Assembly (NCBI RefSeq): GCF_025526975.1
Contig: NW_026515668.1
Coordinates: 1,860,001 to 1,924,000 of the forward strand
Source: Fimicolochytrium jonesii
Lineage: Eukaryota
Direction of reading: 5' to 3'
DNA: 64,000 nt
The position numbers were made by a program, and so were the translations under genes. Positions within the stretch are counted from its first letter, which is position 1. The number at the start of each line of letters is the position of its first letter. This document shows positions 1-64,000 of this stretch, piece after piece. The notes under the pieces are model-generated. The model worked only from the letters and a program-made list of their open reading frames with translations, searched no databases and had not been told where the DNA came from.

Positions 1-825
1 AGGCTAAGGGAGGGTCTTATGTCAACGGTGACATCACTATACCCTGGACCCATTCCAAGTCCGCACATCAAGTTTCTCGCCCTTGCACGACGCAACTGCT
101 TGCACGAGTCCCAACGTCCCAACGTGGCACTGCTGCTATTTATTGAACCCTCAGCGACGATCAATCACACTGATGACCGCCATCTATGTATTCAGACTCC
201 TCGGCCAAGCTCAAAGCCAAACTTGAAACCCGTCGTCCTCTCCGACTCCCGGGTCTCTCTTCATGGTAGCAAGTTGACACATGGATGGACACAGGCAAGG
301 CATAATCGAAGCAGCCCGCCACCCGCCGGAGAGCGAAAAAATGATTTAGATAAGCCTGGCAAATTTACCCTCGTACGAGAACACGCTTGTGATTCCGAAA
401 TTGGGGTGTGAGAGAAGTTGATGAAAACGGTGACAAGGGAAAGCGACGCGCACAGGTTGTGCCCATCGTGCGTCGTCGCCAGCCACAAGAATGAAAGCGT
501 GCCTTGCCCGTGTGAACCCCTCTTCAAATGCAAATCGTCCAAGTGTGACATCTCCGAAATTGCGACCCGTTGAACCCGTCGGCTGGCCGTCGGGTTCTAA
601 CGAGATGAGGGCGTTTCTGTATTAGGATCTTCCTCAAGTGATCGGAGAAGTCCTTTTGGGTTTGCCGTCATGTTGTGACCGACTGATGAATTTCCCACTC
701 GGCGCATATAAAAGCGGAGGGGTGGAGGCAACCCGCCAAGTCCCGCCGTTTCCAGATCCAGTCCAGTCTTTTCCACCACTTTTCCCTCCACCTTTTTTTT
801 TTTACATATCTCAACTCAAATCCCA

Positions 826-1852
826 ATGCATCTCAAAGCCAAGTTCATCGCCGTCGTCTCCGTCCTTGCCGCCTCTGGCGTGCTCGCGCAAGACCTGCCC
901 ACCAACAACGTCCTCGAGAACGTGAAGGCATTCAACCAGGAGCAGGATGAAGGACACAACACCTACCACATTTCCACCGTCAACAAATACGTACAGTACA
1001 TCGAGAGCATCCTCGCGGGACCCGGCCCGATCACGTTCTTTGCGCCTTCCGACCACTCCTTCATTCGGTTGCAGCAGAGCAACCCGGATTACCTTAAGGA
1101 GTTTTTGGCGTCGCCCAACCTGATCAATGCCACCCTTCACTGTGAGTTTTGGGAATTCTTCTACGTCTGCCGGAATCGGTGTGGCTTTTCTGTTGACATC
1201 ATTACTGACTTGGCATGTTTATGGATTTTTCAGACCACATCACACACCAGATCTACGACATCGCCACCGCCGGTTTGGGACACACCACTATCCCCACCGA
1301 TCTTTACCCGGGCACCATTGACGCCAACATCATCCCCAACGACCCCGCCAAGAACCCCCCAGGATGGGTCCCTGCCATCTTGCAGGGCAGCGAGAACATC
1401 TCGGCCACCATTGTGCACACCATGAAGTCCTCCAACGGAATCCTTTACGTCATTGTAAGCATGGCGAAGCGTTTTGCTATTGATTGATTGCCGTTGTTTG
1501 CATCGAGCATCCGTCTGACCCTATTTTCTTCTCATTTCAGGACACAATGCTGCGACCGGCGCAGGCGCTGCTGGACAACCCCAGGCCGTTTCCCACTTCC
1601 GCCATCGTCACTTCCACTAGTACCAGAGCTGCTACCACTTCGCCCACCGTCGTATCAACCACCCGTACAGCCACAGTTAGTGGAACCGCAGCTTCCTCAA
1701 CCTCGAACAGCACCTCGGTAGACCCGGCAAAGCCCACTACCGCCACTGGTGCTAGCACCGGCGGCTCCAAGAACGGCGCGTCCTCTAGCACTCTTTCCGT
1801 GATTGCCGCCGCTGGTGCCATCCTTGCTGCGATCTCGGTCGTTGCTCTGTAG
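826..1852 (+). CDS. Fasciclin (FAS1) domain cell-surface protein, probably GPI-anchored
   Basis: Exons 826-1141, 1234-1454 and 1541-1852 with GT-AG introns. Signal peptide, FAS1 motifs (GPITFFAPSD, YHI, SSNGILYVIDTML), S/T-rich stalk and hydrophobic C-terminus. Confidence 0.85.
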
Positions 1853-2584
1853 ACGGCTTACATATACCCACGCTCCTCTCTCCATAGCCTAATGCGGTTT
1901 GCCTTCGTCGCTTAATCACCTTCATGGAATCTGGCATTTCATCCCCTCATTACATAACACTAGTAGATAGAGATATCACCTAACTACCTTGTGATCTAGT
2001 CGTCTTCTATGTTAGTACGATATAGGTCATCCTTAGTAATGTTTACAGTCATCAAAGCAACTGAAAAGAAAGATATTGGTTTCGGAACACATTGCTGGGA
2101 ACTTCATGGGCACTCTGCGTGTGCATAAAATCAATGATCTAGGGGAGCGGGAGCGTGCCTGGGGAATGTTGGATGCTGGCGTTTGGATGGTCATGGTCGC
2201 CCCAGACTCGACAATACTATGACACTGGTTTGCCCAAGTTCGCAGCGTATCTGCGGCTATAACGCACCAGACATCTTCGCTCCCCCTTGATGTGCCGCGA
2301 AGGACAACCGCGCACATGCTGTCGACGCAAAATAATCGCAGCGACTACATCTTACCTCTAGACTACCTTGTATCTTTGAAGCCCTTCCTCGGTTTGCCCT
2401 GGACGCAGACGGCAGAGAGGAGGCTGTCGAAAACCAAGGAGTGACAGTGACGAGCCAAAGCAGAAAGGAAGAATAAACGCGTCACGTGAACGATTCCAGG
2501 AAACCTGATGTCCACCGTCCAGGTCCTTCTTGCTTCCTCCACCACAACCGTCGCTCACGACGACGACAAAGAGAACAACGAGAG

Positions 2585-5500
2585 ATGCCCTGGTTCGCAG
2601 AGACATCAGTCGCTCTCGGCGAGGACGAGCAATGGCACTCGCCCCTGTTCCATGCCTTCCTGGACGACGCACCGCACTCCACAACCGGTCATATCTCAAT
2701 AAGCGAGAGATCACTCAGCGACAATCTCCCCCCGATCGGAGGCGTCGTGCATCTGCCCGAAGTACAACCCCGGTCTGCGATCGTATGGAGACTGCTGGAT
2801 GATAGGAAGGTTTTGGAGATACGACGAATATTCTTGGCGTCTGCGGCAACGAGAGATCAGAATGCGATGGAGGAGGGCACAGTGGGGGACGTGGATGGGC
2901 AGGACGGGACGATCGCGAACGCGCGAAACTCGAATCGGCCGGTATACCTCGAAGCACCGGCGTCGCTGTTAAAGACGCCTAGTATAACTTTGGTTCCATC
3001 GGAAAGCTCCGCGAAATACTCGTTGCACATTGTTCTCGTGACGGAGACCGGCCGATTTTACCGCGCGATATTCCAGGGACCGGATTTCTTCTACGAGAAT
3101 GGATGGAGGAGACGGGAGATCAAGCGTTATCAGATTGTTGCGCTCTCGACACATCGTGGGGACGCTGCAGCGCGTCAAGTGAAGAAGCCACTGATGATGC
3201 AGTGCCCCAGTTTAGAAACTGTCGTTATTGGGTGCGCGAACGGCACGTTGATCAAAGTTACTACACCAGGCGAGCTTGGGGATAGCGATGATGATACTTA
3301 CATGGCGGACGAACCTAGACGGAATGTCTCTGGCTACGAGGAAAGAGAGCTCTTTGAAGCGGGGTATCTCGATAAATTCAAGTCGGCGTTCACACCGAAA
3401 CGGTGGGGATTCTCGCCTTTCAAGGCCTCTCAAACCCCGAGCGCGGCGCCAGAAGTAGATAACCCCCGGCAGCCGATCGCTCTGAACTCGATCGGAAAGT
3501 GGAGCTTTGTCTTATCCCGCGACCGTCAACTCCGCATTTGGAACCTTGAGAAGGGTACGAAATGGAAGACTATCAACCTCGCCGCCGAATGTGCAACCAT
3601 CAAGCCAAAAGTGCTGCGGGTTCCCCGAACGGCGAGCCAGAGCACCACTCTACCCCTTGCCGACTCCACGTCAGGGCACTACATCCAAGTCTTCGACGAG
3701 CAGACGTACGACGTACTACAGGATTTCGAGAGTTCGGGCACCGAATTTAAGCTCGCAATCTACCTGCCGCGCGCCGAAGAATCCGAGGGCTGTTTTGCGC
3801 TCTACGAAGGGAGGATGGATAATTTTGGTGAGCTGCAAGAGCTGGGGTTGTTGGGCATCGAGGATTTGCCTGGAAAGCCGGAACCCAAACAGCCTGAGAG
3901 GAACGAGCCGTTAGACGACGAAGCATCAAAGGATATTACTACCACAGAAGCACTCGTATCTGCAGGGTTGTTGGGTAACGAGCATTTGCACGATCCCAAA
4001 CACCCCGAGCCATTGGACGACGAATCATTGGTCGATTTCATCATTAAGGAAGAGGTGACAGCTGCGGAGGAGACTAGATGGTCGCTTTGGGCCTTGTGGA
4101 ACGCGGCGCCGGGGCCTATAGCTCGATATGCTGAGATACGTCAGACAGGGTCTGCTGTTTATACGTACGCTGGGCCTACGCACTGGAATAATATTACGAA
4201 CGCGGATGGACCAAATCTCATTGGGCCGGTCTTCTATGAGGAGGTGCCTGCCTCGTTTGCAGAAGTCTCGGAAGCGTATCTGGACTTCATCTTCCACTCG
4301 AGATTTGTGACTGAAAAGGCGAAGCGGCGCGCGTTGGAGCAGTATCGAGAGTCTACGGGTGGAGTTTTCCTCGACAGTTCTCTGAACCAGAGCGGCTCGT
4401 CGTTGATCACATTGGAGGACGCAGTCTTATTTGCGGTGAAGCGGGCCTACGAACGTACAATCAAGCCAGCGAGGGGGGCCGAAAAACATGAGGGCCGAAC
4501 CGAGTGGCACAACTACTACAGGATGTGCCTGGAGATGTACGCCCAAGAAAACGCACCAACGGCAATCGACTGCGAAGCGTCCTACGGCTCGCTGATCATA
4601 ACCAAACGTGAGTCACTCTCAGTGGTCCGCGAGTACGACATGTCTCAGATCCTGGTACACTGGCTCGTCAGCCCCCTTGCCACCTCTATAACAATGGTCA
4701 GAACGGAAGATGAGGCGGATTTCTACCAGGAGTTCCGCGGTACGGGCATAGGAGACCACTTTTCGTCGACGTTCCAATCGATCATAGCGCTACTTAAGGA
4801 CGAGATACCCGCATCGAGACTTCTTGAGCTAGACGCTGCTATCCAGGAGATCATGCCTGATATCGGTCCGCATATTTTCGACAAGGACCAGGCGGTTCCG
4901 AAAATGATTGAAAAACTTTTCGAGTTTCCTCTGACGGCTGAGGGGCCTGAAGTGCCCGAAGACTTTGGCGACCGCGGGATGCCTGAGCAGAAACCCGAGG
5001 AGAAGAAGAAGAGATCCGAGAAACAGATCTTCGATGAGTTTGTGAGGTGGTTCAACTTCCTTCCCTCCGACTTCTTGGGCAAACTCCTTGATCTACTCCA
5101 TGGCGTTGATGGAGATCCGGCCGCGTCGAGCACGCTTTCTCAAGTCCCCAACACCAGCGCCTTCACCAACCGATTGCTCGCAAAATCATTCGCCGATGCA
5201 GTCAACTACAAGAAGGAATTGACGCGCGGCGTTTTGCTTGTATCGCTCCTCTCTAAGCATGTAGCGAAGAAAAACCCGGGGTTGCAACGCCATGAGATTT
5301 CGGACCAGATGGTGTCTCGCAGCATACATGCCATGTGTGCGGCGATTGTCGCCAACTGGATCGGCGAAACCACCGTCACGGTCGGCAACACGAGTCCGCC
5401 GGAGCCGCAAACCGATTCGCATAGCATGGATTTCGATCTCGGCCGCTCTCACTTTGGCCAAAGTAGTCAGCGCCATGCTTCCCCCAAGGCCATCACAGGC

Positions 5501-8500
5501 AAGATGCGGAATCTCACTCTCAGCAGGGCGTCAGACGCGCATGAACTCGTTGAGAAGCCTACGATGGTGGAGCCATTAGCCTTCCATTTGATTCAACAGC
5601 ACTATATGCTTGACGTCGATTTCAATGTAGGAGACTACGGCCAACTGCTTCGCGACGCAGTCCCGCGGTTCCTTTCCCGCCTCGGCCTGCTCTCCAAAGA
5701 TTTCACGTTCGCAACAAGCTCGGAACCCATGCTCAAGTTGGTGACCAAGCTGGTCGCGTTCAGACACGCGGAAGCGGCCCGGCAGCTTGTTAATATGCTG
5801 CCGGGAACTCCCGCTGTGAATTATCTGAAAGGCCGCGTATCGGCGGAATTGGGGGATTGGGAAGAGGCAGACACTTGTTTTGCGAAAGCAGTGTTCGGCA
5901 GTTTCGGTATGTCGGACTATGTAAATGGAAACTTTTGTGCCATTGAGGCGCACTAGCTCACTCTGCGGTTGTTCCCAGACAGGACGGAGAACTGGAGAAA
6001 AGATGCGGCCCTAAAGGAAGTCCTGCCTGCGGGAGCGGTTGAAGAAGGCATTGTGGGGGTGTACAAACATTTCATGCATTTATGCCGACGAGGCCACCAC
6101 CGGGGCGTCGTCAAGTACGCGAAGGAGGCGTTGCTGTGTATGAGCGATTTTCCAGAGGTAAGCCTGCAAAATATATTCTCTTGCATCTTGCATTGTCCGA
6201 AAGGTCACTGACGAAAGTGCATTCTCATCCTTCTCCTCAAAGGACCAAACCGAGCAGGTTACTCAGATCTGGAAGGAAATCTTCCGGTCCAGCCTAGAGA
6301 TCCCGGATTATGGGGAAGCACTCGCTGCGGCAGTCAGGAACCCCGACGAGCAGATGTAGGTCAATTGGACAAACCGCTGACGTCTTGATCAGAAGTCAGA
6401 CAGCCTCTGACACTTTTGTTTCCGCAGCAAAATCACATGCGTTCGTCGCCTGATCGGCCGCATGTGCGAGACGGGAGACATCAAAGCTCTATGCGGATTC
6501 AATGTCGGCCGTTTGCAGGACGAGGTCGAGATCGAATTGGCTAACAAAGCTCGCACGACGCCGGTTGAGCAGTGCCTTTCGGGCGGACCGAACTACTATC
6601 AGATTTTCTATAGCTACTGTGTGACTCATGGGGACTTCCGAACAGGTGAGTGTCGGAACGTGATCGTTTTCAGCGCTGCGGACTCCGTGCTTAATTCAAC
6701 ATGATGTAGCCGCGAGTGCTATGTACAGCTACGCGCAAGCGATCAACGCATTGACAAGCCGAATCACCGGAGGAGGAACCGGCGTGAGCTTGTTGACCGC
6801 ACTTCAACAACAGTGCGGGGCTTATTTGGCTGTCCTCAACGCTTTATCGTCTGTTGCGACCGAATATGCCTGGATTGTTGTCCCTGTGAAAGATGACAAA
6901 AGCAAAGTCGTAAGTGCTGAAATTGACTTGGTGACCACTTCCGACATACTTTGACACCAGATTATACAGAGCAAGCGCAGAAAACTGGATATCCCAGGCG
7001 ACGGTAAACAACCCATCAAGCAGCAAAGGATTACAACAAAGGTTCTGCAACCCGACGATGTCCGCAAAGAGTATCTGCTCTGCTTGACCAGGTTGAACCT
7101 GTACAACTCGTCCGCCGCCCTCCATCAGAGAACCATTGTCGGCCTGCCGAGTCCCGAAGATGCCCTCGCGCTCTATGTCGATGCAGGACGCCACGATGAT
7201 GCACTTAGCCTTGGACGTATATTCGAACTCGATCTGACGAAGGTCTTCGAAGCAATGGCCGAAAAGTGTGCGTTCCTCAGCACCCAGCCCCCTGATTTCA
7301 ACACGAACGACAGCATTGGGGAGAGTCTTACGGATGACCCGCGTGTGGATTGGGAAGGCACTTCTGCCGACAGAGCTTGGCGGACGTTGAATGAGTACCT
7401 GTTGGAGCACGACACTCCTCGCACGGGCTATGCTTACAGGTCTGCAGTGATCGACCGCGTGCTGCAAGTTCATCGCTCGTTCCGCATTCCCAAAGCGTGG
7501 ATTACCTCGTTTTACGATACACGGAATCCGGATGATCTGATTCGCGTGTACCTGAAGCATGATTTACTCGAGGAAGCTGCTTATTTCGTCTCCGACTATG
7601 TCAAATGTCAAGAAAAACTCCTGAGGGCACGGAAGACCGCGGGACGACCCTTGGATACTGCAAGCCGGCCGAAGTGGTTGCCTTACTTGCTGATTGATCA
7701 AACGATATACGAGCTGAAGAAACGTGGCTTAACGGAAGTCGCCGAAAACCTCGCAAACGCGGTAGCGAGCTATCTGAGACTGATTACGGGCGAAAGCGAG
7801 GAGGCTCTCGGTACAAAGTCGGCGGCTAAGCGCACAACAAACCTGACTGGCAAGAACGTCAGGTTTGAGCCCGATGTTTCTGAGAGAGTTCCGACCAAGT
7901 CCCAGCTACCGCAAAAGGTATTTCCAACGCAACCGAAGCACCCCCTGACGCAGACGCCGTCACAGCTGTTCTTCGAACAGCCGACGGAAGCAGCAAAGCC
8001 TTCGGCACAGCAAACTGCTACTCAACCGAAAAAGGCACCTTTGGCCTTTGGAAGCCCACCGACTTCAATCGATGACCTCGATACGACGACGGTGCCAATG
8101 GACACATCGGAAGCAGCCGACTCATCGCCACCCGCGGCGCCTAGATTCTCGTTCGGCCCGCAGGCATCAAAGGCAACGCCCGCCTTCCCAACGACAAAAC
8201 CCGCGCCGTTTGCATTTGGGTCAGGCCCGAGTGCCTCCGCACCATTCGCACCAACGAGCAGCTTCGCCCCATCTTCCCAAGCCCCACCTGCGCCATCAGC
8301 TCTGATGCCAGCCGCACCTTCATTCGGCTCAGCATTTGGATTAACTGCCGCCCCTGGCCAAGAGACTCGGAAAGCTCCCCCACCATCACAGATTACGGAT
8401 GTTGAGACAGGCGAACAGCTACCCCAATCGCCCGTGCCGGCGAAGAGACAGAAGAAAGTCGGCGTGCCCACCTTTGGATCAGCCTCATCCCTCGCAACGG

Positions 8501-11500
8501 ACAGTGGCTTCACCCGTGCACCAACTTCGTCGCAAACCCCGGCGTCGTTTCCAACCAGTACTTTCGGTTCGAGCCCGGCCCCTTTGTTCGGTAGTAGTGC
8601 CAGTGTGTCAGCACAGCAATCAATAGCACCTGCAATCGGTACACCACAACCCTTCGCATTTAGCACCGGCGTTCCTTCGGTGACCGCTGTCCCTGACAAG
8701 CCGAAAGCACCTGCAGCATTTTCCCTGGCTAATTTCGGAGCCAGTCAACCGCCTTCCGCGTTCGGCGCCTCGAAGAGTGCTGACCCACCAAAACTTACAC
8801 AGCCACCCATCTTCGGGGGCGTCTCTAGCTCGGAGCCCGCCGTTACCAAAACAGCTACTGCCCCGCCACCCACTTTCGGAGCTGCGTTTGGATCCAACTC
8901 CGCCTCGAGTGGAGGTTTCAGTTTTACACCTGCTGCTTCGCAACCGGCCAAGGCCTCTGCGTCGACGTCAACCGCTGGGTTTGGTTCATCGCCGGCACTG
9001 TTCGGTGCTTCCGCTGCGGCACCGGCATCTCCGTTCGGCGCGGCTCAGTTCGGCGTATTCAAGCCCGCTGACGACACTGCCAGACCGGCCGTCTCGGCGG
9101 CTCCTGTAGCGTTTAGTTCATCGCCAGCAGTGTTCGGCGGTGGGAAGCTCGCGGAGACCGCAAATGGGTCCATCAAGACTTCACCTGCGGCGTTTACATC
9201 TACGTTTGGCACGGCTCAATTCGGCGGAATCAAGCTGGCAGACAATACGGTAAACACTTCCGTCTCGGCGCCTCTTGGGTTTGGTTCGACGCCTGCACTA
9301 TTTGGTGCTGCGACGCCCGCAGCGACGGCGCAAGATCCTTTTATGACTTCACGTGCGGCATCTACGTCGACGTTGGGTACGCCTCAGGTCGGTGGATTCA
9401 GACCTGCAGAGCCAACTTTCGGGGCAGTTCAGGGTTTCGGTGGATTCAACCTCCCAGGGCCAGCACGTCAAACTGCTTTTGGGGTTCAGGCCTCCGGTGC
9501 GTTCACACCCGCAGAACCAGTGGATGAATCTTCCAAGAATCCCGGGTCAGCAGATGAATCGGCGTCGGCGCCTTCATTGTTCGGATCGGCTCAACCTTTC
9601 CGCGGTTTCAAAATACCTCAATCAATAGATCAGTCGGCCAACACCCCGACGTCAGCGCTTTCATTGTTTGGTTCTCCTCAGACTCTCGGCAGTCTCAAGC
9701 CTCCGCAGTCAGCAGATGCGCCGGCCAAGAGCTTGAACCCGGCGCCGCCATTGTTTGGGACTGACCAGACTTCCGGCGGTTTCAAACCTCCACAGACAAC
9801 GGAAGAACCACCCAAAGCTTTGGTTTCAACGCTCGGAACGACTCAGGCTTCCGGCGGTTTCAAGCCTCTGCAGGCAGCTGAAGAAGCAATCAAACCGTTC
9901 ATTCCAGCGTCCGCAGCGGCTCAGATATTCGGGTTCAAGCCACCGCAAGCAGCAGAGGATCCAGCCAAACCGTCCCTTCCAGCGTTTGGCGCCGGCCAAA
10001 CTTCTGAAGCCTTCAAGCCCGCAGAAGCAGGAGAAGAGCGACCCAAAACCTCTATTCCAGCGTTCGGTCCCTTTGGGGGGTCCAAGCCGGCAACGTCGGT
10101 AGAGGAGCTGTCCGAAAGCTCTACTTCGACCTTCGGCTCTTTTGGAGGGTCCAAGCCGGCAGCGTCGGCAGGGGACTTTTCCAAAACCGCTGCTTCAACC
10201 TTCGGCTCGTTTGGAGGATATACGCCTGCAGCGTCAGGAGAAGGGCAGCCCAAACCCTCTCTTCCAGCCTTTGGATCTCAAGGATCTAAACCGGCAGCGG
10301 TTGAGGAGCAGTCCAAAATCCCTGCCCCAGCGTCTGGCACGTCTCAGGTTTTCGGTGGATTCAAGCCCATCCCGGACTTCTCGGCGAGAATTGTTCCAAC
10401 ATCCAGTTTTGGCGGCGTCCAGGTCGGTTCCACCGACTCCGCCGTGCCGAGTTCCCCACCAACAGAGACGAGGGCTGAGATGCATGACGATGAGGGGGAT
10501 TCGGAGACCGCCACATCTGACCCAGTAGCAAGGTCCACCCCCTTCGGCGCTGGTAACTCTGGCCTTGCACAGCCTTCCGGAATGTTTTTCGAGCCCCAGT
10601 CGGAAGAGCAAAGCGTCCCTGAACCAGCAGCGCCCAACTCAGCTCCACCGCCTAGGTTTGGGACCTCCACTGGTGCACCTTCCACATCAGCGCAATCTTT
10701 CGGAGCTGAGAATTCTGCGTCGAAAAATGATGTTTCTGAATCATTAAGGACCGTTATGACGCCTGCAGGCGTTTCGGAAAAGGCTTTAGCAGAGGAAGCT
10801 CCTGGTAGCGATATCTCCGCGCCTGCGAGCTTCACTGCTCCACTGGAGACGATGGCTCCACCTACCGGTTTCCAATTCAAGGTCCCGCATCCTGCGTCGC
10901 GCCCCTCTGGCATCGCATCAGCCGCGCCCATATCCGTTGCATTTGCTGGATTTGGGAACCAAACGGTCACACCAGCAACGTCGCAGACCGCGGCTTCAAA
11001 TGCCCCCGGTGCATTCAGTGGGTTCGGGAGTGGATCAACGGTTGCCCCGGCTTCCACGGGGCAGGTGTCGTATTCGCCAAAGTTTCCAGCGGCAACTCCG
11101 AGCTCCACAGGCTCAGGGGTTGGCTTTGGTGTTTCTAGCCAAACGCAGCCGTCGAGCTCAGCGCCGATTGCTATCTCCAGCTCGTTCAAACCAGCAGAGA
11201 CAATTTCCGGATTTGAAGCAGCCGCGCCCTCCACGTCCAAGAGTGAAGAGTCACTAGAAGACGAGGACGAATACGAAGACCCCCCAATCCCGGTCTCGTC
11301 CGCATCACCCACGAAAGGTAATGCTTTGCTCTTTACGAAGCCATTAGGGTTTGGCACGGGGTTCACGTTCGCTCCAGCGCCCATCCCCTCACCTCCGAAC
11401 CCATGCTCATCCGCCGCCTCATACTTAGCCACGCCGGCGTCGTCTTCTACCCCAAGAACATCAACCACATCGGTTTCGGGCGTAACGACGAGCACTCCGC

Positions 11501-12321
11501 TTGCAGAGGCGGGGACACACCCGGCTTCGATGGGATTCGCGCCGCTGTCGCATGCGTCGACGGTTTCGGCTTTTGCGAGTGCGTCGGACCCGGAGCTGAA
11601 CAGAAACTCTCCCAGGCCCATCAAGGTTACGAAGGGATTCCAGGCGGCTGCGTTGCCGGGGACGGCGAGTCCGCTGGCTTCACGTGATGGGTTTGGAGAT
11701 GCGTCGGAGGCGCCTGTCGAACCTACCCCTTCTGCGACGGCACCTGCGTTTTCATTCGGGTTTGGGTCCGGAATCGGGGCCGGGCCGGCTGATTCCCAGG
11801 CGCATACCGCGCATGCAGCGTCAACCCCTTCATTCGGGTTCGCAGCCCCGCAACCTAAAGCAGCAAGCAGCCCCCCACAGTTCACGTTCGGAATGTCCCC
11901 TGCTGCCGCCACGCCGAAGGCGGGAACAAGCTCAGGCTTCAGTTTCGGATCGACACCCCTCGGGTCAACGCCTACCAGCACCACTTCGCAAGAAGCAGCG
12001 TTCGGTACCACCGTCCCCCCGCCCAAATTCTCTTTCGCGCCAACGAACAACCCGGCTGCGTCGTCCACTCCGTTCACATTCACGCCCTCGACGAGCGCGG
12101 CATCGAGCAGCACGCCGCTCACGTTCAATTTCGCTAAACCGGTCACCGCTACGGAGGAGGATGACAATACCGCGTCGACTTCGGCTTGCCCACCAGCCCC
12201 GGTCCCCGCGTCCCCGCCACGGTATGCAGACCATGCGGATGCGGAGAGCGAGGAGGTGTTTGTGCCTGTGACGAGGGGCAAGAGGGGGAAGAGGAAGAGT
12301 GCTAGCCCGGTTAAGGAATGA
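2585..12321 (+). CDS. NUP160: Nucleoporin Nup160/Nup120 with a very long C-terminal FG-repeat extension
   Basis: Exons 2585-5906, 5979-6157, 6243-6355, 6428-6645, 6710-6909 and 6961-12321 keep frame. Nup160-like motifs LSRDRQLRIWNL, NYYQIFYSY..HGDFRTAASAMY and WLPYLLIDQ, followed by ~1,450 aa of FG/FSFG repeats. Confidence 0.85.
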
Positions 12322-12931
12322 ATGTGTGCGTCATTGTATGGGGCAATCTATGCGGGGGATGATGCATGATTTGTATATTTACGAAGGGAATGGTTGGATT
12401 GCAAATAAATCTAATGGTGCTCATAATCCTCAATGAAGTGGGATGCCCCACTGTGTATCCTATTCGGCTGTTTGGTACCGCTTCATGGGTTCCAAGAGTG
12501 ATTGAGAAGGATGCCAGAGCGATGATGCATGATTCTACCATGGCGGGGGCTACCATGTCGTTGAGTGAGAGATGAAGGGCGACCAGGTCCCAAGCAAACA
12601 AACTAGCACTGTGGACTTGATGGGTATATGATTGGCGAGACCGATAAAGGATCTGTAGCCGTTGATCTTATCGGTGGGTTTCGTTTCAAACGAATGGTCG
12701 ATGCACCGTAGGCGAGCACGCGATGAGCCGAATGTGTGGCAACCGTAGGTGGTATCGATGTCCTTTGACATCCCGAAGAGAGAAACGGGAGGGCTGAACA
12801 GCCGTTGCCCAGTCCACCATATCGATGTCGAGGCCGGTCCGGTTTGATGACGGCGGATTTCAGAATTGCGATGCAGGGAGGATGCAGGTGAGGTGGCGGT
12901 AACCAGGAGCAGCAGAGATGTGGCCAGGTGT

Positions 12932-13647
12932 TTATCCTTCGCGCCACTGTTCAGCGCAATTGCAGCACTACATGAGGAAGAAAGCAGGATGTTGAGATGA
13001 CGGCTTCGTGGCTGAAAGGCTCCTTCCACATCCAAAATTTCCCTTGCGACCAGTCTCCCGTTCCATCGAATTTAGCCTCGTTGCCAGCAAATTCCTATTC
13101 CTTTCCAATCGAAGCCGCTTAAAAGGTCAGGTGGAGGCCATTACCTTGAAGAAAATGGACATGGGCTCATCGGCAGATCGAATCTGGAGTTGCATGAAGT
13201 AGGCGCGGTTGTGGTCGCATTTCGGGCAGCGGGCTGGGCGGAGAAAAAAAAAGACCCCCAAAGTCAACAATCACAACGTTCTCACCACTGCGGGGCTTGA
13301 TGCTGCTTGGGTGTTGCGGACATAGGTTTCCATAGTCCATCGAAAAGAAATGGTGGCCCTCACCTTCTGTTGCATCGACGTTCTCCCAAGCCGCGGAACC
13401 GCCCAGCACGTCGTCCACTTGTTTTCGTTTGTACGTCGTTCGACTTGTAATGGGCTTTATACAAAGTGGTAATACAAAAGTGAGCCAGTGTATCTCAGGG
13501 TCCTCCAAAACTTCGCCTTTGGTTATTCCGCTCCCTTGCCTTTCTTATCTTGCAGACGTATGGACATGTTTGGCACACGAATTGGTTATGACCCGACTCG
13601 CCCTGGGCGATGAGTAGCATATTTGCACAGCTTGGACAGAAGTACAT
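12932..13647 (-). CDS. RPC11: RNA polymerase III subunit C11 (POLR3K)
   Basis: Spliced product MYFCPSCANML..FVCQTCPY..VDDVLGG..CPKCDHNRAYFMQLQIRSADEPMSIFFKCCNCAEQWREG, with the TFIIS-like QIRSADEP zinc ribbon. Confidence 0.95.
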
Positions 13648-13992
13648 TGTGGCTTGTTGTGACGAGAGTAAATGAGAGCTGACGGACCGTGGACCTTTCG
13701 TGGGGTGAGGCTCAGGCTCCTGTGTATACTTTGCCTTCAAATCTTTCAAATTGCACTGCGAGCCTATACGACGAACCGGTTGTGACGAAAAAAAGAGGAC
13801 TGCGCTTCGAAACTTTCGAAAAGTCGTCCGGAAGCCACGCGCCAAAAGCATCTACGGGCATCGGCCACCGCCCACAGTGATCTAGGACCTACTGCAGACA
13901 AAGACAGCACGTACGCTCCAGGAAGGCGCTGTGTCCCAGATACTTCCTTGCGAGGTCCATTTCACGCTTCCAGGAGAGAACGGCTTCCTGCA

Positions 13993-15388
13993 ATGGGCGC
14001 ATCACGCGCGAAAGCCGGCAACATTTCTCACGTCAGAACCGTCCAGAAAGGTACCGACACCCCAGCGACGCCCAACCGAGGCTCGAAGCCACGAAAGCGT
14101 CAAGTCGTGCGAAAGAAGTCGTTCACACGAGGGGAGGGAGAGGAAGAAGAATCGCTTGTGAAAGTAGCAAAGAAGATGGTGAAAACACTCCACTTCAACG
14201 AGTTACTCCCGTGGCAGCAGGTGGGTTGGGTCATATGTACCTCGCCTTTCTGCTAGCCCGCGTCTAAGATACAGACGAAACCAGGACGACTACTACATTC
14301 ACACAGGCTACCGGCCACTCCAAGATTCCTACATCGGCTGCATCCGCACGCTCTCCTACATCCATAACGAGACCGGCAACATCTTCTCCCACAAACTCGG
14401 TGCGTTGCTGTTCGCTGCCGCCTTCTACTTCACCTTCACATACAATATTCTTGGGGAGACGGTGAAAGTCGCTCGGTGGGGCGATTATGCGGCGTTTGGC
14501 GTGTTCCTACTGTCGGCCGTGGTGTGTTTCAGTCTGTCGGCCTGGTTTCATACGGTGATTTGCCATAGTCAGAGAGTGTGCATATTGTTCAACAAGATTG
14601 ATTATTTCGGGATTGTGGTGTTGATCTGGTATGCGTATGCGACCTGCTTGATTGCGCTGCTTGTAAGAAGTCACCCTAATCATAGAGTCGAACCCCTTTC
14701 ACAGTGGATCAACGTACCCAAGCCTCTACTGGGGGTTCTCCTGCCACCCCCACTTTCGAGTAGTCTACTGCACAATGACGACGATCTTTGGTGGCATGAC
14801 AGTACGTCAAAGCGCAACAACAAAGTCTCCCTCTCTCGACGCAGTGGGGCTTACAGGCCTCTATCGCACCAGATGTACACGTCGCTGGCATCCCGGTTCA
14901 GCACGCCAAATCATCGCGATATTCGGACCGCGAGCTTTGTCGGTCTCGGGCTGTCCGGGCTGATTCCCTTGTTACACGGATTCTATTTGCATGGGGTATG
15001 TACGGTGCCCTAGCTCCCATGTGTGTGAATAAAATTCTGAGTTTCAATCTTCCCGTAGATAGCGACATCAATCGAAGCCGTTTCATTCTGGCATCTGATG
15101 GGAATGGCAGCATTCTATATCGTCGGGGCTATAGTGTACACGCTTCGAGTACCCGAACGGATATTTCCGGGTCGTTTTGACATTTGGGTTTGTTTGCATC
15201 TTTCGCACATAGGTTTCAATTTCACACTCGTGTTCGTTTGACTGACTTGGCTTGGTCTCTACTCAATGAAGGGCCACTCACACCAAATCTTCCACGTCCT
15301 TGTTCTCGGAGGGGCGATCACGCACTATCTGGGACTGGTCAAATCGTGTCGATATTGGCGCGAGGGGACACCCCCTTGCCAGCTTTGA
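13993..15388 (+). CDS. PAQR/adiponectin-receptor-like (IZH, haemolysin-III family) membrane protein
   Basis: Multi-exon. Motifs HNETGNIFSH, SAWFHTVICHS, KIDYFGI, RVPERIFPGRFDIWGHSHQIFH. Confidence 0.9.
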
Positions 15389-15654
15389 TGACAGCCGGAG
15401 AAACGGCTGCCGCACACAGGCATGCGGCAAAGGCAGCGGTCGGGCAGGCAGGCAGGCAGGAACCTGATGTGCCAACTCATACCATACTTTTGGACTGGTA
15501 CCTCTATTAGTGAACATGACTAGACTTGAGCTGGTCTTTCGTAGTATTATGCATGACTATAATTGAATCACGCTACACCCTGCGGTAGTTCTACTTCTAA
15601 GTTCTAACACAACCGTAACCTATGCATGAATCGAACGCGCTCGCACTCCATCAC

Positions 15655-17029
15655 CTACTCCTCCTCCCCATCCTCTCCCTCCTCCCACTCCTCCACCCCC
15701 GTCACAACCCTCCCCAACCTCCCCACCACCCTACCCGCCGCCCAAGCCCCCCCAAAACTCATATCATACCAATAGTTCACCGCAACCACCGCGCGGAACC
15801 TGTCGAGCCCTTCCTCCTCTTGCAAAACCTGGTGGTACCACAGTGAGGGGAGGTAGAGGGTTTCGCCGGCGTGAACAGTGACGATTAGGGGGCGGCAGTG
15901 CTGGGTGTAGAGGGGGTGGTCGGTGGGGGAGGGGTGCAGGGGGTTGACGGGGATCCAGGGCGTTGATGTTTGGGGGGAGGTGGGAAGGATGGTCCAGGTT
16001 GGGGGTTCGGTGAAGGAGGTTCGGGTGGGATGGTATGTGGCAGTTGGGAAGAGGCGTTCTGCGAGGGAGGGAGAGATAATTGAGATGTGCTACCATCACT
16101 ACTGAGCGATAGATGTGTCGCACTTACCATAGAGACAGAACTGCTCCTGCGGTGGAATACTTGAAAGCAAGTGCAAGATAAGTAAGTTCCGATTCCGCAC
16201 ATCTCATACTCAACGGCAGCCATCCCAGTTCTCACAGTATAAAAGTCTTCGTCCCGGCCACAACGACATAAAGATTCTCATAGTGATCCTTATGCAGCGC
16301 CGTAACCGATTTCCTCCCACCCATCCAGAAATTCACGGCATCGGGCGGTTTCCCGAACGCGTCGGACGCCCAGGTGATATCGGGGGGTATATCCTCCAAC
16401 AGCTCGGTGAATTCGTCGTGCATGTTGTTATTTTGGGATTGGCAGTAGTAGGTTGGGGGGGCGGGGTCACCCGACCGCCATTGGGAGGAGTCCATCTCTT
16501 CTTCGGCGGAGAGGGTGGTTGCTGATTTTGGGGGGAAGTGAGAGAGGAGGTCTGCAAAAGAGAGTTTTTGTTCATGGGGGAGGACGAAGTGGCCTTCTAC
16601 GACTGCATCGGCGAGTCTAGGGTATGCTTTCCGTGAGATAGATTACAATCTGGGGAAGGGAGGGGAACATGGAAAGCTTACCCGTTGGGCGTAACGGCGA
16701 CCGTCACAGGCTTCGTGACCTTCTGCTCCAGATACATCTTCGATCGCCACCGCTCCATCGCCGGCCAGCTGTCCGCCACATCTACAATATCCTCCAATCA
16801 GTTCATCCAGTCCATCTGCCCTTCCGTCCGTGCTCTAACCCCTCTAACCCCTCTTTCAGCACTCACGCTCGATAACGACGGGAAAGTTATCCCTCACCAG
16901 CCTGCTGAACTCGAGAGCGGTGGGCGGGGCAGGCAGACGTGATACATGCGAACTGCGGAAGGTTCGGGCTTCGCGGGCCTGGGAAATCAGAACGTCCAGG
17001 ATGGTTTGGGATGTGACCTCTGGAAGCAT
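15655..17029 (-). CDS. JMJD7: JmjC (cupin-like 8) hydroxylase, JMJD7-like
   Basis: PTALEFSRLVRDNFPVVI, AVTPNG-LADA, YCQSQNNN, PDAVNFWMG..TALHKDHYENLY, LYLPSLWYHQV, VAVNYWYDM. Confidence 0.9.
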
Positions 17030-17254
17030 TGTGGATGTTTGGCGGAGAGGTTGGGCGGGGCTGCTGAAAAGGTGGAAGGTCAGTTCCCAATGCTGTCCCA
17101 ATGCCAAACAACTTCCGGACAAAACAACCTGAGGCCCCCATCGCACACTTCGACCTGCAGTCCATTCGCACAACTCAGGAACGGACTCCATCAGCACAGC
17201 AGAGGGGCCCACAAACACAGACACTCACCTTCACCAGGAACGCTTCCACCAGAA

Positions 17255-19560
17255 TGTCGGCCTTCCCCACCAACAAACCATCGCCACAACCAGCCTCAAC
17301 GAGGACGACACCATCCGCTCAACAAACGACGACGCTTCCATCTCTCCGACCTCGCGTACAATAGGTTATAAGCCCTGCTTGCGAAGCCGAATAGATCTAA
17401 GGTTTAGTTTCGTACAAAGAAATAGTAGTAGTAGTGGAACCATCGCCACGGGTGCCCCATCGGCGGCCCCGTCGGCACCCGATCTCGCAGATCCCTCACT
17501 CGATCCCTCACTCGATCCCGCACAGCAGATCACACTGCAGAAGCGCACACGGCGCGCACGGCACGCAGAGCCGCAGAGGAATACAAGGAGATCAGAAACC
17601 GGGGGAGACATCGGAGGGAGCAGAAGAAAGGATGGGGCGGTACGAAGAAAGGCTTGTCACGCTGGAGAAGGCCACTCTCACGCTGGAGAAGGCTAGGGAA
17701 GATCACAGAAGGTTCATGGAAGATCAAAAAAGGATGCTGGAAGTCATCATGAGGCAAATTGCACGGCTCCAAACCGCAGAGGAGAAGGAAGCGGACGGAA
17801 TTCTGGAGAAGGAAATCGTCGTACCGAGAAAGAAATTATGCCCACGCCCATCGCTCCTTGCAGGCTGTGCGGCATCACCGGGCACTGGACCAGAGCCTGT
17901 CCTGAACTCGAAGCTGCGAAAACATACTTGAGAAGCGGAACACCAACGAAGAAAAAAGAAGCCGAAGCGAACCTCGTCCTCGGTACCCCCCGCAACGAAG
18001 ACCATAGTATCGCGCTCAACCCGCGCACCTTCAAAGCCGATGCCGAACGACACTGCGAAACGAAGATCAAAGAACCTCGCTGCGATAACGGAGGAAACGG
18101 AATCGCCGAAAGGTTGAACCGCACGATAGCAAATCAAAGCTCGCACCACCATACAGCACACCGGGAACGTACCCAACCTCCGCAACGAAATAGCGTTCAC
18201 GGACTACCTGCGTCAGCGCACACCGAGTGCTGCTACGAACGAAGCGCCGTACCGAGAATGGCTGCGCAGCGCACACCGAGTGCCGCTCCGAACGAGACGC
18301 CTTACCAACGAAAATGCATGGAGGAGAAGCCGATATCTCGAATCAACTGTGGTGCGAAGCCTACCTACAAATCCCGTCATGTTACCTTCAACGAAACGAT
18401 CGAAATCTTCGAATCCCGCGATATGACCTTCAACGCAGCGCATTATCGAAGCGCAATTACTACCGACGTAGACGTTGAACATATCGAAAAGAAAATCCTG
18501 CTTTCGCGCGGCGCTCAAGGCGACCTGCTCGGCGATGGGGTTTTGGGGGAGAACGAGGAAGAAAGAGCGCACGTTCGAAGCGCAACTACCGATGACAAGG
18601 ACGGCGAAATCGTACTACCGGCTATCAACGCAGACACGTCCGAGATCCTCAACGCAGCGCAAGTTCGAGGCGCACCTACCTACCGGCTATCCAACGAAGA
18701 AACGATCGAAATCTTCTCATCTCGCGATGCGGCTATCAACGAAGCGCACGCTAGAAGCGCAGAGAAGAACCACGAACGAAGCTCGGCACCTACCGGCTAG
18801 TCAACGAAGCGCTAACAGTAATGTGGTTGAACCACGAGTCGAACACCAGATGCACGTCATGGGGTATGCGAAGACGCTGCATTCGTCCATCAACTATCCT
18901 GCGAGAGTGTCTCTGCGCACCAACTACTGAAGACAACGACGCCGACGAAGATGGCGAAATCGTACTACCGGCTATCCACGAAGAAACGTTCGGGACCGAC
19001 GAAGAAAAAGCGCAGGTTCGAAGCGCACCTACTGACGACAACGAGGGAAGGTAAAGCGCACGTTCGAAGCGCACCTACCGACGACGACGCCGACGACGAT
19101 GGCGAATACAATATCGAAAAGATCCTTCTCTCGCGCTCGAGACGACTCGCACGGCGACGGGGATCGGGGGAAGAAAAAGGAAGAAAAAGACACGAAAAAG
19201 GGTTATCGTCGCCCCCGTACACGACGCAGGAGAGCGTACAACATACGCACGCGAATGGCACGCGAAGCGCGCAAGAAATGAAACACAACATCGGGCACGA
19301 AACGGTCGACTCGAAATACGACATCCCGTACCTTCCGAAGCCCGCGCTTGCCCATCTACGGTCGCTACAAGGGATACATCCCCCCGAAAACGAAACTCCG
19401 TGAGAGAAACGTTGTATATGCACGAAAGAAGAAGAAGAAGCGCAGATCTGAAGAAAAAAGGAGGAGAAGCGCAAATCTGAAGGAAAAAGGTGGCACGAAG
19501 CCGAGCGCCGGAAAAGGGAGCGATGTTGGTCAAGTGAAAAATGTTGACTTCACCCCTACG
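17255..19560 (+). mobile_element. Decayed, internally deleted Ty1/copia LTR retrotransposon
   Basis: Copia-type PBS-like sequence ACA-ATAGGTTATAAGCCC at ~17358-17375. Coiled-coil gag-like ORF; zinc knuckle CRLCGITGHWTRAC; integrase fragments RCDNGG/NGIAERLNRTI and SRHVTFNE; RNase H-end-like LAHLRSLQGI; purine tract GGAAAAGGGAGCGA followed by TG at ~19510-19525. Boundaries are approximate. Confidence 0.8.
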
Positions 19561-19570
19561 CTGTCGGAGG

Positions 19571-19700
19571 TACAGTCAGTTATCAAAAAGCTGTGCACCC
19601 CCCTGAAATAAATCAGCGACTGCCGTAACGCCAAATTCACGTGAGGACCGACATTGATTTCAATTAGAGGGGGTGCACAGCTTTTTGCTAACTGACTGTA
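19571..19700. mobile_element. Tc1/mariner-type MITE (TA target-site duplication, ~31-bp TIRs)
   Basis: Left end TA-CAGTCAGTTATCAAAAAGCTGTGCACCCCC; reverse complement of right end TA-CAGTCAGTTAGCAAAAAGCTGTGCACCCCC (1 mismatch). No coding capacity. Confidence 0.9.
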
Positions 19701-19990
19701 CCATTTCTCACCGCGTTTTACTAGTCAACTACTAGTTCATTTTGAGGAGAAATTCGCCTTCCGATCGCGTCAAACCTATGTCAACCGACTCGAAGTCGAA
19801 GAAGAAGAAGAAGAAGGCGTATGGAAGTTGGAGTAGGGGGAGCGCTGTACTGAGATGAAGAAAAAGGAAGCTTGTGTGCTGCATCGCACAACATCCATCC
19901 TTCCCCGTACTTCCCACGTCCTCACCGCAAGATGGACTTCCATGTCCCACTCCACCCTATATATCTCCTCTTACCCCTCATCCCCACCCA

Positions 19991-20356
19991 GAAATCATAA
20001 TCTAAACAATCCTCTGGACAGTGATCCTCTTCCCCTTCATGTTCGGCCTCGTGGGCCTTTGGGCCTACATCGTCTTCCTACGAAGCAAGTTCGGGATGGT
20101 ATTACTTTTGGGCTTTGTGGACATCGAGTTGTTTGCAGGGGTGAGCAGTGTGGCCGTTGTTAGTGAGTCTGAAGTCAGATATTGGGAATTTGGGATTTGT
20201 GGGGCTCATATGAACTCTCTAGGGATGTTGTTGGCAAGTGTCTATAACGCGGGCCTGTTTGCAATGGCGACGTGGATTCCGTTGGGGTGGGCTTTGGTGC
20301 AGATTATCATGGTGCTGATTTTGTCGGATGCAGATATTACGTTGAATAATCTATAG
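19991..20356 (+). pseudogene. TMEM170-family membrane protein, probably disrupted
   Basis: EIII*TILWTVILF..GLWA...MLLASVYNAGLFAMATWIPLGWALVQII resembles TMEM170. In-frame TAA at 20003-20005; no clear 5' exon. Confidence 0.55.
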
Positions 20357-20509
20357 AGATGCATGCGCTCACTTGAGAGGAGGGAGGAGGGGGAGATAGA
20401 GGAGCGCTTCTTCGCAAAACACATATTTGGGGAACTTATCCGCTATGTACATATTCTGCAACCAGCACAAACACTATGGCATCTGTACCAAACGCATTGC
20501 CTTGCCTTC

Positions 20510-21836
20510 CTACTCCCGTTTCCTATGAGCAAGCCCACAAATTGCCGCTGTCTCCAATACAATATCCTCAATATCCCCTGTTCCATACCCGCCAAACCAA
20601 ACGCCCTTCCCCACGCCAACCGTCTTCCTCCACCACTCCCTGTACACGATAATAATCGTATCCGCCGGCGCCGCAACGCGCGTATCCACCGCTCTGGCTC
20701 CATACGCCAGATTCTGCTGTAACCCCCTTAGCATGTCATAGTCTTCCTGCAGGACGCGTTTGTTGAAGCGGTGCAACCACCACGCGAAGAACCATTTCAA
20801 TGGCGGGAGGAAGCGGAAGAGGAGAGATGAGGACGGGTCGGGAATGAATGGCATGCGTTGGAAGTAGATGAAGCGGCAGTGGCCTTTGCGGGTGGGGACG
20901 GCGTAGAATGTTTGGTCGAAGGGGCGACGAGGTTTTGTTGGTACTCCTGCTGTTGAGACTTTCTTTGGCACGCGGGTGAACCCGAGCATGATCCCGCACG
21001 GCACTCGGAACTCAAAGTCGACTATTGTCAGATCGGGGCGGTCGGCGGTGACTGGCCGGCATCGGACGGAATCGGTGGTGAAGCGGACTTCGGTGATAGT
21101 CATTTGTGTGGCGTTGGAGCGTTTCGAGATTGTCGTGTCGTGGGTGAAGGGGAGATGCGCTGGGTCCAGGAAATTCTCAACTAGTAGGGAGCTGCAGAAA
21201 GAGGAACGCATTAGCGAATCGCTGGGATTTTGCAGAGATTGGGATACCACGACTCACTGGTCAATATCCAAATCCACATATCCGCTCCACGCCGAAAACT
21301 CATCCTCCCTCCCTCCCATAAGCCGCACCCCAGGCTGCCCGCCATCATCAACCTTCTCCGCCTCCCCCGGCCAAATCCACACCCACTCGTTCGCCTCCCT
21401 TATCGGATACTTCCGAATCTCCACATTAGGCAGTTTGGCGTTCGCCGCCGTGGACGGCACGACGACACACTCCCCGGCGGAATCGTACTGCCAGCCATGG
21501 TATCTGCACTCGAGATTGCCGTTCATGATTCGCCCGGACGACAGCGGCGCGGCGCGATGCGGGCACCGGTCCTCGAAGGCTATGACTTCATGTGTGCTGG
21601 GGTCGCGGTAGATGACTACTGGATCACCCTTTTCGCGGCTAGGGTCAGTTACGGGTCAGACGCGGAAGTCGGGGGGATGGGCTTACCCAGATGTGGTGTT
21701 TGGCGGGTTGGGAGGATGACACCTCGGAGGACGGGATTAACGGGTACCAGTAGTTGCGGACATTGTGCTGGATGTCAAAGAATGCTGCCCGACCTATGCT
21801 TGTGTTGGAGGAGGAGGGGTCGGATGTCGGCGACAT
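20510..21836 (-). CDS. Rieske [2Fe-2S] non-heme iron oxygenase, pheophorbide-a-oxygenase-like family
   Basis: NYWYP, DRCPHRAAPLSSG..LECRYHGWQY (Rieske cluster), ENFLDPAHLPFTH (mononuclear Fe site), VLQEDYDML; two introns. Confidence 0.9.
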
Positions 21837-22095
21837 GTATGCCGCAGAAGTATCAAGACGATGTCGGTGTATTGAAGGGCAATGTCCTTTCACGGACTTC
21901 AGCCGTCTTCCCCCGCGTTCAACCTGAGGCTTGAGCCTCAGAGCCTTCTTCACAATTCGGCCCTCGACGACCTTCTTCACGCGTTCTCTACGTTCGCTCA
22001 CGACACGAGACATGCCATTATTGCAGATACACATACGATAGATACAACAGCCGTGGGACCCTAGACTCCACTTGTCGTCCATCCTTCCTTCCTCC

Positions 22096-23716
22096 TCACC
22101 CATAATAATCCAAAAACCCCAGAACCCCGCTCGCCATAACCAAAAAAATCAGCACCCACACACGGGCGCCCGCAAACCGCCGCTGAGCGCTCTGCAGCTG
22201 CACATTGGCTTTCGTGACCGTCTCGGTGTGTCGCCAGGACTCCTCGTAGAGGGTGTCAATTGTTGTGGCTTGTTGGGTTACTTCGTGCGCGAGGCGCGAG
22301 TGGAGGGAGGAGATTTCCATTAAGAGGGTTGTTGTGTGGCTGTGGTGAGAAGAGGGATTAGGCAATGTGCTATGGAGCAGCAAAGCGATGTGATTCCGCG
22401 AGAAGTTTGAATTGTCGTCACAGCTGATACTTTACCGAACTTGATCCAAACTACTCTCCAAACTCTCCAACAGCTCCACATTATCATTCTCCAACAACAT
22501 TCGCTCCTGCGCCGTCAACGATTTCGCGACATCCTCCTCCTCCTGCGGGCGTACATCCTCCTCATCTCCCGGACTAAACGTCGTCGACGCCAGCCGCGAC
22601 GGTGATAACGATGTCGTCGATGGTCGTGCAGGCGATGTCGTCGACGCTCGACCAGGCGAGGATGTGGTCGACGACCGCGGGAAGGCGGGTGACGGTGCGG
22701 TGGTGGATTTGGGCAGTTTGGAGGATGTGGAGGAGAGGGTTGCGGTGACGGCAGAGGTGATGGTTGAGGGGATGGAGAGGGCGAACGGGAGGAAGGTGGA
22801 GGAGGTTGAGTGCGGGGATTTGTGGAGGGTTGATGTTGGCGTTGATTTTGATGAGTATAGGAAGCTGATGGAAAGGACCGTGGCATCAGGGTATATGTGG
22901 AAGTAAAATGGTCTCGAACGCCGGACTACGAATCGAACATACCTCTCCTGGCTCTGGGTCTTCATCTTCAGTAATCTTTCCTGCATCCGCTTCTGGATCA
23001 GCGACACGTCCATCAGACGCTTTTGTAACAGCCACACGATGGCTCGCCGGTGTTCTTGAAGTAACCGGGCGCGGAACGCCTCCTCCTTGTTTGCAAACAG
23101 CGTACTTATCACGCCCGATGTGCCCGCCGTCTCCTCTACAGCCATGGGGGACACGTTAATGTTGAATACTGCGAGTCCCCACCGCGAGCCCACTTTTTGC
23201 ATACCAGCAATCTTCCCCAAAGCAGCCGTCCTATTGAACAATCCCGCAACGACAGTCTGGATCTGGGTATCCAGCGCCTGCCGGTCTCCATCGGTCATAT
23301 GTTTCAGCTTTGGTAACATTTCCAACAGGGGCAGCTTCCCGTTCGTCCCTGCCCGACCACTAACTCCATCATCCTCATCATCATCATCCAGTAAAGAAGC
23401 AGCACTGGCCGTCTTTAGGTAGTATTTCTGCACCCGCGAGAGGAAATAGTGCAGCTGGTGGATGTGTTCTAGCTTGTCGCGCAGTGAGTTATAGACATCA
23501 CAGACCGAGTGACTACAGCCTACGTACCAGCCTATACCCTTCCTTGAGGAAGGCGTCGTCGAGCGAGTCTATGCTCCGTGTGCGTTTTCGCGAGAGGATG
23601 GGATGGGATGTCTTTGCGGTTGTGTGATCGTTTACGCCGTGATGGCCGTGCTGGGAGGCGGATGCTTTCTGGCGAGCGGCGAGGATTGAGCGGAAGTTGG
23701 GGGTCAGGTCTGACAT
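22096..23716 (-). CDS. UFE1: Syntaxin-18/Ufe1 ER Qa-SNARE
   Basis: MSDLTPNF N-peptide, DAFLKEGYR, SNARE helix TTLLMEISSLHSRLAHEV..IDTL, C-terminal transmembrane segment ending GFLDYYG. Confidence 0.85.
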
Positions 23717-24020
23717 TGCCTTTGCCCTTTTCCTTCTTTTATGTGTTGTTGGGTATTATAGGGAAGTGTTAGCCAGAAACAAAGGTGAGGAGGGGTCAAA
23801 AAGCACAACGTCACACCTCGCTCCACTCGACATTTCCACCCGCACTTGGTCCCCACGACCCCAAGATTGGAGATCGCGAACGGGGAACAGGCAACGGCGG
23901 ACTAAGCTTCTTGTTGTACAGTGAACTACATAGCACACACGTTTCAGTCGAGGACCCTCGTCCTGTAATTACGGGCCCACAATTGTACGGTAAACCCATC
24001 TTCTCAACTTTCTGACGATA

Positions 24021-27000
24021 ATGTTCGGTTGGGGAGGCAAGAAGAAGGCCGACGGCGGGAACACCCCAAAGCCCAAACAGGCCGCAGCTCCTCTCTCCAC
24101 CGGTTATGACCCGTCCGACTTCGACGACGACATCGAGGCGCCCGAACTCTCCGAGTCGGACCTCAACGACCCCGCCCTCTTAGCCGAACTCCAGCAACTA
24201 GCGGGAGCATCCAAACCGAAAAAGGCAGCCTTACCGCCGCCACCGCCGGCACCTGCGAAGCGGAAACCGGCGCCAGCGCGACCGGCGGCTGAAAATGATG
24301 GGGTGGATGTGGAGGCGGTGTTGGCTGGTGTGGATTTTGGAAGCGATGATGTGGAGGTGCAGTTCGATGAGTCGGATATGAGAGATCCGGAACTGCTGGC
24401 TGCTTTGCGGGCTATGGGCGGCGCTGACTCCGCTAGTGATGCGGAGGATGAGAGCCCCGTCTCGCCTGGATCAGATGCATCACGTATCAGCGATGGAGAC
24501 AACTCGCCGGTGTCGGACAAACCTATGCCGAAAGCCCAACCACATGTACCAAAGACTCCCGAGCGCAAGTCATCTTTACATGCCCCACCACCACCACAAC
24601 ATCATGTGGGGCCGGTTGAGACCCAGCTATCCGAGGAAGCACTTGCTTCATCGCAAGAGGAAGAAACACTTCCCTTGGAATACAGACTGAAATCCAAAGA
24701 CGTTACGGTGTTGGCCAAATACGTGCAATTGGAAAAGATCAAAGCCCTAAACAAGAAGCGGGCTGGAGATCGGGAAGGCGCCGTTCAGTCCTTGAGAGAC
24801 TCGAAAGCGCTCGAGCAGCGCCTACAGCAGGTCACCGATGCCATCGAGCGAAAGGAGGCACCTCCTTCGTATCAACCACCAACTACGACGGTCAATGAGT
24901 TCTCACCTCCACCACAACCCATTGCAGTCACCAAGAGCAACATATCCATCTCCGTCACACCTCAAGCCGTGGAACCAGGGACCACGGCAGAGGCGCCTCC
25001 AGAAGTGCAGCTGTCCGTGTCATCGGAAAACGTGGATTTGTCCAATCAGCTCCCAACATCTACTCTGACATTGGAAGCTCTGACGAGGCGACAACTGGAT
25101 TACAAACGACATGCTTTGGAGGCCAAGAAAGCAAACGATCTCGGACGTGCCCGTGAGTTCCTAACCGTCGCGAAGCTGATGCAGGATCCGATCGACTCGT
25201 TGTCCATCGGTGTGGGGTTGCCGGATGGCTATCATCTCCCACCGCCGCCTTCGGAGATGCCTATCACACAACCTGCGGAGGAGGCCAAGCCAGCGGCCGC
25301 AAGTACCCCTGTCAAAACGCCACAGAAAGCGGGCATGAAAGCGTCCGCAACAAACCAAACTCCAACGAAGAATAATGGCACGCCGGGCAAAGACGCTCCC
25401 CACACACCCCTAGGGGTCGTCGTCCGCGAAACCATCGACCTAGGCAACATCTCCCACCCCACCTCCTCCGCCTCCCCCACCATCAAATCCGGCGCCGACC
25501 TCTTCCAACACATCGAAACCGCCCTCGAATCCCAAATCGCAACCTGCACAACCGTTGCGGCACACTACTACAAGCAAACCAAGAAAAACGAAGCGCTAAC
25601 CTTCCACAAGATGAAAAAGGGCCTCCAAACCGATCTGGATACCCTCCGCGTGCTCAAAGCGACGCCGAACGCCCAGGCGCCCGCGTTCAAGTACACGATT
25701 TTGCGGTATGAGATCGAGCAGGCGATACCTGAGATTGCGCCGGATGAGATGGAGATGCAGATTGTGCGGGCGTGGGATTTGGGAAGTAGGGAGGTGAAGA
25801 GTGAGGATGTGGAAAGTCTTGTTGCTTTTGATCTGGGGTGGCCGGTTGATGAGGCGACCTCGGAGACGGCGGCGGAGGGGAAGGGAGAGACGGGGACTGT
25901 GAAGCGGAATGCTGCGCCGGGTGAGCTTCTTGGTTGGGTTTCATGCGCCCTCTCGGACAATAGGGACTCATGCGGTCTCGGCTTTCTTCTCTGCAGAATA
26001 TGCCTTCTCCCGAAAAGTAAAGATCGCCCGAACGCGGGGGTTCCAGCGGTATCTTGAACGCAAGAAAGCTACATTCGAGGTATTCCACTACCAGCGGGGG
26101 TTCCTGCTCCTCGGGAAACGCGTGTCGCTCGGGCGAATACAGGTGAAGATGGAGCCGCTACTCACAAAGTGCGAGGTTCATGAGATCGCAGAAGTATGAT
26201 TTTCATATTCCAAGGCAAACTGGGTGAAGAGCTCAATGTCTAAAGCCTTCCAATTCACAGCTGGTCGACGCCGCCAATCCCCGCCGCACAACAGGCGGCA
26301 AGATCGAAGTCCGGCTCCGTCTGCGCAGCCCCATCAGCAAACCCGACGTGGTCGTCAAGGAAGAACGATGGCTGACCATCGACTTCAGCGGCGGCGCGGG
26401 CACGAATGTCGTCACGACCCCCGTCTCTGCTTCCTCGGACGCCAGCCCGCTCTCAATCACCTCCCCGGAGGGCCTCTCGCCCGCGTCAGCGTCCCCAGCG
26501 AAACCCAAACCGGCTCGCGCGCCGTCACCTAACCACCTAACACCCGCCGGGCCACAAGCACCCTCATCGGCTCAACCGCCAAAACGCCAGCCCTCGCCTC
26601 AAACCCAACAGCAGACCCAACAACCACCCCGCGCAAACACCCCATCCCCGCAAACCCCCACCCCCACCGCCGGGACCACCGAAGACACCACCGACCTCGA
26701 ACTCCAATTCGCGTCCCCGGACACCCTCGTCTCCAACGCCGTCCTCGAAAAGGAGCTCGAATCCGTCACCCACCAGATCCTCGCTCTCCAAAAACAGCCC
26801 TCCTCCCCGACAACGACGTCCACCCTCGAAGACCTCCAGGACAAGAAGCTCGCGTACGAATTACGCATGAACATGCTTGTGCTCCGTGTGCAGGGCGGGT
26901 TGAGTATGGATGGTTATGTGAATGAGGTCAAGAAGGCGATTGGGGAGACGACGAGGATGGCGCAGGCGTTTAAGAGGGCGGGGAAGGTGGAGTTGGCGCG

Positions 27001-27073
27001 GCAGGCGTTGATGAGGGTTAAGTGGATGAGGGCGGAGGTGGAGGAGGTGGAGGCGGCGTTGGCGGAGGGGTGA
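24021..27073 (+). CDS. CC2D1: CC2D1/Lethal-giant-discs-like protein (DM14 repeats plus C2 domain)
   Basis: DM14-like LTRRQLDYKRHALEAKKANDLGRAREFL; C2 segment FEVFHYQRGF..LGRIQVKMEPLLTKCEVHE..TGGKIEVRLRLRSP; C-terminal SNAVLEKE..ALMRVKWMRAEV. Confidence 0.85.
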
Positions 27074-27273
27074 GAGGGAGGGTTAGGTGCGTCGGGACGT
27101 GACCTGGTCAACTTACAAGTAAGGGGATCGAAACCAACGTCCAAAAGACTCGAATTTGATTTTCATCTCTCGAAAGGGATCAAATTGCTCCTTCGCATTG
27201 CTACCGCCGCCAGTCTCACAAGAACGCCGTTGTTCTCCATTTCCAAAAAAAAAAGAGACGTATGTAAATAGAT

Positions 27274-29550
27274 TTAGTGTGTGCAATCTAACTTGACGCC
27301 GGTATTCAAACGGCCGCTAGTTTCGCTCGCTCGATCGCATACAGCATCGCCTTGAACATCTACAAAGAAACCACAAACCCGCATCAGTACCCAAACCAAT
27401 ACCGGACCTAAACACGTCTCACCAAAAAAAACCCACCGTCTGAGACTGCCCCCCCTCCTCATCAGCAGCCTCCACAACCGCCCTCGCATTCCGCGCCATC
27501 TCATCAAGCGTGGTGATCAACTTCGCGGCCTTGGCGTCGTTGCGGGCCTTTTTGGCGGCCCAGAAGGTGCGGAGGAGTTCGGTCGCTGTTAGATGGTAGG
27601 TTTGGAGGGTTGCGGGTGGGGGCGGGATGTCTAGTTTGGCGATGGTGAAGAGGGGGATGTGAATATGCTGTTTGTGGGATGTCGCAGGGGTATGGAACGG
27701 GATCAATGGGATGTTTCTTACCGTCGCCACGTTGATGATCCCGTTTTCGCTTCCGTGTCATCTCGTTGAGTTGTTTGAGGACTTTGTCCGCGTTCGAGCG
27801 GTACACCGATGTCTGTGGATTGCTGCATGATCAGAAGGGAATGCCACTTGGTCACACGCCCACCAGAGGATTCTCGCACCTTCGCTAATTGTGGCTGCCA
27901 CCCTAGAATGGTCTGCCGCAAACTCTGCTTGAAAGAAGCAGAATAGACGGCCGTGACATCCTCCTGGCCCGCGGCACTCCCAGCCTGTGCATGGTAGTAT
28001 TTGCTAACGTCGCCAATCATCAGTGCTTTCGCGGCCTGTTTCTGCTCTACTCGTAGGTCGTCCAATTCGGTCGACTCCTTGTACACCTCATCGGCCGGTT
28101 TCGCCGGCTTGGGTAGCGACGCCTGCCCCGCCAAGGTCGATTTTAAAACACCCTCCGAGACGCGGTTGAACTGTCGAATGAGCGGTAGAGAAGCTCTCAC
28201 TCCGCCGGCTCGCATCGTGCTGTCTGGTCGGTTGCCGGTCTCGGTATGGTCCTCGCTTTGCGCGCCGAGATCCAGAAGGTAGTTCGAACTCTCGTAGCTT
28301 GCCGCTTTGGGGTGTTCGGCGTAATCATCGTCATCCTTGGTCTCGTATTTCGCAAAGAACTCGTCGCTGGCTTTGATGGACGCCCCGGCCCGTTTTTGGT
28401 AGTACTTGGACTCGAGGAAGCGGCGGAGGAAGTCTTCGGTGGTTATCTTGTTGGTTGTTACGGTATCATCGTAGGCGCGCTTCACTATCGGATACTGCGA
28501 GAGTATCGACGTGATCATCTCATTGGTGACCTTGTACGTTGTTTCGGTTCCATCGGACCCATTCCCACTCGGGCGGAGTTCAATAATGACTCCTGTCGGC
28601 CCTTTTCGTTGACTCCGCTGCCATTTCTCTTGCGCCAGTAATTCCTGCACGAAAAGCTGTCAGCTTGGGTGAACGAACGCTTGAAGCGGCGCGGCAGCGA
28701 CGGTCGACTAAACGAGTGGTCGAACGAGAACCCATGTCCAACGCTTTGCTCGCGAAAAATCCAACGCTCGCCGGTGCTTGCTAAAAGCCGTAGTGAGGCG
28801 AACATGCGGATTTGGCGCAGTGCGAACTCCCTTCGCTCGCGAAGGCAATCGTCCTGGGACTACGACCTATAGCTCGCCCTCCTCAAGCAACCCCGCGCCT
28901 CAGGCTCGCCGCAGTCCGGATCCGCCCCATCACCGTAGCAACATGCTCCATAACACTCGGAGCTCCGTTGTGCGAATCAACCCTCGCCTATGGCTTGCAA
29001 ACACATACCTGCCTCGCCGCCCAAAAATCGTCCTCGGAGATCAACCTCGACAAAACAAGCGAAGCATGAAGTTGCTTCAGATCCTCGTCCTTCCTCAAGA
29101 TATCATGCCGGATCTGCAAATCCTCATTCGTCGTCGTAGGCTGCGCGACCGCTTTGATCGTCCTGTTATTCGCCTGAATAACATCTCCAAGGAGTGTGAT
29201 GACTCTCGCTCTGTTTTCGACCGCGTCGGGTGCGAGGAAAGTGAGGTTGTGGTTGACCTCGGGCTGTTCGGTGTCGTCGGGGGAAGACTGGGTGACTTTG
29301 AGGATGGGTTTTGCGGGGTTTTTGTTTTGTGCGATTGCTAAACTCACAGAGGTGGAACTCGATTAGCACCTGGGCACGATGACTCTTGGGAGGGAAAGAC
29401 TGGGAACGAACATTTGACGGTCGGATAAGGAACTCGCAGTGCGGGAGTGTCAGCGCCTGTCTCTGTCCAGCTGAACTCCCGCTGGCCAAAGGTGAGGGTG
29501 CCTATGCTTTTGAGGTAGGAGGCGCTGCATTGTAAGCGTGGGCCTGCCAT
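27274..29550 (-). CDS. TFB1: TFIIH subunit p62/Tfb1 (PH plus BSD domains)
   Basis: N-terminal PH-like segment, BSD motifs (LKQLHASLV..ISEDDFWAAR; ILSQYPIVKRAY..FLESKYY), ETGNRPDSTMRAG, ELLRTFW. Confidence 0.9.
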
Positions 29551-29723
29551 TGTGCCCTCTGTGCCTTCTGGCCCTGTCGAGCGCCCGTTGGCTTTTGGGG
29601 CTTTGGGGAGTTTTGAAATTTGCGCCCTCCTTCCTGTCAGTCGCCCCAGCCGTTCGAGGACTTGCGGGCGCTCGTTTTCCCAACGCTCAACAACTACTCA
29701 GTTGACACCACAGCACTGCAACA

Positions 29724-31061
29724 ATGGCTCCCACAACCCCCGCAACAACAGTCTGGGACACGAAAACCCAGCAGTTCCACGGCGGACAAGAATGGCAGTT
29801 CATAGACAACTTCGTAGAGGACTTTTCAGTCACCACAAACGGACTCGGGCTACCCAAAAAGGCTCTCCAGGCCGCGAGAGACTCCCTCGATATCTCCCAC
29901 CACTATCCAGCCGCTGACCAGGAACCTGCAAAGACGAACTTGGCCAAATTCTATGCGCCAGACGGATTCGAGAGTGTTCACGAGCGGCTTTTGTTGGGGA
30001 ACGGCGCGAGCGAGCTTATTGACTTGGTCACTAGGGCGGCACCTGAGGGGCCTTGGAAGCCGGGTCCTTGGACTGTTCAGGTATGTGGAGGCGAGTCAGC
30101 GATAGCGAACGGTCATTTTCATCACTCGCGCGTCGTCGTCAAGAATGGTTAATGGTTGACGTTCGATGGCTGATGATTGATGTTTTTTCATATCCTTTCT
30201 CATAGTACAAAGAGTACGAACGCTCAGCGATCGCGCTTGGCCGTAAAGTGCTTGCGCCCAAGGATGCGACGCCCGCCTCGCTTACATGTATCGTCAACCC
30301 CAACAACCCGACCGGCGACTACATGAACATCGAGGCGCTCAAGAAGTACATTGAGGAGACGGTTGCTGATAACACTGATGTCATGGTTGGTGAGTAAACA
30401 TAAGATCAAGGGAATGGGGCGTCTTGGGAGATCCCCATCTCACTCACTCTCCATCCAACCCCCCACAGACGAATCAATGCAACCATGGCACTCCCCCTCC
30501 TTCCGCTCCGACTCCCTCATCTCGCAACCCACCTGGATCGCCAACCTCTTCCAAACCCGCGGCATCGCCGTCTATCTCATCCACTCCTGGACAAAACTCT
30601 GGTCCTGCACGGGTCTCCGCCTCGGCTCCCTCGTCTGCCCGACCGTCGCCCACTGCACCGCCCTCAAGAAGGTCCAGGTCCCGTGGTCCGTCAACGTCCC
30701 TGCCCTCGCTTTCTTGCAGGTTGTGACTTCAAGCGACGAGCAACCGTTTTTGGATGAGACATGGGCGGTTACCACCCCCTGGCGCACGTACACCGTTGAC
30801 GCTCTCACAACCCTCGGCCAACACGTTAACAGCGGGAAAGGGTGGACGATCACCGGCGAACCCTTCCTCTCGTGGGTGTGGATCGACATGCACGACGCGG
30901 AGGTAGCGGCGCAGGCTGTAGAGTTGGCGAAACGCGCCGGTGTGCCGGTGCGGAGCGGCGTGCCGGGGTATGCGTGCCATACGTGTGTTAGGGCGGCGGT
31001 GAGGAAGCCGGAGTTGGTGGATAAGCTTGTGAGGGCTTGGCAGCCGCTTGTTAAGGCGTAG
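29724..31061 (+). CDS. PLP-dependent class I/II aminotransferase (HisC/CobD-like)
   Basis: FHGG..DFSVTTN, LGNGASELID, VNPNNPTG, DES, SWTKLWSCTGLRLG (PLP lysine); two introns. Confidence 0.85.
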
Positions 31062-32621
31062 ACTCGCCTGAATTGGGGTTCTGAATGTGGGTGTCCGCCT
31101 CACCGATACTCTTCACGCTCGTGGGTGTCACCTTCCGGCGACCCTCCCTTGTTGAACATACACCCCACCTGGCCCCTATCTATCTATCACCACACCTTGC
31201 ATAGACAGTATAGACTTATCACCACGGACTTCCATCAGTCGTATCTATCATATGTATTGCAGCATCCATTCTATCACTTATTTCCTGCTTCTTTATACAC
31301 ATCATCATTATGCTATCTTTACCATGTGTCGGACGATGCTATCGGAATAATCAATGGGAGGTCCATTTGTCGTGCGCGAGCTTTACATGCCTCTCTCGTC
31401 TTACCGGCCACTGCTGCAAGGCCTCACTTGACCAAGGCGGTGACATCCGAGGAAGACGCGTCCCCTTTTCAGAGACGGAGATGCATTGCATTAACATACC
31501 AAAGCACATCACCCATCTAGTTTCCGAACATAGATGACAGGACCAAGTTCGTTCGGCTATTGCCGTGCTTCAAGCGGGATGCAGCATCGTGCTGAGCACA
31601 TGGGCTCAAAGTATCGGCATCCCGCCGGGGCGGCCCATCCCCGCTCTTTATGGACTGCGGACGGGCATACGACTCGGCCTGGGCAGGCAAGCGGGTCTTC
31701 AAACATGGCCCCCGAAACAAGCCGAAGCGTGGCGACTGCAGCGACACGGACGTCCTCGATGCTATGGGCAAGACCCCGGGAGGCAACGAAGGCCGAGGAA
31801 GTCGGTTTTATCTTTCTCTCCCAAACGTTCTCGGAATCGAATCCACTTTCGTTTGAGCGGATGTGGCGCAGTCTGAGCAAATGACGCGCACTTTTCGACA
31901 GCGCGTTGCAGAGTTTGGATCATTCCGTGGTTGGTTTCAGTGCCCCGCGTTTCAGAAGCCCCCCCCCGCGCCGCACACGCAGAGCTATTAAACACCCCCC
32001 TTTGACCTCGATCGCAGAGTCCAATGGAAAACGAGCCCTGTGGGCAGAGGAAACACAGGGGATGCAAAGGTGGGCAAAAATGGGGTCGTTGAGGACAGCG
32101 CGGATGCCGGGAGGGGGTGGGGGCGTTTCAGTTCAGAGGGACGAGCGACCAGTCACGGACGAAAAGAAGCTGGGTAATAAGAGGAAAAAAGCCGGCGGTA
32201 ATTATTACGGGTGGGGAATAATACAGTATGATGAGGAGAGTCCCCCCTTGCGCTTGCTCACAGATCAAACGTGTTGCAGGTTTCCGTGACATATTACTAC
32301 CGGGATTCCCATTCCATCTGTATTGCATTTGAGGCCGTAACTGTCCCGCCGCCCTGTGCCTCTTTTGCTTATCGCATCGTATATAACCGCCACGGCCCCA
32401 CGCAACTCCCCACCCCCTCGCCGCCCTCGAACGCCACCCTCCCTCTTCGCATCATTCCCTTTCTTCTTTCTAAAGGAATCTCATTCTCTTTGTAATAAGA
32501 GGACCTTCGACCTTTGGTTTCCTTCGCCGACGACGACGACGAACGAACGACGAACGACCGCGCGCATACAAGCGGACACAAACACTACTCTCGCTTTCCT
32601 TTCTATAGACTTTAGACAAAA

Positions 32622-33569
32622 ATGGTCAAGCTCGCCCTTATCGTGACCTTCGCTGCGCTGTGCGCTACCGGTGTGTTTGCAGACCCACAGAATGGCCGCC
32701 AACGAGGTGGGCTTGCCCGTGGTGGTGCTGCACGACAACAGCAGGCCGCTGCCGCTCGTGGTGGTGCCGCTCGTGGTGGTGCAGCTGCTGCTGGTGGGGG
32801 TCAACGTGGCGCCGCCGGTCGTGCTGCCGCCGCCGCTCGGGCGAAAGCAGCAGCAGCTGCCGCAGCCAAGGGCCAGGGCAAGAACAACAACGCCGGCAAT
32901 GCAGGAGCGGGAGCAGCTGCGCCTGCTGCTGGGGCTGGGGCCGCCGCCCCCCCTGCTGCCAAACCCGAACCCGCGACCCGCATCACCGAAGTCCCCATCA
33001 CCCAATTCGCCACGGCCCCCTTCTGCGGCGCATCCAACCTGACCCCCTCCGACGGCACACAGATCCGCACGGGCGCCTGCTCCTCCACCGCGCTCGGCGC
33101 CATCCCGGACGTTTCAAAGATGGTCAGCACCATCATCACCTCCCCCGCCAACCTGGCCGTCATCGACGCGACAAAGGACACCCTCGTCGCCGTCGACATG
33201 CTCAACCTCGACACGGGTTTCTTCGCCGACCCCAACAAGCATTACAACCAGCAGCCGCAGACGCTCAACCGCAACGGGATCACACAAGGTCACCAGCACA
33301 TCTCCGTGCAGCCCTTGGTCTCGGGCACGGCCGCGCCGGACCCGACCAAGTTCGCGTTCTTCAAGGGCTTGAACGACGAGTCCAAGAACGGAAAGACATT
33401 GACGGTCACGATCCCCGCGGGAACGTTCAAGACCAACGGCGTGCATCGGATGTGCTCCATGTCTGGAACAGACGCACACCAGCCGCCCATTATGCCCGTC
33501 ACCCAGCGTGGCCCGCAGGACGACTGTATCCGTGTCACGGTGCAGAACGCTGGTGGGGCCGCCGCCTAA
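32622..33569 (+). CDS. Secreted fungal protein with Ala/Gly/Arg-rich N-terminal region and a Cys/His-containing globular domain
   Basis: Intronless 315-aa ORF. Signal peptide, AARGG repeats, GTQIRTGACS, GHQHISVQ, FAFFKGLND, QRGPQDDC. Confidence 0.8.
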   Translation: MVKLALIVTFAALCATGVFADPQNGRQRGGLARGGAARQQQAAAARGGAARGGAAAAGGGQRGAAGRAAAAARAKAAAAAAAKGQGKNNNAGNAGAGAAAPAAGAGAAAPPAAKPEPATRITEVPITQFATAPFCGASNLTPSDGTQIRTGACSSTALGAIPDVSKMVSTIITSPANLAVIDATKDTLVAVDMLNLDTGFFADPNKHYNQQPQTLNRNGITQGHQHISVQPLVSGTAAPDPTKFAFFKGLNDESKNGKTLTVTIPAGTFKTNGVHRMCSMSGTDAHQPPIMPVTQRGPQDDCIRVTVQNAGGAAA

Positions 33570-34533
33570 ACATTTCTCTCCCTCTCCTTGTTCATAGTTT
33601 CACCCAGGCGTAGCCCCCCCGACCCCCACCCACTTTTGTTCATAGACACTGTATATTTCTCGTCTCCATTCGTTTTTGGCCCATCAGCCCGCCCCCTCCT
33701 CTCTTCCGGCGTATTGCAAAAAAACAGAGCCCTCAACCTGTAACATACCTACTCCCTTGGACCGCCATTTTTTTGTACTGTAGATAGAAAGGCTGAACGT
33801 TGCGCCGTGTTGTGGGGGACGTTTCGTTGATATAAGATTCTCTCTTCTTGAAATTAAATGGAATTTTTTCGTGAGATATGGGCTGCAACTGCTACTACGT
33901 ACTGTACGTCCAGGCAGCAAAGCGTTGGCTGGAAACCCTGTGGTCGACACAAACAGACGGCCTCTATGCAGAGGTTGCAACACGATGCAAAAGAGCAGCA
34001 GCAGCCAGAGCAGCACCGCGCGAACTTGATGATGGTGCTCCGAACCAGCTGCTTCCAGGACCCTCCTACGTTCGGATAGACTGTACTGTATAAAGGTCCG
34101 CACAAGAGATGTGTGGCACTCGTTGGCGGGCGGACCCCCTGTCCCTTCCGCGTACGGGTTTGTTCTTACCGAATCCGAGGGGAGTTGTTCTTACCGAAGG
34201 GGAGTGAATCCGAGGGGAGTTGAGCAGAACCGCGCGGGTTCGAATCGCGGGTGGTGCCCCCCGCCGTCAGAGCTCTTTTTGTCGCTTTCTTGCTGAGGGC
34301 GGCATGATGCAACCCGCTCTTCTCGCTCTTCCAACGGCCGGCAACAACAACAACCCCACCCCCACACACAACCCGCACTAAACTCAGCCCTTCTATGCAC
34401 CTTTCAACACCGCCGAATACCCCCCTTTCGGCAAACAAGCACCTCATCCTTCTTTCTGGCACCTCTCCCCACTCGCTACCGCCTCTTACAACCTCTTCAA
34501 GATCACTTGTGTGAAAAAGCACGCTAAGCAGAC

Positions 34534-37014
34534 ATGGCCATCTTCTTTTGGAGAAAGCAGCAGGTGAGGAAGAACGGGACTGTTGCAGGGGCGGGATGGT
34601 GGAGCGTTGTGCTCCGGGTCAGACGTAGAACTGGGCGGGCCCGCCAGCCGGCCCCCGTCTTTTACGAAATGGACGGCCCAAGATGCTGGCGGGTCAAGTC
34701 GAGGCGAGACGTAGTGCGAACGAGGGGGACAACCTCCTCCTCCTTCCTGCAAAGTGGTGGTTAGGGAGGCGGACGTACATTAGTGCCTTCGGCGCCACCT
34801 TGATGGAGAGCCTCTCAAACGAATCCCCACCATCATCACCCCACTCACACAGCTCTCAACCCACCCCCAACAGCTAGACGACGAACAGATCCTCGCCAGC
34901 CTAGACCGCCAAATCCGCCGCACAGAGGTCCGCGTCTCCTCTATCCGTCAACGGCATCAACGGATCAAGCATGCGTGGCTTTATTACTCTGTCTCAATCT
35001 ATGTGTTTGTGCTCGTGCTGTATTTTACGTATTTGAAGCCACGACGGGATCCGTGGGATATTTGGCTGGTCAAGACGGGGGTTGTGGTCGTGGGGGCGCC
35101 GGGGTATGTATTGCGCACCGTAATACCGAGCGTTAAGCGAGGACGAACGCAGCGAAGCGAGCAGAACTGTGAGCGACAGCGAACGATCGTGTATATGACA
35201 CATCGCTCTTTCATCGTTCATGTCTTGCCTCAACAACCTTATCGCGAGCGGAGCGAGCACGGTGTTGTTTTCATCCCATCATGCACTCTCACCGAGCGAT
35301 CACTCATCCATCTTTTTCCTCTCATTCGACCGACAGCATCTACTTTGGGAACCGTTTTATCCGGTACTGGTACCAACGGAAAGAAAAGGCTGAACGTTAG
35401 TGGATCTCGTGCAGAGAATGGTTTTACGATCACGCGAATCTCACCTCTCCATTTTGATTCCATAGGGGATTTATTGGAAAGTCTGAAAGCGAAACAAAAG
35501 GAGAAGGTCGACGCACTGAAAGAGAATGAGGCGTATCGGAAGACACAGCTGTTGTTGCAGCGATATGACACACCGACGAAGGATCGGCCGGCTGGGGTGA
35601 GTTACTCTGGACTTTGCATTGTGACGAAACGATGAGTTTTGTTGGCTCACCGCCTTCATCTGAAGGATGAACTTGTGGACGCAAAGGGACATAGCCGCCC
35701 GACGACTCCTTTACCGTTCCCGCCGTCTCATATCAAAATGGGGCAGCCGTCCAAACAAATGGGACCACCTAGTCTTGCGCCGCCGGGTACACCAGGTGAG
35801 GGAGTTCGTGATCAGCATCTGGTCGATCACGCTGAAAATGTCGTTAATCGCGGACAATAACCCCAGGAATGGCGCCTGTACCAGGAAAACAAATAGACAA
35901 CCCAACGCAAACCACACGCTCCCCATCCCCGTCCCCAGCCTTCCTCTCCATCCCACCCTTCGACCCCACCCAACTACCAAACCGATGTAAGCCGTCCCAG
36001 CCCATCCCAACCTAATCCGCACCCGCATCCATCCCTAAACCATTCCAATATCAGCAGACTCACCCTTACCCCCACCACCAACACCCACGCCCCAACACCC
36101 GTACGCCAAAACATGGTTCGACAAAGTAATCGACGTGATGATCGGCGAGACGAACGACACAAACAGCCCGGCGAGCAAGTATGCGTTGATTTGCGAGGAG
36201 TGTTTTACGCATAACGGGTTGGTGCCGGCTGAGGCTTATTCTGATGCGCGTACGTATGAGATATCATTTTTTTCGTTCGTCCCGTTTCCTTTTCTTCCGC
36301 CTGGGGGTGTGGTCCGTTTCCTTTCCTTCCGCCTGGGCGTGTGTTGGGGTGATGTAAGACCAACGATGACGTTTGTTGAGTTGAATTTATGTTTTCACCG
36401 TAGGCTTCCGCTGCATGCGCTGCGACCACCTCACCATCCCCAAACGCTACGCCAGCATGATCTCCCCATCAAACCTCTCCCCGTCCCAGTCCATCCCCAG
36501 CGACCTCAACACCGCCAGTCCGCGGCATACACCCCCTCCACCCGGGGGGGACGGCGGCCACGTTGCGTTTGCGGACAGTGCGAACGGGAGTGGAGGGATG
36601 ATGTATATGAATCCGAAACTGTCGCAGAGCCAGCCCGCGTTCTTTGCGCCCAGGCATAGTGTGAATCCGTTGGAGGGCCCGCCGCCTGCTGCTGGTGCTG
36701 CGCGGTCTGCACCCGGACACCGAACGGAGAATACGGGCGTTGGCGAGGAGGAGGAGGAGGACATCGCCCCGCCTGCGTCTGGACCGGAACAACAACTACA
36801 CCACGAACAGGAAGCGGCTGCTACGCCGACACCCCCGTCTTCCCAGCCCCAACCGCAACAACAGACGGAAGAAGACGGAGGGACGGGAATGAGACGTCGG
36901 CCGAACGAGAAAAGGGGCGGCCGCGGGAGGAAGGCGGGCAAGGCGGGGAGGAGGCAGGAGGGAACGGGGACGGGGACGGGGACGGATAGTGAGCGGGAGG
37001 GTGCTGTGGAGTGA
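34534..37014 (+). CDS. LNP1: Lunapark ER-junction protein
   Basis: N-terminal EQILASLD, two transmembrane segments, LKAKQKEKVDALKE..YRKTQLLLQRYD, zinc ribbon WFDKVIDVMIG..YALICEECFTHNGL..FRCMRC. Confidence 0.9.
35104..35336 (+). repeat. Lunapark intron 2 carrying four GA-bracketed hairpin units
   Basis: CCGAGCGTTAAGCGAGG, AGCGAAGCGAG, GTGAGCGACAGCGAAC, GCGAGCGGAGCGAGC. Confidence 0.75.
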
Positions 37015-38102
37015 TGTGGGATGAGAGGCGGTAGAAAGCAAAAAAAACGTACGGAGAGACCCCCCCCCCCCCCCCGCACAAAGTAGGCACAACCGCCCAT
37101 ATCACCCAAATGCAGTTGTTAGGAAACCTCTTATCATGTTAGGGCTCTCGTCGTAGTTGGCAGAACGGGAAGGGGAAAGGGAAAGGGTAGATTTGCGATC
37201 CCTGATCCTTTGAGGCAATTGTTTACGGTTGCGTTATATACAGTACAGTATCATCCCTCATGGGTATTGATTCCCATCAATGAATGAAGCATCCAGCGTT
37301 CTGCGCGAGGTGGTTTGAATAGTTTGTGGAACAACACCGTGGACACGCACGCACCTGTCGCTGTCAGAAACCCTGCAAATCTATCTTCCACATCTCTGAA
37401 GCGAATGTTCCCATCGGCGGAAAGTGTGCGGGTGTCCTCCTTTGGATTGTTATATCCTGTATGATGCACAATGAAAGTCTCCACCCGAGCGCCGTCCCGA
37501 TCGTTTCTTTGGGCTGTCCGTCCCACAGCTTTTCATATCCGACGTCGGTGGTTATGCCCGGTCAACCTGGCCTGGTACGAATAGGGGGTGGGGCTGCATT
37601 CTCGTGCGCGTCACCGGCATCGTTGTTGGAGGCTTGTGTCCTCTCCGCGGTCTTCTCGTCGTACCACTCCGTGGTGGTTCTGGTCTGCATCGTCGATGTT
37701 CGTAACATGTGTGCCATATGCGCTTGTCGTCTCCGGCAAGCAAATAGCTCGTTGGCGATCTTGTCTCCGGCTGGTTCTTGTAACGGCATTGTCACGGTCG
37801 GCGAGTCGACAAGTGACCGTTTTTCGACAGCGCGTATCAGCATAGTTCCGCGCATATGGGTCAAAGGACCTCCTCGGCATGTCTGCGAGCGGAACAGATT
37901 GGCGCCTCCAACTCCAACAACAATATACTGCCCGCTGCGGTTTTAGGACTTCTATGACATTCCGAATGAAATAAACCCCTGTGTTCCACCCAACGCACCC
38001 CTGACCCTCCCATTGCGGCAGTCTATATGGTCGGGGGTACAGATTCTATGTCGTCTCCATGCCTGCGTCGGCCTCTCCCTCTTCTCCCCCAACCACGCCC
38101 TC

Positions 38103-39912
38103 TCACTTCCACCCCGGAATCCACACCCCCGTCCGCCCCATATACTCCCCATATCGATCCCCAAAAAAGTTCAAGAGCGTGTACTCCTCATACCTAATCC
38201 TGCTCCTGAAGAACCTGCTCAGCGTTAATGCGAACGCGAGGGCGGAGAACGGGTTGGAGGCGACGAGTTGGGTGCCGAGGGCCCAGTAGTAGAAGGCTGT
38301 GTAGGAGGGGTGGCGGAAGATTCTATAAGGCAGGGGATGTTAGTGTGGAAGTCCTAAGGAGGGACAATAGGGGGAGACGTACGAGTAGACACCGGACGTG
38401 ACGAGTGTGTGATGTGTCTCCTTTTCGTCGGCGACGAGGTGGGTGAAGTTTGCGCCGGCTGTGCACATTGCTGCTGAGCGGAGGGATTGAGACGCGAGGA
38501 GGAGCAGGATTGCTGGTGAAGAAAGTAGTGTCAGTTTTCGACGAGTCGATTGGAGGACCAGGGAAATGTTTACCGAGGTAGTTCCACCACCGGAAGATGT
38601 TCATGGGTGGGTATAGCCATCCCCAGACAAAGTACTCGATTACGCCTGCGATCATCGCGAATTGGTATTCACGGCCGTTGTTCAGGAGGAATGCTGTCAT
38701 CGTAGTACGTAGTGGTCGTAGTCAGTACCAGCGTCTCTAGGCGACGCGCAATTCACATCAATGCCATTCCTTACATGATATCTTAACCTCATTCCCATAC
38801 ATCGCCGTCATCAGATACTCCAGGATATGAAACATCGCCAAAGCGTTCAAGAAGAACCCCAGCCCGCGGTAGTTTTCCGAGTACAATCCTAGAACCAGCC
38901 CCACGCCATGCAGCACTCCAATCAGGTACGCGTGGGCAGCAATGTTCTGCGGCGTGTGCTGTCCGTCGAATATGGGCAAGCCGAGCGGGCCTAGGCCGTG
39001 ATCGGGCTGGGTTTTGGCGGGGACGGAGGAGGACCCTGCGATGCATTGGAGGATGAGGCAGAGCGGGTTGCAGAGAACGAGTTGAGTGCTTAGGCGCCAG
39101 AGTGTGAGAGCGTGCCGGGCGATCTTCATTGCTAGTCTGAGGACGCATAGATTTCAGCAATCGAGAATCGGCAATGATGTGGTTCGCAGTGCATACCTGT
39201 CCCGGGGCCCAGAACTCAGTCCGATCAAAGTGAACGTTCGGATATTCTGCGTGGCTACCGCAATGATCACGCCTAAATGCGCATCCCATAGTGGTGAGTT
39301 TCTCGCCTTCCCCGTTTCCGAAACTATTCCCGCACCAGAACCCTCCAGCGCTCACCGACAGAACTCACTGCTGAGAAGGCCGCAAATTGCGGAAACAGAT
39401 AACTCCGCACAGCATACTCCAGCAATCCCAGGATCAGATACACGTTCTCCTGTACGCCGCCCCCTATCAAGAAAGCTAGCGATTCCGACGCGTTAGGCAC
39501 ACGCCTGGCCATTTTCCCATGGACAAAAGCACATCTTACATCGTATCCCCTGCTCCTGCCTCGACATAGCTCTCGTGATATACTCCAACCCCATCCCCAC
39601 AGCGACAAGAGCCACATACGCGCTGGGCGCCAGTGCCCACGCCTCAGTAGACCGCAGCGCGACACCCGCCCCCGTCGCAGACCCGAGGATGAAAGCGTAC
39701 ATTGCGACATTCTGCGGGGTGTGTTCTGTGGTGAAGAGCGGGAACCCGAGAGCGTTTTTCCGGGCGGCGTGCGGCGTTGTGCGGATGACTTTTGTGGCGG
39801 AGCTGCTTCGGGGATGTTTTTGGGATGAGCGGCTGCGTGCTGGGGAGGAATTGGTGCTTTGTGGGGAGGAAGTCCTGCCTCGGTTGCGCACGGGGGATGA
39901 GTTCGGCGACAT
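38103..39912 (-). CDS. STE14: Isoprenylcysteine carboxyl methyltransferase with an N-terminal degenerate duplicate domain
   Basis: C-terminal copy has FHILEY, FLLNNG, NFTHLV..HTLVTSGVY..RHPSY, RIRYEEYTLLNFFGDRY. N-terminal copy is homologous but lacks the catalytic motifs. Confidence 0.88.
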
Positions 39913-40167
39913 TGCTGAATATTCAGGAGTATCAGGAGACTATGTGTGCGTGGCAGTAGGTATCGGTGTCAGGTTCTCTCTATGTGCCAGAAGGACGACG
40001 AAATGCCCTGCAGAAGGTCACTTCGAAGTCAAGAAAATGTTCCCACGCCAGTCCCACGCCAGAAGCGCTTGTGGGCGAAAGTCCGACGGAAAGGGCTCGC
40101 GGCGATTGCGACTTTCCGACCGGATAACCATCCCCCACCGCACAGAAACACAACTCGTTCAACAAAC

Positions 40168-40528
40168 ATGGGCCAAGTCCCTTCAAACCTCGAGCCCATA
40201 ACCTCCTACTGCAAAGACGAAACAGACGCTGCCCAGAAATGCATGCAGGCTCACAACTTTGACCGGTTGGTGTCCCCCCATTATCCCCTTTCCCCTTTCC
40301 CTCCGGGCACCAGCTACACACGTCCCCTAACGATTGTGTTTCGTGTGATAGGGAAGTCTACCGCTCGAAATGCAGACAGATGTTCCAGGACTATCGGGAT
40401 TGCAAGCAGCGTTGGGTAACTCTCATCTTCATATCTTCCATCCCCGCGGGAAGCCACGATGTTGACGAACACGCGCGACTCTGTAGAACGATATGAAGGC
40501 ACAGCTTATAAAAGAGCAGAGTAGATGA
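40168..40528 (+). CDS. COX23: Twin-Cx9C mitochondrial intermembrane-space protein, Cox23-like
   Basis: Exons 40168-40265, 40352-40415 and 40487-40528 give CKDETDAAQKC..CRQMFQDYRDCKQRW. Confidence 0.8.
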
Positions 40529-41209
40529 CCCCAGTTCGTCGTGGACGGAAGATGCATCTGAGCTGGCGTACGGAAGGTGGTAGCCCTGCGTGGCCACGCT
40601 GGTCGTCTTCGGGAGGGACGGCAGGATGGAGGCGTCGTCTATGCGCACCCAGGACGGCGGGGAAGGCTGAGGTCTTGAAAGTGTTCCACTGGGAAAGTTC
40701 GGCGGCCCGCTGATGGAGTCTGTGGGATTGACCACTTAGGCGTAGTTTCCGTCGCCTCGCGTCTTCCGTCGTCTCTTGGGACGGAGAGCAGAACCAAGCT
40801 GAAGGAGGCTTTTGGGAGTTGCTCGGTGGGATCAGCTAGTGTGCCCACCTGATGGCTCGGAATTCTTTGCCCTTTATTGAGAGGGATCTTTGGTGGGTTA
40901 GGAACTGCTAGGTGGATGGCAGATATGAGCGGCGACACACCCGTGCGCGTTGGGTTTGGGTTGGCTGAGGGCTCGCATAGTTCCCATCGCCAACCTGTTG
41001 CTGCAACAACACCCAATATCAATATCGCCTCGCAGCGTCGAGCTTCGATATTATAGATGCTGTAAGAAGTCTATGGAATTTATGTTATTGTATTGTGGTA
41101 TGTACATCGCACGGCCCTCACGGAAGAAAGGATCAAAACCGCCTACCCATCCAAAACCCCCCTTCCCTCAAACCCCCTACATGAACCCATGCTCAACCCC
41201 CAAAGCAAA

Positions 41210-41420
41210 ATCACCCACCTCTCCTCAAAAGCCACCCAACCCCCCACCGGTCCACCAATCGTACACAGCACCACCGCCCACACCACGACCACATACATCT
41301 CCGGGTTGGAGGCAAACACGCCCGCGACGTTAGCGAGGGATGCGATCAGGAAGGCGATTTCGCCGCGGGGCTATCATTGCTAGGCCCAGGATCAGGGGTG
41401 CGGGTGGGGGTGGTCCGCTC
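41210..41420 (-). pseudogene. C-terminal fragment of a CPA2 cation/H+ antiporter
   Basis: LILGLAMIA/RGEIAFLIASLA..MYVVVVWAVVLCTIGGPVG/VGWLLRR with two frameshifts. No room for the N-terminal portion before the ASNSD1 stop. Confidence 0.65.
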
Positions 41421-41576
41421 TTTTCCAGCATCCTTGCCGGTTGGGTGGTGTGCCGCAAATGGGAAGAGAGAGGGAAGAGACGTCCGGATGGCTGGACACA
41501 GCTCCCCTCTCTACTTTCTCTCGTACGTCAACTGTAAGGCACACATCGAAAGGCGTCCATCTACCCTACCACTAGC

Positions 41577-44013
41577 CTACTCCTTATCCCCCTCAACCTC
41601 TCTACCACTCCCACCCTTCCCAACCCTCCAACCCCCCCTAACCGCCCTCGTCCCCACATCCATCTTCGCACTCCTCGCCCCAAACTGCACCGCCCGCTTC
41701 GGTTCCCCCGCGGCCCTCACAAGGCCCAACCTGCGACACAGCTCCCTCAACAGCAGCTTCTCCCCCACCCCGCGCGGGTACCGCGGATCCGTTTTGACGT
41801 GCATGGGCAGCGTGCAGAGGTACGCGAGGAGGTGTTCGGAGAGGTAGGGGAACCGCACCTCTTTCCCGTGGTCAGACACAATCCGGTCGTCGCGGCCCAT
41901 GTTGCGCGTGGAGATGCGGTCGATGTCGGTTTGTACTTCCTCAATGAGACCGGCCCAGCTGCGTTTCTCGAACGCCGTGCGGTGCCGGCTGTACCCGCCC
42001 AGCTGCTCGTCGGCACCCAGCCCGCTGAAGAGGACTTTCGCGGCGCTTGTGTACGGTTGTTTCTCCCCCGTGGTGGGGGATCGGATATGACCATTGCCGC
42101 GTGCAGCAAACCAGAACGCGATGGCGATGCTGATATCCATCTCGGTGTCAAGCGGGTTCATGAGCGCGTGGATGTGAGAGCGGGCGGCGACGGCGTCGGG
42201 GTAGGGGATGTTGATCTCGACGAAGCGCCAGTCACGGGTTGGGTAGCGCGCGCGGAGTTGGGCGACGCCGGAAAGGCCTGTCAGGCGGTCGGGGACGGTG
42301 TAAATGCTGTCGTCCCCATCCTTACTGTCATTCGTATTGTCGTTCGTGGCAGTGCCCGCTTCCCCACCGTGTTCCGCACCCTTCCCGCGTTTAGATTTCT
42401 GCGGCGTCGGGTTAGCCCTTTTCCTAGCGCTCTCAAACGCGACATTAAGTAGATCGCACGGTTCGCCGGGGGGGAGGAAGCGATCGGCAAGGGCCGCGAG
42501 ACAAATGCAGTCCAACCCGCCCGAAAACAGTATACCAAGGCGCGCGAATGTCGGTGTGCTGTAAAAGAGCGTCTCAGCGAATTGGAGTCATTGATCGAAT
42601 GTACGTGTGTGAGGGAACCGACCTTGCAGGAGGAATATTCTCGACCCTGGCCTTCACAGACTCCGCCAATATCTGTTCCAGCTTGTCCAGTGCGGAGACG
42701 ATCGATGGTAATGTTCGGTGTGGAAACTTCGCTGAATCATCGGGTTCCACTTCCAGGAGGTCAGAAGGGTCTGGGAGTGTGGTCGCTAGCCGTACAAAAG
42801 GCGCTGGCTGCATGATAGCGGAGAGGGGGTTTAGTGGTTCTTCGAGAAAGCTTCGTGACCGCTTTTGCTCCTCACGAGAACTCACAATGGATATCTCGGT
42901 TGATGTGATATGCGCTTCGTCGGGGGGTTGGTCTGGTTGCCGCCATGGTACGTGTTTCAAATGCCGTCTCGATATCCGCTCCTGCGGTCTATACAAATCA
43001 GCGATCCATACCCCAGTGATCCTCAACGTGTAGCAACCACCCTCGCCACTCACCCATTGGCCAACGACAAGCAATACATGCCATCAGCCGGTATCTCCTC
43101 CCACCCCTCCTGTAGAGACTCTCCGTCTTCCACAGGCGCGGTCGAGGATTCTAAAGGCGCGACCGACGCGATGTAGAAGGGCCTCTGCGCGTCCTTCGGA
43201 AACCGCCACAGCAGAGATCGCCGTCCTAGCACGTCACGGCCGAAATAAATCCTGCCTGCAGCCGGCTAAGAAGGGCGAGATCCCAAAGAGCGAACTCAAC
43301 TCATCATCCCAATGGGGAAAATGCATTCGTCACCCGCACCTGACAATAAACAAAAGCCCACGGCCCCCTCAACACCTCCACCACCGCCACCAACGCCCTC
43401 GTCGTCGCCGCCTCATCACCCGTCTCTACACCTTCCAGCGCCGTCGATATCGCCCCAGAGACCGCGATCGTGTCGTTCGAGGTGACGTCTATCTTTCCTA
43501 GCCCATCGGCTGTTAAGTCTCGCACGGTCCTCTCCCTCACACCGTTGCGAATGTGAGCAACACTTTCCACACCTGCAACCCTCCGAATATCTCGCCATTA
43601 AAGCAAAGCCAGCTCCCGTGAGCGTCCTGGATCGGTTGCGTGACGGTGTCCTTGCCGCGGAGATGGAGCGTCCAGCCTTCGAGAACGGCGGTGTGCGTGC
43701 GGGTTAGGGGGAGGGTGATTGAGGAGTGTCCGTCGGGGCCTGTGTAAGGGGACACGGGTCGATTAGTCTTGGAGGTCGAGCGTGAAGGCCGTGCAAGCAG
43801 TACTAGGCATACCTCGCCGGCTGTTAGCATGCTGTAGAGCCCTCCATAGTGGTTTCGACTAAGGTTTGTGGTGTAATTACAGTCAGCATGTGTCGTGTTT
43901 GCGCACCCAAGCTTGCCAGAAAGACATACCACTGCGGGAATGGCGTCGGTTGCAGCGGCGGTTGCGGCGGCGGCGCCTTCACGAGCGAAGATGCCGAGGA
44001 GGATGCCGCACAT
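41577..44013 (-). CDS. ASNSD1: Asparagine synthetase domain-containing protein 1
   Basis: MCGI Ntn N-terminus, LHLRG, LCFNGEIF, GRDVLGRRSLLW, LFSGGLDC, SGLGADEQLGGY, NMGRDDR, KRAVQFG. Confidence 0.92.
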
Positions 44014-44198
44014 GGGAGCGGATAAATGTATCGAGAAGTGGGTGGAGGTCGGTCGGAATTGTGGCGAAGAATTCCCCAAAAAGCTTCTTCCTTGCTCGTT
44101 GAGCGGAGCAACAACCGACCTCGATTCCAATTCCCACGACGCATCCCGCAACCCATATCACTTGCAAACAACTGCCGCACCATCCCAGCTCCAGAAGT

Positions 44199-44645
44199 AT
44201 GCCATACCCACGCCCGCTCCCCGCCGTCCTCCAAATCTACCGCTCAATCCGCCGTCTCCACAAGGACCTCCCCCCAGGTACCGTCCCCCTTACACTATAT
44301 TCAAACGCTCTTTATGTTCCCTCACTGACATTGTGATGTACCGGAATATCCTTAGCCCTCCGGCTCGTAGGCAACAACTACATCCGCGACGAATTCCGGC
44401 GCCACCGCACCGCCGACGCCGCCTTCGTTTCGCATTTCACGGCTGAATGGGCGCGGTATCGGGATGAACTGGCATCTCAGATCGAGTCACAGAGACGGAG
44501 AGACGCGGAGGAGGTGGTGATTGGGAGGAAATTGACGAGGGAGGAACTGGATGCGTTGAGTGATGAGCAGGTTGGGCAGTTGAGTGAGTTGAGGACTGCT
44601 GCGAGGGGGGAGGAGCGGGGTAAGGCTGGGGCGAGCGGAATATAG
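44199..44645 (+). CDS. SDHAF3: Succinate dehydrogenase assembly factor 3 (Acn9/Sdh7, LYR family)
   Basis: Exons 44199-44277 and 44356-44645 give IYRSIRRLHKDLPPALRLVGNNYIRDEFRRHR..GRKL..LDALSDEQVGQL. Not resolved in the ORF track. Confidence 0.9.
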
Positions 44646-45024
44646 TATCATGCCGGTTGAAGGGCTGAGCGACGACGGGACGGCACGGGATGATCGGAGG
44701 AGAAAGACTGAGAGCCGAGTCGACGTGATGAAGAGGAACATATGGGAGGGGCACGGTCTCTCTATTCGACATATCTACAAAGCGGCAGCAGACATTCTGC
44801 GGTACTACAACGACGGCTGCGTTTAGGGGGCAGCGAAAACCGAACCACGCGCTAGCGCCCACCCACCCGTATAGATCTAGCAGTAGCTAGGCTAGCTAGC
44901 GCTCGCCAAATCCGTCTAGTCTTCTATTCTCCCTCGGCCGACGAGTCGACGGAAGGAAGTCGAGCGCGGATGCCACCAAGTCAACCCACCCAGCATCCCC
45001 CCTCATCCCTCTGCGAACACCACC

Positions 45025-47358
45025 CTACTCATCCCCACCGACCTCACCCTCCCCGTCCACAACATCCACCACCTCCACCACCGCCTTCTTCTCCCCTTGA
45101 GGAGGATGCACATACCCGGGCTGCATATACTCGGGCTTCTTCTCCTTCAACACCTTCGCATCCGCCGTCAAAAACCACGCGTAGTCACAGCTGCGGCCAT
45201 CGACTATACGGATCCAGTCGTCAAACCTACAAAATCACATACCATCACATCAGATCATAGCGTATCATCGTATATCAGCAGAGATAGATAGAGGGAATAT
45301 AACTCACGCGTTAGTCTCAACCTCCTCCTCCACCAACCGCGAATAGATCCATTTCTCCTTAAACGCGTCAATCTCGCCTTCGTAAGCGTCGAACGAGACG
45401 CCGGCGCGGTCGTTGGCTTCTGAGGCCCATTTTTCGTTGTACATCCTGTAGACGGTCTGAATCAAATCGTAAGGGTTTAAATGAATGTTGGGCAGTGATG
45501 GGGGAATTGGGGAGGATGGGAAAGGGTTTTGAACGCATACCCGCTCGAGCAACAACCCCAACGCGGGCGCTTTGGGGATATTAAGTTTTTCTTTGAGGAA
45601 GGCTTCGTTGATGAGGGTGGCCGGGGTGGAGGTGCGGATCATCAGGATCGCCAGGCCTGAAAAGAAGTTGCGTTCGGTGAGATCGTCAATGGTGTCTCGT
45701 AGCGAATTCAGCAATGGGGAAGAGATACGTTACCAATCATCTTGCGGATCTGGTGCAGCATGAACGATTGCCCAAAGATCTTGCATTTGACCCATTCCAA
45801 ATCGCCGCGGATGATGGGGTCGCTGACCTGTATGTCAAAGAAACGAAGTGACCTGAGCGACCATGTCCCGAAAACGATACGCGTCCACCCCAAAAAAATG
45901 CATAAAGGGATAGCCTACCGTCAAATCGATCATGAATCGCATCGCACTACTATCTCCAAACCCCTTCCCCACCGTAAAATTATGGAAATTATGCGTCCCC
46001 TCATACCCCTTCAACGCCTCCCTCAGTTTCCCCAGTCGTTCCTCCCCAATCCTAAACGCCCTCCTTGCCGCCAACTGATCCGCCGTCGGCTTCGCCGTAA
46101 GATCATCGAAGGATTCATTGGCGTGGGTGGGCAGCTCGGTGGTGGATATCCCATGGGATTTAGCGAGGGCGGAGAAGGGGTAGAGGTAGGGAGCGGCCGG
46201 GGCGAGGACAAAGGTGGGGAGAAAGTATTCGTAGATACGGGAGTCGCAGGCGTTTTTGGCGTGGAAGGCGTTGGTGGTGCGGACGTAGCCTGGGGTGTGA
46301 GGCAGGGAGGGTGGTTTAAGTTTTAGGGTAGGGGATTGGGGTGCATTGTCAGAGGGATGTTATAACGCACCCCAGACACGTATTTGCTCTGGGAGATGTT
46401 GGTTGATTTTTGAGATGATGGTGGGGTCTTCGATGATCATTTTTAGGGAGCAGACTTGGCCGGCTGCGTGCACGCCTTTGTCTGTTCGGGCTGCGCGCAT
46501 GAATTGGATCTGATAGGAAACATAATTGAGTTCCTGTAAGACGAGTGCGATGCCTTATATACCCCGTATGCATACCTTTGCCGGGTCGTTCGCATTGTCT
46601 TTGCTGACGGCGCCTGATTCTGCTAGTGCTTTATGCAGCTCTGCTTCGATCGTTGCGACTCCGGGGTTGCTGTAAGAATCAGGGAAGGGAGATATCAATG
46701 ATCGTTTTCACTATCCTCCATCATGTAAGGGATCCCGAGCGCCAGCCGAGTGGTCAATGAGCGAAGCAGCTCCCTTCGCTCGCTAACGCTCGGTCTCACC
46801 ACGCTGCGGGATCCCGGATCGAACCAACCACTCCCTCGCCTACGGCTCGCTCAATACTCACATTTGCATTCCATTGTAACCAGTCCCACAATACCCCATC
46901 AAGAGCGCCACCTTCTTCTTTGGCAATCTCGGCCCCGAATCCTCCGCATCCCCTCCCTCTCCTCCTCCCTCACCCTCAGCACCCTCCTTTGTCTCCCTGG
47001 GTCCCCAAGCTCTCCCCCGCTTAGCACTCTGCGCCTTCCCACTTGGAGCGGTCCTGCGTTTGTTCTTACTCCTTCCACTTTTCTTGTCGTTGGAGGTGGC
47101 TATGACAGAGACGTCGGGTGAGTCGTCGCCATCGGGCGTGTCGAGGCCTATTGAGCCTGTGTTCTCTGTTGTTAGTGGTGCTGTGGGTGCTGAGACACCG
47201 ACACCTTCGCCTGCGGTTGCTGGGAGGGAGGAGGGGGTTGAGAGGTCTAGTTTTATACGTTTGTCGGCGGGTGCTCCTTGCGAGTCCGCGGCGACCTCTT
47301 CTGCGGAGCGTTCCCGTTTGGAGCCTGCAGCGAGAGTGGAGTCTGTTTGGTCCGTCAT
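45025..47358 (-). CDS. PUS1: tRNA pseudouridine synthase 1 (TruA family)
   Basis: KKKVALLMGYCGTGYNGMQ, ARTDKGVHA, CDSRIYEY, GTHNFHNFT, GQSFMLHQIRKMIG, IPKAPALGLLLE. Confidence 0.95.
46670..46861 (-). repeat. PUS1 intron 1 carrying GA-bracketed hairpin units
   Basis: Sense strand ATTGAGCGAGCCGTAGGCGAG directly after the donor, and CCGAGCGTTAGCGAG. Confidence 0.7.
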
Positions 47359-48182
47359 GACTGGGACTGTTCTACTTGACCCCATGTATGGGAACTTGGC
47401 CAAAAGTGAGAGTTACTCGAAGGACTGGCCGACAGAAAACAGACCGTGTTATTAAAGTCGCAAAAGAATGCACGTGACGTGGATGCACAAATGACTTCAC
47501 GCGTCCGCAATGGCTCCGACGCCAAGTCCATTCCATTCTGTGAGAGGGAACGTGTGGGGGTAATAATACTGTAGGACAATATGCCCACCAGGGCCGAGGA
47601 CAACGTGTGCTGGGCCCCCCCAATACGAGTATGAGCAAGGGCCGTGTTACGCACGCCTTAATGATTGTATGCGTTCTGTGCGAATCACTCAGGGCATGTC
47701 TGCTGATCTGCTATTGTTCATTTTCCTGGGCTCGCGAGTCGCTGGGTGAACCCGCTGGCGGGTATATTGGTGGTGGGTGCAACTTTTCGGGCCTTTCCAT
47801 CGGTTATCCTCCTCAAAAGACATTCTTCGCTCACTTAAAATCCATCCACCGCCCACGTTCTTCTTTTGTATCTATCGCCATCTATCCATCTGCCGTTTGT
47901 CCGTCTGTGTATCTCATTGTAGTTTGTGTGTGTGTGTGTGCACATAGCGATATCCGAACGTGTTCAACACCTGCCTTGGCGAACACGTCCCCCCTGCTGC
48001 GGCCCCCGCGCGAAAAGCAAGGCTTACGGCTCGTCCCCAAGCTCCACTTATCACTGTACGCCTAGGGGTGTGTGCACCCATCCACCCCATATCGCACCTA
48101 TTTATTCCCATCCGCCATGCAAACCCACCGACCCCCACCACCAGCGACCCTCCCCATCACCATCCCCCGCCCACCGCCGAAA

Positions 48183-50650
48183 ATGGAAGAAGTGTCCCCG
48201 CTGCTGACCCCCTCGATCGACGCCGAAACGCACCCGTTCAAGTTCTCGGCGCTCAAGCTCGAGAATCCCATCCTGCCCGTGTCCATCCCGTTTGTCGCGG
48301 AAAAGTCGCCGAGCCCGCCGACGAGCGATACGACTGTGTCTGATTACGGGGATGGGAATGGGCATGGGAATGGGAATGGGAAGACGGGCGGGACGGCGCC
48401 GGCGGCGGACGAACCGGGAACGGCGCGAGAGCAGGGAGAGGAGGTGAAGAAGAAGAAGTGGGGGGATGCGACGAAGGTGAAGCCGGGGGAGTTTGAGCCG
48501 GAGAGGCATTTCTATCCAAGGGTTTTGAAGTGAGTAGGGACAGCGACAGGCGGGTCTGGCGAGCGCAGCGGGGCCTGGTGCTCCATGTCCAGCGAAGGAA
48601 AAATTGAGCGAGCGAAGCGAGCCTCCTGCGTTCTGCGAGGGGCAGCGAATCCATCTTCTTCATCCGCAGCATCGCTGTTGCGAGCGTCGCCATCATCTCG
48701 TTAAACACATATCTCATACGATCCTACTCCTTCCCTCAAACTCCCCTCCAGCGCCAACATCCACCCTCTCGTCGCCTCCTTCTTCTCCCTCGGCAACGAA
48801 CGCATCATCGCCCGCTACACCCACCTGAACCCGCAGGTCGACATGGAAGCGCTCACAAAACTCCTCGCGTACAAACCCACCTACTTCCAGTGGGCCGGTA
48901 ATGTCGTTCCGATCCCGTACTTTTTTGCATCATGGAGAAAACATTTGGGGGAAGAATGTAATTGAACGAGAAAAACCCACCCGGGGATTCTAGGATCGGA
49001 CTTGTTCAATGTGACGACCGCCAGCGGCCAACGCCAGATGATCATCGTCGAGACCAATTCGTGCCCGTCGGGTCAGAAATCGATGCCGTTGTTGTCGGAC
49101 CCTGAGGAACATGGCGGTTACGGTATGCGCGTCTCCCCCTCTACCCTTTTCCCCCATTCCCATGGCCCCCAATCTCTCACGCCCCCATTCGCCCACCAAC
49201 AGGTATAGTGATCTCCCGCACCTTCCTCCCCCTCCTGCGCACGCTCCCCCCCACCCTCGGCGGCCTCGCCGTCGTCTACGACAAGAACATGATGGAGGCC
49301 TCAGGCTACGCTGCCGTCATGGCCGAGGTGTGTGGCGAGGAGGTTTACCTGGTCGAGTATTACCTGGAGGACCCGGACCCGCCGGTCCAGTGGCGGGACG
49401 GGGTGATGTGGGTTCGGGATCGGGTGAAAGGTAAACTGTCCCAAAAACCAAAACCCTCCGTTTCTTTTCCCTATGGTTTTGGGGGGGTGGGGTGGAACTG
49501 ACGACAGTATTTTCATTCCATTTTTTTTCTTCAAGAATGGCATCCGATCCGCGCCTGTTTCCGCTACGTCACGCAAAAGCCCTGGTCGCGGTTCCCGCTG
49601 TCCACACGCACGCTCGTGCTCAACAGCGTGATCTCGTGTCTCGCGGGCGGCCGCAACAAGATGATGGCCGCGCGCGCGTACGATTTCCTCAACGCCGAGC
49701 TGGCCGGGACCGGGCTGGGCGTGCGGGTGCCCGAGACCATCCGCAACGTCACGAAGGGGGAGATCCCGCTCTGGCTGGATAGTATGGGCGGGCATGCGGT
49801 GGTCAAGGTGCCTTACTCTAACGCTGGTAGCGTATCCGTATCCCTGCCTTTGTCCCATGCCCCACGGTCCTAAACATGTTATGATAACACTCCCCCCGTA
49901 AAGGCCAGGGCGTCTACACAATCACGACCGCGACCGAACTCTCCACGTTCATGTCGACCCCGCACCACTACGGCAAATTCATCGTGCAATCCCTCGTCGG
50001 CAACGCGTCGTGGTCGTCCATCTCGCGCACGGGCCGCTTCTACCACGTCGGGACCATCCCCAACAAGAAGAACCACACCTTCGTCACCGACCTGCGCTGC
50101 ATGGTGTGTGCCGACGCCGGCGGGTTTGCCCCCGTCGCGATATACGCGCGGAGGGCCAGACGCCCGCTGCTGAGGAGGCTGGAGGATGACCCCAGTGGTG
50201 CGTTTATCCATGTGTGCTTGGTCCTACCCCGTTGGGTCAACTAACCCCTCGGTTTTACTTACGGCCCCTGTAGTAACATCGTGGGAGATGCTGGGCACGA
50301 ACCTCTCGGTGCGGCTCCCGAGCGGGGACTGGACGACCGAAGCGCAGCGGCTGCTGCTGATGGACCGCAAAGACTTCAACCAACTGGGGCTCGGGATCGA
50401 CGACCTGATCGACGCGTACATCCAGACGGTGTTGAGTGTGATCGCGATCGATAAGATGGCGGGGCGGTTGATGCGCGTGAGGAAGGGGTTGGGTGAGCGG
50501 AACGAGCGAGAGGGGGGCGAGGTGCAGGGGGACGTGGGGGGTGGGGAGGGGGACGGGCAGAAGGCGTGGGAGAGCGAGTATGAGTTTGATTTGGAGTTGT
50601 TTGAGGCGTTGAATCCGGATAAGGCGCTTTTGAAGGAGATTTTGGGGTGA
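48183..50650 (+). CDS. Uncharacterised ATP-grasp-like (glutathione-synthetase-like fold) protein
   Basis: Multi-exon ORF with [40 protein letters not shown] and DLRCMV, a pattern resembling circularly permuted ATP-grasp ligases. Alternative start at 48117. Confidence 0.65.
48530..48751 (+). repeat. ATP-grasp gene intron 1 carrying GA-bracketed hairpin units
   Basis: GCGAGCGCAGCGGG at 48559 and ATTGAGCGAGCGAAGCGAGC at 48603-48622. Confidence 0.7.
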
Positions 50651-50702
50651 TGAGCTCGGTCGGTGCTCGGGCTGTGGACTAAGCAGCGGGACTCCCGCGC
50701 GC

Positions 50703-50739
50703 GTGTGTATGTGTGTATGTGTGTGTGTGTGTGTGTGTG
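50703..50739. repeat. (GT)n microsatellite
   Basis: Imperfect GT dinucleotide run downstream of the ATP-grasp-like gene. Confidence 0.9.
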
Positions 50740-51176
50740 GAAGGGGAGGGGGGCAAATGTGCGTGGGTTTTCCTTGGGTTGTGGGTCTTTTTTTGGCGAT
50801 GGGGTGTGTTATTGCCTCCGTTTGTAGTTTTCCACCTGCGGATTTTTGATTTCATGATTAATTTTCCTTTCGTATGTGATTATGTATCCTGTTCTAAGTG
50901 CATCATTACTCTTTCCGCTTCGTGTGGTTTTGGGCGAGGATACTTCCAAACGAAACTGATCGCATTGAGAGCTCCATGGAGTTTCAACGGAATGTCGGGA
51001 TCTTATATGCAGGCCACGGCTATTTACATTAGCATACGTAACGTAGTACACTACTACATATTCATAGCGTCTCTTGGGCTACAGAAGCTACAGCGAGTCA
51101 ATGGGGTATACGGAACCGTTGGCGGGTTTACTGTACATTTTTCCGAGTCGGGTGTCGGTTGGCAGTTGCTCGCGCG

Positions 51177-52904
51177 TCAATCACCACCATGATCCTTCTC
51201 CTTACGAGTCTCCACCACCGGCTCGCCGTCCTCCAGCACCGTGCGGTTCACAACGCTCTTCACAGGCGCACCGGTGGTGGTCTCAGACCCCTCCGCACCC
51301 TCAATCTTCCCCTCGACCACCTCCGTCTTATCGCCCTTCCTCTTCTCCACCCTGATCTCGGCCCCGTCAACCCCGCTCTCCGCATCCTTGACCTCCTCCG
51401 CAACCTCCTCAATAAAATCCTCCACCGTCTCCAAGAGCCCCTCGGCTTCAGCCTCATTCAGCGCATCCGCAGGCGTATAAGTCTCCCCCCTAATCCTATG
51501 CGTCAAAAACCGCTGGGTCACCGTAACATCCAGCACAAAGTCCGAATAAAACCCAAAACAGCAGTGCTTGAACGCCGGCCAGCGGTATGTGGGCCCCAGG
51601 TCCGGAGAGAGGTTTTCGGTGTAGGAGAAGGCTTTTGTGTGCAGGAGGGCTGCGATGGCCATTTCGATGCAGAGGATGAAGGCGTTGAGGGAGTTGGAGA
51701 TTTCGAGGGAGGACCAGTGAGGGGTGGAGTGGATGATGTGGGTGTTGGAAAGGATGGAGATTGTGACGCTTTGCCAGAAGGAGAAGAAGATTACGAACTG
51801 GGTGGGAGGGATCAAGGGAGGTAATGAGTGGGTGGACCTAAAGGGGTGGCAGAAAGAACCGTTCGTCGGGTCAGGTACTCACCTTGATGGAGACGAATTT
51901 CAGGACAGGGTGATATCCCTTCAACTCGCTCTTTATCGTAGTATAAATTTGCACCAACGCGAACATTGCCACCGTAACGCTAATCGAGTTGACAATGATA
52001 ATCCACAGATGCGCAAACCGCGGACTCATCGAATCCTCACAAAACTTCCCCGTCAACTGTGTCACCACCGCCAGCACAGTCGTCACGGGTCTCAGCACCA
52101 CATACTGCAGCGTGCCAATCTTGCAATAATGCAAGAAATGCGGGCGCGAGGGGCGGTACGTCCACCGTTGCAGCGGGAATACGAAATTCATAGTGGGTTT
52201 CGAAGCGAGCACTTCGGCTTGCGCTTGGATGTCGGCGCCGATGTAGGCGAGGAGGAGCTGGAAGAACTCGTAGATGACGACGGCTTCGTAGCAGTCGCGG
52301 AGGACGTCGAGGTAGACCGTCATGCCGCGGAAGGCCAGGCCTAGGCAGGAACACACGCTGTAGACTGGGACCATGAACAATATCCGAACGATGTGTTTCT
52401 AGAATGTATGAGGGAAGGAATGAGTGTGTGTGAACCATCGACCATGGACCATCGATCGTCAACCATCGAACGTCAACCATTTAACCACTCATCAACAGGT
52501 ACGATTATTATGAGGAGAGTCTTGCGCCTTTGGCGCAATATGATCCTCGCTTCGCTCGCACAAGATCTGACGCTCGCTGATGCTCGCACTCACGGCGTTC
52601 GTCCTCGCTAGCGCTCGGTATTACAGTGGACTCGTTCACGTACCTGATAAACGGGCGAATGATAATACCCCCAATGCTGCCAAACCAACAAAAAGCTCAA
52701 GCACACGGAAAAAACCGTAAACGCGCCACTCAGCGCCCACCCAACCAAAAACAAATGATACCCGTCACTGTCAGGCGGCGGTGGACCGTGGTGTTGCGGG
52801 GGCATTGGGCAGTCCCAGTCTGATATGATCGGCTGCGGTGAGTCGTGGGTGGGTGGTGAGCCGGCGAGGAGGGTTTGGAGGAGAAGGGGTGGGAGGGGCG
52901 ACAT
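51177..52904 (-). CDS. TMEM184: TMEM184/organic solute transporter Ost-alpha family protein
   Basis: QKHIVRILFMVPVYS, RDCYEAVVIYEF, GTLQYVVLRP, KFVSIK..FSFWQ, CIEMAIAALLH. Confidence 0.92.
52399..52643 (-). repeat. TMEM184 intron 1 carrying three GA-bracketed hairpin units plus a 3' block shared with another intron
   Basis: Sense strand CCGAGCGCTAGCGAGG, GCGAGCATCAGCGAGC, CGAGCGAAGCGAGG; 3' block TGGTTAAATGGTTGACGTTCGATGGTTGA. Confidence 0.75.
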
Positions 52905-53637
52905 GTTGGGGAAACTTGGGAGGTTTGGTGGGGTGCGGGAGACTGGAAGTGTTTTGAGACTCGGCGGCGGTTGATATGAGATAGCGGAATGATATGGGGG
53001 GTCTTTTTCGGTCTTATGGATGCATGCCGCAGCTTTGCTGAAGGGGATATCGTTTCGAATCGGTTCGTTCTATGCTTTTGCCCGCGTGGGAATCTCCTTT
53101 TCCTTGGCGTAAGTGGCAGCAATTATCAGTGAGCTGCCGTCGGTGGCAAGATGGGATGGAAGATGTAGGGACGAGAAGGCGGATACTATGGATGAGGGCG
53201 GCAGCAGAGTGGGCTGCGATCTATGTAGTGGCTGCTTGTTGCGTTTGCGGTGGAGGCGTTGCGAGAAAAGCTGCGAGAAAAGCGGTGAGACCTGTGATGG
53301 GAACAGCGAGGGTGCGAACTTCGCGACGTCATTCACGCGGGCTCCTGCGACTCCTCTGGACTCCTGGGACTAACGCGTTCCGCACTGCTTCCACAGTCCA
53401 GAGAGAGAGGCTTCTCGGCATCAGAGCTTTCCGCTACAATCAACCTCAAGTCCATATCCGACAGAATTGAACATCCAGAGCCCGATGATGTGAGGAAAGA
53501 TGTACAAATGCGAGTATTAAAAGTGAGAAAATGTATGTGAAAACTCTACATGCTACGCCGGTGGAACTGTATGCAAATCCCTACTCTACCGGTTCGCTCG
53601 TGCCCCATCCGCCCGGACATCCAGTCCAGATCCAGAT

Positions 53638-54258
53638 CTAATCCCCCTTCTTCAACGGGATGATGGAATCCCCATCGCCATACAGCAGCCTCTGCGGCAA
53701 CTGCTCAAACTCCACAGACCCCCTATCCCCGTTCAACTTGACCACCCACGTCACATCAAACCGCTTCTTATCCCATACCGGCACCAGCTCCTCCTTGACC
53801 CCCAATGCTTTCACAATATCGCTCATCATCTGATGACACCACGACACCAGTACCGTCCTGCCCTCATACTCCCCCCCACCGCCGCCCAACAATTTCCCAA
53901 CCATCTCCTTCACCAGCGCCTTCCGGTACGTCACAAACGGCACCACACCTTTTATTCCCTCACTCTCCGCAAACGGCAGCACAGTCTCCTTCGGCCGCTC
54001 CGACTTGCCAAACCCGTCGATATCGTCCACGGCCTGTGCGATGATCCCGCCCCACGGCCGCTCGGCGACCAGAGAGGTGATTTCGGAACGGCGGTGGAAA
54101 TAGGGCACGAGGGCTTGCGCGCGCTCGTAGCCTTTTGTGGAGAGGATGTGGTTGTCAATGTAGGCGGCTTTGATGTCGGAGGAGGGTTTGAGGCCGGAGT
54201 GCCACGGCAGCTTCTCGGCGTGGCGGATGAGGAGGATGGTTGTGTTGGGGAGAGGCAT
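53638..54258 (-). CDS. Histidine phosphatase (phosphoglycerate mutase-like) superfamily protein
   Basis: Intronless. LLIRHAEK, LSTKGYERA, RPKETV, VSWCH, QRLLYGD. Confidence 0.85.
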   Translation of the reverse strand: MPLPNTTILLIRHAEKLPWHSGLKPSSDIKAAYIDNHILSTKGYERAQALVPYFHRRSEITSLVAERPWGGIIAQAVDDIDGFGKSERPKETVLPFAESEGIKGVVPFVTYRKALVKEMVGKLLGGGGGEYEGRTVLVSWCHQMMSDIVKALGVKEELVPVWDKKRFDVTWVVKLNGDRGSVEFEQLPQRLLYGDGDSIIPLKKGD

Positions 54259-54523
54259 GGCTTTTTGGGACGAGTGGAGGGGGCTGGAAATGCGCTCGAT
54301 TGGGTGGCTCCTGAGGGAGTTGGTGGCGGACTGTGAGCGTAGTGTGTATAGTATATGCAGCAAGTGCGTGCTAGTTGCTATTCGTTCGTGGGCTGCTGTG
54401 TGCGAGGGGGTTCAGCTGGGTCCAGGGGAAGGGAAGGGAACGCCAGAAAGGCCTCCGATGCCCCTCCGATTCCGCCCATATTCCCCCAACGTCCAAAAGC
54501 GCATTACGTTCTCCCGCAAGCAC

Positions 54524-56081
54524 ATGTCATTCCTGATAGACTGGTCCCTCCTAACCAACGGCGACGGCACAGAAGCCGACAACCTCCTCGCCTTCCTCAA
54601 CACCCGTTTCCAGCAAATCGACCGCCCGCCCTTCCTCGGCCCACTCGCCGTCACAGACTTTGACTTTGGCGACGTGCCGCCAGAGATCAAGATCACCGAT
54701 ATATGCGACCCTAGCCCCGAGTTTTACTTGCCGGAGGAGGAGGATGAGTGGGGGAGGTTTGTGGCGGGTGCGAATGCGCAGGCCGCCGCGGCTGCGGCTG
54801 GGAATGGGAGTGGGGGTGTTAATACCCCGCCGAGACCGTTTTCGCCGGGCGCGGAGTATGGGGAGGGGCATTTTGCGTCGAGGGCTTTTGAGCACGGGAT
54901 ACGGCATCGGGGGACGGGTGGTGGTGGTGGGGCCCATCAGCAGGGAGGGATGTATGCATCCGAGCCGGCACGAACCACAGGAGGAGGATATGTCGGCAAC
55001 AATCTCGGTCTGATCTCCCCACCCTCCATCGCCCGCACCAACACCTCCCCAATGGGATCAGCTAGAAGCCTCCGCGGCGGTGGCGGAGGAGGCAGCGTCG
55101 TCGGCTACGGCACCGGCTGGAGCGGCAGCGTCGGTCTCGGCCTCGGTCTCGGTCTCGGCGCCAGCCCCATGGTCGCCCCACCCGCCCGCACACCCTCCTA
55201 CCAACGCTCCCCAACCCCGTCCGCGCGCACACATACCACATCACCCTCCCCACGCCCATGGGATCTACCCTACCACGATCCCTACGCCCAACCACCACCA
55301 CCACCACCGCCACGGTTAACAGACCACGAACTAGCGCTCCAATACGCGCAGACGATGCAACGGCCCTCGGACGCGCAGGTGGAATTGCAGATCGTGTATA
55401 AAGGGAACATGAGGTTGGGGATCACGACCGAACTGATTGTGAACCAGCCAACGCCGGCGTTTATGGTTTTGCCACTGAATTTGACGTTGACGGGGTTTCA
55501 TTTTACCGGTAATCAACATTACACTGCTTTGCAATCATCCCCCATTCGGGCGCCCACTCACTCACTATGTCTTTTTTTGGTGTACACAGCAACGGCACTG
55601 ATATCCTACCTCGGCGACCGCATCAACTTTTGCTTCAAGGAAGCCGATACCGGCGCTACGTAAGTCCTATCCCAAAACCAAAAGCCGCCTATGGGCCCCT
55701 CCGGTATTCACACAACACTCACACACGCCTCCCTAGAATCCTCCAAGACGTCTCCATAGACTCTGAAGTCGGCGACGGGCGAAAACAAGGTAAGAAAAAC
55801 CTTCCCCCCTTCCTCTCACCATTTCCTTTTTTCCCTCACCAACCCCCGTCCTTCCGATATCCCCTTTAGTCCTGAAAAATGTCGGTAGAATCGAACGCTT
55901 CATAATCGACCAGCTCCGTAAAGTCATACAGGACTTCCTCGTCTTTCCCAACCACCAAAGCCTGCATCTCCGCCCGGAGACGGAGGACGATGGATATAGT
56001 GAGCGGGATGGTGGGAGTAGTGGGAGTAGTGGGGATAGTGGGAGTTGGACGGGGAGTGAGGAGGGGAGTGAGGAGGGGTGA
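54524..56081 (+). CDS. MDM12: ERMES subunit Mdm12 (SMP domain)
   Basis: MSFLIDW, RPPFLG..FDFGDVPP..DICDP..EFY, ELIVNQPTPAFMVLPL, SEVGD..VLKNVGRIERFI..FP. Confidence 0.92.
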
Positions 56082-56339
56082 GGACGGGGGTGGCTGTCGG
56101 TCCTCTTTCTTTTCAACGTTTTTGGCTACATGGAGATAGGGCAGAGGTACCCCTCGCCGCTGTGCAGAACTTGTGTATACCGCACACCACACGCCCCCTC
56201 CTGAATATACCCTCGCAAGCACATTGACCTCTCGACAAATATTCACTCTTTCATTACAAAACGCATCTGGTATATCTATTCACTCACGCAACCCAAAAAA
56301 AAAACAAACAAACAAGGGGGATCAAGAAGAGCATGGGAT

Positions 56340-57428
56340 CTAGTACTGCGACGTCTGACGATCGTAGTTGGCACCCATGGCCTTTTGGAGCAGTTTCTTG
56401 ATTTCGGTTTCGCGGAGGTCCTGTTTCGTGGAATAAGATAGGGGATTCAGAAACGCGATGAGTGAGCGATGTGGTCTTCTTTCAATGGGGTGTCGCATCA
56501 GGGACTCATCCCTCGCAGATGAATTCCGATCATTCAACACCTCGAAGCGACGTGCCAAGCCAAGCGTCCCCGCGCTGATTCCTGCCCCACCCAAAAAAGC
56601 ACCCACGCCCCGCATCCCCTCCCCCCCCCCCCCCCCCCCCCCCCCTGCCAACCACCCAACTCAAACACCGGAAAACAACACATACCTCCTTTGTAGAAGC
56701 AGCAATCTCGACCGCAAACGTCTTGACGATCTGCTTGACGGACGCAATGTGCACCGACAGCTTGGCCTTGCGCATCACCTTCACTTCCTTGCCGCACCAG
56801 CTTACGAGCACGAATTTCGCGCGTTGCGACTAGAAAACAAAAAAAGTGAAATACGAAGGACCGGGAGTGTGTTAGTGCTGTGGCGTAGGGATGAGCGAGG
56901 CATGGAATGGGCAGCGAACGCAGATGGACCCGCCCCCGGACGACTATCGATTGTCCCGTCTGCGTTCGATTGAATCTTTCATCGCAGGATGCCTCATGGA
57001 AGCATGCACCCCCACACACACCCCGCCCCCCCCCCGCTCGCATTCCCCATCCTACATCCCCCCACATCGAAAACACGTACTCAGGGGGTAGGTTTGTCAT
57101 ACTCACCAACTCATCGTTCCCAACAATGATCCTCAGATACCCAAACGCGGCCTGGTCGTCGCGCAGCTTGTCCGTGAACTCGGCCAGCCCGCCCGTCCCG
57201 CTGCCGCTGAGGGTGAGGACGTCTTTTGCGTCGTTGGCGTACGATAGTAACAGCCTGTGCGGGTGAGTCGGGTGGGTGGGTGGGTATGCGATGTCCATGG
57301 GCTGGCGATGCCCGCCCTCGCGAAAGAACAGTGGAAAGGAAAGTCATGCCCCCTTACCAGTTAGTCGGGGTCTTGTCGTTCCTCACGTCATCGTACGCAG
57401 CCTGCACATCGCCGTCGAAAGTCGCCAT
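56340..57428 (-). CDS. COTL1: Coactosin-like ADF-H actin-binding protein
   Basis: Four exons give AYDDVRNDKTPTNWLLL..SGTGGL..FGYLR..SQRAKFVLVSWCG..KAMGANYD. Confidence 0.9.
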
Positions 57429-58297
57429 CGTTTTCAGAAATGGGGCGGTGGGGGATAATGGAAGGGGTCGTGGTCGGGTAGATGGGGAGCAGATTATGAT
57501 CGTCTTCCTTGTGCAAGTTGGGCGTTTATGGCGGTGGAGAGGGCGACTCCGTCGGGGGCGATTGCTTTTTATAACGGGCGTGCGGTCTTTTGCTTATGGC
57601 ATCCCGGAAGTGGACAAGGTTTTCCCCAAGGAGGCGTTTTACGCTTAATATTTCCGGGGGGTGTTACTATTTTTTTTTTGAGAGGCGACGGTGGGGGAAA
57701 CCCTACAGGCAGAGACAGACATTCAGGCGCACCCTTCTACTTTTGAGTACATTCTTGGAGCGGGGTCATGTTTGGCATACGTTTTCTAGATTCCCGCGCG
57801 CCTCGCTCTTGCGCCCCAAATCCCGTTTTTGACAGCGCGTGCGGGGAAGGCACGGCAGGAAAAACAACACCGCGCGTTCACGGCGTTTGAACACCGACCA
57901 ATTCTGTCAACTTCACGCCGGAGTAAGTCTTTGGACTGTCAGACGTCTTGTGACACTGGTCAGAATTTGTTTGAGAACGCTGTCCCTGGCGGCGGTGTAG
58001 CCAAGCAGAAGACAATTCTCGGGATAACTGATTGTCAGAGTTTTGCCTCAGTTCTTTGGGGGGTTTGATAGGAGCCCTGCGTTCAGGACCCTAAGGTAAA
58101 CGTAGGATGGTTTCTTGCTGCAGAGGGGTCATTGTTGATGACGGCAACCTCAAATGTACAAAGAAAGTCAAATTATGTTCCCATGGGGGCGTATCGGTGC
58201 CTCCCTATCTATCGCCAACGCTTTTCGGGAGCTTCCAGGCGCCATCAATTTGCGCGCCGCAGTCGTCTATCATCGCTCTGGCGATCATGGAAAGGCT

Positions 58298-58796
58298 CTA
58301 CCTCCATGTTGTGCAGTTATTGGGAACGAAACCCTTCACGGTCCCAGAGGGAATCGTGAACCTGATGGGCACCCTATGTGGTCAAACGTTTTCCTGGGTC
58401 AGCCGAGCGACGACGGGTGACGGTGAAAGGCAAACGTGGGGAGATGTGGTGGACGGGCCACTCACCATTTGTCAGTTCCCCCGCACCGTCCGTTGAACCC
58501 TCCCCTTTGCCACTGACATTGCGCTCCCCAGCAGAGCGAGCATTGGCCCTTCTGGAGGGTGCCGAACAATCTGCCGTTGTCGCTCGGTGAGGCGCGCACT
58601 TGAAGCCCGCTGATGTTGGAGCATGCTCTAGTACTGGGTGGGTCCATTGACGAATTACGGGATGGGAGAGAACAAGCCAAGCCGTTAGGCGAACGGCTTT
58701 GTCGTTGTGGTGGTTTTGGTGACTAGGAAGACAAACTTACGCAGCCGAGGCGCTGGTCGCCAGACAGACGGCGACAATCAGGGCGGAAACCTTCAT
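58298..58796 (-). CDS. Small secreted six-cysteine protein, SH3b-like (paralog A, 99 aa)
   Basis: Exons 58796-58741, 58633-58466 and 58373-58298 give MKVSALIVAVCLATSASAATRACSNISGLQVRASPSDNGRLFGTLQKGQCSLCWGAQCQWQRGGFNGRCGGTDKWVPIRFTIPSGTVKGFVPNNCTTWR. Confidence 0.85.
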
Positions 58797-59783
58797 GGGT
58801 AAGGCGAGCAGCGGGAAGTCTCCTTGGAGTTGGTTTGAGACACTGGACGATGAGACAAGGTGGGGAGAAGCAACTGACTTCCTTGCACTCTTATATACAC
58901 CCCTTATCAACCCGCAGCTTACTGTACATTACAGTTGCTTGCCGCCGCGAGGGTGGGAGAGCTTGAGGGGGCGGTTCCCAGTTGGAGGGATCCGGCGGGA
59001 TCCTGTTGTGAGCCAGAGATCAGACATTCATGGCATTCGGGTGTCCCCTGATAGAGCCTCGATTCCATGATTTCCTTGCGTGCAAATGTAAAAGCGAGTT
59101 GCAATGCTCCAATAAGGTTTGTGCGCGAATGGACACCGGCTCGTGGATGGAGTTTACGCCTCGTTTCGCCGGAACATGTCTACGGCAAGACCCCGCGCCA
59201 ACGAGCGTCTTAAGGCGCAGAACACATCCATCCCGACTCGGTACAGTAAGTCCCGACCTAAAGTGTGCGAGTGTCAACGACGGTGGAGACACGGTGCCTT
59301 GCGAACAGAGGTCATCTTTGCCTGCGGCGGACACTCTGTCGCGATCTGGTCGACGCGCTCTCCCATCTTCGCTGCCTGGTCTCCAAGATGCTTCCTTGAA
59401 TCCCATCACTGCTCGGGCTGTTCAAACTGCTCAGGAAGGGTGTTGGGAGGATTCTGGGCGTGGGTTTTGGGTTATCCTAAGGACCCTCCTGGTTCTGGGT
59501 GACCACCCAATTCACAGATTTGAACTGCGGCCAGTTACACCCCTTCACTGTCTGAATACAGAGTCCAACATCCCACCGCCTCAATCAACCGGTGAAACGA
59601 TGGTGCTGGTCTACTCGTCTGCCATGGTTAGTTCGTATTGTGTATCGGTTGATTCTGTAAACTACTGTACGTAGGTATGTATGTCACTTCGAACCCGCCG
59701 TGTCTGACTCCAGGTGCCTATCTATTGCTCAAAGGTGAACTCTCCCCCGATTCTCTATGATTGTCCGTGACGGATCCGCACAA

Positions 59784-60277
59784 CTACCAATTCACGCAAG
59801 CAGCGGGAACCCAACCCTTGGCCGTGCCCGAAGGAAACGTCATCTTGATAGCGACCCTGTGTAAACGGTGAATTGGATCAGCGTGCGCCTAAGGGGGGCG
59901 GGACACGAAGGCCAACATCGGGCGAGGCCTCGGCCTATACTTGCCATTCGTTCCCGCTCGTCCCACATTTATTGTAGTGTCCATCGTTGACCCATCGGCA
60001 AGCGTCCCCCCAACACGTCTTGCATTGGCCCTTCTGCAGCTGTCCGAGCCTGGTGCTGCCGGTGTTGGATTTGGCGTATACGAGAAGGTTGTCGTGTTGA
60101 GAGCAGGCTCTGGTGCTGAGGGCGGCGGGATTAACGGAGTGACACCCAGGATGGAAGCAAGCACAATCAACATCATCTCTCTTCGTTTTGTGAAATCATG
60201 AAGCGAGGGAGGATTACTTACGCAGCAGAGACGCCGGTGGCGAGGCACGCGGCGGCGATCAGAGCTGTGACCTTCAT
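59784..60277 (-). CDS. Small secreted six-cysteine protein, SH3b-like (paralog B, 99 aa; GC-AG second intron)
   Basis: Exons 60277-60222, 60115-59945 and 59856-59784 give MKVTALIAAACLATGVSAATRACSQHDNLLVYAKSNTGSTRLGQLQKGQCKTCWGDACRWVNDGHYNKCGTSGNEWVAIKMTFPSGTAKGWVPAACVNW. Confidence 0.82.
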
Positions 60278-61304
60278 GGCGGTGATGCGATGTTGAGGTG
60301 GTGGACAAAGACCCGCGAAATGGCTATTTTGAAGTTGTTTCGAGAATAATGAAAAGACGGAGGGGGCAGCTCGAGGCGAAAGAAGCATTTATGCTTCGGA
60401 GACCGCACACTCGACCGGTCGAAAGAGAGGGTGTCGACGAAGCTGTCCCTTTGACTGCCCGTTATGGAGGCGCCTCTGGATGGGTGTGTCAGATGTTTTT
60501 TTTGTGATCCTCTTTGGAGCCTGCAATGATCTGATCCCATCATGAATGTTGTTCCGATGGGAGTCTAGTGATTGTAAGGTTCCATGGAATTCAGTACACG
60601 GAGGCCGTCGCCGGCATGGAGCGCATTTGGCGCCGCTGGCGTTGCTGGATGGGTACACTTGCTGCATTCATCATGCTCTAGGAACAAAAGACGAACAACT
60701 GTGGCGATGTAGATATGTACTGTACTGTACATCGCGTTTCGCGTACAACAGTTCAAAGGTCGAAGCTCATGAAGTCTGTTGTGTTCGCATGATGCTCCTG
60801 GGCCCTGGCCGCGGGTGGTCGCCCGTTTCCACGCGAACTCCCACTATTTGTATGGAATTCAAGCCTCAAGGTGTGTGCCGGCGGGCCACAGAAACAACAT
60901 GTGCAGCGCGTAACCGCAAGGCTCGCCGGTATGGGCGAGAAAGACAGGAAGACGTTTTACTGGTAGGCGCCGCAGGCGGAATGGGGGCAAGTTGCAAAAG
61001 GCCATCTGGGCACCGTTTTTGCATGATCGCCCACGGTGTGCAGGTCTAAACCGAAAGCCCATTATAATAATATGCTCACCTACAGTAGCTTCAAGCTATC
61101 AAAATTCATGTTACGACGGAGTTCGCCGAGCCTCCGGTACAACACAAAAGTCACCGGCCGGTCACAGTCCATGACAACGCCCTGTCCATTACGAAGCATA
61201 GTTCCCACATACTGTACAGTACATAATTCCGAAAGCTCTAAAGGAACTCTATCTTCTAAAAATCTTGCATCCAACCCTCTCTTTACACTACCTCACCCGT
61301 ATCC

Positions 61305-63174
61305 CTACGCCACACCCTCATCCATCATACGCCATTCAACCCCCTCCCCCGCCCAAAACCGGCTTCGAACATCGCCATCTTTCCCCGGGCTGCGGGATAT
61401 CCGCACGCCAGGACACCCGACCTCCGTCTCGTAGCATCGGAAGCCTTGGGCTGTGAGGGATGTTTTTATGGTGTCGAGAGTCTCGCGGGTCGTGTCTACG
61501 AAGATACGCAGTGAGTTGATGAGTTGGGGAAGCAGCGTAGAGAGACCGCCGTACCATGCCGAATAAGCGTCAACGCACAGCCGCCCCCGCCGGCCCCGGT
61601 CAATTTAGAGCGCAGGCCGTGCAGTGCGGTGATCTGGCGGACGGATTCGAGGCTTGGATGGCTGACGCCGGATGCGGCCATGATGCTGTGGTTCATGTCG
61701 ATGAGGGTCTGGTTTTGGGTGGGGTTAGACGGGTGTGCTTTTAGGAATGGTTGGGTGGGGTGGTCGTACCTCCATGACTTCGTAGACTTCGTCTTGTGAG
61801 ACATGTTCAGAGTTTTGGTCTGCTGGGTGCCGGGTGAGTATGTTTTCATGTGGCGAATTGAGGAGAATGTTGAAGATGTACCTTTGGCTTCGAACAGTCG
61901 CCGACATTCTAGAGCGATGCCCTCCACGGCTTCGATGAGGTGGTTCATCACGGCGGGGTACTGTGTCAACAAACCAGCAATGAGTCTCAACCGCTCCTCA
62001 AAACTCCTCGGTGGGAAGTGGGGAGTCGAAGAAAGATACGCCAACTGATGCCGTCGGAACTAACCCGCTCCTTCCGCGTCCTAAACCCTTCCACCTGTTT
62101 CTTTGTGTTCTTCGGCACTTGCGTGTCGGTGAGGAGGAACCGAAATGCGCTGAATCCGTCTACAGTCTCCAGCTTCCCTTTCGTGTACAGTTTGGCACCG
62201 CCTGCGATCGAAAGGGGTCAGCCTGCCAGTCCCGTAGCTGTTATTTCCGTGTTGTTGCGACAGACCAGGGCCATACCATACGTCGCCAGCGCGTTATCAA
62301 TCCCGGACGGATTCCCATGGATGACCTTCTCGGCCATGAACGCCCACCCGTTAATCAAGTCCATGTCGGTGGTAGTAAGGTTGCCGCCGTCCAGATGGCC
62401 TGAGTATGCGAGCAGCGCGGTCGCGATCGCCACGCTGTAGGATGCGGAGGAACCTAGACCGGCGCCGACGGGTAGCGCTGAGCGCACGCAGATCTCGATT
62501 GGGGGGAGGGGTTTGGGTGTTGCCTGATGTCTGGGATGAATGATTGTGATGAACGGTTGTGGACAGTTGGATGTGCCGCCCTGGTGAGATTGTTGCTTAC
62601 CTCCAACATATGCATAGGTATAGGTGCAGGAAGGCGGCTGCCGCCTGGGTAGTGGGGGATGATTGTAGCTGGGCCAGGCTTTCCAGGATGACCACCTCTG
62701 CGAGCGACGACAGAGCTTCTGGCGTTGGAGTCTTCGCGTTGTCCCCTACAATCGTGCTCTCGTTCAGGAAAACCCTCGCCCTCCTCTTCGTGCCGTGCCC
62801 CATGACAAACAAAGCTACCTTTGCCATGCAACCGCGCTAACGTCTCCAGCCGGCCACTATCCCACTCAATCGGATCCGGGCAAATATCAGGCAGCCGCAA
62901 CCTGACCAGCGGTGGATTCGCCCCTGCAGTCGTTGCATGGGTAGGTTCTAGCCATGCGTAGGTTCGTAATGCGAGGCTGGCTGCTATCGCTGGCTTCAGA
63001 AGACGTGACAAGAGACGAGGGAGAGTTAGCATACAGCTTTCCGGTTTGTAAAGGGTGTTCCTCGTCGTCGTCGTCGTTTATTTCACGCACCTTCTCGTAG
63101 ACAACGGCGTGCTCGCCAAAAAGGATGACTTTTCCGGGGGCGGACGCCAGTATGGCGTTTTGGGAGGCGGTCAT
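61305..63174 (-). CDS. ERG12: Mevalonate kinase
   Basis: SAPGKVILFGEHAVVY, SALPVGAGLGSSA, EKVIHGNPSGIDN, KLTGAGGGGC. Confidence 0.96.
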
Positions 63175-64000
63175 TGCCGGTTGCCCTGTGGTGTGCTGTG
63201 CTGTCCTGTACCGTACCGTGAACTGGTTATCGACTTGCGAGCGCACACAAAGTCCAATGCGGGCAATGTCACTACCTCCGTGAGTTTGCGACGCGCGACT
63301 GTCCAGACTTCAAGGCTTTCAGGGCGGGGTTCCAGAACGTCGCTCGCAAGTGGACTCCCAAAGCAAAGCTACGATGAACGCCGTACAAGAAGACGAACGC
63401 AGCACCGCCCACGCCTCCCAGAAGGACACGCCGCTTCCCCAGTCAGCAGAGGAACTGGGCGATTTCGTAAGTAGTGGCGGGGTGTGATCTCGCGCTTTTG
63501 TAGCGGTATCGTACGATGGCGATAGGGCAACGAAACAAAAGCAAACATACAGCTCAACAAAGTGGGTTTCGACATTTGCAGGTAGCTAAGAGCTTGGCAT
63601 TGATGGTATGATGCTATTAGTTATCACTTTGAGACGCCGCGGTGCTATCGACAGCCAGGTTCTCTGATACGGATATTGATGGATGGGATTTTCAGCAAGA
63701 ACGACTAGCACACGCTTCTAACGAGATGCTATCTAAAAGTGAGTGACGGGAAACAACCTGAATTTGGCGGTTGGACATGCAGATACCTCTGCTGACAAAT
63801 GATCATTGCATGATACCGTTCTGGCAGTGGAGGACATGGGCAGCAGAATCGACACCCTCGAGCGGTCCATCGTAGAAGTGCTGAATCGGTCTGCAGGGGG
63901 GTCAAAGACGAAGGATGGGACGCCAGCAGCGGAAACGCAGGAAACGGAGACATCTGCAACGACGGAATGAATGGGCTGAGGCTCGGAGATGGGAGGGGTT

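Follow-up and report, generated by a model that had tools for sequence, protein, structure and literature searches.

A predicted Nup160 gene of the chytrid Fimicolochytrium jonesii that runs in frame into a long FG-repeat tail

Within the window, a 64,000-nt stretch of a Fimicolochytrium jonesii contig (NW_026515668.1), we modelled a forward-strand gene of six exons (2585-12321), whose product, predicted from the DNA, is 3,130 aa long and consists of a Nup160 part followed by a tail rich in FG motifs (Table 1). Exon 1 matches the Pfam families PF11715 (E 8e-35) and PF23300 (E 2e-9) and aligns with Powellomyces Nup160 at 35% identity over 1,088 alignment columns, and the predicted protein start, MPWFAETS, is similar to the N-termini of chytrid orthologues. 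The intron before exon 6, of 51 nt (GTAAGT...CAG), sets the exon start at 6961, in an open frame of 1,788 aa from stop to stop (6955-12321). Intergenic gaps of at least 700 nt flank the gene on both sides. An antisense open frame of 667 aa (10344-12347) is read as a shadow frame.

Table 1. Features of the Nup160-FG gene, in positions of the window
Feature	Position	Strand	Remarks
Exon 1	2585..5906	+	aa 1-1107; beta-propeller and beginning of helical solenoid
Exon 2 (predicted)	5979..6157	+	flanking GT-AG introns of 72 and 85 nt, frame preserved; no Pfam match of its own
Exon 3 (predicted)	6243..6355	+	splice model; PF23300 positions 121-154 and PF23354 positions 124-158, both sub-cut-off
Exon 4 (predicted)	6428..6645	+	PF23354 E 4e-11, positions 163-226
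Exon 5 (predicted)	6710..6909	+	splice model; no Pfam match of its own
Exon 6	6961..12321	+	5.36 kb; Nup160 C-terminal TPR and entire tail; single open frame, 1,786 aa
Nup160 C-terminal TPR	7054..7830	+	PF23347 E 2e-28; AlphaFold; Foldseek
WLPYLLIDQ	7675-7701	+	inside C-terminal TPR; first residue is aa 1583 in the gene model
Conserved last helix	7732-7806	+	AlphaFold helix 258-282 of exon, blocks of pLDDT 90-98
FG-free linker, predicted disordered	7831..8046	+	pLDDT drops to 45-55; contains KNVRF and VPTKS
FG region	8047..12006	+	aa 1707-3026, ~1,320 aa; 53 FG, median spacing 20 aa; P/S/T/A-rich
PAKRQKK, putative NLS-like basic motif	8437..8457	+	pattern [KR][KR]x[KR]: 2 observed vs 0.26 expected
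Decayed in-frame tandem array, (G)GFKP units	8976..10364	+	units of 23-29 codons, 60-85% DNA identity
Low-charge FxF-rich segment	11629..12155	+	8 of 15 FxF motifs
Basic RGKRGKRKS	12274..12300	+	near C-terminus; then ASPVKE (SPVK site) and stop
Candidate polyadenylation signal AATAAA	12404..12409	+	sole AATAAA within 7600-12700; 83 nt past stop

On this gene model and its predicted folds, the gene encodes a complete Nup160, with propeller, middle TPR and C-terminal TPR in order. The N-terminal Nup120/160 beta-propeller (PF11715) scores 120.8 bits against a cut-off of 30, the solenoid and TPR families PF23300, PF23354 and PF23347 are matched at 38, 43 and 100 bits, and identity of the Nup160 part to chytrid orthologues is 35-43%. 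For the C-terminal domain, the top Foldseek matches were Xenopus and human chains from pore structures (E 4e-10). A sequence-only reading of this DNA had taken WLPYLLIDQ for the C-terminal motif of Nup160; the position was right, but folding continues one high-confidence helix further, to ~7806-7830, and predicted order (AlphaFold pLDDT) ends at ~7830. In the propeller, a loop aligned to the ALPS membrane motif exists, with a moment of only 0.22 in an 18-residue scan that allowed one proline. The domain order and the matches to pore chains are those of Nup160/Nup120, whereas the gene here is twice as long, with ~1,500 extra C-terminal residues and 53 FG; the first 1,624 aa of the model hold four.

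The passage from scaffold to tail lies within exon 6, and the earlier claim that one exon runs without a stop from Nup160 into the FG region holds in the DNA: 1,786 codons are open, and no strong donor follows the last helix. With donors scored out of 6, the gene's own five reach 5-6, and none of that score lies between 7269 and 8602. Past the last helix, the weak donors at 7858 and 7918 would allow in-frame introns only. The coding model, trained on the scaffold part, is positive for the Nup160 frame over 7700-7999 (0.12, 0.075, 0.044), the 3' flank scoring -0.12; a second frame does equally well at 7900-7999, and at 8000-8099 the score falls to -0.02. An open stretch of 102 codons arises in ~1% of non-coding simulations, while, with an ancestral end near 7910, only 45-62 open codons are left to explain, at a chance of 0.06-0.12. 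The linker also contains VPTKS (7888-7902), which weakly resembles the VP[ST]NSLFA found at the C-terminus of the relatives; the alignment is not significant, and the pattern VP[ST]xS reaches p ~0.01 post hoc.

The tail itself, described earlier as ~1,450 aa rich in P, S, T and A, measures 1,506 aa from 7800 to the stop and is 63% A/S/P/T/G. In this span there are 53 FG against a mean of 10.0 and a maximum of 22 in 2,000 shuffles, so that the "dozens" reported for FG stand; FSFG and FGGFKP had been counted in with them, but occur only three times and, as an exact match, once. GGFKP is found in three exact copies, along with ~15 degenerate G-G-F-K-P units. Only 6/53 FG are FxFG and none is GLFG; the commonest classes are SxFG and PxFG (23/53), which we take to be those of the cytoplasmic FG nucleoporins Nup159/Nup214, from which the tail differs in having neither a propeller nor a C-terminal coiled coil of its own (Pfam; one P/G-free run of at least 18 residues). 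The basic end noted before was located six residues short of the stop, and the last 25 aa include 7 K/R without R-x-R-[RK], presumably the motif of the basic importin-binding C-terminus. The first ~120 tail residues have low pLDDT with no helix or strand predicted, and the remainder is predicted from its composition to be disordered. No Pfam domain was found in the tail, whether autoprotease or propeller.

The middle of the tail grew by in-frame tandem duplication, all 30 of the repeat spacings tested (nine families) being multiples of 3. Selection on the repeats is weak, with 0.65, 0.77 and 0.64 at the three codon positions and a borderline p of 0.055 in the unbiased version of the test; a pS/pN of 0.61/0.43 is biased, because its anchors were chosen by protein motif and 2 of the 17 are off-register. 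The correlation of codon usage between head and tail, 0.45 against 0.26-0.52 in controls, is not decisive.

When the architecture of chytrid Nup160 orthologues was compared, the closest relatives were found to be without the long FG tail. In a FastTree of 25 sequences and 523 columns, the gene is sister to Powellomyces and Geranomyces (support 0.998), whose Nup160s end shortly past the last helix. Across 92 full-length homologues the median tail is 12.5 aa and none exceeds ~225 aa; tails with at least three FG occur in four, all of Chytridiales. These short FG tails, in Siphonaria, Obelidium, Physocladia and Chytriomyces (3-6 FG each), belong to Nup160s on a separate branch of the tree, and none of eight alignments with the long tail beat the best of 100 shuffles, one equalling it. 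No second genome with a long tail was found among the homologues examined, and the 5,948 candidates searched with exon 1 included no longer homologue (1,939-5,000 aa), which is weak evidence. A metagenome scan gave at least one locus (L001), 41% identical, that is uninformative on the tail because its contig ends inside the TPR domain. A merge of gene models, as is probable in three homologues (cofilin in P0134, DCUN1 in P0018 and P0021), was rejected for this gene, whose junction lies within one exon. In the public protein collection, neither the long protein nor a tail-only model was found, the matches containing a 151-aa piece of the last exon (P0003) only, and exact look-up of nine ORF variants from the window returned 0/9; the fused gene looks to have been missed by annotation.

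Considering these findings, we read the locus, with confidence a little above even, as a chytrid Nup160 gene that is intact and in which the final exon continues in frame into a ~1,500-residue FG tail, giving one 3,130-aa protein that would place an FG domain on the outer ring. We infer that the Nup160 part and the tail form one mRNA and one uncleaved protein. The Nup160 part would then build into the Y-complex as usual, with the disordered tail hanging from the outer ring. The C-terminal domain of Nup160/Nup120 forms the Nup120-Nup85-Nup145C junction, and the tail would leave the Y near that point, to act as a peripheral, non-GLFG docking domain that binds transport receptors; its basic motifs may bind importins. 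It would occur on every ring that contains Nup160, which by default means both. The outer ring is thus likely to have docking filaments of its own for transport receptors, and an FG domain tethered to that ring, as proposed in the sequence-only reading, is the best functional account of this gene.

A different way to obtain one protein would be the capture of a basket gene of the Nup1/Nup153 type, with Nup160 in place of that gene's N-terminal anchor and the tail as a nuclear-side terminal docking site, which we regard as somewhat unlikely. Known basket proteins dock on the Y-complex, to which Nup160 belongs: Nup153 is brought to the pore through a binding site for the Nup160 complex (PMC2150853), its targeting being N-terminal and its XFXFG repeats C-terminal (PMC2120979), and yeast Nup60 docks on Nup85 of the Y (PMC11392808). 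Like Nup1, Nup153 and Nup60, the tail is a long, P/S/T-rich, unfolded FG region whose final part is first rich in FxF and then basic; an Atlas search with it gave, at rank 2, a 1,076-aa cluster named NUP1 (0.86, a lead only, as are all scores below 0.9 with low recognition), and its last 200 aa matched one PDB peptide, the FSFG peptide of Nsp1, at E 0.16. Against this, the FxFG majority of such proteins is absent, SxFG and PxFG prevailing, and there is neither an amphipathic helix (best moment 0.39 vs 0.43 +/- 0.04 in 100 shuffles), which a fusion could have lost, nor a RanBP2-type zinc finger (no CxxC pair, and none by Pfam). Tail homologues (822-2,617 aa) were absent from the 7,984 phmmer candidates, the whole tail found nothing in the PDB at E 10, and the C-terminal 230 aa had no Nup1 match in the Atlas, with leads below 0.9 only. 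The Nup1/Nup153-type family is poorly conserved in sequence (PMC13242641). From the lineage-specific fusion proposed earlier, we keep that the tail is lineage-specific, since the closest relatives found are without it; for descent from a Nup1/Nup153-type gene, no alignable homologue was found.

It seems quite unlikely that two adjacent genes, a normal Nup160 and an FG protein starting at Met 8098, have been joined only through an assembly base error or the very recent loss of a stop, or that splicing yields a tail-less mRNA. A one-base indel anywhere in 7790-7950, where homopolymers stand at 7913 (AAAA) and 7941 (CCCCC), would give a Nup160 ending at aa 1633-1672, a normal length; 32 codons in aa 1620-1723 are a single change from a stop; VPTKS resembles the relatives' C-terminal end; and neither a long-tailed relative nor a public annotation of the long protein was found among the sequences searched. 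Such a pair of nucleoporin-like genes would have to lie 150-300 nt apart next to flanking gaps of at least 700 nt, with no AATAAA at the junction. The first FG, at 8047, and an FF motif both precede Met 8098, the first in-frame Met, and a protein starting there would be without a detected anchor, having no Pfam domain and no amphipathic helix above shuffles. As for splicing, frame-shifting introns could use only weak donors (4/6), at 7674 and 7724, which would delete conserved helices, or at 8220. Highly improbable, in our view, is a product that is cleaved after synthesis like Nup98-Nup96, or a tail with a mainly non-transport role, as a condensate or phosphatase scaffold or through chromatin contact of its basic end. 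Nup98-96/Nup145 is the known example of a single gene that encodes an FG part together with a Y subunit (PMC4758718), but the tail here has no autoprotease domain by Pfam. The motif HF[ST], which we assume to be that of the Nup98-type autoprotease, is likewise absent from it. A non-transport role could draw on the basic stretch and on the RVxF-like KNVRF (7852-7866) just past the last helix, yet RVxF is at chance level (1 observed vs 0.6 expected) and the tail has no GRP AT-hook core; on the same two counts an ELYS-like reading (RVxF plus AT-hook) was rejected.

Returning to Nup160 and tail as one uncleaved protein, the existence of short FG tails in Chytridiales suggests that the long tail is no less likely to have grown in place than to have come from a gene fusion. 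The short tails are, like the long one, C-terminal and of low complexity, with FG at 2-4 per 100 aa, and 3/5 end in a basic stretch; they differ in length (134-214 aa) and in repeated S-I-L-x-R-L-G-P motifs that the long tail lacks. The long tail most probably arose by growth at the Nup160 C-terminus, as the short tails did separately, although this is the weakest step of our account. It is unlikely, albeit conceivable, that chytrids hard-wired an FG domain onto the Nup160 C-terminus more than once, short in Chytridiales and massive here, and that the tail replaces a free basket FG nucleoporin in this lineage. We found no paper on the short tails, and none describing a Nup160-FG protein, whether in chytrid pores or more broadly, in a literature judged mostly by titles and the openings of abstracts.

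By analogy, the best reading is that the gene product would work much as Trypanosoma brucei Nup158 does, but with the FG domain on a different subunit and at the opposite terminus. TbNup158 is an uncleaved Nup98-96/Nup145, one FG/solenoid protein of the outer ring, whose FG domain is a permanent part of a Y-complex solenoid subunit and hence lies on both rings (PMC4758718). The same kind of joining is predicted here from the DNA. In TbNup158 the subunit is of the Nup96 type, the FG part is N-terminal as in Nup98-96, and the link is ancestral with cleavage lost, whereas in the long-tailed Nup160 the FG part is C-terminal, lacks GLFG and would have been gained within one chytrid lineage.

In yeast and animals, outer-ring scaffold and peripheral FG proteins are separate genes linked by short motifs, so that the two pore faces can differ. 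With a 1,500-residue FG domain of its own, Nup160 would here be a natural tethering experiment, in which the number and the anchor point of one FG domain are fixed. Provided that both faces have the same Y-complex, this domain would be symmetric as in trypanosomes, but within fungi; and if it does replace the basket FG nucleoporin, the peripheral FG layer would stand one-to-one with the Y-complex, and the nuclear/cytoplasmic asymmetry would be lost or have to be re-created. Set beside the short tails of Chytridiales, the gene points to a possible route from scaffold nucleoporin to FG nucleoporin.

An uninterrupted plus-strand frame runs from 6955 to 12321 in the ORF listing, and the gene model built on splice signals (six exons, five GT-AG introns of 51-85 nt, 3,130 aa) places both the end of Nup160 and the FG-rich region in exon 6, just as the sequence-only reading had described an exon passing from one into the other without a stop. 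By the membership tests applied, the scaffold part is a Nup160. In an AlphaFold prediction of 6961-8200, made with an alignment of 71 sequences, confident helices extend to exon 6 residue 282 and a weaker helix to 290, past which pLDDT is 45-59 and there is no secondary structure. Foldseek gave nine matches with E no higher than 0.001, every one a chain from a pore structure of Xenopus, human, Dictyostelium or Arabidopsis and, by entry, chain and length, largely the same as the Nup160 chains found by sequence. The helix end and these matches together indicate, on the predicted model, that the scaffold is complete and that the tail begins at about 7831. Dictyostelium Nup160 (PDB 9hcj chain R0; 1,791 aa) is only partly covered by the profile, so that a long Nup160 occurs in another lineage too; a CcmE-like domain is reported for it in the available text of PMC3983603.

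Exons, tail segments and neighboring genes (nucleotides are window positions; aa refer to the 3,130-aa model)
Feature	Position	Strand	Basis or content
Fasciclin-like gene	within 712-17224, upstream of Nup160 gene		Pfam
Exon 1	2585-5906	+	splice signals; Pfam Nup120/160 propeller and start of HEAT region
Exon 2	5979-6157	+	splice signals
Exon 3	6243-6355	+	splice signals; with exon 4, middle TPR (Pfam)
Exon 4	6428-6645	+	splice signals; with exon 3, middle TPR (Pfam)
Exon 5	6710-6909	+	splice signals
Exon 6	6961-12321	+	splice signals; Pfam C-terminal TPR at exon residues 32-283
Tail linker	first part of tail, 76 aa
Tail segment I	aa 1701-2190		25 FG, low charge, NLS-like PAKRQKK
Tail segment II	aa 2191-2500		14 FG, more charge
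Tail segment III	aa 2501-2900		7 FG, acidic patches
Tail segment IV	aa 2901-3075		7 FG, 8 FxF, low charge
Tail end	after segment IV		acidic, then basic
RNA polymerase zinc-ribbon subunit	about 13170-13700, downstream	-	Pfam
HlyIII/PAQR membrane protein	14183-15180, downstream		Pfam
Cupin_8 gene	within 712-17224, downstream	-	Pfam

From 7800 onward there are 53 FG in 1,506 aa, all within aa 1707-3026, as against 4 in the preceding 1,624 aa and a mean of 10.0 (maximum 22) in 2,000 shuffles. The wealth of FG first noted thus holds, but FSFG and FGGFKP, listed then as frequent, occur three times and, in exact form, once; the basic RGKRGKRKS is present six residues before the protein end. By class, the motifs are FxFG (6), SxFG (11), PxFG (12) and other (24), with no GLFG. 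The DNA from 8976 to 10364 holds a decayed array of 69-87-nt units, in which each of the 30 spacings examined across nine families is divisible by three and codon-position conservation is 0.65/0.77/0.64, best at the second position (positions 1 and 2 versus 3, p 0.055). The in-frame spacings and the decayed array argue that part of the tail was enlarged by old in-frame duplication. A 667-codon antisense open frame beneath the tail end (10344-12347, minus) is probably a shadow frame, produced by the bias of the coding strand.

A tree built from 25 C-terminal regions joins the gene to Powellomyces and Geranomyces as their sister (support 0.998), with Spizellomyces next, which makes it the gene of a Spizellomycetales chytrid. 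Among chytrid Nup160 architectures, to which the sequence-only reading had looked for confirmation, those of Powellomyces and Geranomyces both terminate in VP[ST]NSLFA soon after the last helix, and the common ending suggests that these are true ends. Across 92 homologues of at least 1,000 aa (the best 150 of 347 matches supplied 90, another search two), tails have a median length of 12.5 aa and reach at most 225, and in four the tail carries at least 3 FG. The four, together with one fragment, belong to Chytridiales (Siphonaria, Obelidium, Physocladia and two Chytriomyces), with tails of 134-214 aa holding 3-6 FG (p against shuffles 0.001-0.03 for four tails and 0.10 for the fifth), RLGP-type motifs and, in three, a basic end; none aligns with the window gene's tail above shuffles. 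A Rhizoclosmatium Nup160 within this clade has a 73-aa tail with no FG. Judged by sequence, a smaller-scale parallel exists in another chytrid order. The matches are cluster representatives and predicted proteins, among which the searches found neither longer Nup160 forms nor tail-only homologues. A metagenome scan gave at least one locus, 41% identical, but its contig breaks off within the TPR domain and so says nothing about a tail. The window gene itself is represented there only by a 151-aa piece (P0003), identical to the product of 7255-7707 and ending without a stop or donor, and the public gene model looks broken; since only this piece is present, annotation could conceal further long tails.

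An S-I-L-x-R-L-G-P-like element, in one or two copies after the last helix, occurs in Chytridiales Nup160s and Cladochytrium tenue (P0016, P0021, P0039, P0056, P0018, P0160, P0022, P0013); five carriers add a short FG-bearing tail, and FGxGPGLSPDGPK together with a basic end is common to three. The element resembles a conserved linear motif for a putative partner. Some predicted Nup160s are joined to unrelated domains: DCUN1 at the N-termini of two Chytridiales models (P0018, P0021) and, at the C-termini of P0134 and P0154, cofilin in Dispira and, in a Synchytrium model, what we take to be a CFAP20-like end. These are probably merged neighboring genes.

That two genes were joined by an assembly error or a very recent stop loss seems to us decidedly unlikely. 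A one-base indel at 7790-7950 would end Nup160 at aa 1633-1672, which on sequence leaves some room for a base error. Against a separate gene, the first FG lies upstream of Met 8098, the first in-frame Met after the Nup160 end, and a protein starting there would lack any domain, long stretch compatible with a helix, or amphipathic helix to serve as an anchor. The splice donor consensus is GTRAGT; the gene's own donors match 5-6 of its 6 positions, a level reached by no donor between 7269 and 8602. Past the last helix, two weak donors (7858, 7918) give in-frame introns only, and frame-shifting introns are possible only from weak donors at 7674 and 7724, which cut conserved helices, or at 8220. 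The single AATAAA in 7600-12700 lies 83 nt beyond the final stop. A periodic coding model is positive for the Nup160 frame through 7999, with a second frame level with it at 7900-7999, and falls slightly below zero at 8000-8099; in non-coding simulations, open runs of 102 codons arise by chance in about 1% and of 45-62 codons in 6-12%.

We somewhat favor one uncleaved protein, in which the Nup160 part would join the Y-complex and the tail would leave near the Nup120-Nup85-Nup145C junction, which the C-terminal domain of Nup160/Nup120 forms. FG domains rich in P/S/T and without GLFG belong to peripheral docking as opposed to the central barrier; the tail, being of this kind, would offer transport receptors a peripheral place to dock. 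Should the two rings share one Nup160, the FG domain would be placed on both faces. The Y-complex junction has been described (PMC11392808, available part). Capture of a basket FG gene is unlikely, and is kept alive because the pore-targeting site of Nup153 binds the Nup160 complex (PMC2150853; PMC2120979, both in excerpt). Of the Nup1/Nup153 likeness first proposed, a tail resembling, and by its sequence probably working like, the FG domain of FG nucleoporins remains, but the FxFG majority, amphipathic helix and zinc fingers are absent. As to homology, phmmer, PDB and Pfam gave no homologue of the tail; the Atlas offered leads below 0.9, among them a 1,076-aa cluster named NUP1 at 0.86, and no Nup1 for the C-terminal 230 aa. 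To cleavage after synthesis, or a non-transport role, we give very little weight beside the single uncleaved protein.

The nearest precedent is Nup158 of trypanosomes, which combines FG and solenoid parts in one outer-ring protein (PMC4758718, available part). A survey of composite Y-nucleoporins lists, in the accessible Table 1, Nup160 with RAD51 and CcmE and without FG repeats (PMC3983603); the available portions of PMC6371224 and PMC13242641 hold no case of a Nup160-FG architecture, and a search of the open-access literature found no such protein. A Y-complex subunit bearing a fixed FG domain is a known kind of arrangement, of which the Nup160 tail is a variation; the open frame, as read from one genome, appears real and unusual.

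No second FG-type frame is among the window ORFs listed. At 17400-19600 the DNA is A-rich and its frames are broken; it includes a CCHC zinc knuckle (PF13696, E 2e-4) and resembles what is left of a decayed retrotransposon. A single 317-aa frame at 32616-33569 has no Pfam match; its product has a hydrophobic N-terminus followed by a linker rich in G/A/R/Q, contains Cys in its C-terminal part, and is possibly secreted. The frame at 53638-54411 (minus), with no Pfam match at E 0.01, carries an LLIRHAEK motif reminiscent of histidine phosphatases.

What the first reader, a model, noticed from the sequence alone, without database searches (positions are those of the whole stretch)
28645..52643. 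Family of long introns in unrelated genes carrying a covarying GA-bracketed mini-hairpin motif, mostly on the sense strand
Seen in sequence: most introns here are ~50-95 nt, but longer ones contain clustered units of the form stem-GA-GC(C)-loop-(G)GC-GA-stem. These are lunapark 35104-35336, PUS1 46670-46861, ATP-grasp 48530-48751 and TMEM184 52399-52643, with degenerate versions in TFB1 28645-29008 and aminotransferase 30081-30205. Outer pairs covary (CC/GG, GT/AC, GC/GC) and the inner stem is GC/GC or GCC/GGC. Loops vary but include all four GNA triloops (GAA, GGA, GCA, GTA). The clearest units read the same way on the pre-mRNA strand although host genes lie on both strands. Established knowledge: d(GCGNAGC) mini-hairpins and tandem sheared G.A pairs are exceptionally stable in single-stranded DNA and occur in ssDNA origins and rolling-circle/HUH-type elements. 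Inference: this is either an intron-creating or intron-resident mobile element (Introner-like) with an ssDNA stage, or a shared intronic structured regulatory element.
Basis: partly seen in the sequence, partly recalled or inferred. Interest (0 to 1): 0.85.

Follow-up and report, generated by a model that had tools for sequence, protein, structure and literature searches.

The report
Decayed DNA-hairpin repeat family in introns
Six long introns in unrelated genes of a soil chytrid fungus share sequence, the same orientation and small hairpin motifs of the kind that single-stranded DNA forms, so they are likely worn-down copies of one mobile element that may have created these introns.

Summary
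The feature is real. The host is Fimicolochytrium jonesii. Strict GA-GC-loop-GC-GA units number 8 against 0.95 in shuffles. Relaxed units: 14 sense and 1 antisense in the six introns, none in 47 other introns. Only 6 of 11 long introns carry them.

The introns are homologous beyond the motif: a 49-nt block at 86% and a 41-nt block at 88%. Both intron ends are more alike than in control introns, and all six sit at 18-31% of their coding sequence. Loops are G..A in 8 of 10 units and no tetraloop is GNRA, which points to DNA rather than RNA folding. Same-strand clusters of the unit also occur in phage and plasmid DNA (38 loci, control pattern 3), but mostly not beside HUH genes.

Best reading: an old introner-like element with a single-stranded DNA stage (0.4). 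Rivals: insertion into existing introns (0.3), a host-selected first-intron element (0.2). No genome, reads or orthologous DNA were available, no transposase was found, and a published screen lists zero introner families in this species.

The parts
52399..52643 (-). TMEM184 first intron (245 nt, phase 0); most complete copy: four tandem units, a 7-bp hairpin, a 7/14-nt tandem repeat
52581..52628 (-). Block A (units 1-2 and 5' flank), 86% identical over 49 nt to the lunapark intron
   Evidence: E about 1e-8 in the window
52545..52587 (-). Units 3 and 4 (loops ATCA and GAA); similar to TFB1 28742-28781 and ATP-grasp 48604-48621
52522..52538 (-). Perfect 7-bp hairpin with AAA loop; degenerate counterpart in TFB1 near 28800-28822
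   Evidence: sequence
52433..52490 (-). Block D: degenerate 7/14-nt tandem repeat shared with the aminotransferase intron
35104..35336 (+). Lunapark second intron (233 nt, phase 2): three strict units (35126-35142, 35169-35184, 35244-35258) and degenerate ones; block A at 35116-35163
30081..30205 (+). Aminotransferase first intron (125 nt, phase 0): one degenerate unit (30095-30110) and block D (30143-30182, 88% over 41 nt to TMEM184)
46670..46861 (-). PUS1 first intron (192 nt, phase 2): units at 46834-46850 (GTA loop, 3-bp inner stem) and 46778-46793
46729..46815 (.). Imperfect palindrome inside the PUS1 intron (DNA fold z -4.5 and -2.7), the only long stable fold among the six introns
48530..48751 (+). 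ATP-grasp first intron (222 nt, phase 2): one strict unit (48608-48622) and two degenerate ones; its link to the family rests on the motif words alone
28645..29008 (-). TFB1 intron (364 nt, phase 0): degenerate units; 5' end matches PUS1, middle matches TMEM184
56830..57106 (-). Doubtful seventh member: coactosin-like gene intron (277 nt), no unit, collinear with the ATP-grasp intron
   Evidence: z 7.4, but nhmmer E 0.2 and no signal once motif words are masked

Best explanation
The six introns share homologous blocks and one orientation and are likely old, decayed copies of a single non-coding mobile element that probably entered the 5' third of transcribed genes as single-stranded DNA and likely brought its own splice donor, thereby creating these introns. 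Shown: common descent for lunapark-TMEM184, aminotransferase-TMEM184 and lunapark-PUS1; sense polarity; intron-only and 5'-third location; hairpin-compatible pairing. Inferred: the units folded as DNA (tandem sheared G.A pairs, a 2-3 bp stem, a G..A loop) on the sense, non-template strand, which is the strand exposed during transcription; an enzyme encoded elsewhere recognised them and copied that strand into other transcribed genes; sense copies were spliced out and tolerated; afterwards deletions and internal duplications left a mosaic of modules. The element is probably inactive now. Confidence in a mobile-element origin of any kind is about 0.75; in this full mechanism 0.4.
For: Homology survives masking of the motif words: lunapark-TMEM184 z 7.2, aminotransferase-TMEM184 z 6.2, lunapark-PUS1 z 3.9. 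Of the 15 pairs among the six, 10 have p <= 3/200 in the same orientation and none in the opposite one. Both ends are more alike than in random sets of six other introns: nt 7-22 p=22/20000, nt 7-30 p=0/20000, last 35 nt p=59/20000. Homologous pairs start at matching distances from the donor (TFB1/PUS1 1 nt apart, lunapark/TMEM184 3 nt apart). Location: relaxed units 10 per kb on the sense strand of these introns against 8 in 22.7 kb intergenic and 11 in 35.9 kb coding DNA, both strands; 6 of 6 in introns has p <= 2e-5 under random insertion; 6 of 6 in the first third of the coding sequence against 10 of 48 (p=0.0003; approximate gene ends). DNA fold: 8 of 10 loops are G..A (p 8e-9 if independent, which they are not); the G-starting tetraloops GACA, GCTA, GTTA, GATA fit d(cGNNAg) (reference title) and none fits RNA GNRA (recalled rule); GNA triloops on two G-C pairs are very stable in DNA (PMC3201870). 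The same unit forms one-strand clusters in phage and plasmid contigs: 38 loci against 3 for a permuted pattern, with 19 extra units on the same strand and 0 opposite. Fungal ILEs and Micromonas introners are gene-biased, sense-strand and decay with time.
Against: Gozashti et al. 2025 list 0 introner families for both F. jonesii assemblies, although their pipeline needs BLAST e < 1e-5, similarity up to the boundaries and 4 members, which old copies could miss. No pair aligns end to end at high identity (mean column identity 36%). The 3' similarity is modest: no family pair exceeds the best background pair, and the last 20 nt do not beat composition shuffles (37/300). ATP-grasp and TFB1 links weaken or vanish when motif words are masked. 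No target duplication beyond the ordinary. No mobilising enzyme among 103 ORFs. The unit is generic, so it does not point to one enzyme class. Intron absence in relatives is untested; I recall, unchecked, that vertebrate PUS1 has an intron within a few bases of this site. First-intron position fits a regulatory role equally well. Six introns in one window is a small sample, and membership was chosen after seeing the motif.
Confidence: 0.4

Rival explanations
1. A non-autonomous DNA element (HINE/Helitron2-like or other) inserted into existing short introns near gene starts; antisense and exonic copies were purged, and the fixed distance from the donor reflects the small tolerated gap in a 77-nt intron.
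For: Mosaic modules, repeated termini-like hairpins and an internal 7/14-nt tandem repeat resemble DINE-1/HINE anatomy; FoHeli termini carry GAA-loop hairpins and can be duplicated; zero introner families published; weak 3' end similarity.
Against: No recognisable copy in about 22 kb of intergenic and UTR DNA; no subterminal inverted repeat of 11 nt or more; similarity reaches within 7-16 nt of the donor (p=268/20000).
Confidence: 0.3
2. A host-selected element of first introns: a structured DNA (non-template strand, R-loop) or pre-mRNA signal, perhaps domesticated from a mobile element, that affects transcription or splicing.
For: 5 of 6 are the first intron in my list and all lie at 18-31% of the gene; pairing and G..A loops persist while flanks decay; strict sense polarity.
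Against: Unpaired flanks and a simple repeat are shared too, which indicates copying; unit number and order differ among introns; many units are broken; no Rfam match at E <= 1; whole-intron RNA folding is not better than shuffles except PUS1; host genes share no evident pathway.
Confidence: 0.2
3. Decayed (GCGA)n microsatellites and chance similarity; the hairpins are a by-product of the repeat.
For: The commonest unit is a GCGA repeat with one extra A; the ATP-grasp link disappears on masking.
Against: Three unit types with doubly compensated outer pairs (CC/GG, GT/AC, AC/GT), an AC/GT and a GCC/GGC inner stem, and non-motif homology at E about 1e-8.
Confidence: 0.07

Closest known systems
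Introner-like elements (ILEs) of Dothideomycete fungi (Collemare et al. 2013, PMC3609843, first third of the text read) and Micromonas introner elements (Verhelst et al. 2013, PMC3879977, passages and Discussion read)
   Same: Related introns in unrelated genes, longer than ordinary introns, on the sense strand, built of shared motifs, decaying with time; no TSD or TIR.
   Different: Not near-identical; no stable whole-intron RNA fold except PUS1; hairpins are of DNA type and lie on the sense strand, not on the cDNA strand of a reverse-splicing route; different phylum; intron gain untested.
HLE2 non-autonomous elements: DINE-1/HINE (PMC4067079), FoHeli (PMC5148889), HELIANO definitions (PMC11417382); passages read
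   Same: Short non-coding elements with small hairpins (GAA loops in FoHeli), internal tandem repeats and duplicated termini.
   Different: No 11-18 nt subterminal inverted repeats, no defined ends or TT target, no intergenic copies, no Rep/Hel partner seen.
GA-bracketed GNA mini-hairpin clusters of phages, plasmids and integron attC-like sites
   Same: Identical unit, clustered on one strand; the free loop is G..A in 35 of 38 loci (many loci are near-duplicates).
   Different: No homology beyond 17-33 nt around the unit; prokaryotic or viral setting. The attC label for L124 is my reading by eye from recalled box motifs plus folding.
Replitrons (Craig 2023, PMC10288648; passages read)
   Same: Eukaryotic elements with a single-stranded stage, hairpins and orientation-specific insertion.
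   Different: No terminal direct repeats or Rep gene identified; the hosts named in the passages read are algae, plants and protists.

Membership tests
Introner / ILE | Similar introns in non-paralogous genes, same orientation | tested here: met
Introner / ILE | Similarity extends to both exon-intron boundaries | tested here: inconclusive
   5' ends clearly, 3' ends modestly more alike than controls; no end-to-end alignment
Introner / ILE | Near-identical copies, at least 4, at e < 1e-5 | tested here: not met
   best blocks 86-88% over 41-49 nt; published screen gives 0 families
Introner / ILE | Longer than ordinary introns | tested here: met
   125-364 nt against median 77
Introner / ILE | Stable predicted RNA secondary structure | tested here: not met
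   z from -0.5 to +1.1 in 5 of 6; PUS1 -2.5 (the model does not score sheared G.A pairs)
Introner / ILE | Intron absent at the orthologous site in relatives | not testable with these tools
   no genome held; only proteins of relatives were obtained
Helitron (HLE1) | 5' TC, 3' hairpin plus CTRR, insertion between A and T | tested here: not met
   no shared CTRR position; none at all in lunapark
HLE2 / HINE | 11-18 nt subterminal inverted repeats and 3' stem-loop | tested here: not met
   no perfect inverted repeat of 8 nt or more in 5 of 6 introns; 9 nt in PUS1; decay could hide them
HLE2 / HINE | TT target and an autonomous Rep/Hel partner | not testable with these tools
   element ends undefined; no genome; none among 103 window ORFs
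Replitron | Short terminal direct repeats and Rep transposase | tested here: inconclusive
   ends undefined; no Rep hit in the window
MITE | Terminal inverted repeats with target duplication | tested here: not met
   only the PUS1 internal palindrome is MITE-like
Intronic snoRNA or other Rfam RNA | Match to an Rfam model | tested here: not met
   0 matches at E <= 1 in the whole window

The most novel reading that the evidence does not exclude
A transcription-coupled, single-stranded-DNA introner: an element peeled from the non-template strand and pasted into the non-template strand near the start of other active genes, recognised through sheared-G.A mini-hairpins. It would explain sense-only, gene-only intron gain without reverse transcription, and if this window is typical (6 of 55 introns) it made about a tenth of this chytrid's introns.
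Probability: 0.17. Interest if true: 0.88.

Novelty: new variant of a known kind. Interest (0 to 1): 0.55.

Why it matters
How sense-only, gene-only introners without TIRs or TSDs move is an open question; reverse splicing is the usual proposal. A family whose conserved structure is of DNA type and lies on the non-template strand offers a different, testable route. It also suggests that old introner families below standard BLAST thresholds can be found by structure, in a species screened as having none. If the introns prove ancient, it is an undescribed intron-resident repeat with an odd strand and position bias, of lesser interest.

Tried and rejected
No genome is held. No sequencing run was listed (no evidence either way), so splicing was not checked with reads.

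Metagenome scan for block A gave 5 loci: 4 are related copies of one repeat, where the match in L121 lies inside a copia gag frame (chance), and 1 is an attC-like array. None is homologous beyond the unit. Viral scans for block A and block D gave 0 and 0; a looser pattern gave 120 mostly chance loci. Plasmid BLAST of the TMEM184 cluster: 12 records, all E >= 1.

The lunapark intron's open frame found 1 protein among 1.84 billion, a tandem-repeat ORF matched outside the units; rejected as chance. A search for exon fragments that might reveal the intron in relatives returned 1 uninformative protein.

My first two gene-model runs diverged and were dropped; plus reading by eye gave the intron list, which is incomplete. 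Standard folding does not recover the units. No covariance model was built: G.A pairs cannot be modelled and there was no genome to scan. A CAG exon end in 3 of 6 against 5 of 49 (p=0.03) is too weak to call a target duplication. In L150 the match lies inside the gpA frame, so it is not a control-region example.

Literature searches listed no paper describing this family; the library lacks most subscription journals, and supplement files 13-14 of PMC12130899 were not searched.
Full report
Setting. An exon of the TMEM184 gene is 100% identical to an NCBI protein of Fimicolochytrium jonesii, on a 2.24-Mb contig; the nearest relatives found are Powellomyces, Thoreauomyces and Geranomyces at 72-80%. 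No genome and no sequencing runs were available, so all genomic statistics come from this 64-kb window.

The introns. Joining the flanks restores the frame at all six. The NCBI lunapark model splices the 233-nt intron exactly; relatives' TMEM184 proteins run through the spliced junction, while the F. jonesii model starts downstream of it. A self-trained gene model and reading by eye gave 53 introns, median 77 nt, later 55, of which 11 exceed 105 nt. Four carry strict units, two degenerate ones, five show none.

The motif. GA-GC(C)-loop-(G)GC-GA with two or more outer pairs occurs 8 times against 0.95 in 60 shuffles; the bare core is not enriched (23 against 17.8). Allowing any inner stem and one outer pair gives 10 sense and 1 antisense unit in the six introns and 0 sense, 2 antisense in the other 47. 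A relaxed search gives 14 sense and 1 antisense in 1,381 nt, 0 in 4,007 nt of other introns, 8 in 22.7 kb intergenic and 11 in 35.9 kb coding DNA. Outer pairs are CC/GG, GT/AC, AC/GT and GC/GC in 7 of 10 units; three units keep only the first pair. This is variation among paralogous units, not covariation across species.

DNA or RNA. Loops begin with G and end with A in 8 of 10 strict units. GNA triloops closed by a sheared G.A pair are very stable in DNA even on two G-C pairs (PMC3201870, passages), and a reference title there names d(cGNNAg) as a stable DNA tetraloop motif. The G-starting tetraloops here (GACA, GCTA, GTTA, and GATA in a degenerate unit) all have a pyrimidine third, so none fits RNA GNRA (recalled rule). 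Every strict unit has a pyrimidine before the first GA and a purine after the second, the context I recall for tandem sheared pairs in DNA. Whole-intron RNA folding beats shuffles only for PUS1. An RNA role is less likely but not excluded.

Common descent. Lunapark and TMEM184 share 49 nt at 86%, aminotransferase and TMEM184 41 nt at 88%; the second block is a 7/14-nt tandem repeat with no unit. With motif words masked, these two pairs and lunapark-PUS1 stay significant (z 7.2, 6.2, 3.9); TFB1 links weaken (z about 2) and ATP-grasp links vanish. Ten of 15 pairs are significant in the same orientation, none in the opposite. TMEM184 is the fullest copy; the others hold subsets, and PUS1 has an extra palindrome. 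A coactosin-like intron is a doubtful seventh member.

Position. The six 5' ends (nt 7-30) and, more weakly, 3' ends (last 35 nt) are more alike than random sets of other introns (0 and 59 of 20,000) and than composition shuffles (0 and 2 of 300); neither control handles splice signals and composition together. Random insertion would put all six in introns with p <= 2e-5. All lie at 18-31% of the coding sequence against 10 of 48 other introns in the first third, and 5 of 6 are first in my list (gene ends approximate, a TFB1 intron further upstream is possible). Six of six sense has two-sided p=0.03.

Elsewhere. No homolog beyond the unit was found in metagenomes, viral contigs or plasmids. A two-unit pattern hit 38 viral-collection loci against 3 for a permuted control; many of the 38 are near-duplicates. 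The free loop is G..A in 35 of 38 and 19 extra units lie on the same strand, none opposite. Of 50 neighbouring ORFs scanned with Pfam and 28 with PHROGs, terminase genes lie beside 7 loci, a MobA/MobL relaxase beside 1 scanned locus, a capsid S-domain beside 1; one match lies inside a gpA gene; three 16-17 kb contigs carry the cluster 99-149 nt from both ends. In L124 the unit caps long attC-like hairpins. So the unit is a generic feature of mobile DNA that goes single-stranded, not a mark of HUH enzymes.

Mechanism. Shared descent with patchy modules indicates an old mobile element. Intron-only, sense-only, donor-anchored, 5'-biased copies are most simply explained if the element carried the donor and inserted into transcribed genes; that is the pattern of fungal ILEs and Micromonas introners. 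The hairpins form on the sense strand, not on the cDNA that reverse splicing would give, so I infer a DNA stage on the non-template strand (0.4). Against: a screen of 8,716 genomes lists zero introner families for this species (PMC12130899 supplement file 7; method section), there is no end-to-end identity, no target duplication and no enzyme among 103 ORFs. Insertion into existing introns (0.3) explains the mosaic but needs extra filters for strand and place; a host-selected first-intron element (0.2) explains position but not the shared unpaired flanks; microsatellite decay (0.07) fails on the compensated pairs.

Membership. It works like an ILE but fails the near-identity and RNA-stability tests, and the gain test could not be run. 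Helitron, HLE2/HINE, MITE and Rfam features were tested and not met (definitions from passages). Earlier notes of this scan on other fungi describe hairpin-cored intron repeats; they are unchecked leads and share no sequence with the TMEM184 cluster.

Verdict. A real family that my searches did not find described, a new variant of a known kind, mechanism open. Interest 0.55.

Noticed in passing
window 34784-35635 (+): Retaining both lunapark introns 35104-35336 and 35396-35465 (233+70 nt) keeps an open frame of 283 codons; probably chance.
   Followed up: partly
window 19569-19702: MITE-like element: 34-nt inverted arms, 97% complementary, 66 nt apart, with TA at both ends, Tc1/mariner-like by recall. 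Unrelated to the family.
   Followed up: no
window 17400-19500: Probable retrotransposon relic: zinc-knuckle ORF (E 2e-4, below cut-off) and degenerate direct repeats.
   Followed up: no
window 2585-12321 (+): Nup160 gene model of about 3,100 codons with a long C-terminal extension of 69-87 nt repeats; fusion or lineage-specific tail not checked.
   Followed up: no
window 52644-52900 (-) and P0001: The NCBI TMEM184 model omits the conserved first exon upstream of the 245-nt intron; a mis-annotation or a sign of poor splicing.
   Followed up: partly
window 36250-36403 and P0028: The NCBI lunapark model appears to read through this 154-nt intron and loses the last cysteine pair kept in relatives.
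   Followed up: partly
window 34564-34873, 56421-56685, 56830-57106: Three other long introns (310, 265, 277 nt) without strict units; two hold GC-rich inverted repeats, one a 30-nt G run.
   Followed up: partly
P0005 versus window 51798-51882: A Geranomyces model retains 27 residues at the position of the second TMEM184 intron, so that short intron is shared.
   Followed up: partly
L126-L163: One-strand clusters of the same unit upstream of terminase genes and about 100-150 nt from both ends of 16-17 kb phage contigs; role unknown.
   Followed up: partly
window 38103-39960 (-): Two adjacent, similar-looking ICMT-like coding regions, by eye only.
   Followed up: no

Follow-up and report, generated by a model that had tools for sequence, protein, structure and literature searches.

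Within a window of 64 kb of DNA from the soil chytrid fungus Fimicolochytrium jonesii, to which all internal counts given here refer, the first introns of a PLP-dependent aminotransferase gene and of a TMEM184/OST-alpha gene share a degenerate array of heptamers with a GATGGTT-type unit. This is a real remnant of an intronic repeat, not remarked upon before and of a kind that is known in general terms; most likely, it derives from an ordinary repeat or mobile element that was incidentally co-opted for branching in one of the two introns, rather than being a self-contained splicing module. The preferred explanation, to which we assign a probability of about 0.5, is that both arrays have decayed from a short dispersed repeat, copies of which entered introns already in place. 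The features on which this rests are:

30081 to 30205, forward strand: intron 1 of the PLP-dependent aminotransferase gene, 125 nt, phase 0; its junction, between WTVQ and YKEY, agrees with annotated KAI8827162.1.
52399 to 52643, reverse strand: intron 1 of the TMEM184/OST-alpha gene, 245 nt, phase 0, placed by Pfam continuity and an open junction.
30143 to 30185, forward strand: degenerate heptamer array of six units in the aminotransferase intron, containing the 28-mer of the preliminary description (self-BLAST, TRF and unit analysis).
52433 to 52490, reverse strand: degenerate heptamer array of eight units in the TMEM184 intron, with an internal 14-nt duplication (self-BLAST, core search, TRF and unit analysis).

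A protein named as that of F. jonesii matches the aminotransferase exon at 100% identity, the next relatives being from Powellomyces and Spizellomyces at 71-72%, and the F. jonesii annotation includes both host genes (KAI8827162.1, aminotransferase; KAI8827170.1, TMEM184). The NCBI model of TMEM184 starts at the Met of exon 2, so that intron 1 of this gene is predicted and unconfirmed by the annotation; positions 2-33 of Pfam PF03619 in exon 1 run on as positions 34-206 in exon 2. That KAI8827170.1 is without the Pfam-matching first exon (52644-52904, reverse strand) may reflect an erroneous model or hint at intron retention. For comparison, 62 introns were picked by hand, guided by a simple constrained gene finder; seven with wrong coordinates were dropped and 55 with GT/GC-AG ends were kept, all of them predictions apart from those of the aminotransferase, for which the annotated protein provides confirmation. 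The 55 introns have a median length of 78 nt, with 11 of them longer than 105 nt.

The preliminary description had reported that a 28-mer of the aminotransferase intron recurs in the TMEM184 intron with one indel and one substitution, and both strings were found exactly so, in sense orientation and in the 3' half of each intron (nt 66-93 of 125 and nt 157-185 of 245, respectively). In a self-BLAST of the window, the full local alignment pairs 30143-30182 of the forward strand with 52490-52450 of the reverse strand; it spans 41 columns, of which 87.8% are identical, and scores 49.1 bits (E=1.3e-5). It had been allowed that the match might fall within chance expectation; it lies far above the shuffled controls, its score being matched in none of 30 locally dinucleotide-shuffled windows, where the best off-diagonal match gave 41.0 bits. 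An 18-nt core occurs three times in the window at three or fewer mismatches, with 0.04 occurrences expected. When the 55 curated introns were compared with one another (2970 pair-orientation comparisons), the aminotransferase-TMEM184 pair scored 55 and a second pair, formed by TMEM184 with an intron of the Lunapark gene, scored 60; these two alone clearly exceed the best pairs of 20 shuffled intron sets (26-34). The next-ranked pairs, with scores of 35-27, involve four more long introns and one unrelated pair, and every one of the top nine pairs is in the same orientation.

The further reiteration of the heptad in TMEM184 was recovered by TRF (52434-52480, period 7, 6.7 copies), which likewise called the aminotransferase copy a tandem array (30145-30184); these are the only heptamer arrays in the window. 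Harder nulls were used for the arrays because tandem arrays match one another easily. The observed alignment score was reached by 30 of 5000 permutations of unit order and by 50 of 5000 simulated pairs (1%) of pure arrays decayed independently, and the six derived bases that the arrays share were reproduced in 6 of 20000 simulations of independent decay, all three values being approximate since the heptamer unit was inferred from these same arrays. Six colinear units carry common derived variants in both arrays, which favours copying from a common source over convergence.

Outside the array, the two introns show no significant likeness at either end in an anchored end comparison (ranks 102 and 151 of 1485 pairs), and homology of the whole introns, at which some alignments hinted, was rejected as neither end is significant. 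No direct repeats longer than 3 nt were found flanking either array and no inverted arms around either occur among the 25 longest of 68 inverted pairs; with neither terminal inverted repeats nor such direct repeats, element boundaries cannot be drawn. Complementarity between intron halves is weak in the aminotransferase intron (reached in 10 of 300 shuffles) and absent in TMEM184 (195 of 300). Neither intron folds significantly better than its shuffles (RNA z of 0.08 and -0.18), nor do the arrays fold as DNA (z of 0.6 and 1.1). Both arrays begin approximately 420 nt 3' of the ATG (422 nt, 29724-30146; 417 nt, 52904-52487), which is probably a coincidence.

The arrays belong to a wider patchwork in which five or six long introns resemble one another piecemeal on the sense strand; its further components are:

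52581 to 52628, reverse strand: 5' block of the TMEM184 intron, in common with the Lunapark intron, containing one mini-hairpin motif; a second motif lies at 52556-52547.
35104 to 35336, forward strand: Lunapark intron, 233 nt; contains the 5' block in question at 35116-35163 and three motifs, and no heptamer array.
30098 to 30108, forward strand: AGCG-NN-AGCGA mini-hairpin motif near the aminotransferase donor.
46670 to 46861, reverse strand: intron 1, 192 nt, of a gene presumed from its motif to be PUS1-like, with mini-hairpin motifs and an internal inverted duplication.
48530 to 48751, forward strand: intron 1 of an unnamed gene, 222 nt, with motifs; the sole intron to pass a held-out k-mer test.
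28645 to 29008, reverse strand: intron of a BSD-domain gene (Pfam match below cut-off), presumably TFB1-like, 364 nt, with an AGCC-NNN-GGCG variant.

The Lunapark block (35116-35163) aligns with 52628-52581 of TMEM184 at 85.7% identity over 49 columns. Thus, the earlier observation that the 5' and 3' parts of the TMEM184 intron match different introns was borne out, the 41 columns shared with the aminotransferase intron forming the second part. In donor-anchored comparisons, Lunapark-TMEM184 and TFB1-PUS1 are ranks 1 and 2 of 1485, and the donor-proximal 30 nt of the TFB1-like intron match the PUS1-like intron. The flanked motif AGCG-N(N)-AGCGA, which was defined post hoc after inspection of these introns, occurs nine times in the window; eight copies are on the sense strand of five long introns and none is antisense in an intron, with 0.05 expected, while the sixth long intron, TFB1-like, carries the variant instead. 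These introns span 125-364 nt, against the median of 78 nt. The unflanked core is modestly enriched (10 sense, 3 antisense; shuffled mean 2.6, maximum 9), and the held-out 8-mer test on 52 other introns returned 7 sense and 6 antisense matches, supporting the intron at 48530 only. The core of the 5' motifs equals the consensus of mini-hairpin DNA, GCGN(N)AGC (PMC13037366). The PUS1-like intron folds well (RNA z of -2.8 sense and -3.5 antisense), and it contains an imperfect inverted duplication (8 of 300 shuffles) of roughly 70 nt with a 9-nt repeat on its flanks; the Lunapark intron folds no better than its shuffles (RNA z of 0.54).

Several smaller observations concern the same introns. A perfect donor-like GTGAGT lies inside the TMEM184 5' block (52593-52588, reverse strand), and the GCGAG of the mini-hairpin motif is one transition from the donor-like GTGAG; no internal intron was seen by eye as would mark stwintron-type nesting in the donor. 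Another long Lunapark intron owes its length to a 32-nt tandem duplication (36282-36343, forward strand) and has no motif.

The aminotransferase intron itself keeps one mini-hairpin motif and a weak match to Lunapark (score of 25, reached in 8 of 1000 shuffles). It is therefore not purely the carrier of a 3' module, and its content fits uneven loss from one longer repeat equally as well as a swapping of modules. Of the modular element proposed earlier, the shared repeat and its common origin stand, and the modularity is weakened by this decayed piece of the 5' motif. We envisage a progenitor composed of a mini-hairpin block followed by a heptamer array, which would have inserted between donor and branch point and left splicing intact. 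Loss would then have differed from copy to copy, with slippage altering the number of units; TMEM184 would have retained the two blocks, Lunapark that at the 5' side, and the aminotransferase intron one motif together with the array, such that the apparent mosaic would reflect uneven loss among copies. Two arrays in 64 kb would imply either many copies genome-wide or local copying.

For the aminotransferase gene, the host intron would be older than the repeat. Among 80 metagenome loci encoding a relative, 73 align in one piece and are uninformative, two have frameshift-like breaks, and five contain introns. Three of the latter (L051, L063 and L071, with closest named proteins from Mortierella at 91%, Paraglomus at 82% and Rhizopus at 90%, respectively) have a phase-0 intron at the identical codon boundary; L002 has no intron there, and that of L080 lies a few codons upstream. 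Most simply, the position would predate the split between chytrids and Mucoromycota. The repeat was searched for in the orthologous introns of the three loci and is absent from them, which, coupled with the ancient shared position, indicates that it arrived after the intron. With TMEM184, 121 of 150 homologues run across the boundary without a break and three join there from short or unrelated N-termini, which provides a hint only; a further search for the intron position gave one match, and one for the PUS1-like gene gave a single uninformative match.

Similarity confined to the interior of introns has been described as the signature of secondary transposable element or microsatellite insertions, which are the common alternative to Introners where similarity does not reach both intron ends (Gozashti 2022, PMC9860276). 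The shared array is restricted to the intron interior and consequently fails the end-to-end criterion and fits the alternative, with which it also has in common part-intron similarity, a partly tandem make-up and an old host intron position. The chytrid copies differ from such insertions as there described in being sense-biased, intron-only and accompanied by DNA mini-hairpin motifs, with no transposable element boundaries found. Also against a dispersed repeat, no clear copy was found outside introns in the 64 kb, where a DNA element inserting at random would be expected to have left some. Assignment to MITEs or other DNA transposons with terminal inverted repeats is not supported, there being no inverted arms around the arrays among the 25 longest of 68 inverted pairs and no flanking direct repeats of more than 3 nt. 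The most likely reading would be a modest addition to knowledge, namely an undescribed family of chytrid intronic repeats; it would explain the length of some introns, two to four times that of the usual ones, and would offer a possible instance of a branch point co-opted from a repeat.

Among the competing explanations, the one that survives best, albeit as a rather unlikely reading, is that the repeats are decayed, nested or merged Introner-like elements that spread in sense orientation only via transcripts, sometimes into existing introns, the TMEM184 intron being a merger of two members. The sense-only and intron-only distribution of the mini-hairpin motif, the length of the introns, and similarity that begins near the donor in Lunapark-TMEM184 and TFB1-PUS1 are all in keeping with this, although the motif behind the sense orientation in transcribed genes was chosen post hoc and the held-out test was weak. 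There is precedent in the Introner elements (IEs) of Micromonas, for which sense-only insertion, 32 remnants inside conserved introns and the nesting or merging of IEs are described by Verhelst et al. (2013; PMC3879977), and Introner-like elements (ILEs) have been reported to be gained in parallel, close to old positions (PMC4457414). However, distances of 63 and 154 nt separate the start of the match from the donors, and it stops 23 and 51 nt short of the acceptors, rather than coming in both introns to within approximately 10 intronic nt of either splice boundary. Of the at least four end-to-end similar introns that the class calls for per genome, the 55 curated introns of the window show none. 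In a supplementary table of Gozashti 2025 (PMC12130899), the number of Introner families is given as 0 in both entries of F. jonesii and in the listed rows of P. hirtus and S. punctatus. In addition, the aminotransferase intron is not at a new position, sharing it with L051, L063 and L071, and stable RNA structure of the ILE kind is lacking in the aminotransferase, TMEM184 and Lunapark introns, only the PUS1-like intron reaching -2.8.

The chytrid repeat would work most like the remnants and merged elements of Micromonas, with sense-only copies, remnants in conserved canonical introns and composite introns, yet by the tests run it is not a member of that class; it differs in that neither the window nor the genome-wide screen already published shows a full-length family of high identity (PMC3879977). 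With the ILEs of Dothideomycetes (Collemare et al., PMC4457414) it has in common introns exceeding regular length and degenerate sequence and length, whereas the chytrid introns are without end-to-end similarity, without a stable fold in two introns, and at an ancient position in one. Chytrid mitochondria contain double-hairpin elements, which are short and possibly mobile hairpin repeats (PMC10085805, as reported second-hand). Compared by description only, the present motifs differ in being nuclear and intronic, the array has no hairpin, and there is no regular double-hairpin unit; of two adjacent GC-rich hairpins, the mini-hairpin motifs are present and the arrays do not fold.

Also unlikely is local templated copying without a mobile element, by which break repair or template switching between nearby transcribed introns, followed by expansion through slippage, would have generated the patchwork. 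All six introns lie inside 24 kb, the best matches lie at distances of 17-22 kb on a single contig, short tracts are shared with different partners, and neither target site duplications nor terminal inverted repeats were found; the inverted duplication within the PUS1-like intron is further consistent with such events. This process leaves unexplained, however, why the mini-hairpin motif recurs in one orientation in five introns.

The preliminary description had further proposed that the module may supply its own branch site through TTGAC. A branch model, fitted to 44 short introns and seeded with the fungal consensus, gave CT[C/G/A]A[C/T] and placed the branch A between -10 and -46 (median -23); the best sites that it predicts are:

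30168 to 30174, forward strand: GGCTGAT in the aminotransferase intron, A at 30173 (-33), 5.6 bits, inside the array; prediction only.
52420 to 52426, reverse strand: CACTCAT in the TMEM184 intron, A at 52421 (-23), 9.0 bits, outside the array.

TTGAC is present in both introns but is the best candidate in neither. Just one of the 44 ordinary introns has it as best site, and at -47 in the aminotransferase intron (A at 30159) and -61/-75 in TMEM184 (A at 52459 and 52473) it falls beyond the range inferred for the window, scoring 2.8 bits in the former and -1.8 bits at both sites in the latter. Other predicted sites in the aminotransferase intron have their A at 30180 (-26, 4.9 bits), also in the array, and at 30190 (-16, 3.7 bits), outside it. 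The substitution noted at the outset creates CTGAT in the aminotransferase array; the T-to-C change would thereby have brought one unit to consensus, and it is now the predicted branch point, while TMEM184 is predicted to use its own CACTCAT. By this model, the array is predicted to supply the aminotransferase branch point, by a small margin and not via TTGAC. As for a module with its own branch site, the two best predicted sites of the aminotransferase intron do lie inside the array, but that of TMEM184 lies outside; these predictions speak against a branch-point cassette, and the self-branching module as first formulated is not supported by the model.

The predicted site within one array would also suit a selected cis-element of long 5'-proximal introns, acting as a splicing enhancer, as a branch-site cassette or, close to gene starts, as a target of symmetric adenine methylation, an explanation that we regard as improbable. 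Five measured introns begin 261-570 nt after the ATG, and each array holds six VATB sites, a number reached by 0.26% of 43-nt windows; F. jonesii has more than 1% 6mA, and VATB is the 6mA motif in Phycomyces (PMC11258239). Nevertheless, VATB richness is a trivial consequence of the GATG unit, the array is present in only two of the 11 long introns at a variable distance from the acceptor, and it is absent from the orthologous introns. Pairing of the arrays with upstream sequence is not beyond shuffles (492 and 447 of 1000), nor is long-range pairing with the 5' motif (best case, 70 of 1000), and the donor-branch distance is not shortened by the array.

A long shot, taken with all of its features together, is a mobile repeat coupled to transcription or splicing and specialised in existing introns; it would enter in sense orientation behind the donor, carry DNA mini-hairpins on the non-template strand, recombine its blocks between introns, and may give its host a new branch point. 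If this were true, old introns would be gradually rewritten from inside with their positions unchanged, and screens for Introners would miss it by design. Should the sense-only, intron-only pattern hold genome-wide, it would point to spread linked to splicing or transcription that renews ancient introns and is invisible to end-to-end Introner searches. Least credible are two independent minisatellites that share a unit by chance, since, despite both being low-complexity tandem arrays whose score independent decay reaches at the 1% level given above, this would require the same heptamer twice in 64 kb, six shared derived bases in order and an unrelated 49-column match to a third intron.

A published description of the decayed dispersed repeat that we favour was not found in literature on chytrid introners, on Fimicolochytrium (among the titles listed) or on the double-hairpin elements of Spizellomyces, and a literature search with the 12-mer motif returned unrelated titles only. 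Exact patterns of the 3' array and the 5' block have 0 occurrences in viral contigs, as has the array in prokaryote genomes, and the TMEM184 intron gave only chance-level matches to plasmids and phages (E of 0.06 or worse; 2 and 15 records). Known intronic non-coding RNAs, such as snoRNAs, were not found, Rfam giving 0 matches at gathering score in the 64 kb and, over 28600-53000, a single chance match (E=5) outside these introns.

Other repeats occur elsewhere in the window. A MITE-like element of 134 bp (19569-19702) has 34-nt arms that are 97% complementary and ends in CAGT...ACTG, flanked by TA; we take its termini to be of the Tc1/mariner type. It is adjoined by what is possibly a decayed mobile element (17700-19500, forward strand), a region with degenerate internal repeats and a zinc-knuckle match below cut-off. 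Finally, the last exon of Nup160 (6955-12321, forward strand) extends approximately 1500 residues past the Pfam TPR domain and includes repeats of 69-87 nt at 8976-10367.

Follow-up and report, generated by a model that had tools for sequence, protein, structure and literature searches.

Predicted mini-hairpin arrays shared by long introns of the chytrid Fimicolochytrium jonesii: a probable decayed repeat family with perfect units on the sense strand only

Introduction

Natural mini-hairpins of DNA act as single-stranded DNA signals, examples of which are the phage G4 origin, the ssiA of RSF1010 and the N4 promoter (PMC13037366). As DNA, cores with GNA, GACA, GATA or GTTA loops melt at 69.5-76.5 C, a range that includes the values measured for GCGAAGC, GCGGAGC, GCGACAGC (72 C), GCGTTAGC and GCGATAGC, and for the RNA version of GCGAAAGC the melting point is 39 C; these published values refer to cores of 7-8 nt, not to G·A-extended stems, and do not include a core with the 5-nt loop GTTAA (PMC13037366). 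The word "intron" does not occur in this review (PMC13037366).

Two kinds of dispersed hairpin repeats have been described that are relevant here. The REP and REPIN sequences that go with RAYT transposases are short, non-coding and hairpin-forming, and are thought to move as single-stranded DNA (PMC3116915). Double-hairpin elements (DHEs), which were first found in chytrids and are also present in fission yeast, are small, GC-rich and potentially mobile mitochondrial elements made of adjacent hairpins that vary in their loops (bioRxiv 10.1101/2022.12.06.519325). Introners, or introner-like elements (ILEs), are sequences common to the long introns of unrelated genes and lie in sense orientation (PMC3609843; PMC9860276). 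ILEs reportedly decay fast, and for three ascomycetes the same paper notes repeats that lie as inserts in regular introns (PMC3609843).

Short repeats in fungal introns are thus known and are usually unremarkable. The repeat described here is unusual in having mini-hairpins of the DNA type with G·A-extended stems, in sharing its wording with prokaryotic repeats and single-stranded DNA signals, and in its strict placement on the sense strand of introns. Our literature search, carried out mostly at the title and abstract level and covering few subscription papers, found no publication on such intronic arrays.

The shared block

The window analysed is a stretch of 64,000 nucleotides of GC-rich, intron-rich DNA from Fimicolochytrium jonesii, a spizellomycetalean soil chytrid. 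An initial annotation had reported a near-identical 30-nt module in the introns of a lunapark and a TMEM184 gene, and a string check located both copies in the window, at 35120-35150 (+) and 52624-52595 (-). The offsets of 16 and 19 nt after the GT donors and the intron lengths of 233 and 245 nt were also given correctly. The module itself is real but the homology is longer, since 35116-35179 aligns with 52628-52567 with 52 of 65 columns identical. The reported 31-mer and 30-mer are therefore contained in a shared block of ~64 nt in the lunapark intron (35116..35179, +) and of ~62 nt in the TMEM184 intron (52567..52628, -).

When the 86 predicted introns were compared pairwise in both orientations (7,310 comparisons), these two introns were the top pair, with a score of 60 against a null mean of 17.8 and a null maximum of 27 in 300 shuffles, and the ten best pairs were all in the same orientation. 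The near-identity is beyond chance: a gapped pattern of the module had two matches in the window and none in 100 shuffles, and blastn-short returned an E of 0.013 within the window. The full block has two copies in the 64 kb. A fuzzy search of the window with up to six edits found the two blocks only, and at seven edits a partial third appeared at 46799 (-).

The similarity does not extend to the introns as wholes. The 45 nt that follow the 30-mer are not significant on their own in global alignment (604 of 2,000 shuffles reach the score), nor is the remainder of both focal introns (153 of 500 shuffles), and over the first 15 and last 40 nt they resemble each other no more than background, with scores as high in 67% and 32% of 3,081 random pairs. 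Because their ends are no more alike than those of random intron pairs, the focal introns are unrelated when taken whole. That the two blocks descend from a common sequence, as the initial annotation proposed, is likely from their alignment: they belong to the top intron pair, they have in common 9 of 10 bases of a prefix that is not part of a hairpin, and they carry three units in the same order. The similar offsets and intron lengths that had been cited in its favour add little. In the lunapark intron only, the first bases of the module also form the 3' arm of an 8-pair hairpin (35108-35126, +) located 4 nt after the donor GT; the TMEM184 copy is without this donor-proximal hairpin.

Host introns and genes

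The lunapark intron (35104..35336, +; 233 nt, phase 1) is spliceosomal, and its removal reproduces the annotated protein P0028, which carries PF10058. The TMEM184/OST-alpha intron (52399..52643, -; 245 nt, phase 0) is likewise spliceosomal; its flanking exons are collinear with residues 8-54 and 55-226 of the Powellomyces orthologue P0002 and the protein has PF03619. One lunapark exon matches P0028 and one TMEM184 exon matches the public protein P0001, both F. jonesii proteins and both at 100%. P0001 starts in the second exon, after the 245-nt intron, and so does not span it. The first TMEM184 coding exon (52904-52644, -) is conserved in P0002-P0004 and absent from P0001, for which an annotation error or intron retention is a possible explanation. 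P0028 in turn reads through a predicted intron at 36250-36403 (+), a probable mis-annotation, and lacks the second half of the lunapark zinc ribbon; in the orthologue P0029 the ribbon picks up again at 36406. None of 15 distant TMEM184 loci has an intron at the 52643 position, most being intronless there or lacking that region.

Four further long introns have parts of the repeat. These include a 125-nt intron of an aminotransferase gene (30081..30205, +) with a one-mismatch unit at 30096-30109 and a second module at 30143-30182; a 192-nt intron (46670..46861, -) with units at 46849-46835 and 46792-46779, in a gene that we take to encode a Pus1/TruA-like pseudouridine synthase; a 222-nt intron (48530..48751, +) in which one unit is perfect (48608-48622) and another has one mismatch (48560-48572); and a 364-nt intron of a BSD-domain gene, presumably TFIIH Tfb1 (28645..29008, -), with degenerate modules common to the 46861 and 52643 introns. 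Proteins confirm the lunapark and TMEM184 introns only; the other four are predicted from frame continuity, two of them with the addition of Pfam hits in the next exon.

Structure of the units

The block consists of units, NN-GA-GC(G..A)GC-GA-NN in general form, that abut one another; their cores are the GCGNAGC/GCGNNAGC mini-hairpins of DNA, and their stems are predicted to continue through tandem G·A pairs. Tandem GA steps in such stems form sheared pairs. In the lunapark intron, unit 1 (35126..35142, +) is a predicted tandem-G·A mini-hairpin, CC-GA-GC(GTTAA)GC-GA-GG, with a 5-nt loop, and is followed by a degenerate unit 2 (35143..35158, +) that overlaps a perfect GCGAAGC mini-hairpin at 35152-35158. 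A pattern scan located two more units in this intron, GT-GA-GC(GACA)GC-GA-AC at 35169..35184 (+), which has GCGACAGC as its core, and GC-GA-GC(GGA)GC-GA-GC at 35244..35258 (+). In the TMEM184 intron three units abut without any spacer at 52572..52618 (-), CC-GA-GC(GCTA)GC-GA-GG, AC-GA-AC(GCC)GT-GA-GT and GC-GA-GC(ATCA)GC-GA-GC, and a fourth, C-GA-GC(GAA)GC-GA-G, is found at 52546..52558 (-).

Six units have two outer pairs and a G..A loop, where 30 shuffles gave 0.4; without a restriction on the loop there are 42 units against 31.2 in 30 shuffles, a small excess. Perfect cores number seven, against 0.1 in 20 shuffles of the window and 0.04 in 300 per-intron shuffles, nulls that are a little lenient as the script can shorten sequences slightly on shuffling. 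In these seven cores, which were found blind to their flanks, the first flanking pair is complementary in 7/7, the second in 5/7 and the third in 1/7, and the pair types differ, a pattern that a stem continuing across the G·A pairs would be expected to give. The loops are GGA, GAA, GAA, GACA, GCTA, GTTA and GTTAA. A GC stem closing a G-N-A or G-N-N-A loop, which defines the mini-hairpin, is thus present in six of the seven, the exception being lunapark unit 1 with its 5-nt loop, and none of the three four-base loops is of the RNA GNRA type.

The differences between the two copies had been said to fall only in the loop of a hairpin with a conserved stem. This is correct for a non-canonical stem CC-GA-GC / GC-GA-GG with tandem G·A pairs, but standard folding gives no such hairpin and there is no ordinary Watson-Crick stem to conserve. 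As RNA, the whole focal introns fold no better than shuffles (z 0.24 and -0.19), and the sense-strand blocks folded as DNA gave z values of -0.63 and +0.92; ViennaRNA does not return G·A mini-hairpin folds. A Watson-Crick hairpin or a structured RNA is not supported for the focal introns by these scores. Among the four introns with perfect cores, the 46861 intron alone folds better as RNA than its shuffles (z -3.2). There the mini-hairpins lie inside a longer Watson-Crick palindrome (46812-46730, -), and a donor-like GTGAGA with a score of 6.9 precedes the 46792 unit in the same register as the internal GTAATA. GTAATA was considered as an alternative or nested donor and rejected, with scores of -1.5 and -0.9 that are below those of all 86 predicted donors.

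Distribution, strand and intron length

Distribution was assessed with a small self-trained gene model that predicts 86 introns (median 83 nt, 9,515 nt in total), 35,490 nt of exon and 18,995 nt of intergenic DNA. Its ten seed introns included the six long ones treated here, it puts lunapark intron 1 in the wrong place, and two of its long calls, at 17.3-18.0 kb, are doubtful, so that the counts that follow, all of which rest on 64 kb, are approximate. The seven perfect cores are all on the sense strand and in four long introns, with none antisense, exonic or intergenic; as they fall in four introns they amount to four independent observations. A pattern admitting three types of core gave 7 matches in intron sense, 1 intergenic and none in intron antisense or exons, and with one mismatch 17 in intron sense, 2 in intron antisense, 21 exonic and 11 intergenic. 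GCGAGC is found in introns 20 times in sense and once in antisense, with ~2.9 expected for each.

The perfect cores are also tied to intron length. They are present in 4 of the 15 predicted introns of at least 150 nt and in none of the 71 shorter ones (Fisher p 0.0006), the introns that carry them measuring 192-245 nt against the median of 83 nt; the other 11 of the 15 long introns are without a perfect core. Neighbouring long predicted introns at 56421-56685 and 56830-57106 (-) have no hairpin units and show long G runs in the 5' half, which is a different route to long introns. Short introns have a median of 78 nt and, in 45 of 59, a branch-like site at a median of 23 nt from the acceptor, so that an insert can be tolerated only if it begins some tens of bases from the donor. 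The similar offsets of the two blocks are accounted for in this way without targeting; for the most part they show which positions of a 78-nt intron can accommodate an insert.

What is unexplained in the finding is the sense-only orientation. Purine skew of introns is not supported as its cause, the purine content of short introns being 0.42/0.41 in their two halves. Antisense copies may have been purged, but this is not evident. The sense copies contain nine and eight AG dinucleotides, where antisense copies would have one and two, which makes simple purging not the obvious answer; antisense copies would also carry branch-like and pyrimidine-rich tracts.

Origin of the repeat

The presence of two copies, the grammar of the units, the confinement of perfect units to long introns and their sense-strand polarity are what an explanation has to cover. 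It is most likely that we are dealing with a real, decayed repeat family, beyond chance, that has one unexplained property. More specifically, we consider it somewhat probable that the 30-mer is the best-kept part of the ~64-nt repeat and that the blocks are relics of a small non-autonomous mobile element inserted into already existing introns. The units would fold in single-stranded DNA and not in RNA, and the element would have been copied by an enzyme encoded elsewhere that acts on single-stranded DNA, perhaps a HUH/Y1 transposase or a tyrosine recombinase. Enzymes of the IS200/IS605 type insert into single-stranded targets. Inserts would survive only between donor and branch point, which would give the observed offsets and bring introns of ~80 nt to 190-360 nt. 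Their fixed orientation could come from exposure of the non-template strand in transcription or from loss of antisense inserts, and later decay and recombination of copies may have produced mosaics. Handling as single-stranded DNA is suggested by the DNA-type loops and by the prokaryotic parallels described below.

Several facts speak against such an element. A search near the block edges for the flanking direct repeats named in the initial annotation found no target-site duplication of more than 5 nt, and neither element ends nor a transposase were found; a Pfam scan of 42 of the 91 long frames of the window revealed no RAYT or HUH transposase. Random insertion should moreover reach the 19 kb of predicted intergenic DNA and both orientations, and neither is seen. 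In addition, the 45 nt beyond the 30-mer do not reach significance by themselves, the same hairpin wording is found in other domains of life, and the 11 long introns mentioned above lack the perfect core. A more ambitious form of the proposal, a nuclear REP-like family of single-stranded DNA elements that insert into the exposed non-template strand, always in sense, and are the main cause of intron lengthening here, is in our opinion doubtful. If true, it would be a eukaryotic counterpart of the bacterial mini-hairpin repeats. Agreement from a genome-wide count would be a sign of single-strand mobility coupled to transcription in the nucleus of a eukaryote, and of a route to intron lengthening; a count in disagreement would reduce the case to an ordinary decayed repeat.

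The same polarity, the near absence from intergenic DNA (one match of the three-type pattern), the position soon after the donor and the pairing of the first flank in all seven cores would also be expected of a functional pre-mRNA element, in which purine-rich GAGCGA units near the 5' splice site, with or without a tandem G·A RNA structure, aid the splicing or regulation of long introns and are kept by selection. We regard this as unlikely. The loops are of the kind stable as DNA and not GNRA (PMC13037366), both focal introns fold no better than shuffles, no Rfam family matches (in the window nothing reaches the gathering score, and at E up to 5 there is only mir-320, with 13.6 bits), most of the long introns do without a perfect core and the host genes are functionally unrelated.

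The six long introns have modules in common in mosaic fashion, different pairs sharing different modules. A second module, of GATGGTT-type repeats unrelated to the hairpins (52450..52490, -), is shared over 41 nt between the TMEM184 intron (52490-52450, -) and the 30081-30205 intron (30143-30182, +), with a score of 55 against a null maximum of 28; it is locally tandem-expanded in the TMEM184 intron and has no matches in viral contigs. A 40-nt stretch of the TMEM184 intron (52587-52548) resembles 28781-28742 in the 29008 intron (score 35, null maximum 27), and the 46861 and 29008 introns agree in 16/18 positions close to their donors and are identical over 14 nt deeper in the intron. Modules at similar donor distances, as in this last pair, could mean that the long introns descend from a self-copying intron of which patches of similarity are left. 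Such an introner-like family would fit introns that are longer than ordinary ones, a repeat that is genic only and always in sense, and the rapid degeneration reported for ILEs (PMC3609843). This origin is nevertheless quite unlikely: the outermost 15 nt at the 5' end and 40 nt at the 3' end are no more similar than background, three of the four perfect-core introns have no low folding energy, module sharing changes from pair to pair, and the internal GTAATA, weaker than every predicted donor, is not the start of a nested intron.

The hairpin wording is not restricted to the chytrid. A 22-24-mer version is present at 28 places in prokaryotic genomes, 12 of them in Acidimicrobiaceae, where most belong to one palindrome-flanked family, and the others in further actinomycetes, Halofilum and one haloarchaeon; several of the 28 look like chance matches in coding DNA. 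The loop is of 3 nt in 24 of the 28, three lengths having been allowed. Similar units occur in apparently repeated, palindrome-flanked bacterial elements, such as L022/L040, L035 and L042. One apparently repeated palindromic element (L015-L042), with the mini-hairpin at its apex, is found in Acidimicrobiaceae and other actinomycetes, and in L042 it is flanked by inverted arms of 15 nt. Over 23 nt, locus L040 is identical to the copy in the TMEM184 intron. The first two units of that copy recur, in unchanged order, in L018, where they may lie inside a reading frame. Convergence thus explains part of the block identity, and with wording common across domains the case for descent of the intron copies is made by their prefix, the order of their units and their overall length.

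The longer sequence gave no such parallels. Neither the exact 28-30-mer nor the full module is found in JGI metagenome contigs, and the hairpin followed by ACGAAC is not found in viral contigs. With blastn, the 91-nt TMEM184 array had a best E of 0.7 in plasmids (among the matches listed, 20 of 41) and of 0.07 in phages (among the matches listed, 20 of 22), in both cases with short matches mostly in coding DNA. In viral contigs the prefix precedes a core at 14 loci, of which 7 are distinct, three share one sequence and one, L008, lies in a group I intron, against 7 and 4 loci for two scrambled prefixes; it is not universal wording and is not strongly tied to the core in viruses. The generic two-unit pattern is present at two viral loci that are one sequence.

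Carried to its end, convergence would need no mobile element: transcription would expose the non-template strand and the mini-hairpins would template their own perfection and duplication in place. This explains the sense polarity and the confinement to transcribed DNA, and is in agreement with the identical wording in unrelated prokaryotes and viruses and with the failure to find ends or target duplications. As a full account we hold it to be quite improbable, as it leaves unexplained the shared non-hairpin prefix, the same order of three units and the 41-nt module of the 52643 and 30081 introns, which is unrelated to the hairpins. Finally, chance similarity of low-complexity intron sequence, which could appeal to an in-window blastn E of only 0.013 for the 31-column match, is largely refuted by the shuffles (0/100 for the pattern, 60 against 27 for the intron score and 7 against 0.1 for the cores) and is very improbable.

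Comparison with known systems

Cut-and-paste elements of the MITE type, which have terminal inverted repeats and target-site duplications, were considered and rejected: from the left edge no direct repeat of more than 5 nt was found, and neither block is among the 25 longest of the 626 inverted pairs of at least 18 nt in the window; decay of such ends may have taken place. A 130-nt element at 19569-19702, which looks to us like a Tc1/mariner-type MITE, has 34-nt arms that are 97% complementary, begins with CAGTC and has TA on both sides. Adjoining it, a zinc-knuckle frame followed by dispersed direct repeats of 25-55 nt (17697-19550) may be a decayed mobile element. Repeats of another kind are present in the Nup160 gene (2477-12321), which runs into a long coding tandem repeat (6955-12321, +) with periods of 69-87 nt and ~170 nt.

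A viral contig (L008:421-606) contains, next to a tRNA, a group I intron (RF00028, 63 bits) whose Q-like segment agrees with the opening 11-12 nt of the module. A group I fragment was rejected for the blocks: of the P, Q, R, S core there is only this 11-12-nt Q-like match, and RF00028 has no hit at E up to 5.

The resemblance to introners and ILEs lies in sequence common to long introns of unrelated genes and in sense orientation (PMC3609843; PMC9860276). The chytrid introns agree in length, but the similarity reaches neither intron end, the modules are mosaic and there is no stable RNA fold, only one of the four perfect-core introns having a z below -2. Unrelated intron ends, unremarkable RNA folding and the lack of a target duplication are the grounds for rejecting an assignment to introners. 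As far as the category is described in PMC3609843, the blocks fit instead among repeats inserted within regular introns.

With DHEs the blocks have in common small, adjacent hairpins of variable loop, and the chytrids themselves (bioRxiv 10.1101/2022.12.06.519325). The comparison is one of descriptions; DHEs are mitochondrial and mostly intergenic, with no mention of G·A stems in the available account (bioRxiv 10.1101/2022.12.06.519325), while the chytrid block is nuclear and intronic and its stems need G·A pairs, and it was not classed as a DHE. With REP and REPIN sequences it shares dispersed, short, non-coding hairpins (PMC3116915), and the same 22-24-mer is part of palindrome-flanked repeats of Actinomycetota and Halofilum. 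Unlike them, the chytrid units are eukaryotic, intronic, direct and abutting, their orientation is tied to transcription and no RAYT was seen in the 42 of 91 long frames scanned; the inverted doublet of a REPIN was rejected, all units being on one strand with no antisense cores. The cores of the intron units are the very sequences of the d(GCGNAGC)/d(GCGNNAGC) mini-hairpins (PMC13037366), from which the chytrid arrays differ by the G·A extension of the stems, by the abutting of the units and by their location in nuclear spliceosomal introns. In summary, the repeat works most like the REP-type or double-hairpin repeats, and is built from known mini-hairpins of DNA.

What the first reader, a model, noticed from the sequence alone, without database searches (positions are those of the whole stretch)
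58298..60277. Tandem pair of unannotated 99-aa secreted six-cysteine proteins with a bacterial SH3 (SH3b)-like pattern
Seen in sequence: two paralogs missed by the ORF track, with identical length and intron positions, signal peptides and six aligned cysteines. Both fit the pattern L.V(R/Y)A.....S/G...G.L.KG....W..I....G..KG(W/F)VP. Established knowledge: that pattern resembles SH3b/SH3_3 cell-wall-binding domains of bacterial peptidoglycan hydrolases. Inference: disulfide-stabilised stand-alone SH3b-like proteins, possibly bacteria-binding or antimicrobial effectors, diversifying after duplication.
Basis: partly seen in the sequence, partly recalled or inferred. Interest (0 to 1): 0.7.

Follow-up and report, generated by a model that had tools for sequence, protein, structure and literature searches.

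The report
Bacterial wall-binding mini-proteins in a chytrid
A chytrid fungus carries two neighbouring intron-containing genes for small, likely secreted, cysteine-rich proteins predicted to fold like bacterial cell-wall-binding (SH3b) domains; their closest relatives are an unstudied family of stand-alone proteins in soil actinomycetes, so they were likely taken from bacteria and would act by sticking to bacterial walls.

Summary
Observation essentially confirmed. Two three-exon minus-strand genes each encode a 99-aa protein with a signal-like leader and six aligned mature cysteines (51/100 identity, dN/dS 0.38). One intron is GC-AG. Gene A matches a mis-started public model of Fimicolochytrium jonesii; gene B was not found in the protein collection; two more paralogs exist elsewhere in that species. 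AlphaFold2 on gene A gives a confident all-beta domain whose 22 best structural matches are all proteins of bacterial, phage or bacteria-type cell-surface/wall systems (Z up to 9.9), ahead of eukaryotic SH3 (Z 5.9 or less).

New here: the nearest relatives are not hydrolase modules but a family of stand-alone, leader-bearing, four-cysteine SH3b-like proteins of filamentous actinomycetes (30 loci read here; Longispora 33% identical). No other eukaryote was found. Transfer from actinomycetes is likely (about 0.7) but tree tests cannot fix the donor. Function is untested: peptidoglycan binding that hinders bacteria, as reported for Bacillus IPHG88, is the best guess (0.4). No RNA evidence was obtainable. 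The scan's earlier notes hold only SH3b-lysozyme fusions in Naegleria, not this family.

The parts
58741..58796 (-). Gene A exon 1: start codon and hydrophobic signal-like leader
   Evidence: hydropathy
58634..58740 (-). Gene A intron 1, GT-AG, 107 nt, phase 2
58466..58633 (-). Gene A exon 2: N-terminal part of the SH3b-like domain with five Cys
58374..58465 (-). Gene A intron 2, GT-AG, 92 nt, phase 2 inside the invariant Trp codon
58298..58373 (-). Gene A exon 3: last beta strands, sixth Cys, stop
58891..58897 (-). TATATAA box about 100 nt upstream of gene A's ATG (candidate promoter)
   Evidence: 11 such matches in the window against 5.65 expected, so suggestive only
60222..60277 (-). Gene B exon 1: start codon and signal-like leader
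60116..60221 (-). Gene B intron 1, GT-AG, 106 nt
59945..60115 (-). Gene B exon 2
59857..59944 (-). Gene B intron 2, non-canonical GC-AG, 88 nt, at the same codon as in gene A
59784..59856 (-). Gene B exon 3 with sixth Cys and stop

Best explanation
These are two paralogous chytrid genes for small, likely secreted proteins predicted to fold as a single disulfide-stapled SH3b domain, likely acquired from filamentous actinomycetes, that would bind bacterial peptidoglycan without cutting it and so likely hinder competing bacteria. Shown: intron-containing gene structure, open frames, six aligned cysteines, purifying selection, host-like GC3, at least four paralogs in the species, and a family of stand-alone four-cysteine relatives in actinomycetes. 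Predicted: SH3b fold (about 0.9) and three disulfides 23-50, 53-58, 69-95 (from paired presence and absence of cysteines). Inferred: transfer from actinomycetes followed by intron gain and expansion (about 0.7); secretion, binding to wall peptides, and competition with the bacterium's own SH3b-anchored wall hydrolases, giving division defects as proposed for Bacillus IPHG88 (about 0.4 overall).
For: Fold: AF2 pLDDT 87-95 over the mature region; VIA-align top rows 3pvq Z 9.9 rmsd 1.4 over 63, 8b2s Z 9.3 rmsd 1.9 over 63, 8b2g Z 9.2, with lysostaphin SH3b at Z 7.2 and the first eukaryotic SH3 at rank 23, Z 5.9; Atlas model of paralog P0037 matches SH3_3 proteins and 107- and 117-aa actinomycete clusters at TM 0.74. 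Relatives: of 120 HMMER hits, the 4 single-domain ones are three F. jonesii proteins and Longispora P0099; 8 of 8 scanned among the other 116 have SH3_3 as best family, 3 of them with wall-hydrolase domains. Actinomycete family: 32 of 301 genomes of Longispora's family and 4 of 401 of the phylum sample match; 30 of 32 loci read have exactly four Cys in the domain and end right after it. A chytrid-only profile ranks 20 four-Cys actinomycete domains (30-59 bits) above all 40 canonical SH3b (28 or less) and both CWBD-type domains (19 or less). Tree: chytrid plus four-Cys family split from the rest at 97/96 and 88/88. GC3 0.71, within the range of neighbouring long ORFs 0.62-0.76. Net charge +5 to +8 in all four chytrid proteins. 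Precedents: stand-alone secreted SH3 IPHG88 kills C. perfringens (PMC12282325); isolated fungal SH3-like CWBD binds Micrococcus cells (PMC10394673).
Against: No activity, binding or expression data. Pfam SH3_3 scores of the chytrid proteins (15-16 bits) are below the cut-off of 27 and Foldseek gave no match at E 0.001 or better. AU tests do not reject chytrid plus CWBD-type as one clade (p 0.43) nor the actinomycete family as a clade without the chytrid rows (p 0.28 and 0.53): neither donor nor nesting is shown by the tree. The actinomycete set was found with profiles that held chytrid rows, which favours it. 71 of 111 actinomycete relatives are net acidic, which does not fit a shared cationic wall- or membrane-attack mode. 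The bacterial genes have no conserved neighbour such as an immunity gene or hydrolase among 57 flanking frames scanned, so context gives no functional support. The long inserted loop could change the ligand. Other chytrid genomes were not searched as DNA.
Confidence: 0.4

Rival explanations
1. Same fold and origin, but the proteins bind bacterial walls without harming them: they tether or agglutinate bacteria at the rhizoids, mask wall fragments, or guide separately secreted muramidases for feeding on dead bacteria.
For: SH3b domains are usually targeting modules, not toxins; PMC10394673 suggests fungal CWBD enzymes serve feeding on dead bacteria. No catalytic domain is present. IPHG88 needs about 39-57 ug/ml and is described as the first such case.
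Against: In PMC10394673 mixing the free CWBD with the free catalytic domain did not restore activity, so guiding in trans is doubtful. No hydrolase gene lies beside the pair.
Confidence: 0.25
2. The SH3b scaffold has been repurposed: the disulfide-tied inserted loop binds a protein or a non-peptidoglycan polymer (for example it inhibits a secreted enzyme, or coats the organism's own spore or cyst surface), in actinomycetes and chytrid alike.
For: The most conserved family positions lie in and around the inserted loop (Gly63 113/115, aromatic 112/115, Cys69, Gly70 113/115, Cys95 115/115), which canonical SH3b lack (alignment). Charge ranges from -10 to +12. Producers are themselves Gram-positive, with no conserved immunity neighbour. 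Structure matches include teichoic-acid binders (8alu, 7qeh).
Against: All top structural matches are wall-associated bacterial-type domains; loop conservation can be purely structural (disulfide geometry).
Confidence: 0.25
3. The genes did not come from the four-cysteine actinomycete family: they are detached copies of a fungal CWBD-type SH3 module (GH24/GH184/NlpC type) and the cysteine resemblance is convergent.
For: Fungal CWBDs are among the best structural matches (Z 9.2-9.3, tied with the top); an Ascomycota 73-aa SH3b cluster ranks third by Atlas features; AU test does not reject chytrid plus CWBD-type (p 0.43).
Against: CWBD-type domains (L034 matches 8b2g at E 1e-11) score only 16-19 bits with the chytrid profile against 59 for Longispora; the family profile finds no 8b2x chain at E up to 10; the Longispora protein shares four cysteine positions, the inserted loop and the last five residues with gene A.
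Confidence: 0.1

Closest known systems
IPHG88 of Bacillus velezensis (PMC12282325; passages and section 18 read)
   Same: Secreted, about 9 kDa mature, single stand-alone SH3b domain with a lengthened Src loop; purified by cation exchange.
   Different: Bacterial; activity measured (narrow, C. perfringens).
[quoted passage not shown]
   Same: Fungal, secreted, disulfide-bonded SH3b-type domain; Z 9.2-9.3, rmsd about 2 over 63-64 residues.
   Different: Fused to a catalytic domain; two disulfides (Cys9-53, Cys33-72) in a different pattern; a separate sequence subfamily; described from ascomycetes.
Bacterial SH3_3 (PF08239) modules of autolysins and NlpC/P60 peptidases (2kq8, 3pvq, 9ovi), also in A. 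fumigatus CwhA (PMC12332128, passages) and Trichomonas NlpC (PMC6299479, search listing only; PDB 6bim)
   Same: Core motif and barrel.
   Different: Usually repeated and fused to hydrolases, without the inserted cysteine-tied loop; chytrid proteins fall below the Pfam cut-off.
Unnamed stand-alone four-cysteine SH3b-like proteins of Longispora, Glycomyces, Micromonospora, Plantactinospora, Actinosynnema, Saccharothrix (e.g. WP_157641134.1)
   Same: Leader plus one domain, inserted loop, cysteines at positions 58, 69, 95, invariant Trp; 33% identity over 82 aa with Longispora.
   Different: Annotated only as hypothetical or SH3-domain proteins; four instead of six cysteines (chytrid paralog P0047 also has four); intronless; mostly acidic.

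Membership tests
SH3b (bacterial SH3) fold | Open beta-barrel superposing on solved SH3b domains better than on eukaryotic SH3 | tested here: met
   Predicted model of gene A: Z 9.9/9.3/9.2 to SH3b-type chains, 5.9 or less to eukaryotic SH3. Gene B's spliced product was not folded.
Pfam SH3_3 (PF08239) | Score at or above the curated cut-off of 27 bits | tested here: not met
   P0003 16.3, P0037 14.8, P0047 15.2 bits; B exon 2 no hit; the Longispora relative passes with 30.3.
SH3b (bacterial SH3) fold | Binds peptidoglycan or another wall polymer | not testable with these tools
   Needs a binding assay.
Fungal CWBD of GH24/GH184 muramidases | Fused to a wall-hydrolase catalytic domain | tested here: not met
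   Both genes stop 3-4 codons after the last Cys; paralogs are 104 and 124 aa.
Fungal CWBD of GH24/GH184 muramidases | Sequence subfamily with Cys9-Cys53 and Cys33-Cys72 pattern | tested here: not met
   Family profiles do not retrieve 8b2f/8b2g at E up to 10, whereas a CWBD-type bacterial domain does at 1e-11; cysteine spacing differs. The tree test alone is inconclusive.
Actinomycete stand-alone four-Cys SH3b-like family (defined here) | Leader plus single domain with inserted Gly-aromatic-Cys-Gly loop, invariant Trp and C-terminal Cys | tested here: met
   Alignments; profile built from bacterial rows only scores the chytrid domains 31-50 bits.
Horizontally acquired gene (actinomycete donor) | Eukaryotic rows nested inside the donor clade with alternatives rejected | tested here: inconclusive
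   Grouped with the family at 97/96 but AU p 0.28-0.53 for non-nested and 0.43 for CWBD alternative.
Horizontally acquired gene (actinomycete donor) | Integrated in the host genome, not contamination | tested here: met
   Spliceosomal introns, host-like GC3, flanked by ADF/cofilin-like and GHMP-kinase genes; paralogs recorded on contigs of three different lengths.
Stand-alone antibacterial SH3 peptide (IPHG88 type) | Inhibits bacterial growth as an isolated domain | not testable with these tools
   Needs MIC/MBC assays.
Secreted protein | Cleavable signal peptide | tested here: inconclusive
   Lys at position 2, hydrophobic core (9-residue hydropathy up to 2.9), small residues before the mature start; leader dN/dS about 0.11. 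No predictor run.

The most novel reading that the evidence does not exclude
A chytrid took from soil actinomycetes a whole, previously unrecognised class of non-enzymatic antibacterial proteins (disulfide-stapled stand-alone SH3b domains that jam peptidoglycan remodelling), added introns and a third disulfide, and expanded it into a small defensin-like arsenal with paralogs tuned to different wall types; the large actinomycete family would be an overlooked bacteriocin class.
Probability: 0.25. Interest if true: 0.8.

Novelty: new variant of a known kind. Interest (0 to 1): 0.52.

Why it matters
Bacteria-to-eukaryote transfers of wall-attacking genes described so far involve enzymes. Here the transferred unit appears to be an enzyme-free binding domain, from a bacterial family for which my paper searches found no study. 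If it binds or inhibits bacteria it would extend the single reported stand-alone antibacterial SH3 (IPHG88) to a disulfide-stabilised family in actinomycetes and a fungus, and give a direct handle on how saprotrophic chytrids deal with bacterial competitors. The proteins are 80 residues and easy to express, so the question is directly testable. It also shows that small GC-AG genes are missed or mis-started in chytrid annotations.

Tried and rejected
No whole genome is held for the window, so family size comes from public protein records only (at least four). RNA run search: no RNA holder listed; this is no evidence either way. Word-based protein search with B exon 2 found nothing among proteins of 46-149 aa. 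Pattern scans of metagenome contigs (48 and 532 candidate stretches, none confirmed) and viral contigs (20 candidates, none confirmed) found no relative; these scans need close matches and are broken by introns. No 'longer' protein search was run, so fused forms were checked only through the length-free HMMER search and genome searches. Foldseek gave no hit at E 0.001. The public 151-aa start of gene A was rejected: it needs two CT-AC introns (0 of 36 exact solutions use only GT/GC-AG), has pLDDT under 50 and buries the leader. Third copy in the window or homology of flanks: none. Positive selection: not seen at pairwise level. Conserved bacterial gene neighbourhood: none among 57 frames scanned of 92 listed. 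Rows dropped: P0145; nine redundant rows from the trees, two long-branch rows more. Paper searches showed no paper on this family in their listings; PMC11291939 (HGT in early-diverging fungi) has no occurrence of 'SH3' in its main text, its supplements were not read and may bear on this. Earlier-findings look-ups by sequence and place were empty.

Full report
Gene models. The window is eukaryotic, intron-rich DNA of about 55% GC. On the minus strand two three-exon genes were built from splice signals: A at 58796-58741, 58633-58466, 58373-58298 and B at 60277-60222, 60115-59945, 59856-59784. Both encode 99 residues. Both introns are phase 2 and sit at the same codons in the two genes; B's second intron is GC-AG. 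The proteins are 51 of 100 columns identical (score 257, best of 2000 shuffles 29) with cysteines aligned at 11, 23, 50, 53, 58, 69 and 95/96. Codon-position identity falls 0.67, 0.64, 0.49; dS is about 1.17 and dN 0.45, so dN/dS is 0.38 (leader 0.11, mature 0.47). That is an old duplicate pair kept as protein. GC3 is 0.71 in both, within the range of six neighbouring long ORFs (0.62-0.76). The pair lies between an ADF/cofilin-like gene and a GHMP (mevalonate-type) kinase gene; there is no third copy in the window. No RNA run could be listed, so splicing is inferred from sequence.

Identity and family in the host. An HMMER search of 1.84 billion representatives with the exon-2 profile gave 120 hits; four match in a single stretch over nearly the whole profile. 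Three are Fimicolochytrium jonesii proteins and one is from Longispora albida. F. jonesii is a spizellomycetalean chytrid; that it is a manure/soil saprotroph is my recollection, not a call result. P0003 is gene A itself: it maps exactly onto the window, but only with two CT-AC introns and a 53-residue extension, so the public start is probably wrong. P0037 (104 aa, six Cys) and P0047 (124 aa, four Cys) are further paralogs. Gene B was not found among proteins of 46-149 aa.

Fold. Sequence evidence for SH3b is weak but consistent: Pfam SH3_3 at E 0.011-0.035, PDB 2kq8 at E 0.025 and 0.0007, Atlas feature hits to SH3_3 clusters at 0.94. The other 116 HMMER hits have 2-12 matched stretches; 8 of 8 scanned are SH3_3 repeat proteins, three with glucosaminidase or NlpC/P60 domains. 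AlphaFold2 on P0003 with eight sequences gives pLDDT 87-95 for the mature region, all beta. Foldseek lists SH3b domains first but none at E 0.001. VIA-align against 48,161 chains gives six rows at Z 8 or more, led by 3pvq (Z 9.9, rmsd 1.4, 63 residues) and the fungal CWBDs 8b2s and 8b2g (Z 9.3, 9.2); the first eukaryotic SH3 is rank 23 at Z 5.9. The Atlas's own model of P0037 (pTM 0.77) matches SH3_3 proteins and small actinomycete proteins.

The bacterial relatives. Profile searches added Actinosynnema and Saccharothrix proteins, then matches in 4 of 401 genomes sampled from Longispora's phylum and 32 of 301 from its family, up to four per genome. Of 32 loci read besides Longispora, 30 encode a leader plus one domain with exactly four cysteines, ending within 13 residues of the match; two are a different, fused type that matches the fungal CWBD (tested for L034). 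A last search gave 86 proteins of 4502 candidates; the named ones are Glycomyces, Micromonospora, Plantactinospora and F. jonesii P0037, most others are unnamed. Across 115 dereplicated domains, dominated by Glycomyces-like near-copies, Trp75 and Cys95 are invariant, Cys58 is in 111, Cys69 in 107 plus 7 one column off. Bacterial genes sit singly among varied housekeeping genes, with no conserved partner; the Longispora gene follows a GH20 gene.

Origin. A chytrid-only profile ranks 20 four-Cys actinomycete domains above every canonical SH3b and CWBD-type domain, Longispora first at 59 bits; a bacteria-only profile scores the chytrid domains 31-50 bits. Trees place the four chytrid rows together (94/94; 93/67) and with the four-Cys family (88/88; 97/96). 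But AU tests reject neither a sister position (p 0.28, 0.53) nor a chytrid plus CWBD-type clade (p 0.43), and the bacterial set was selected with chytrid-containing profiles. No other named eukaryote appeared, but other chytrid genomes were not searched as DNA and small genes are easily unannotated. I put transfer from actinomycetes at about 0.7.

Mechanism. There is no catalytic domain, so the protein must act by binding. SH3b domains bind wall peptides, and an isolated fungal SH3-like domain binds Micrococcus cells and triglycine (PMC10394673, passages and section 28). A stand-alone secreted SH3 from Bacillus, IPHG88, kills C. perfringens at 39-57 ug/ml, and its authors propose competition with wall-remodelling enzymes (PMC12282325, passages and section 18); it was the only paper with 'standalone SH3' and 'antibacterial'. 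All four chytrid proteins are cationic (+5 to +8), unlike most bacterial relatives (median -3). I therefore favour wall binding that hinders bacteria (0.4), against harmless tethering (0.25), a different ligand bound through the inserted loop (0.25), and a fungal-CWBD origin (0.1). None of this was tested.

Verdict. Real genes, SH3b fold, members of an unnamed actinomycete family of stand-alone cysteine-stapled SH3b proteins: a new variant of a known kind. Known eukaryotic SH3b cases are enzyme fusions (A. fumigatus CwhA, PMC12332128 passages; Trichomonas NlpC, PMC6299479 listing only), although the Atlas holds a 73-aa ascomycete SH3b cluster that may be stand-alone. Eight paper searches listed nothing on this family; the library lacks most subscription journals. 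Interest 0.52.

Noticed in passing
window 58638-58744 and 58860-58934, plus strand: The public model of gene A uses two CT-AC introns that read as canonical GT-AG introns on the plus strand, one shifted by 4 nt from gene A's true intron 1 and of the same length. This may reflect a spliced antisense transcript over gene A merged with the sense one, or an annotation artefact.
   Followed up: partly
window 59857-59944: GC-AG intron in gene B where gene A has GT-AG; likely why B has no public protein model.
   Followed up: yes
window 20510-21253 (minus): Rieske-type oxygenase catalytic part with Pfam VanA_C and pheophorbide a oxygenase hits (E about 1e-8), a family mostly known from plants and bacteria (recalled), in a chytrid.
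   Followed up: partly
window 32616-33569 (plus): Apparently intronless, GC-rich (0.66) ORF for a leader-bearing protein with an Ala/Gly-rich stretch and a cysteine-containing domain; no Pfam hit at E 0.01.
   Followed up: partly
window 53638-54411 (minus): Apparently intronless ORF with an RH-motif start resembling histidine phosphatases (recalled); no Pfam hit at E 0.01.
   Followed up: partly
window 17133-19575: Zinc-knuckle and repeated fragments resembling a decayed retroelement.
   Followed up: no
window 2477-12321 (plus): Very long nucleoporin-like frames (resemblance recalled, not tested) ending in about 1400 residues rich in FG repeats.
   Followed up: no
G465:C32:13577-14313: A bacterial genome also carries a tandem pair of the four-Cys family, and four matches in all.
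   Followed up: no
L001:2424-3911: The Longispora family member lies just downstream of a leader-bearing GH20 hexosaminidase gene on the same strand; not seen at other loci.
   Followed up: partly
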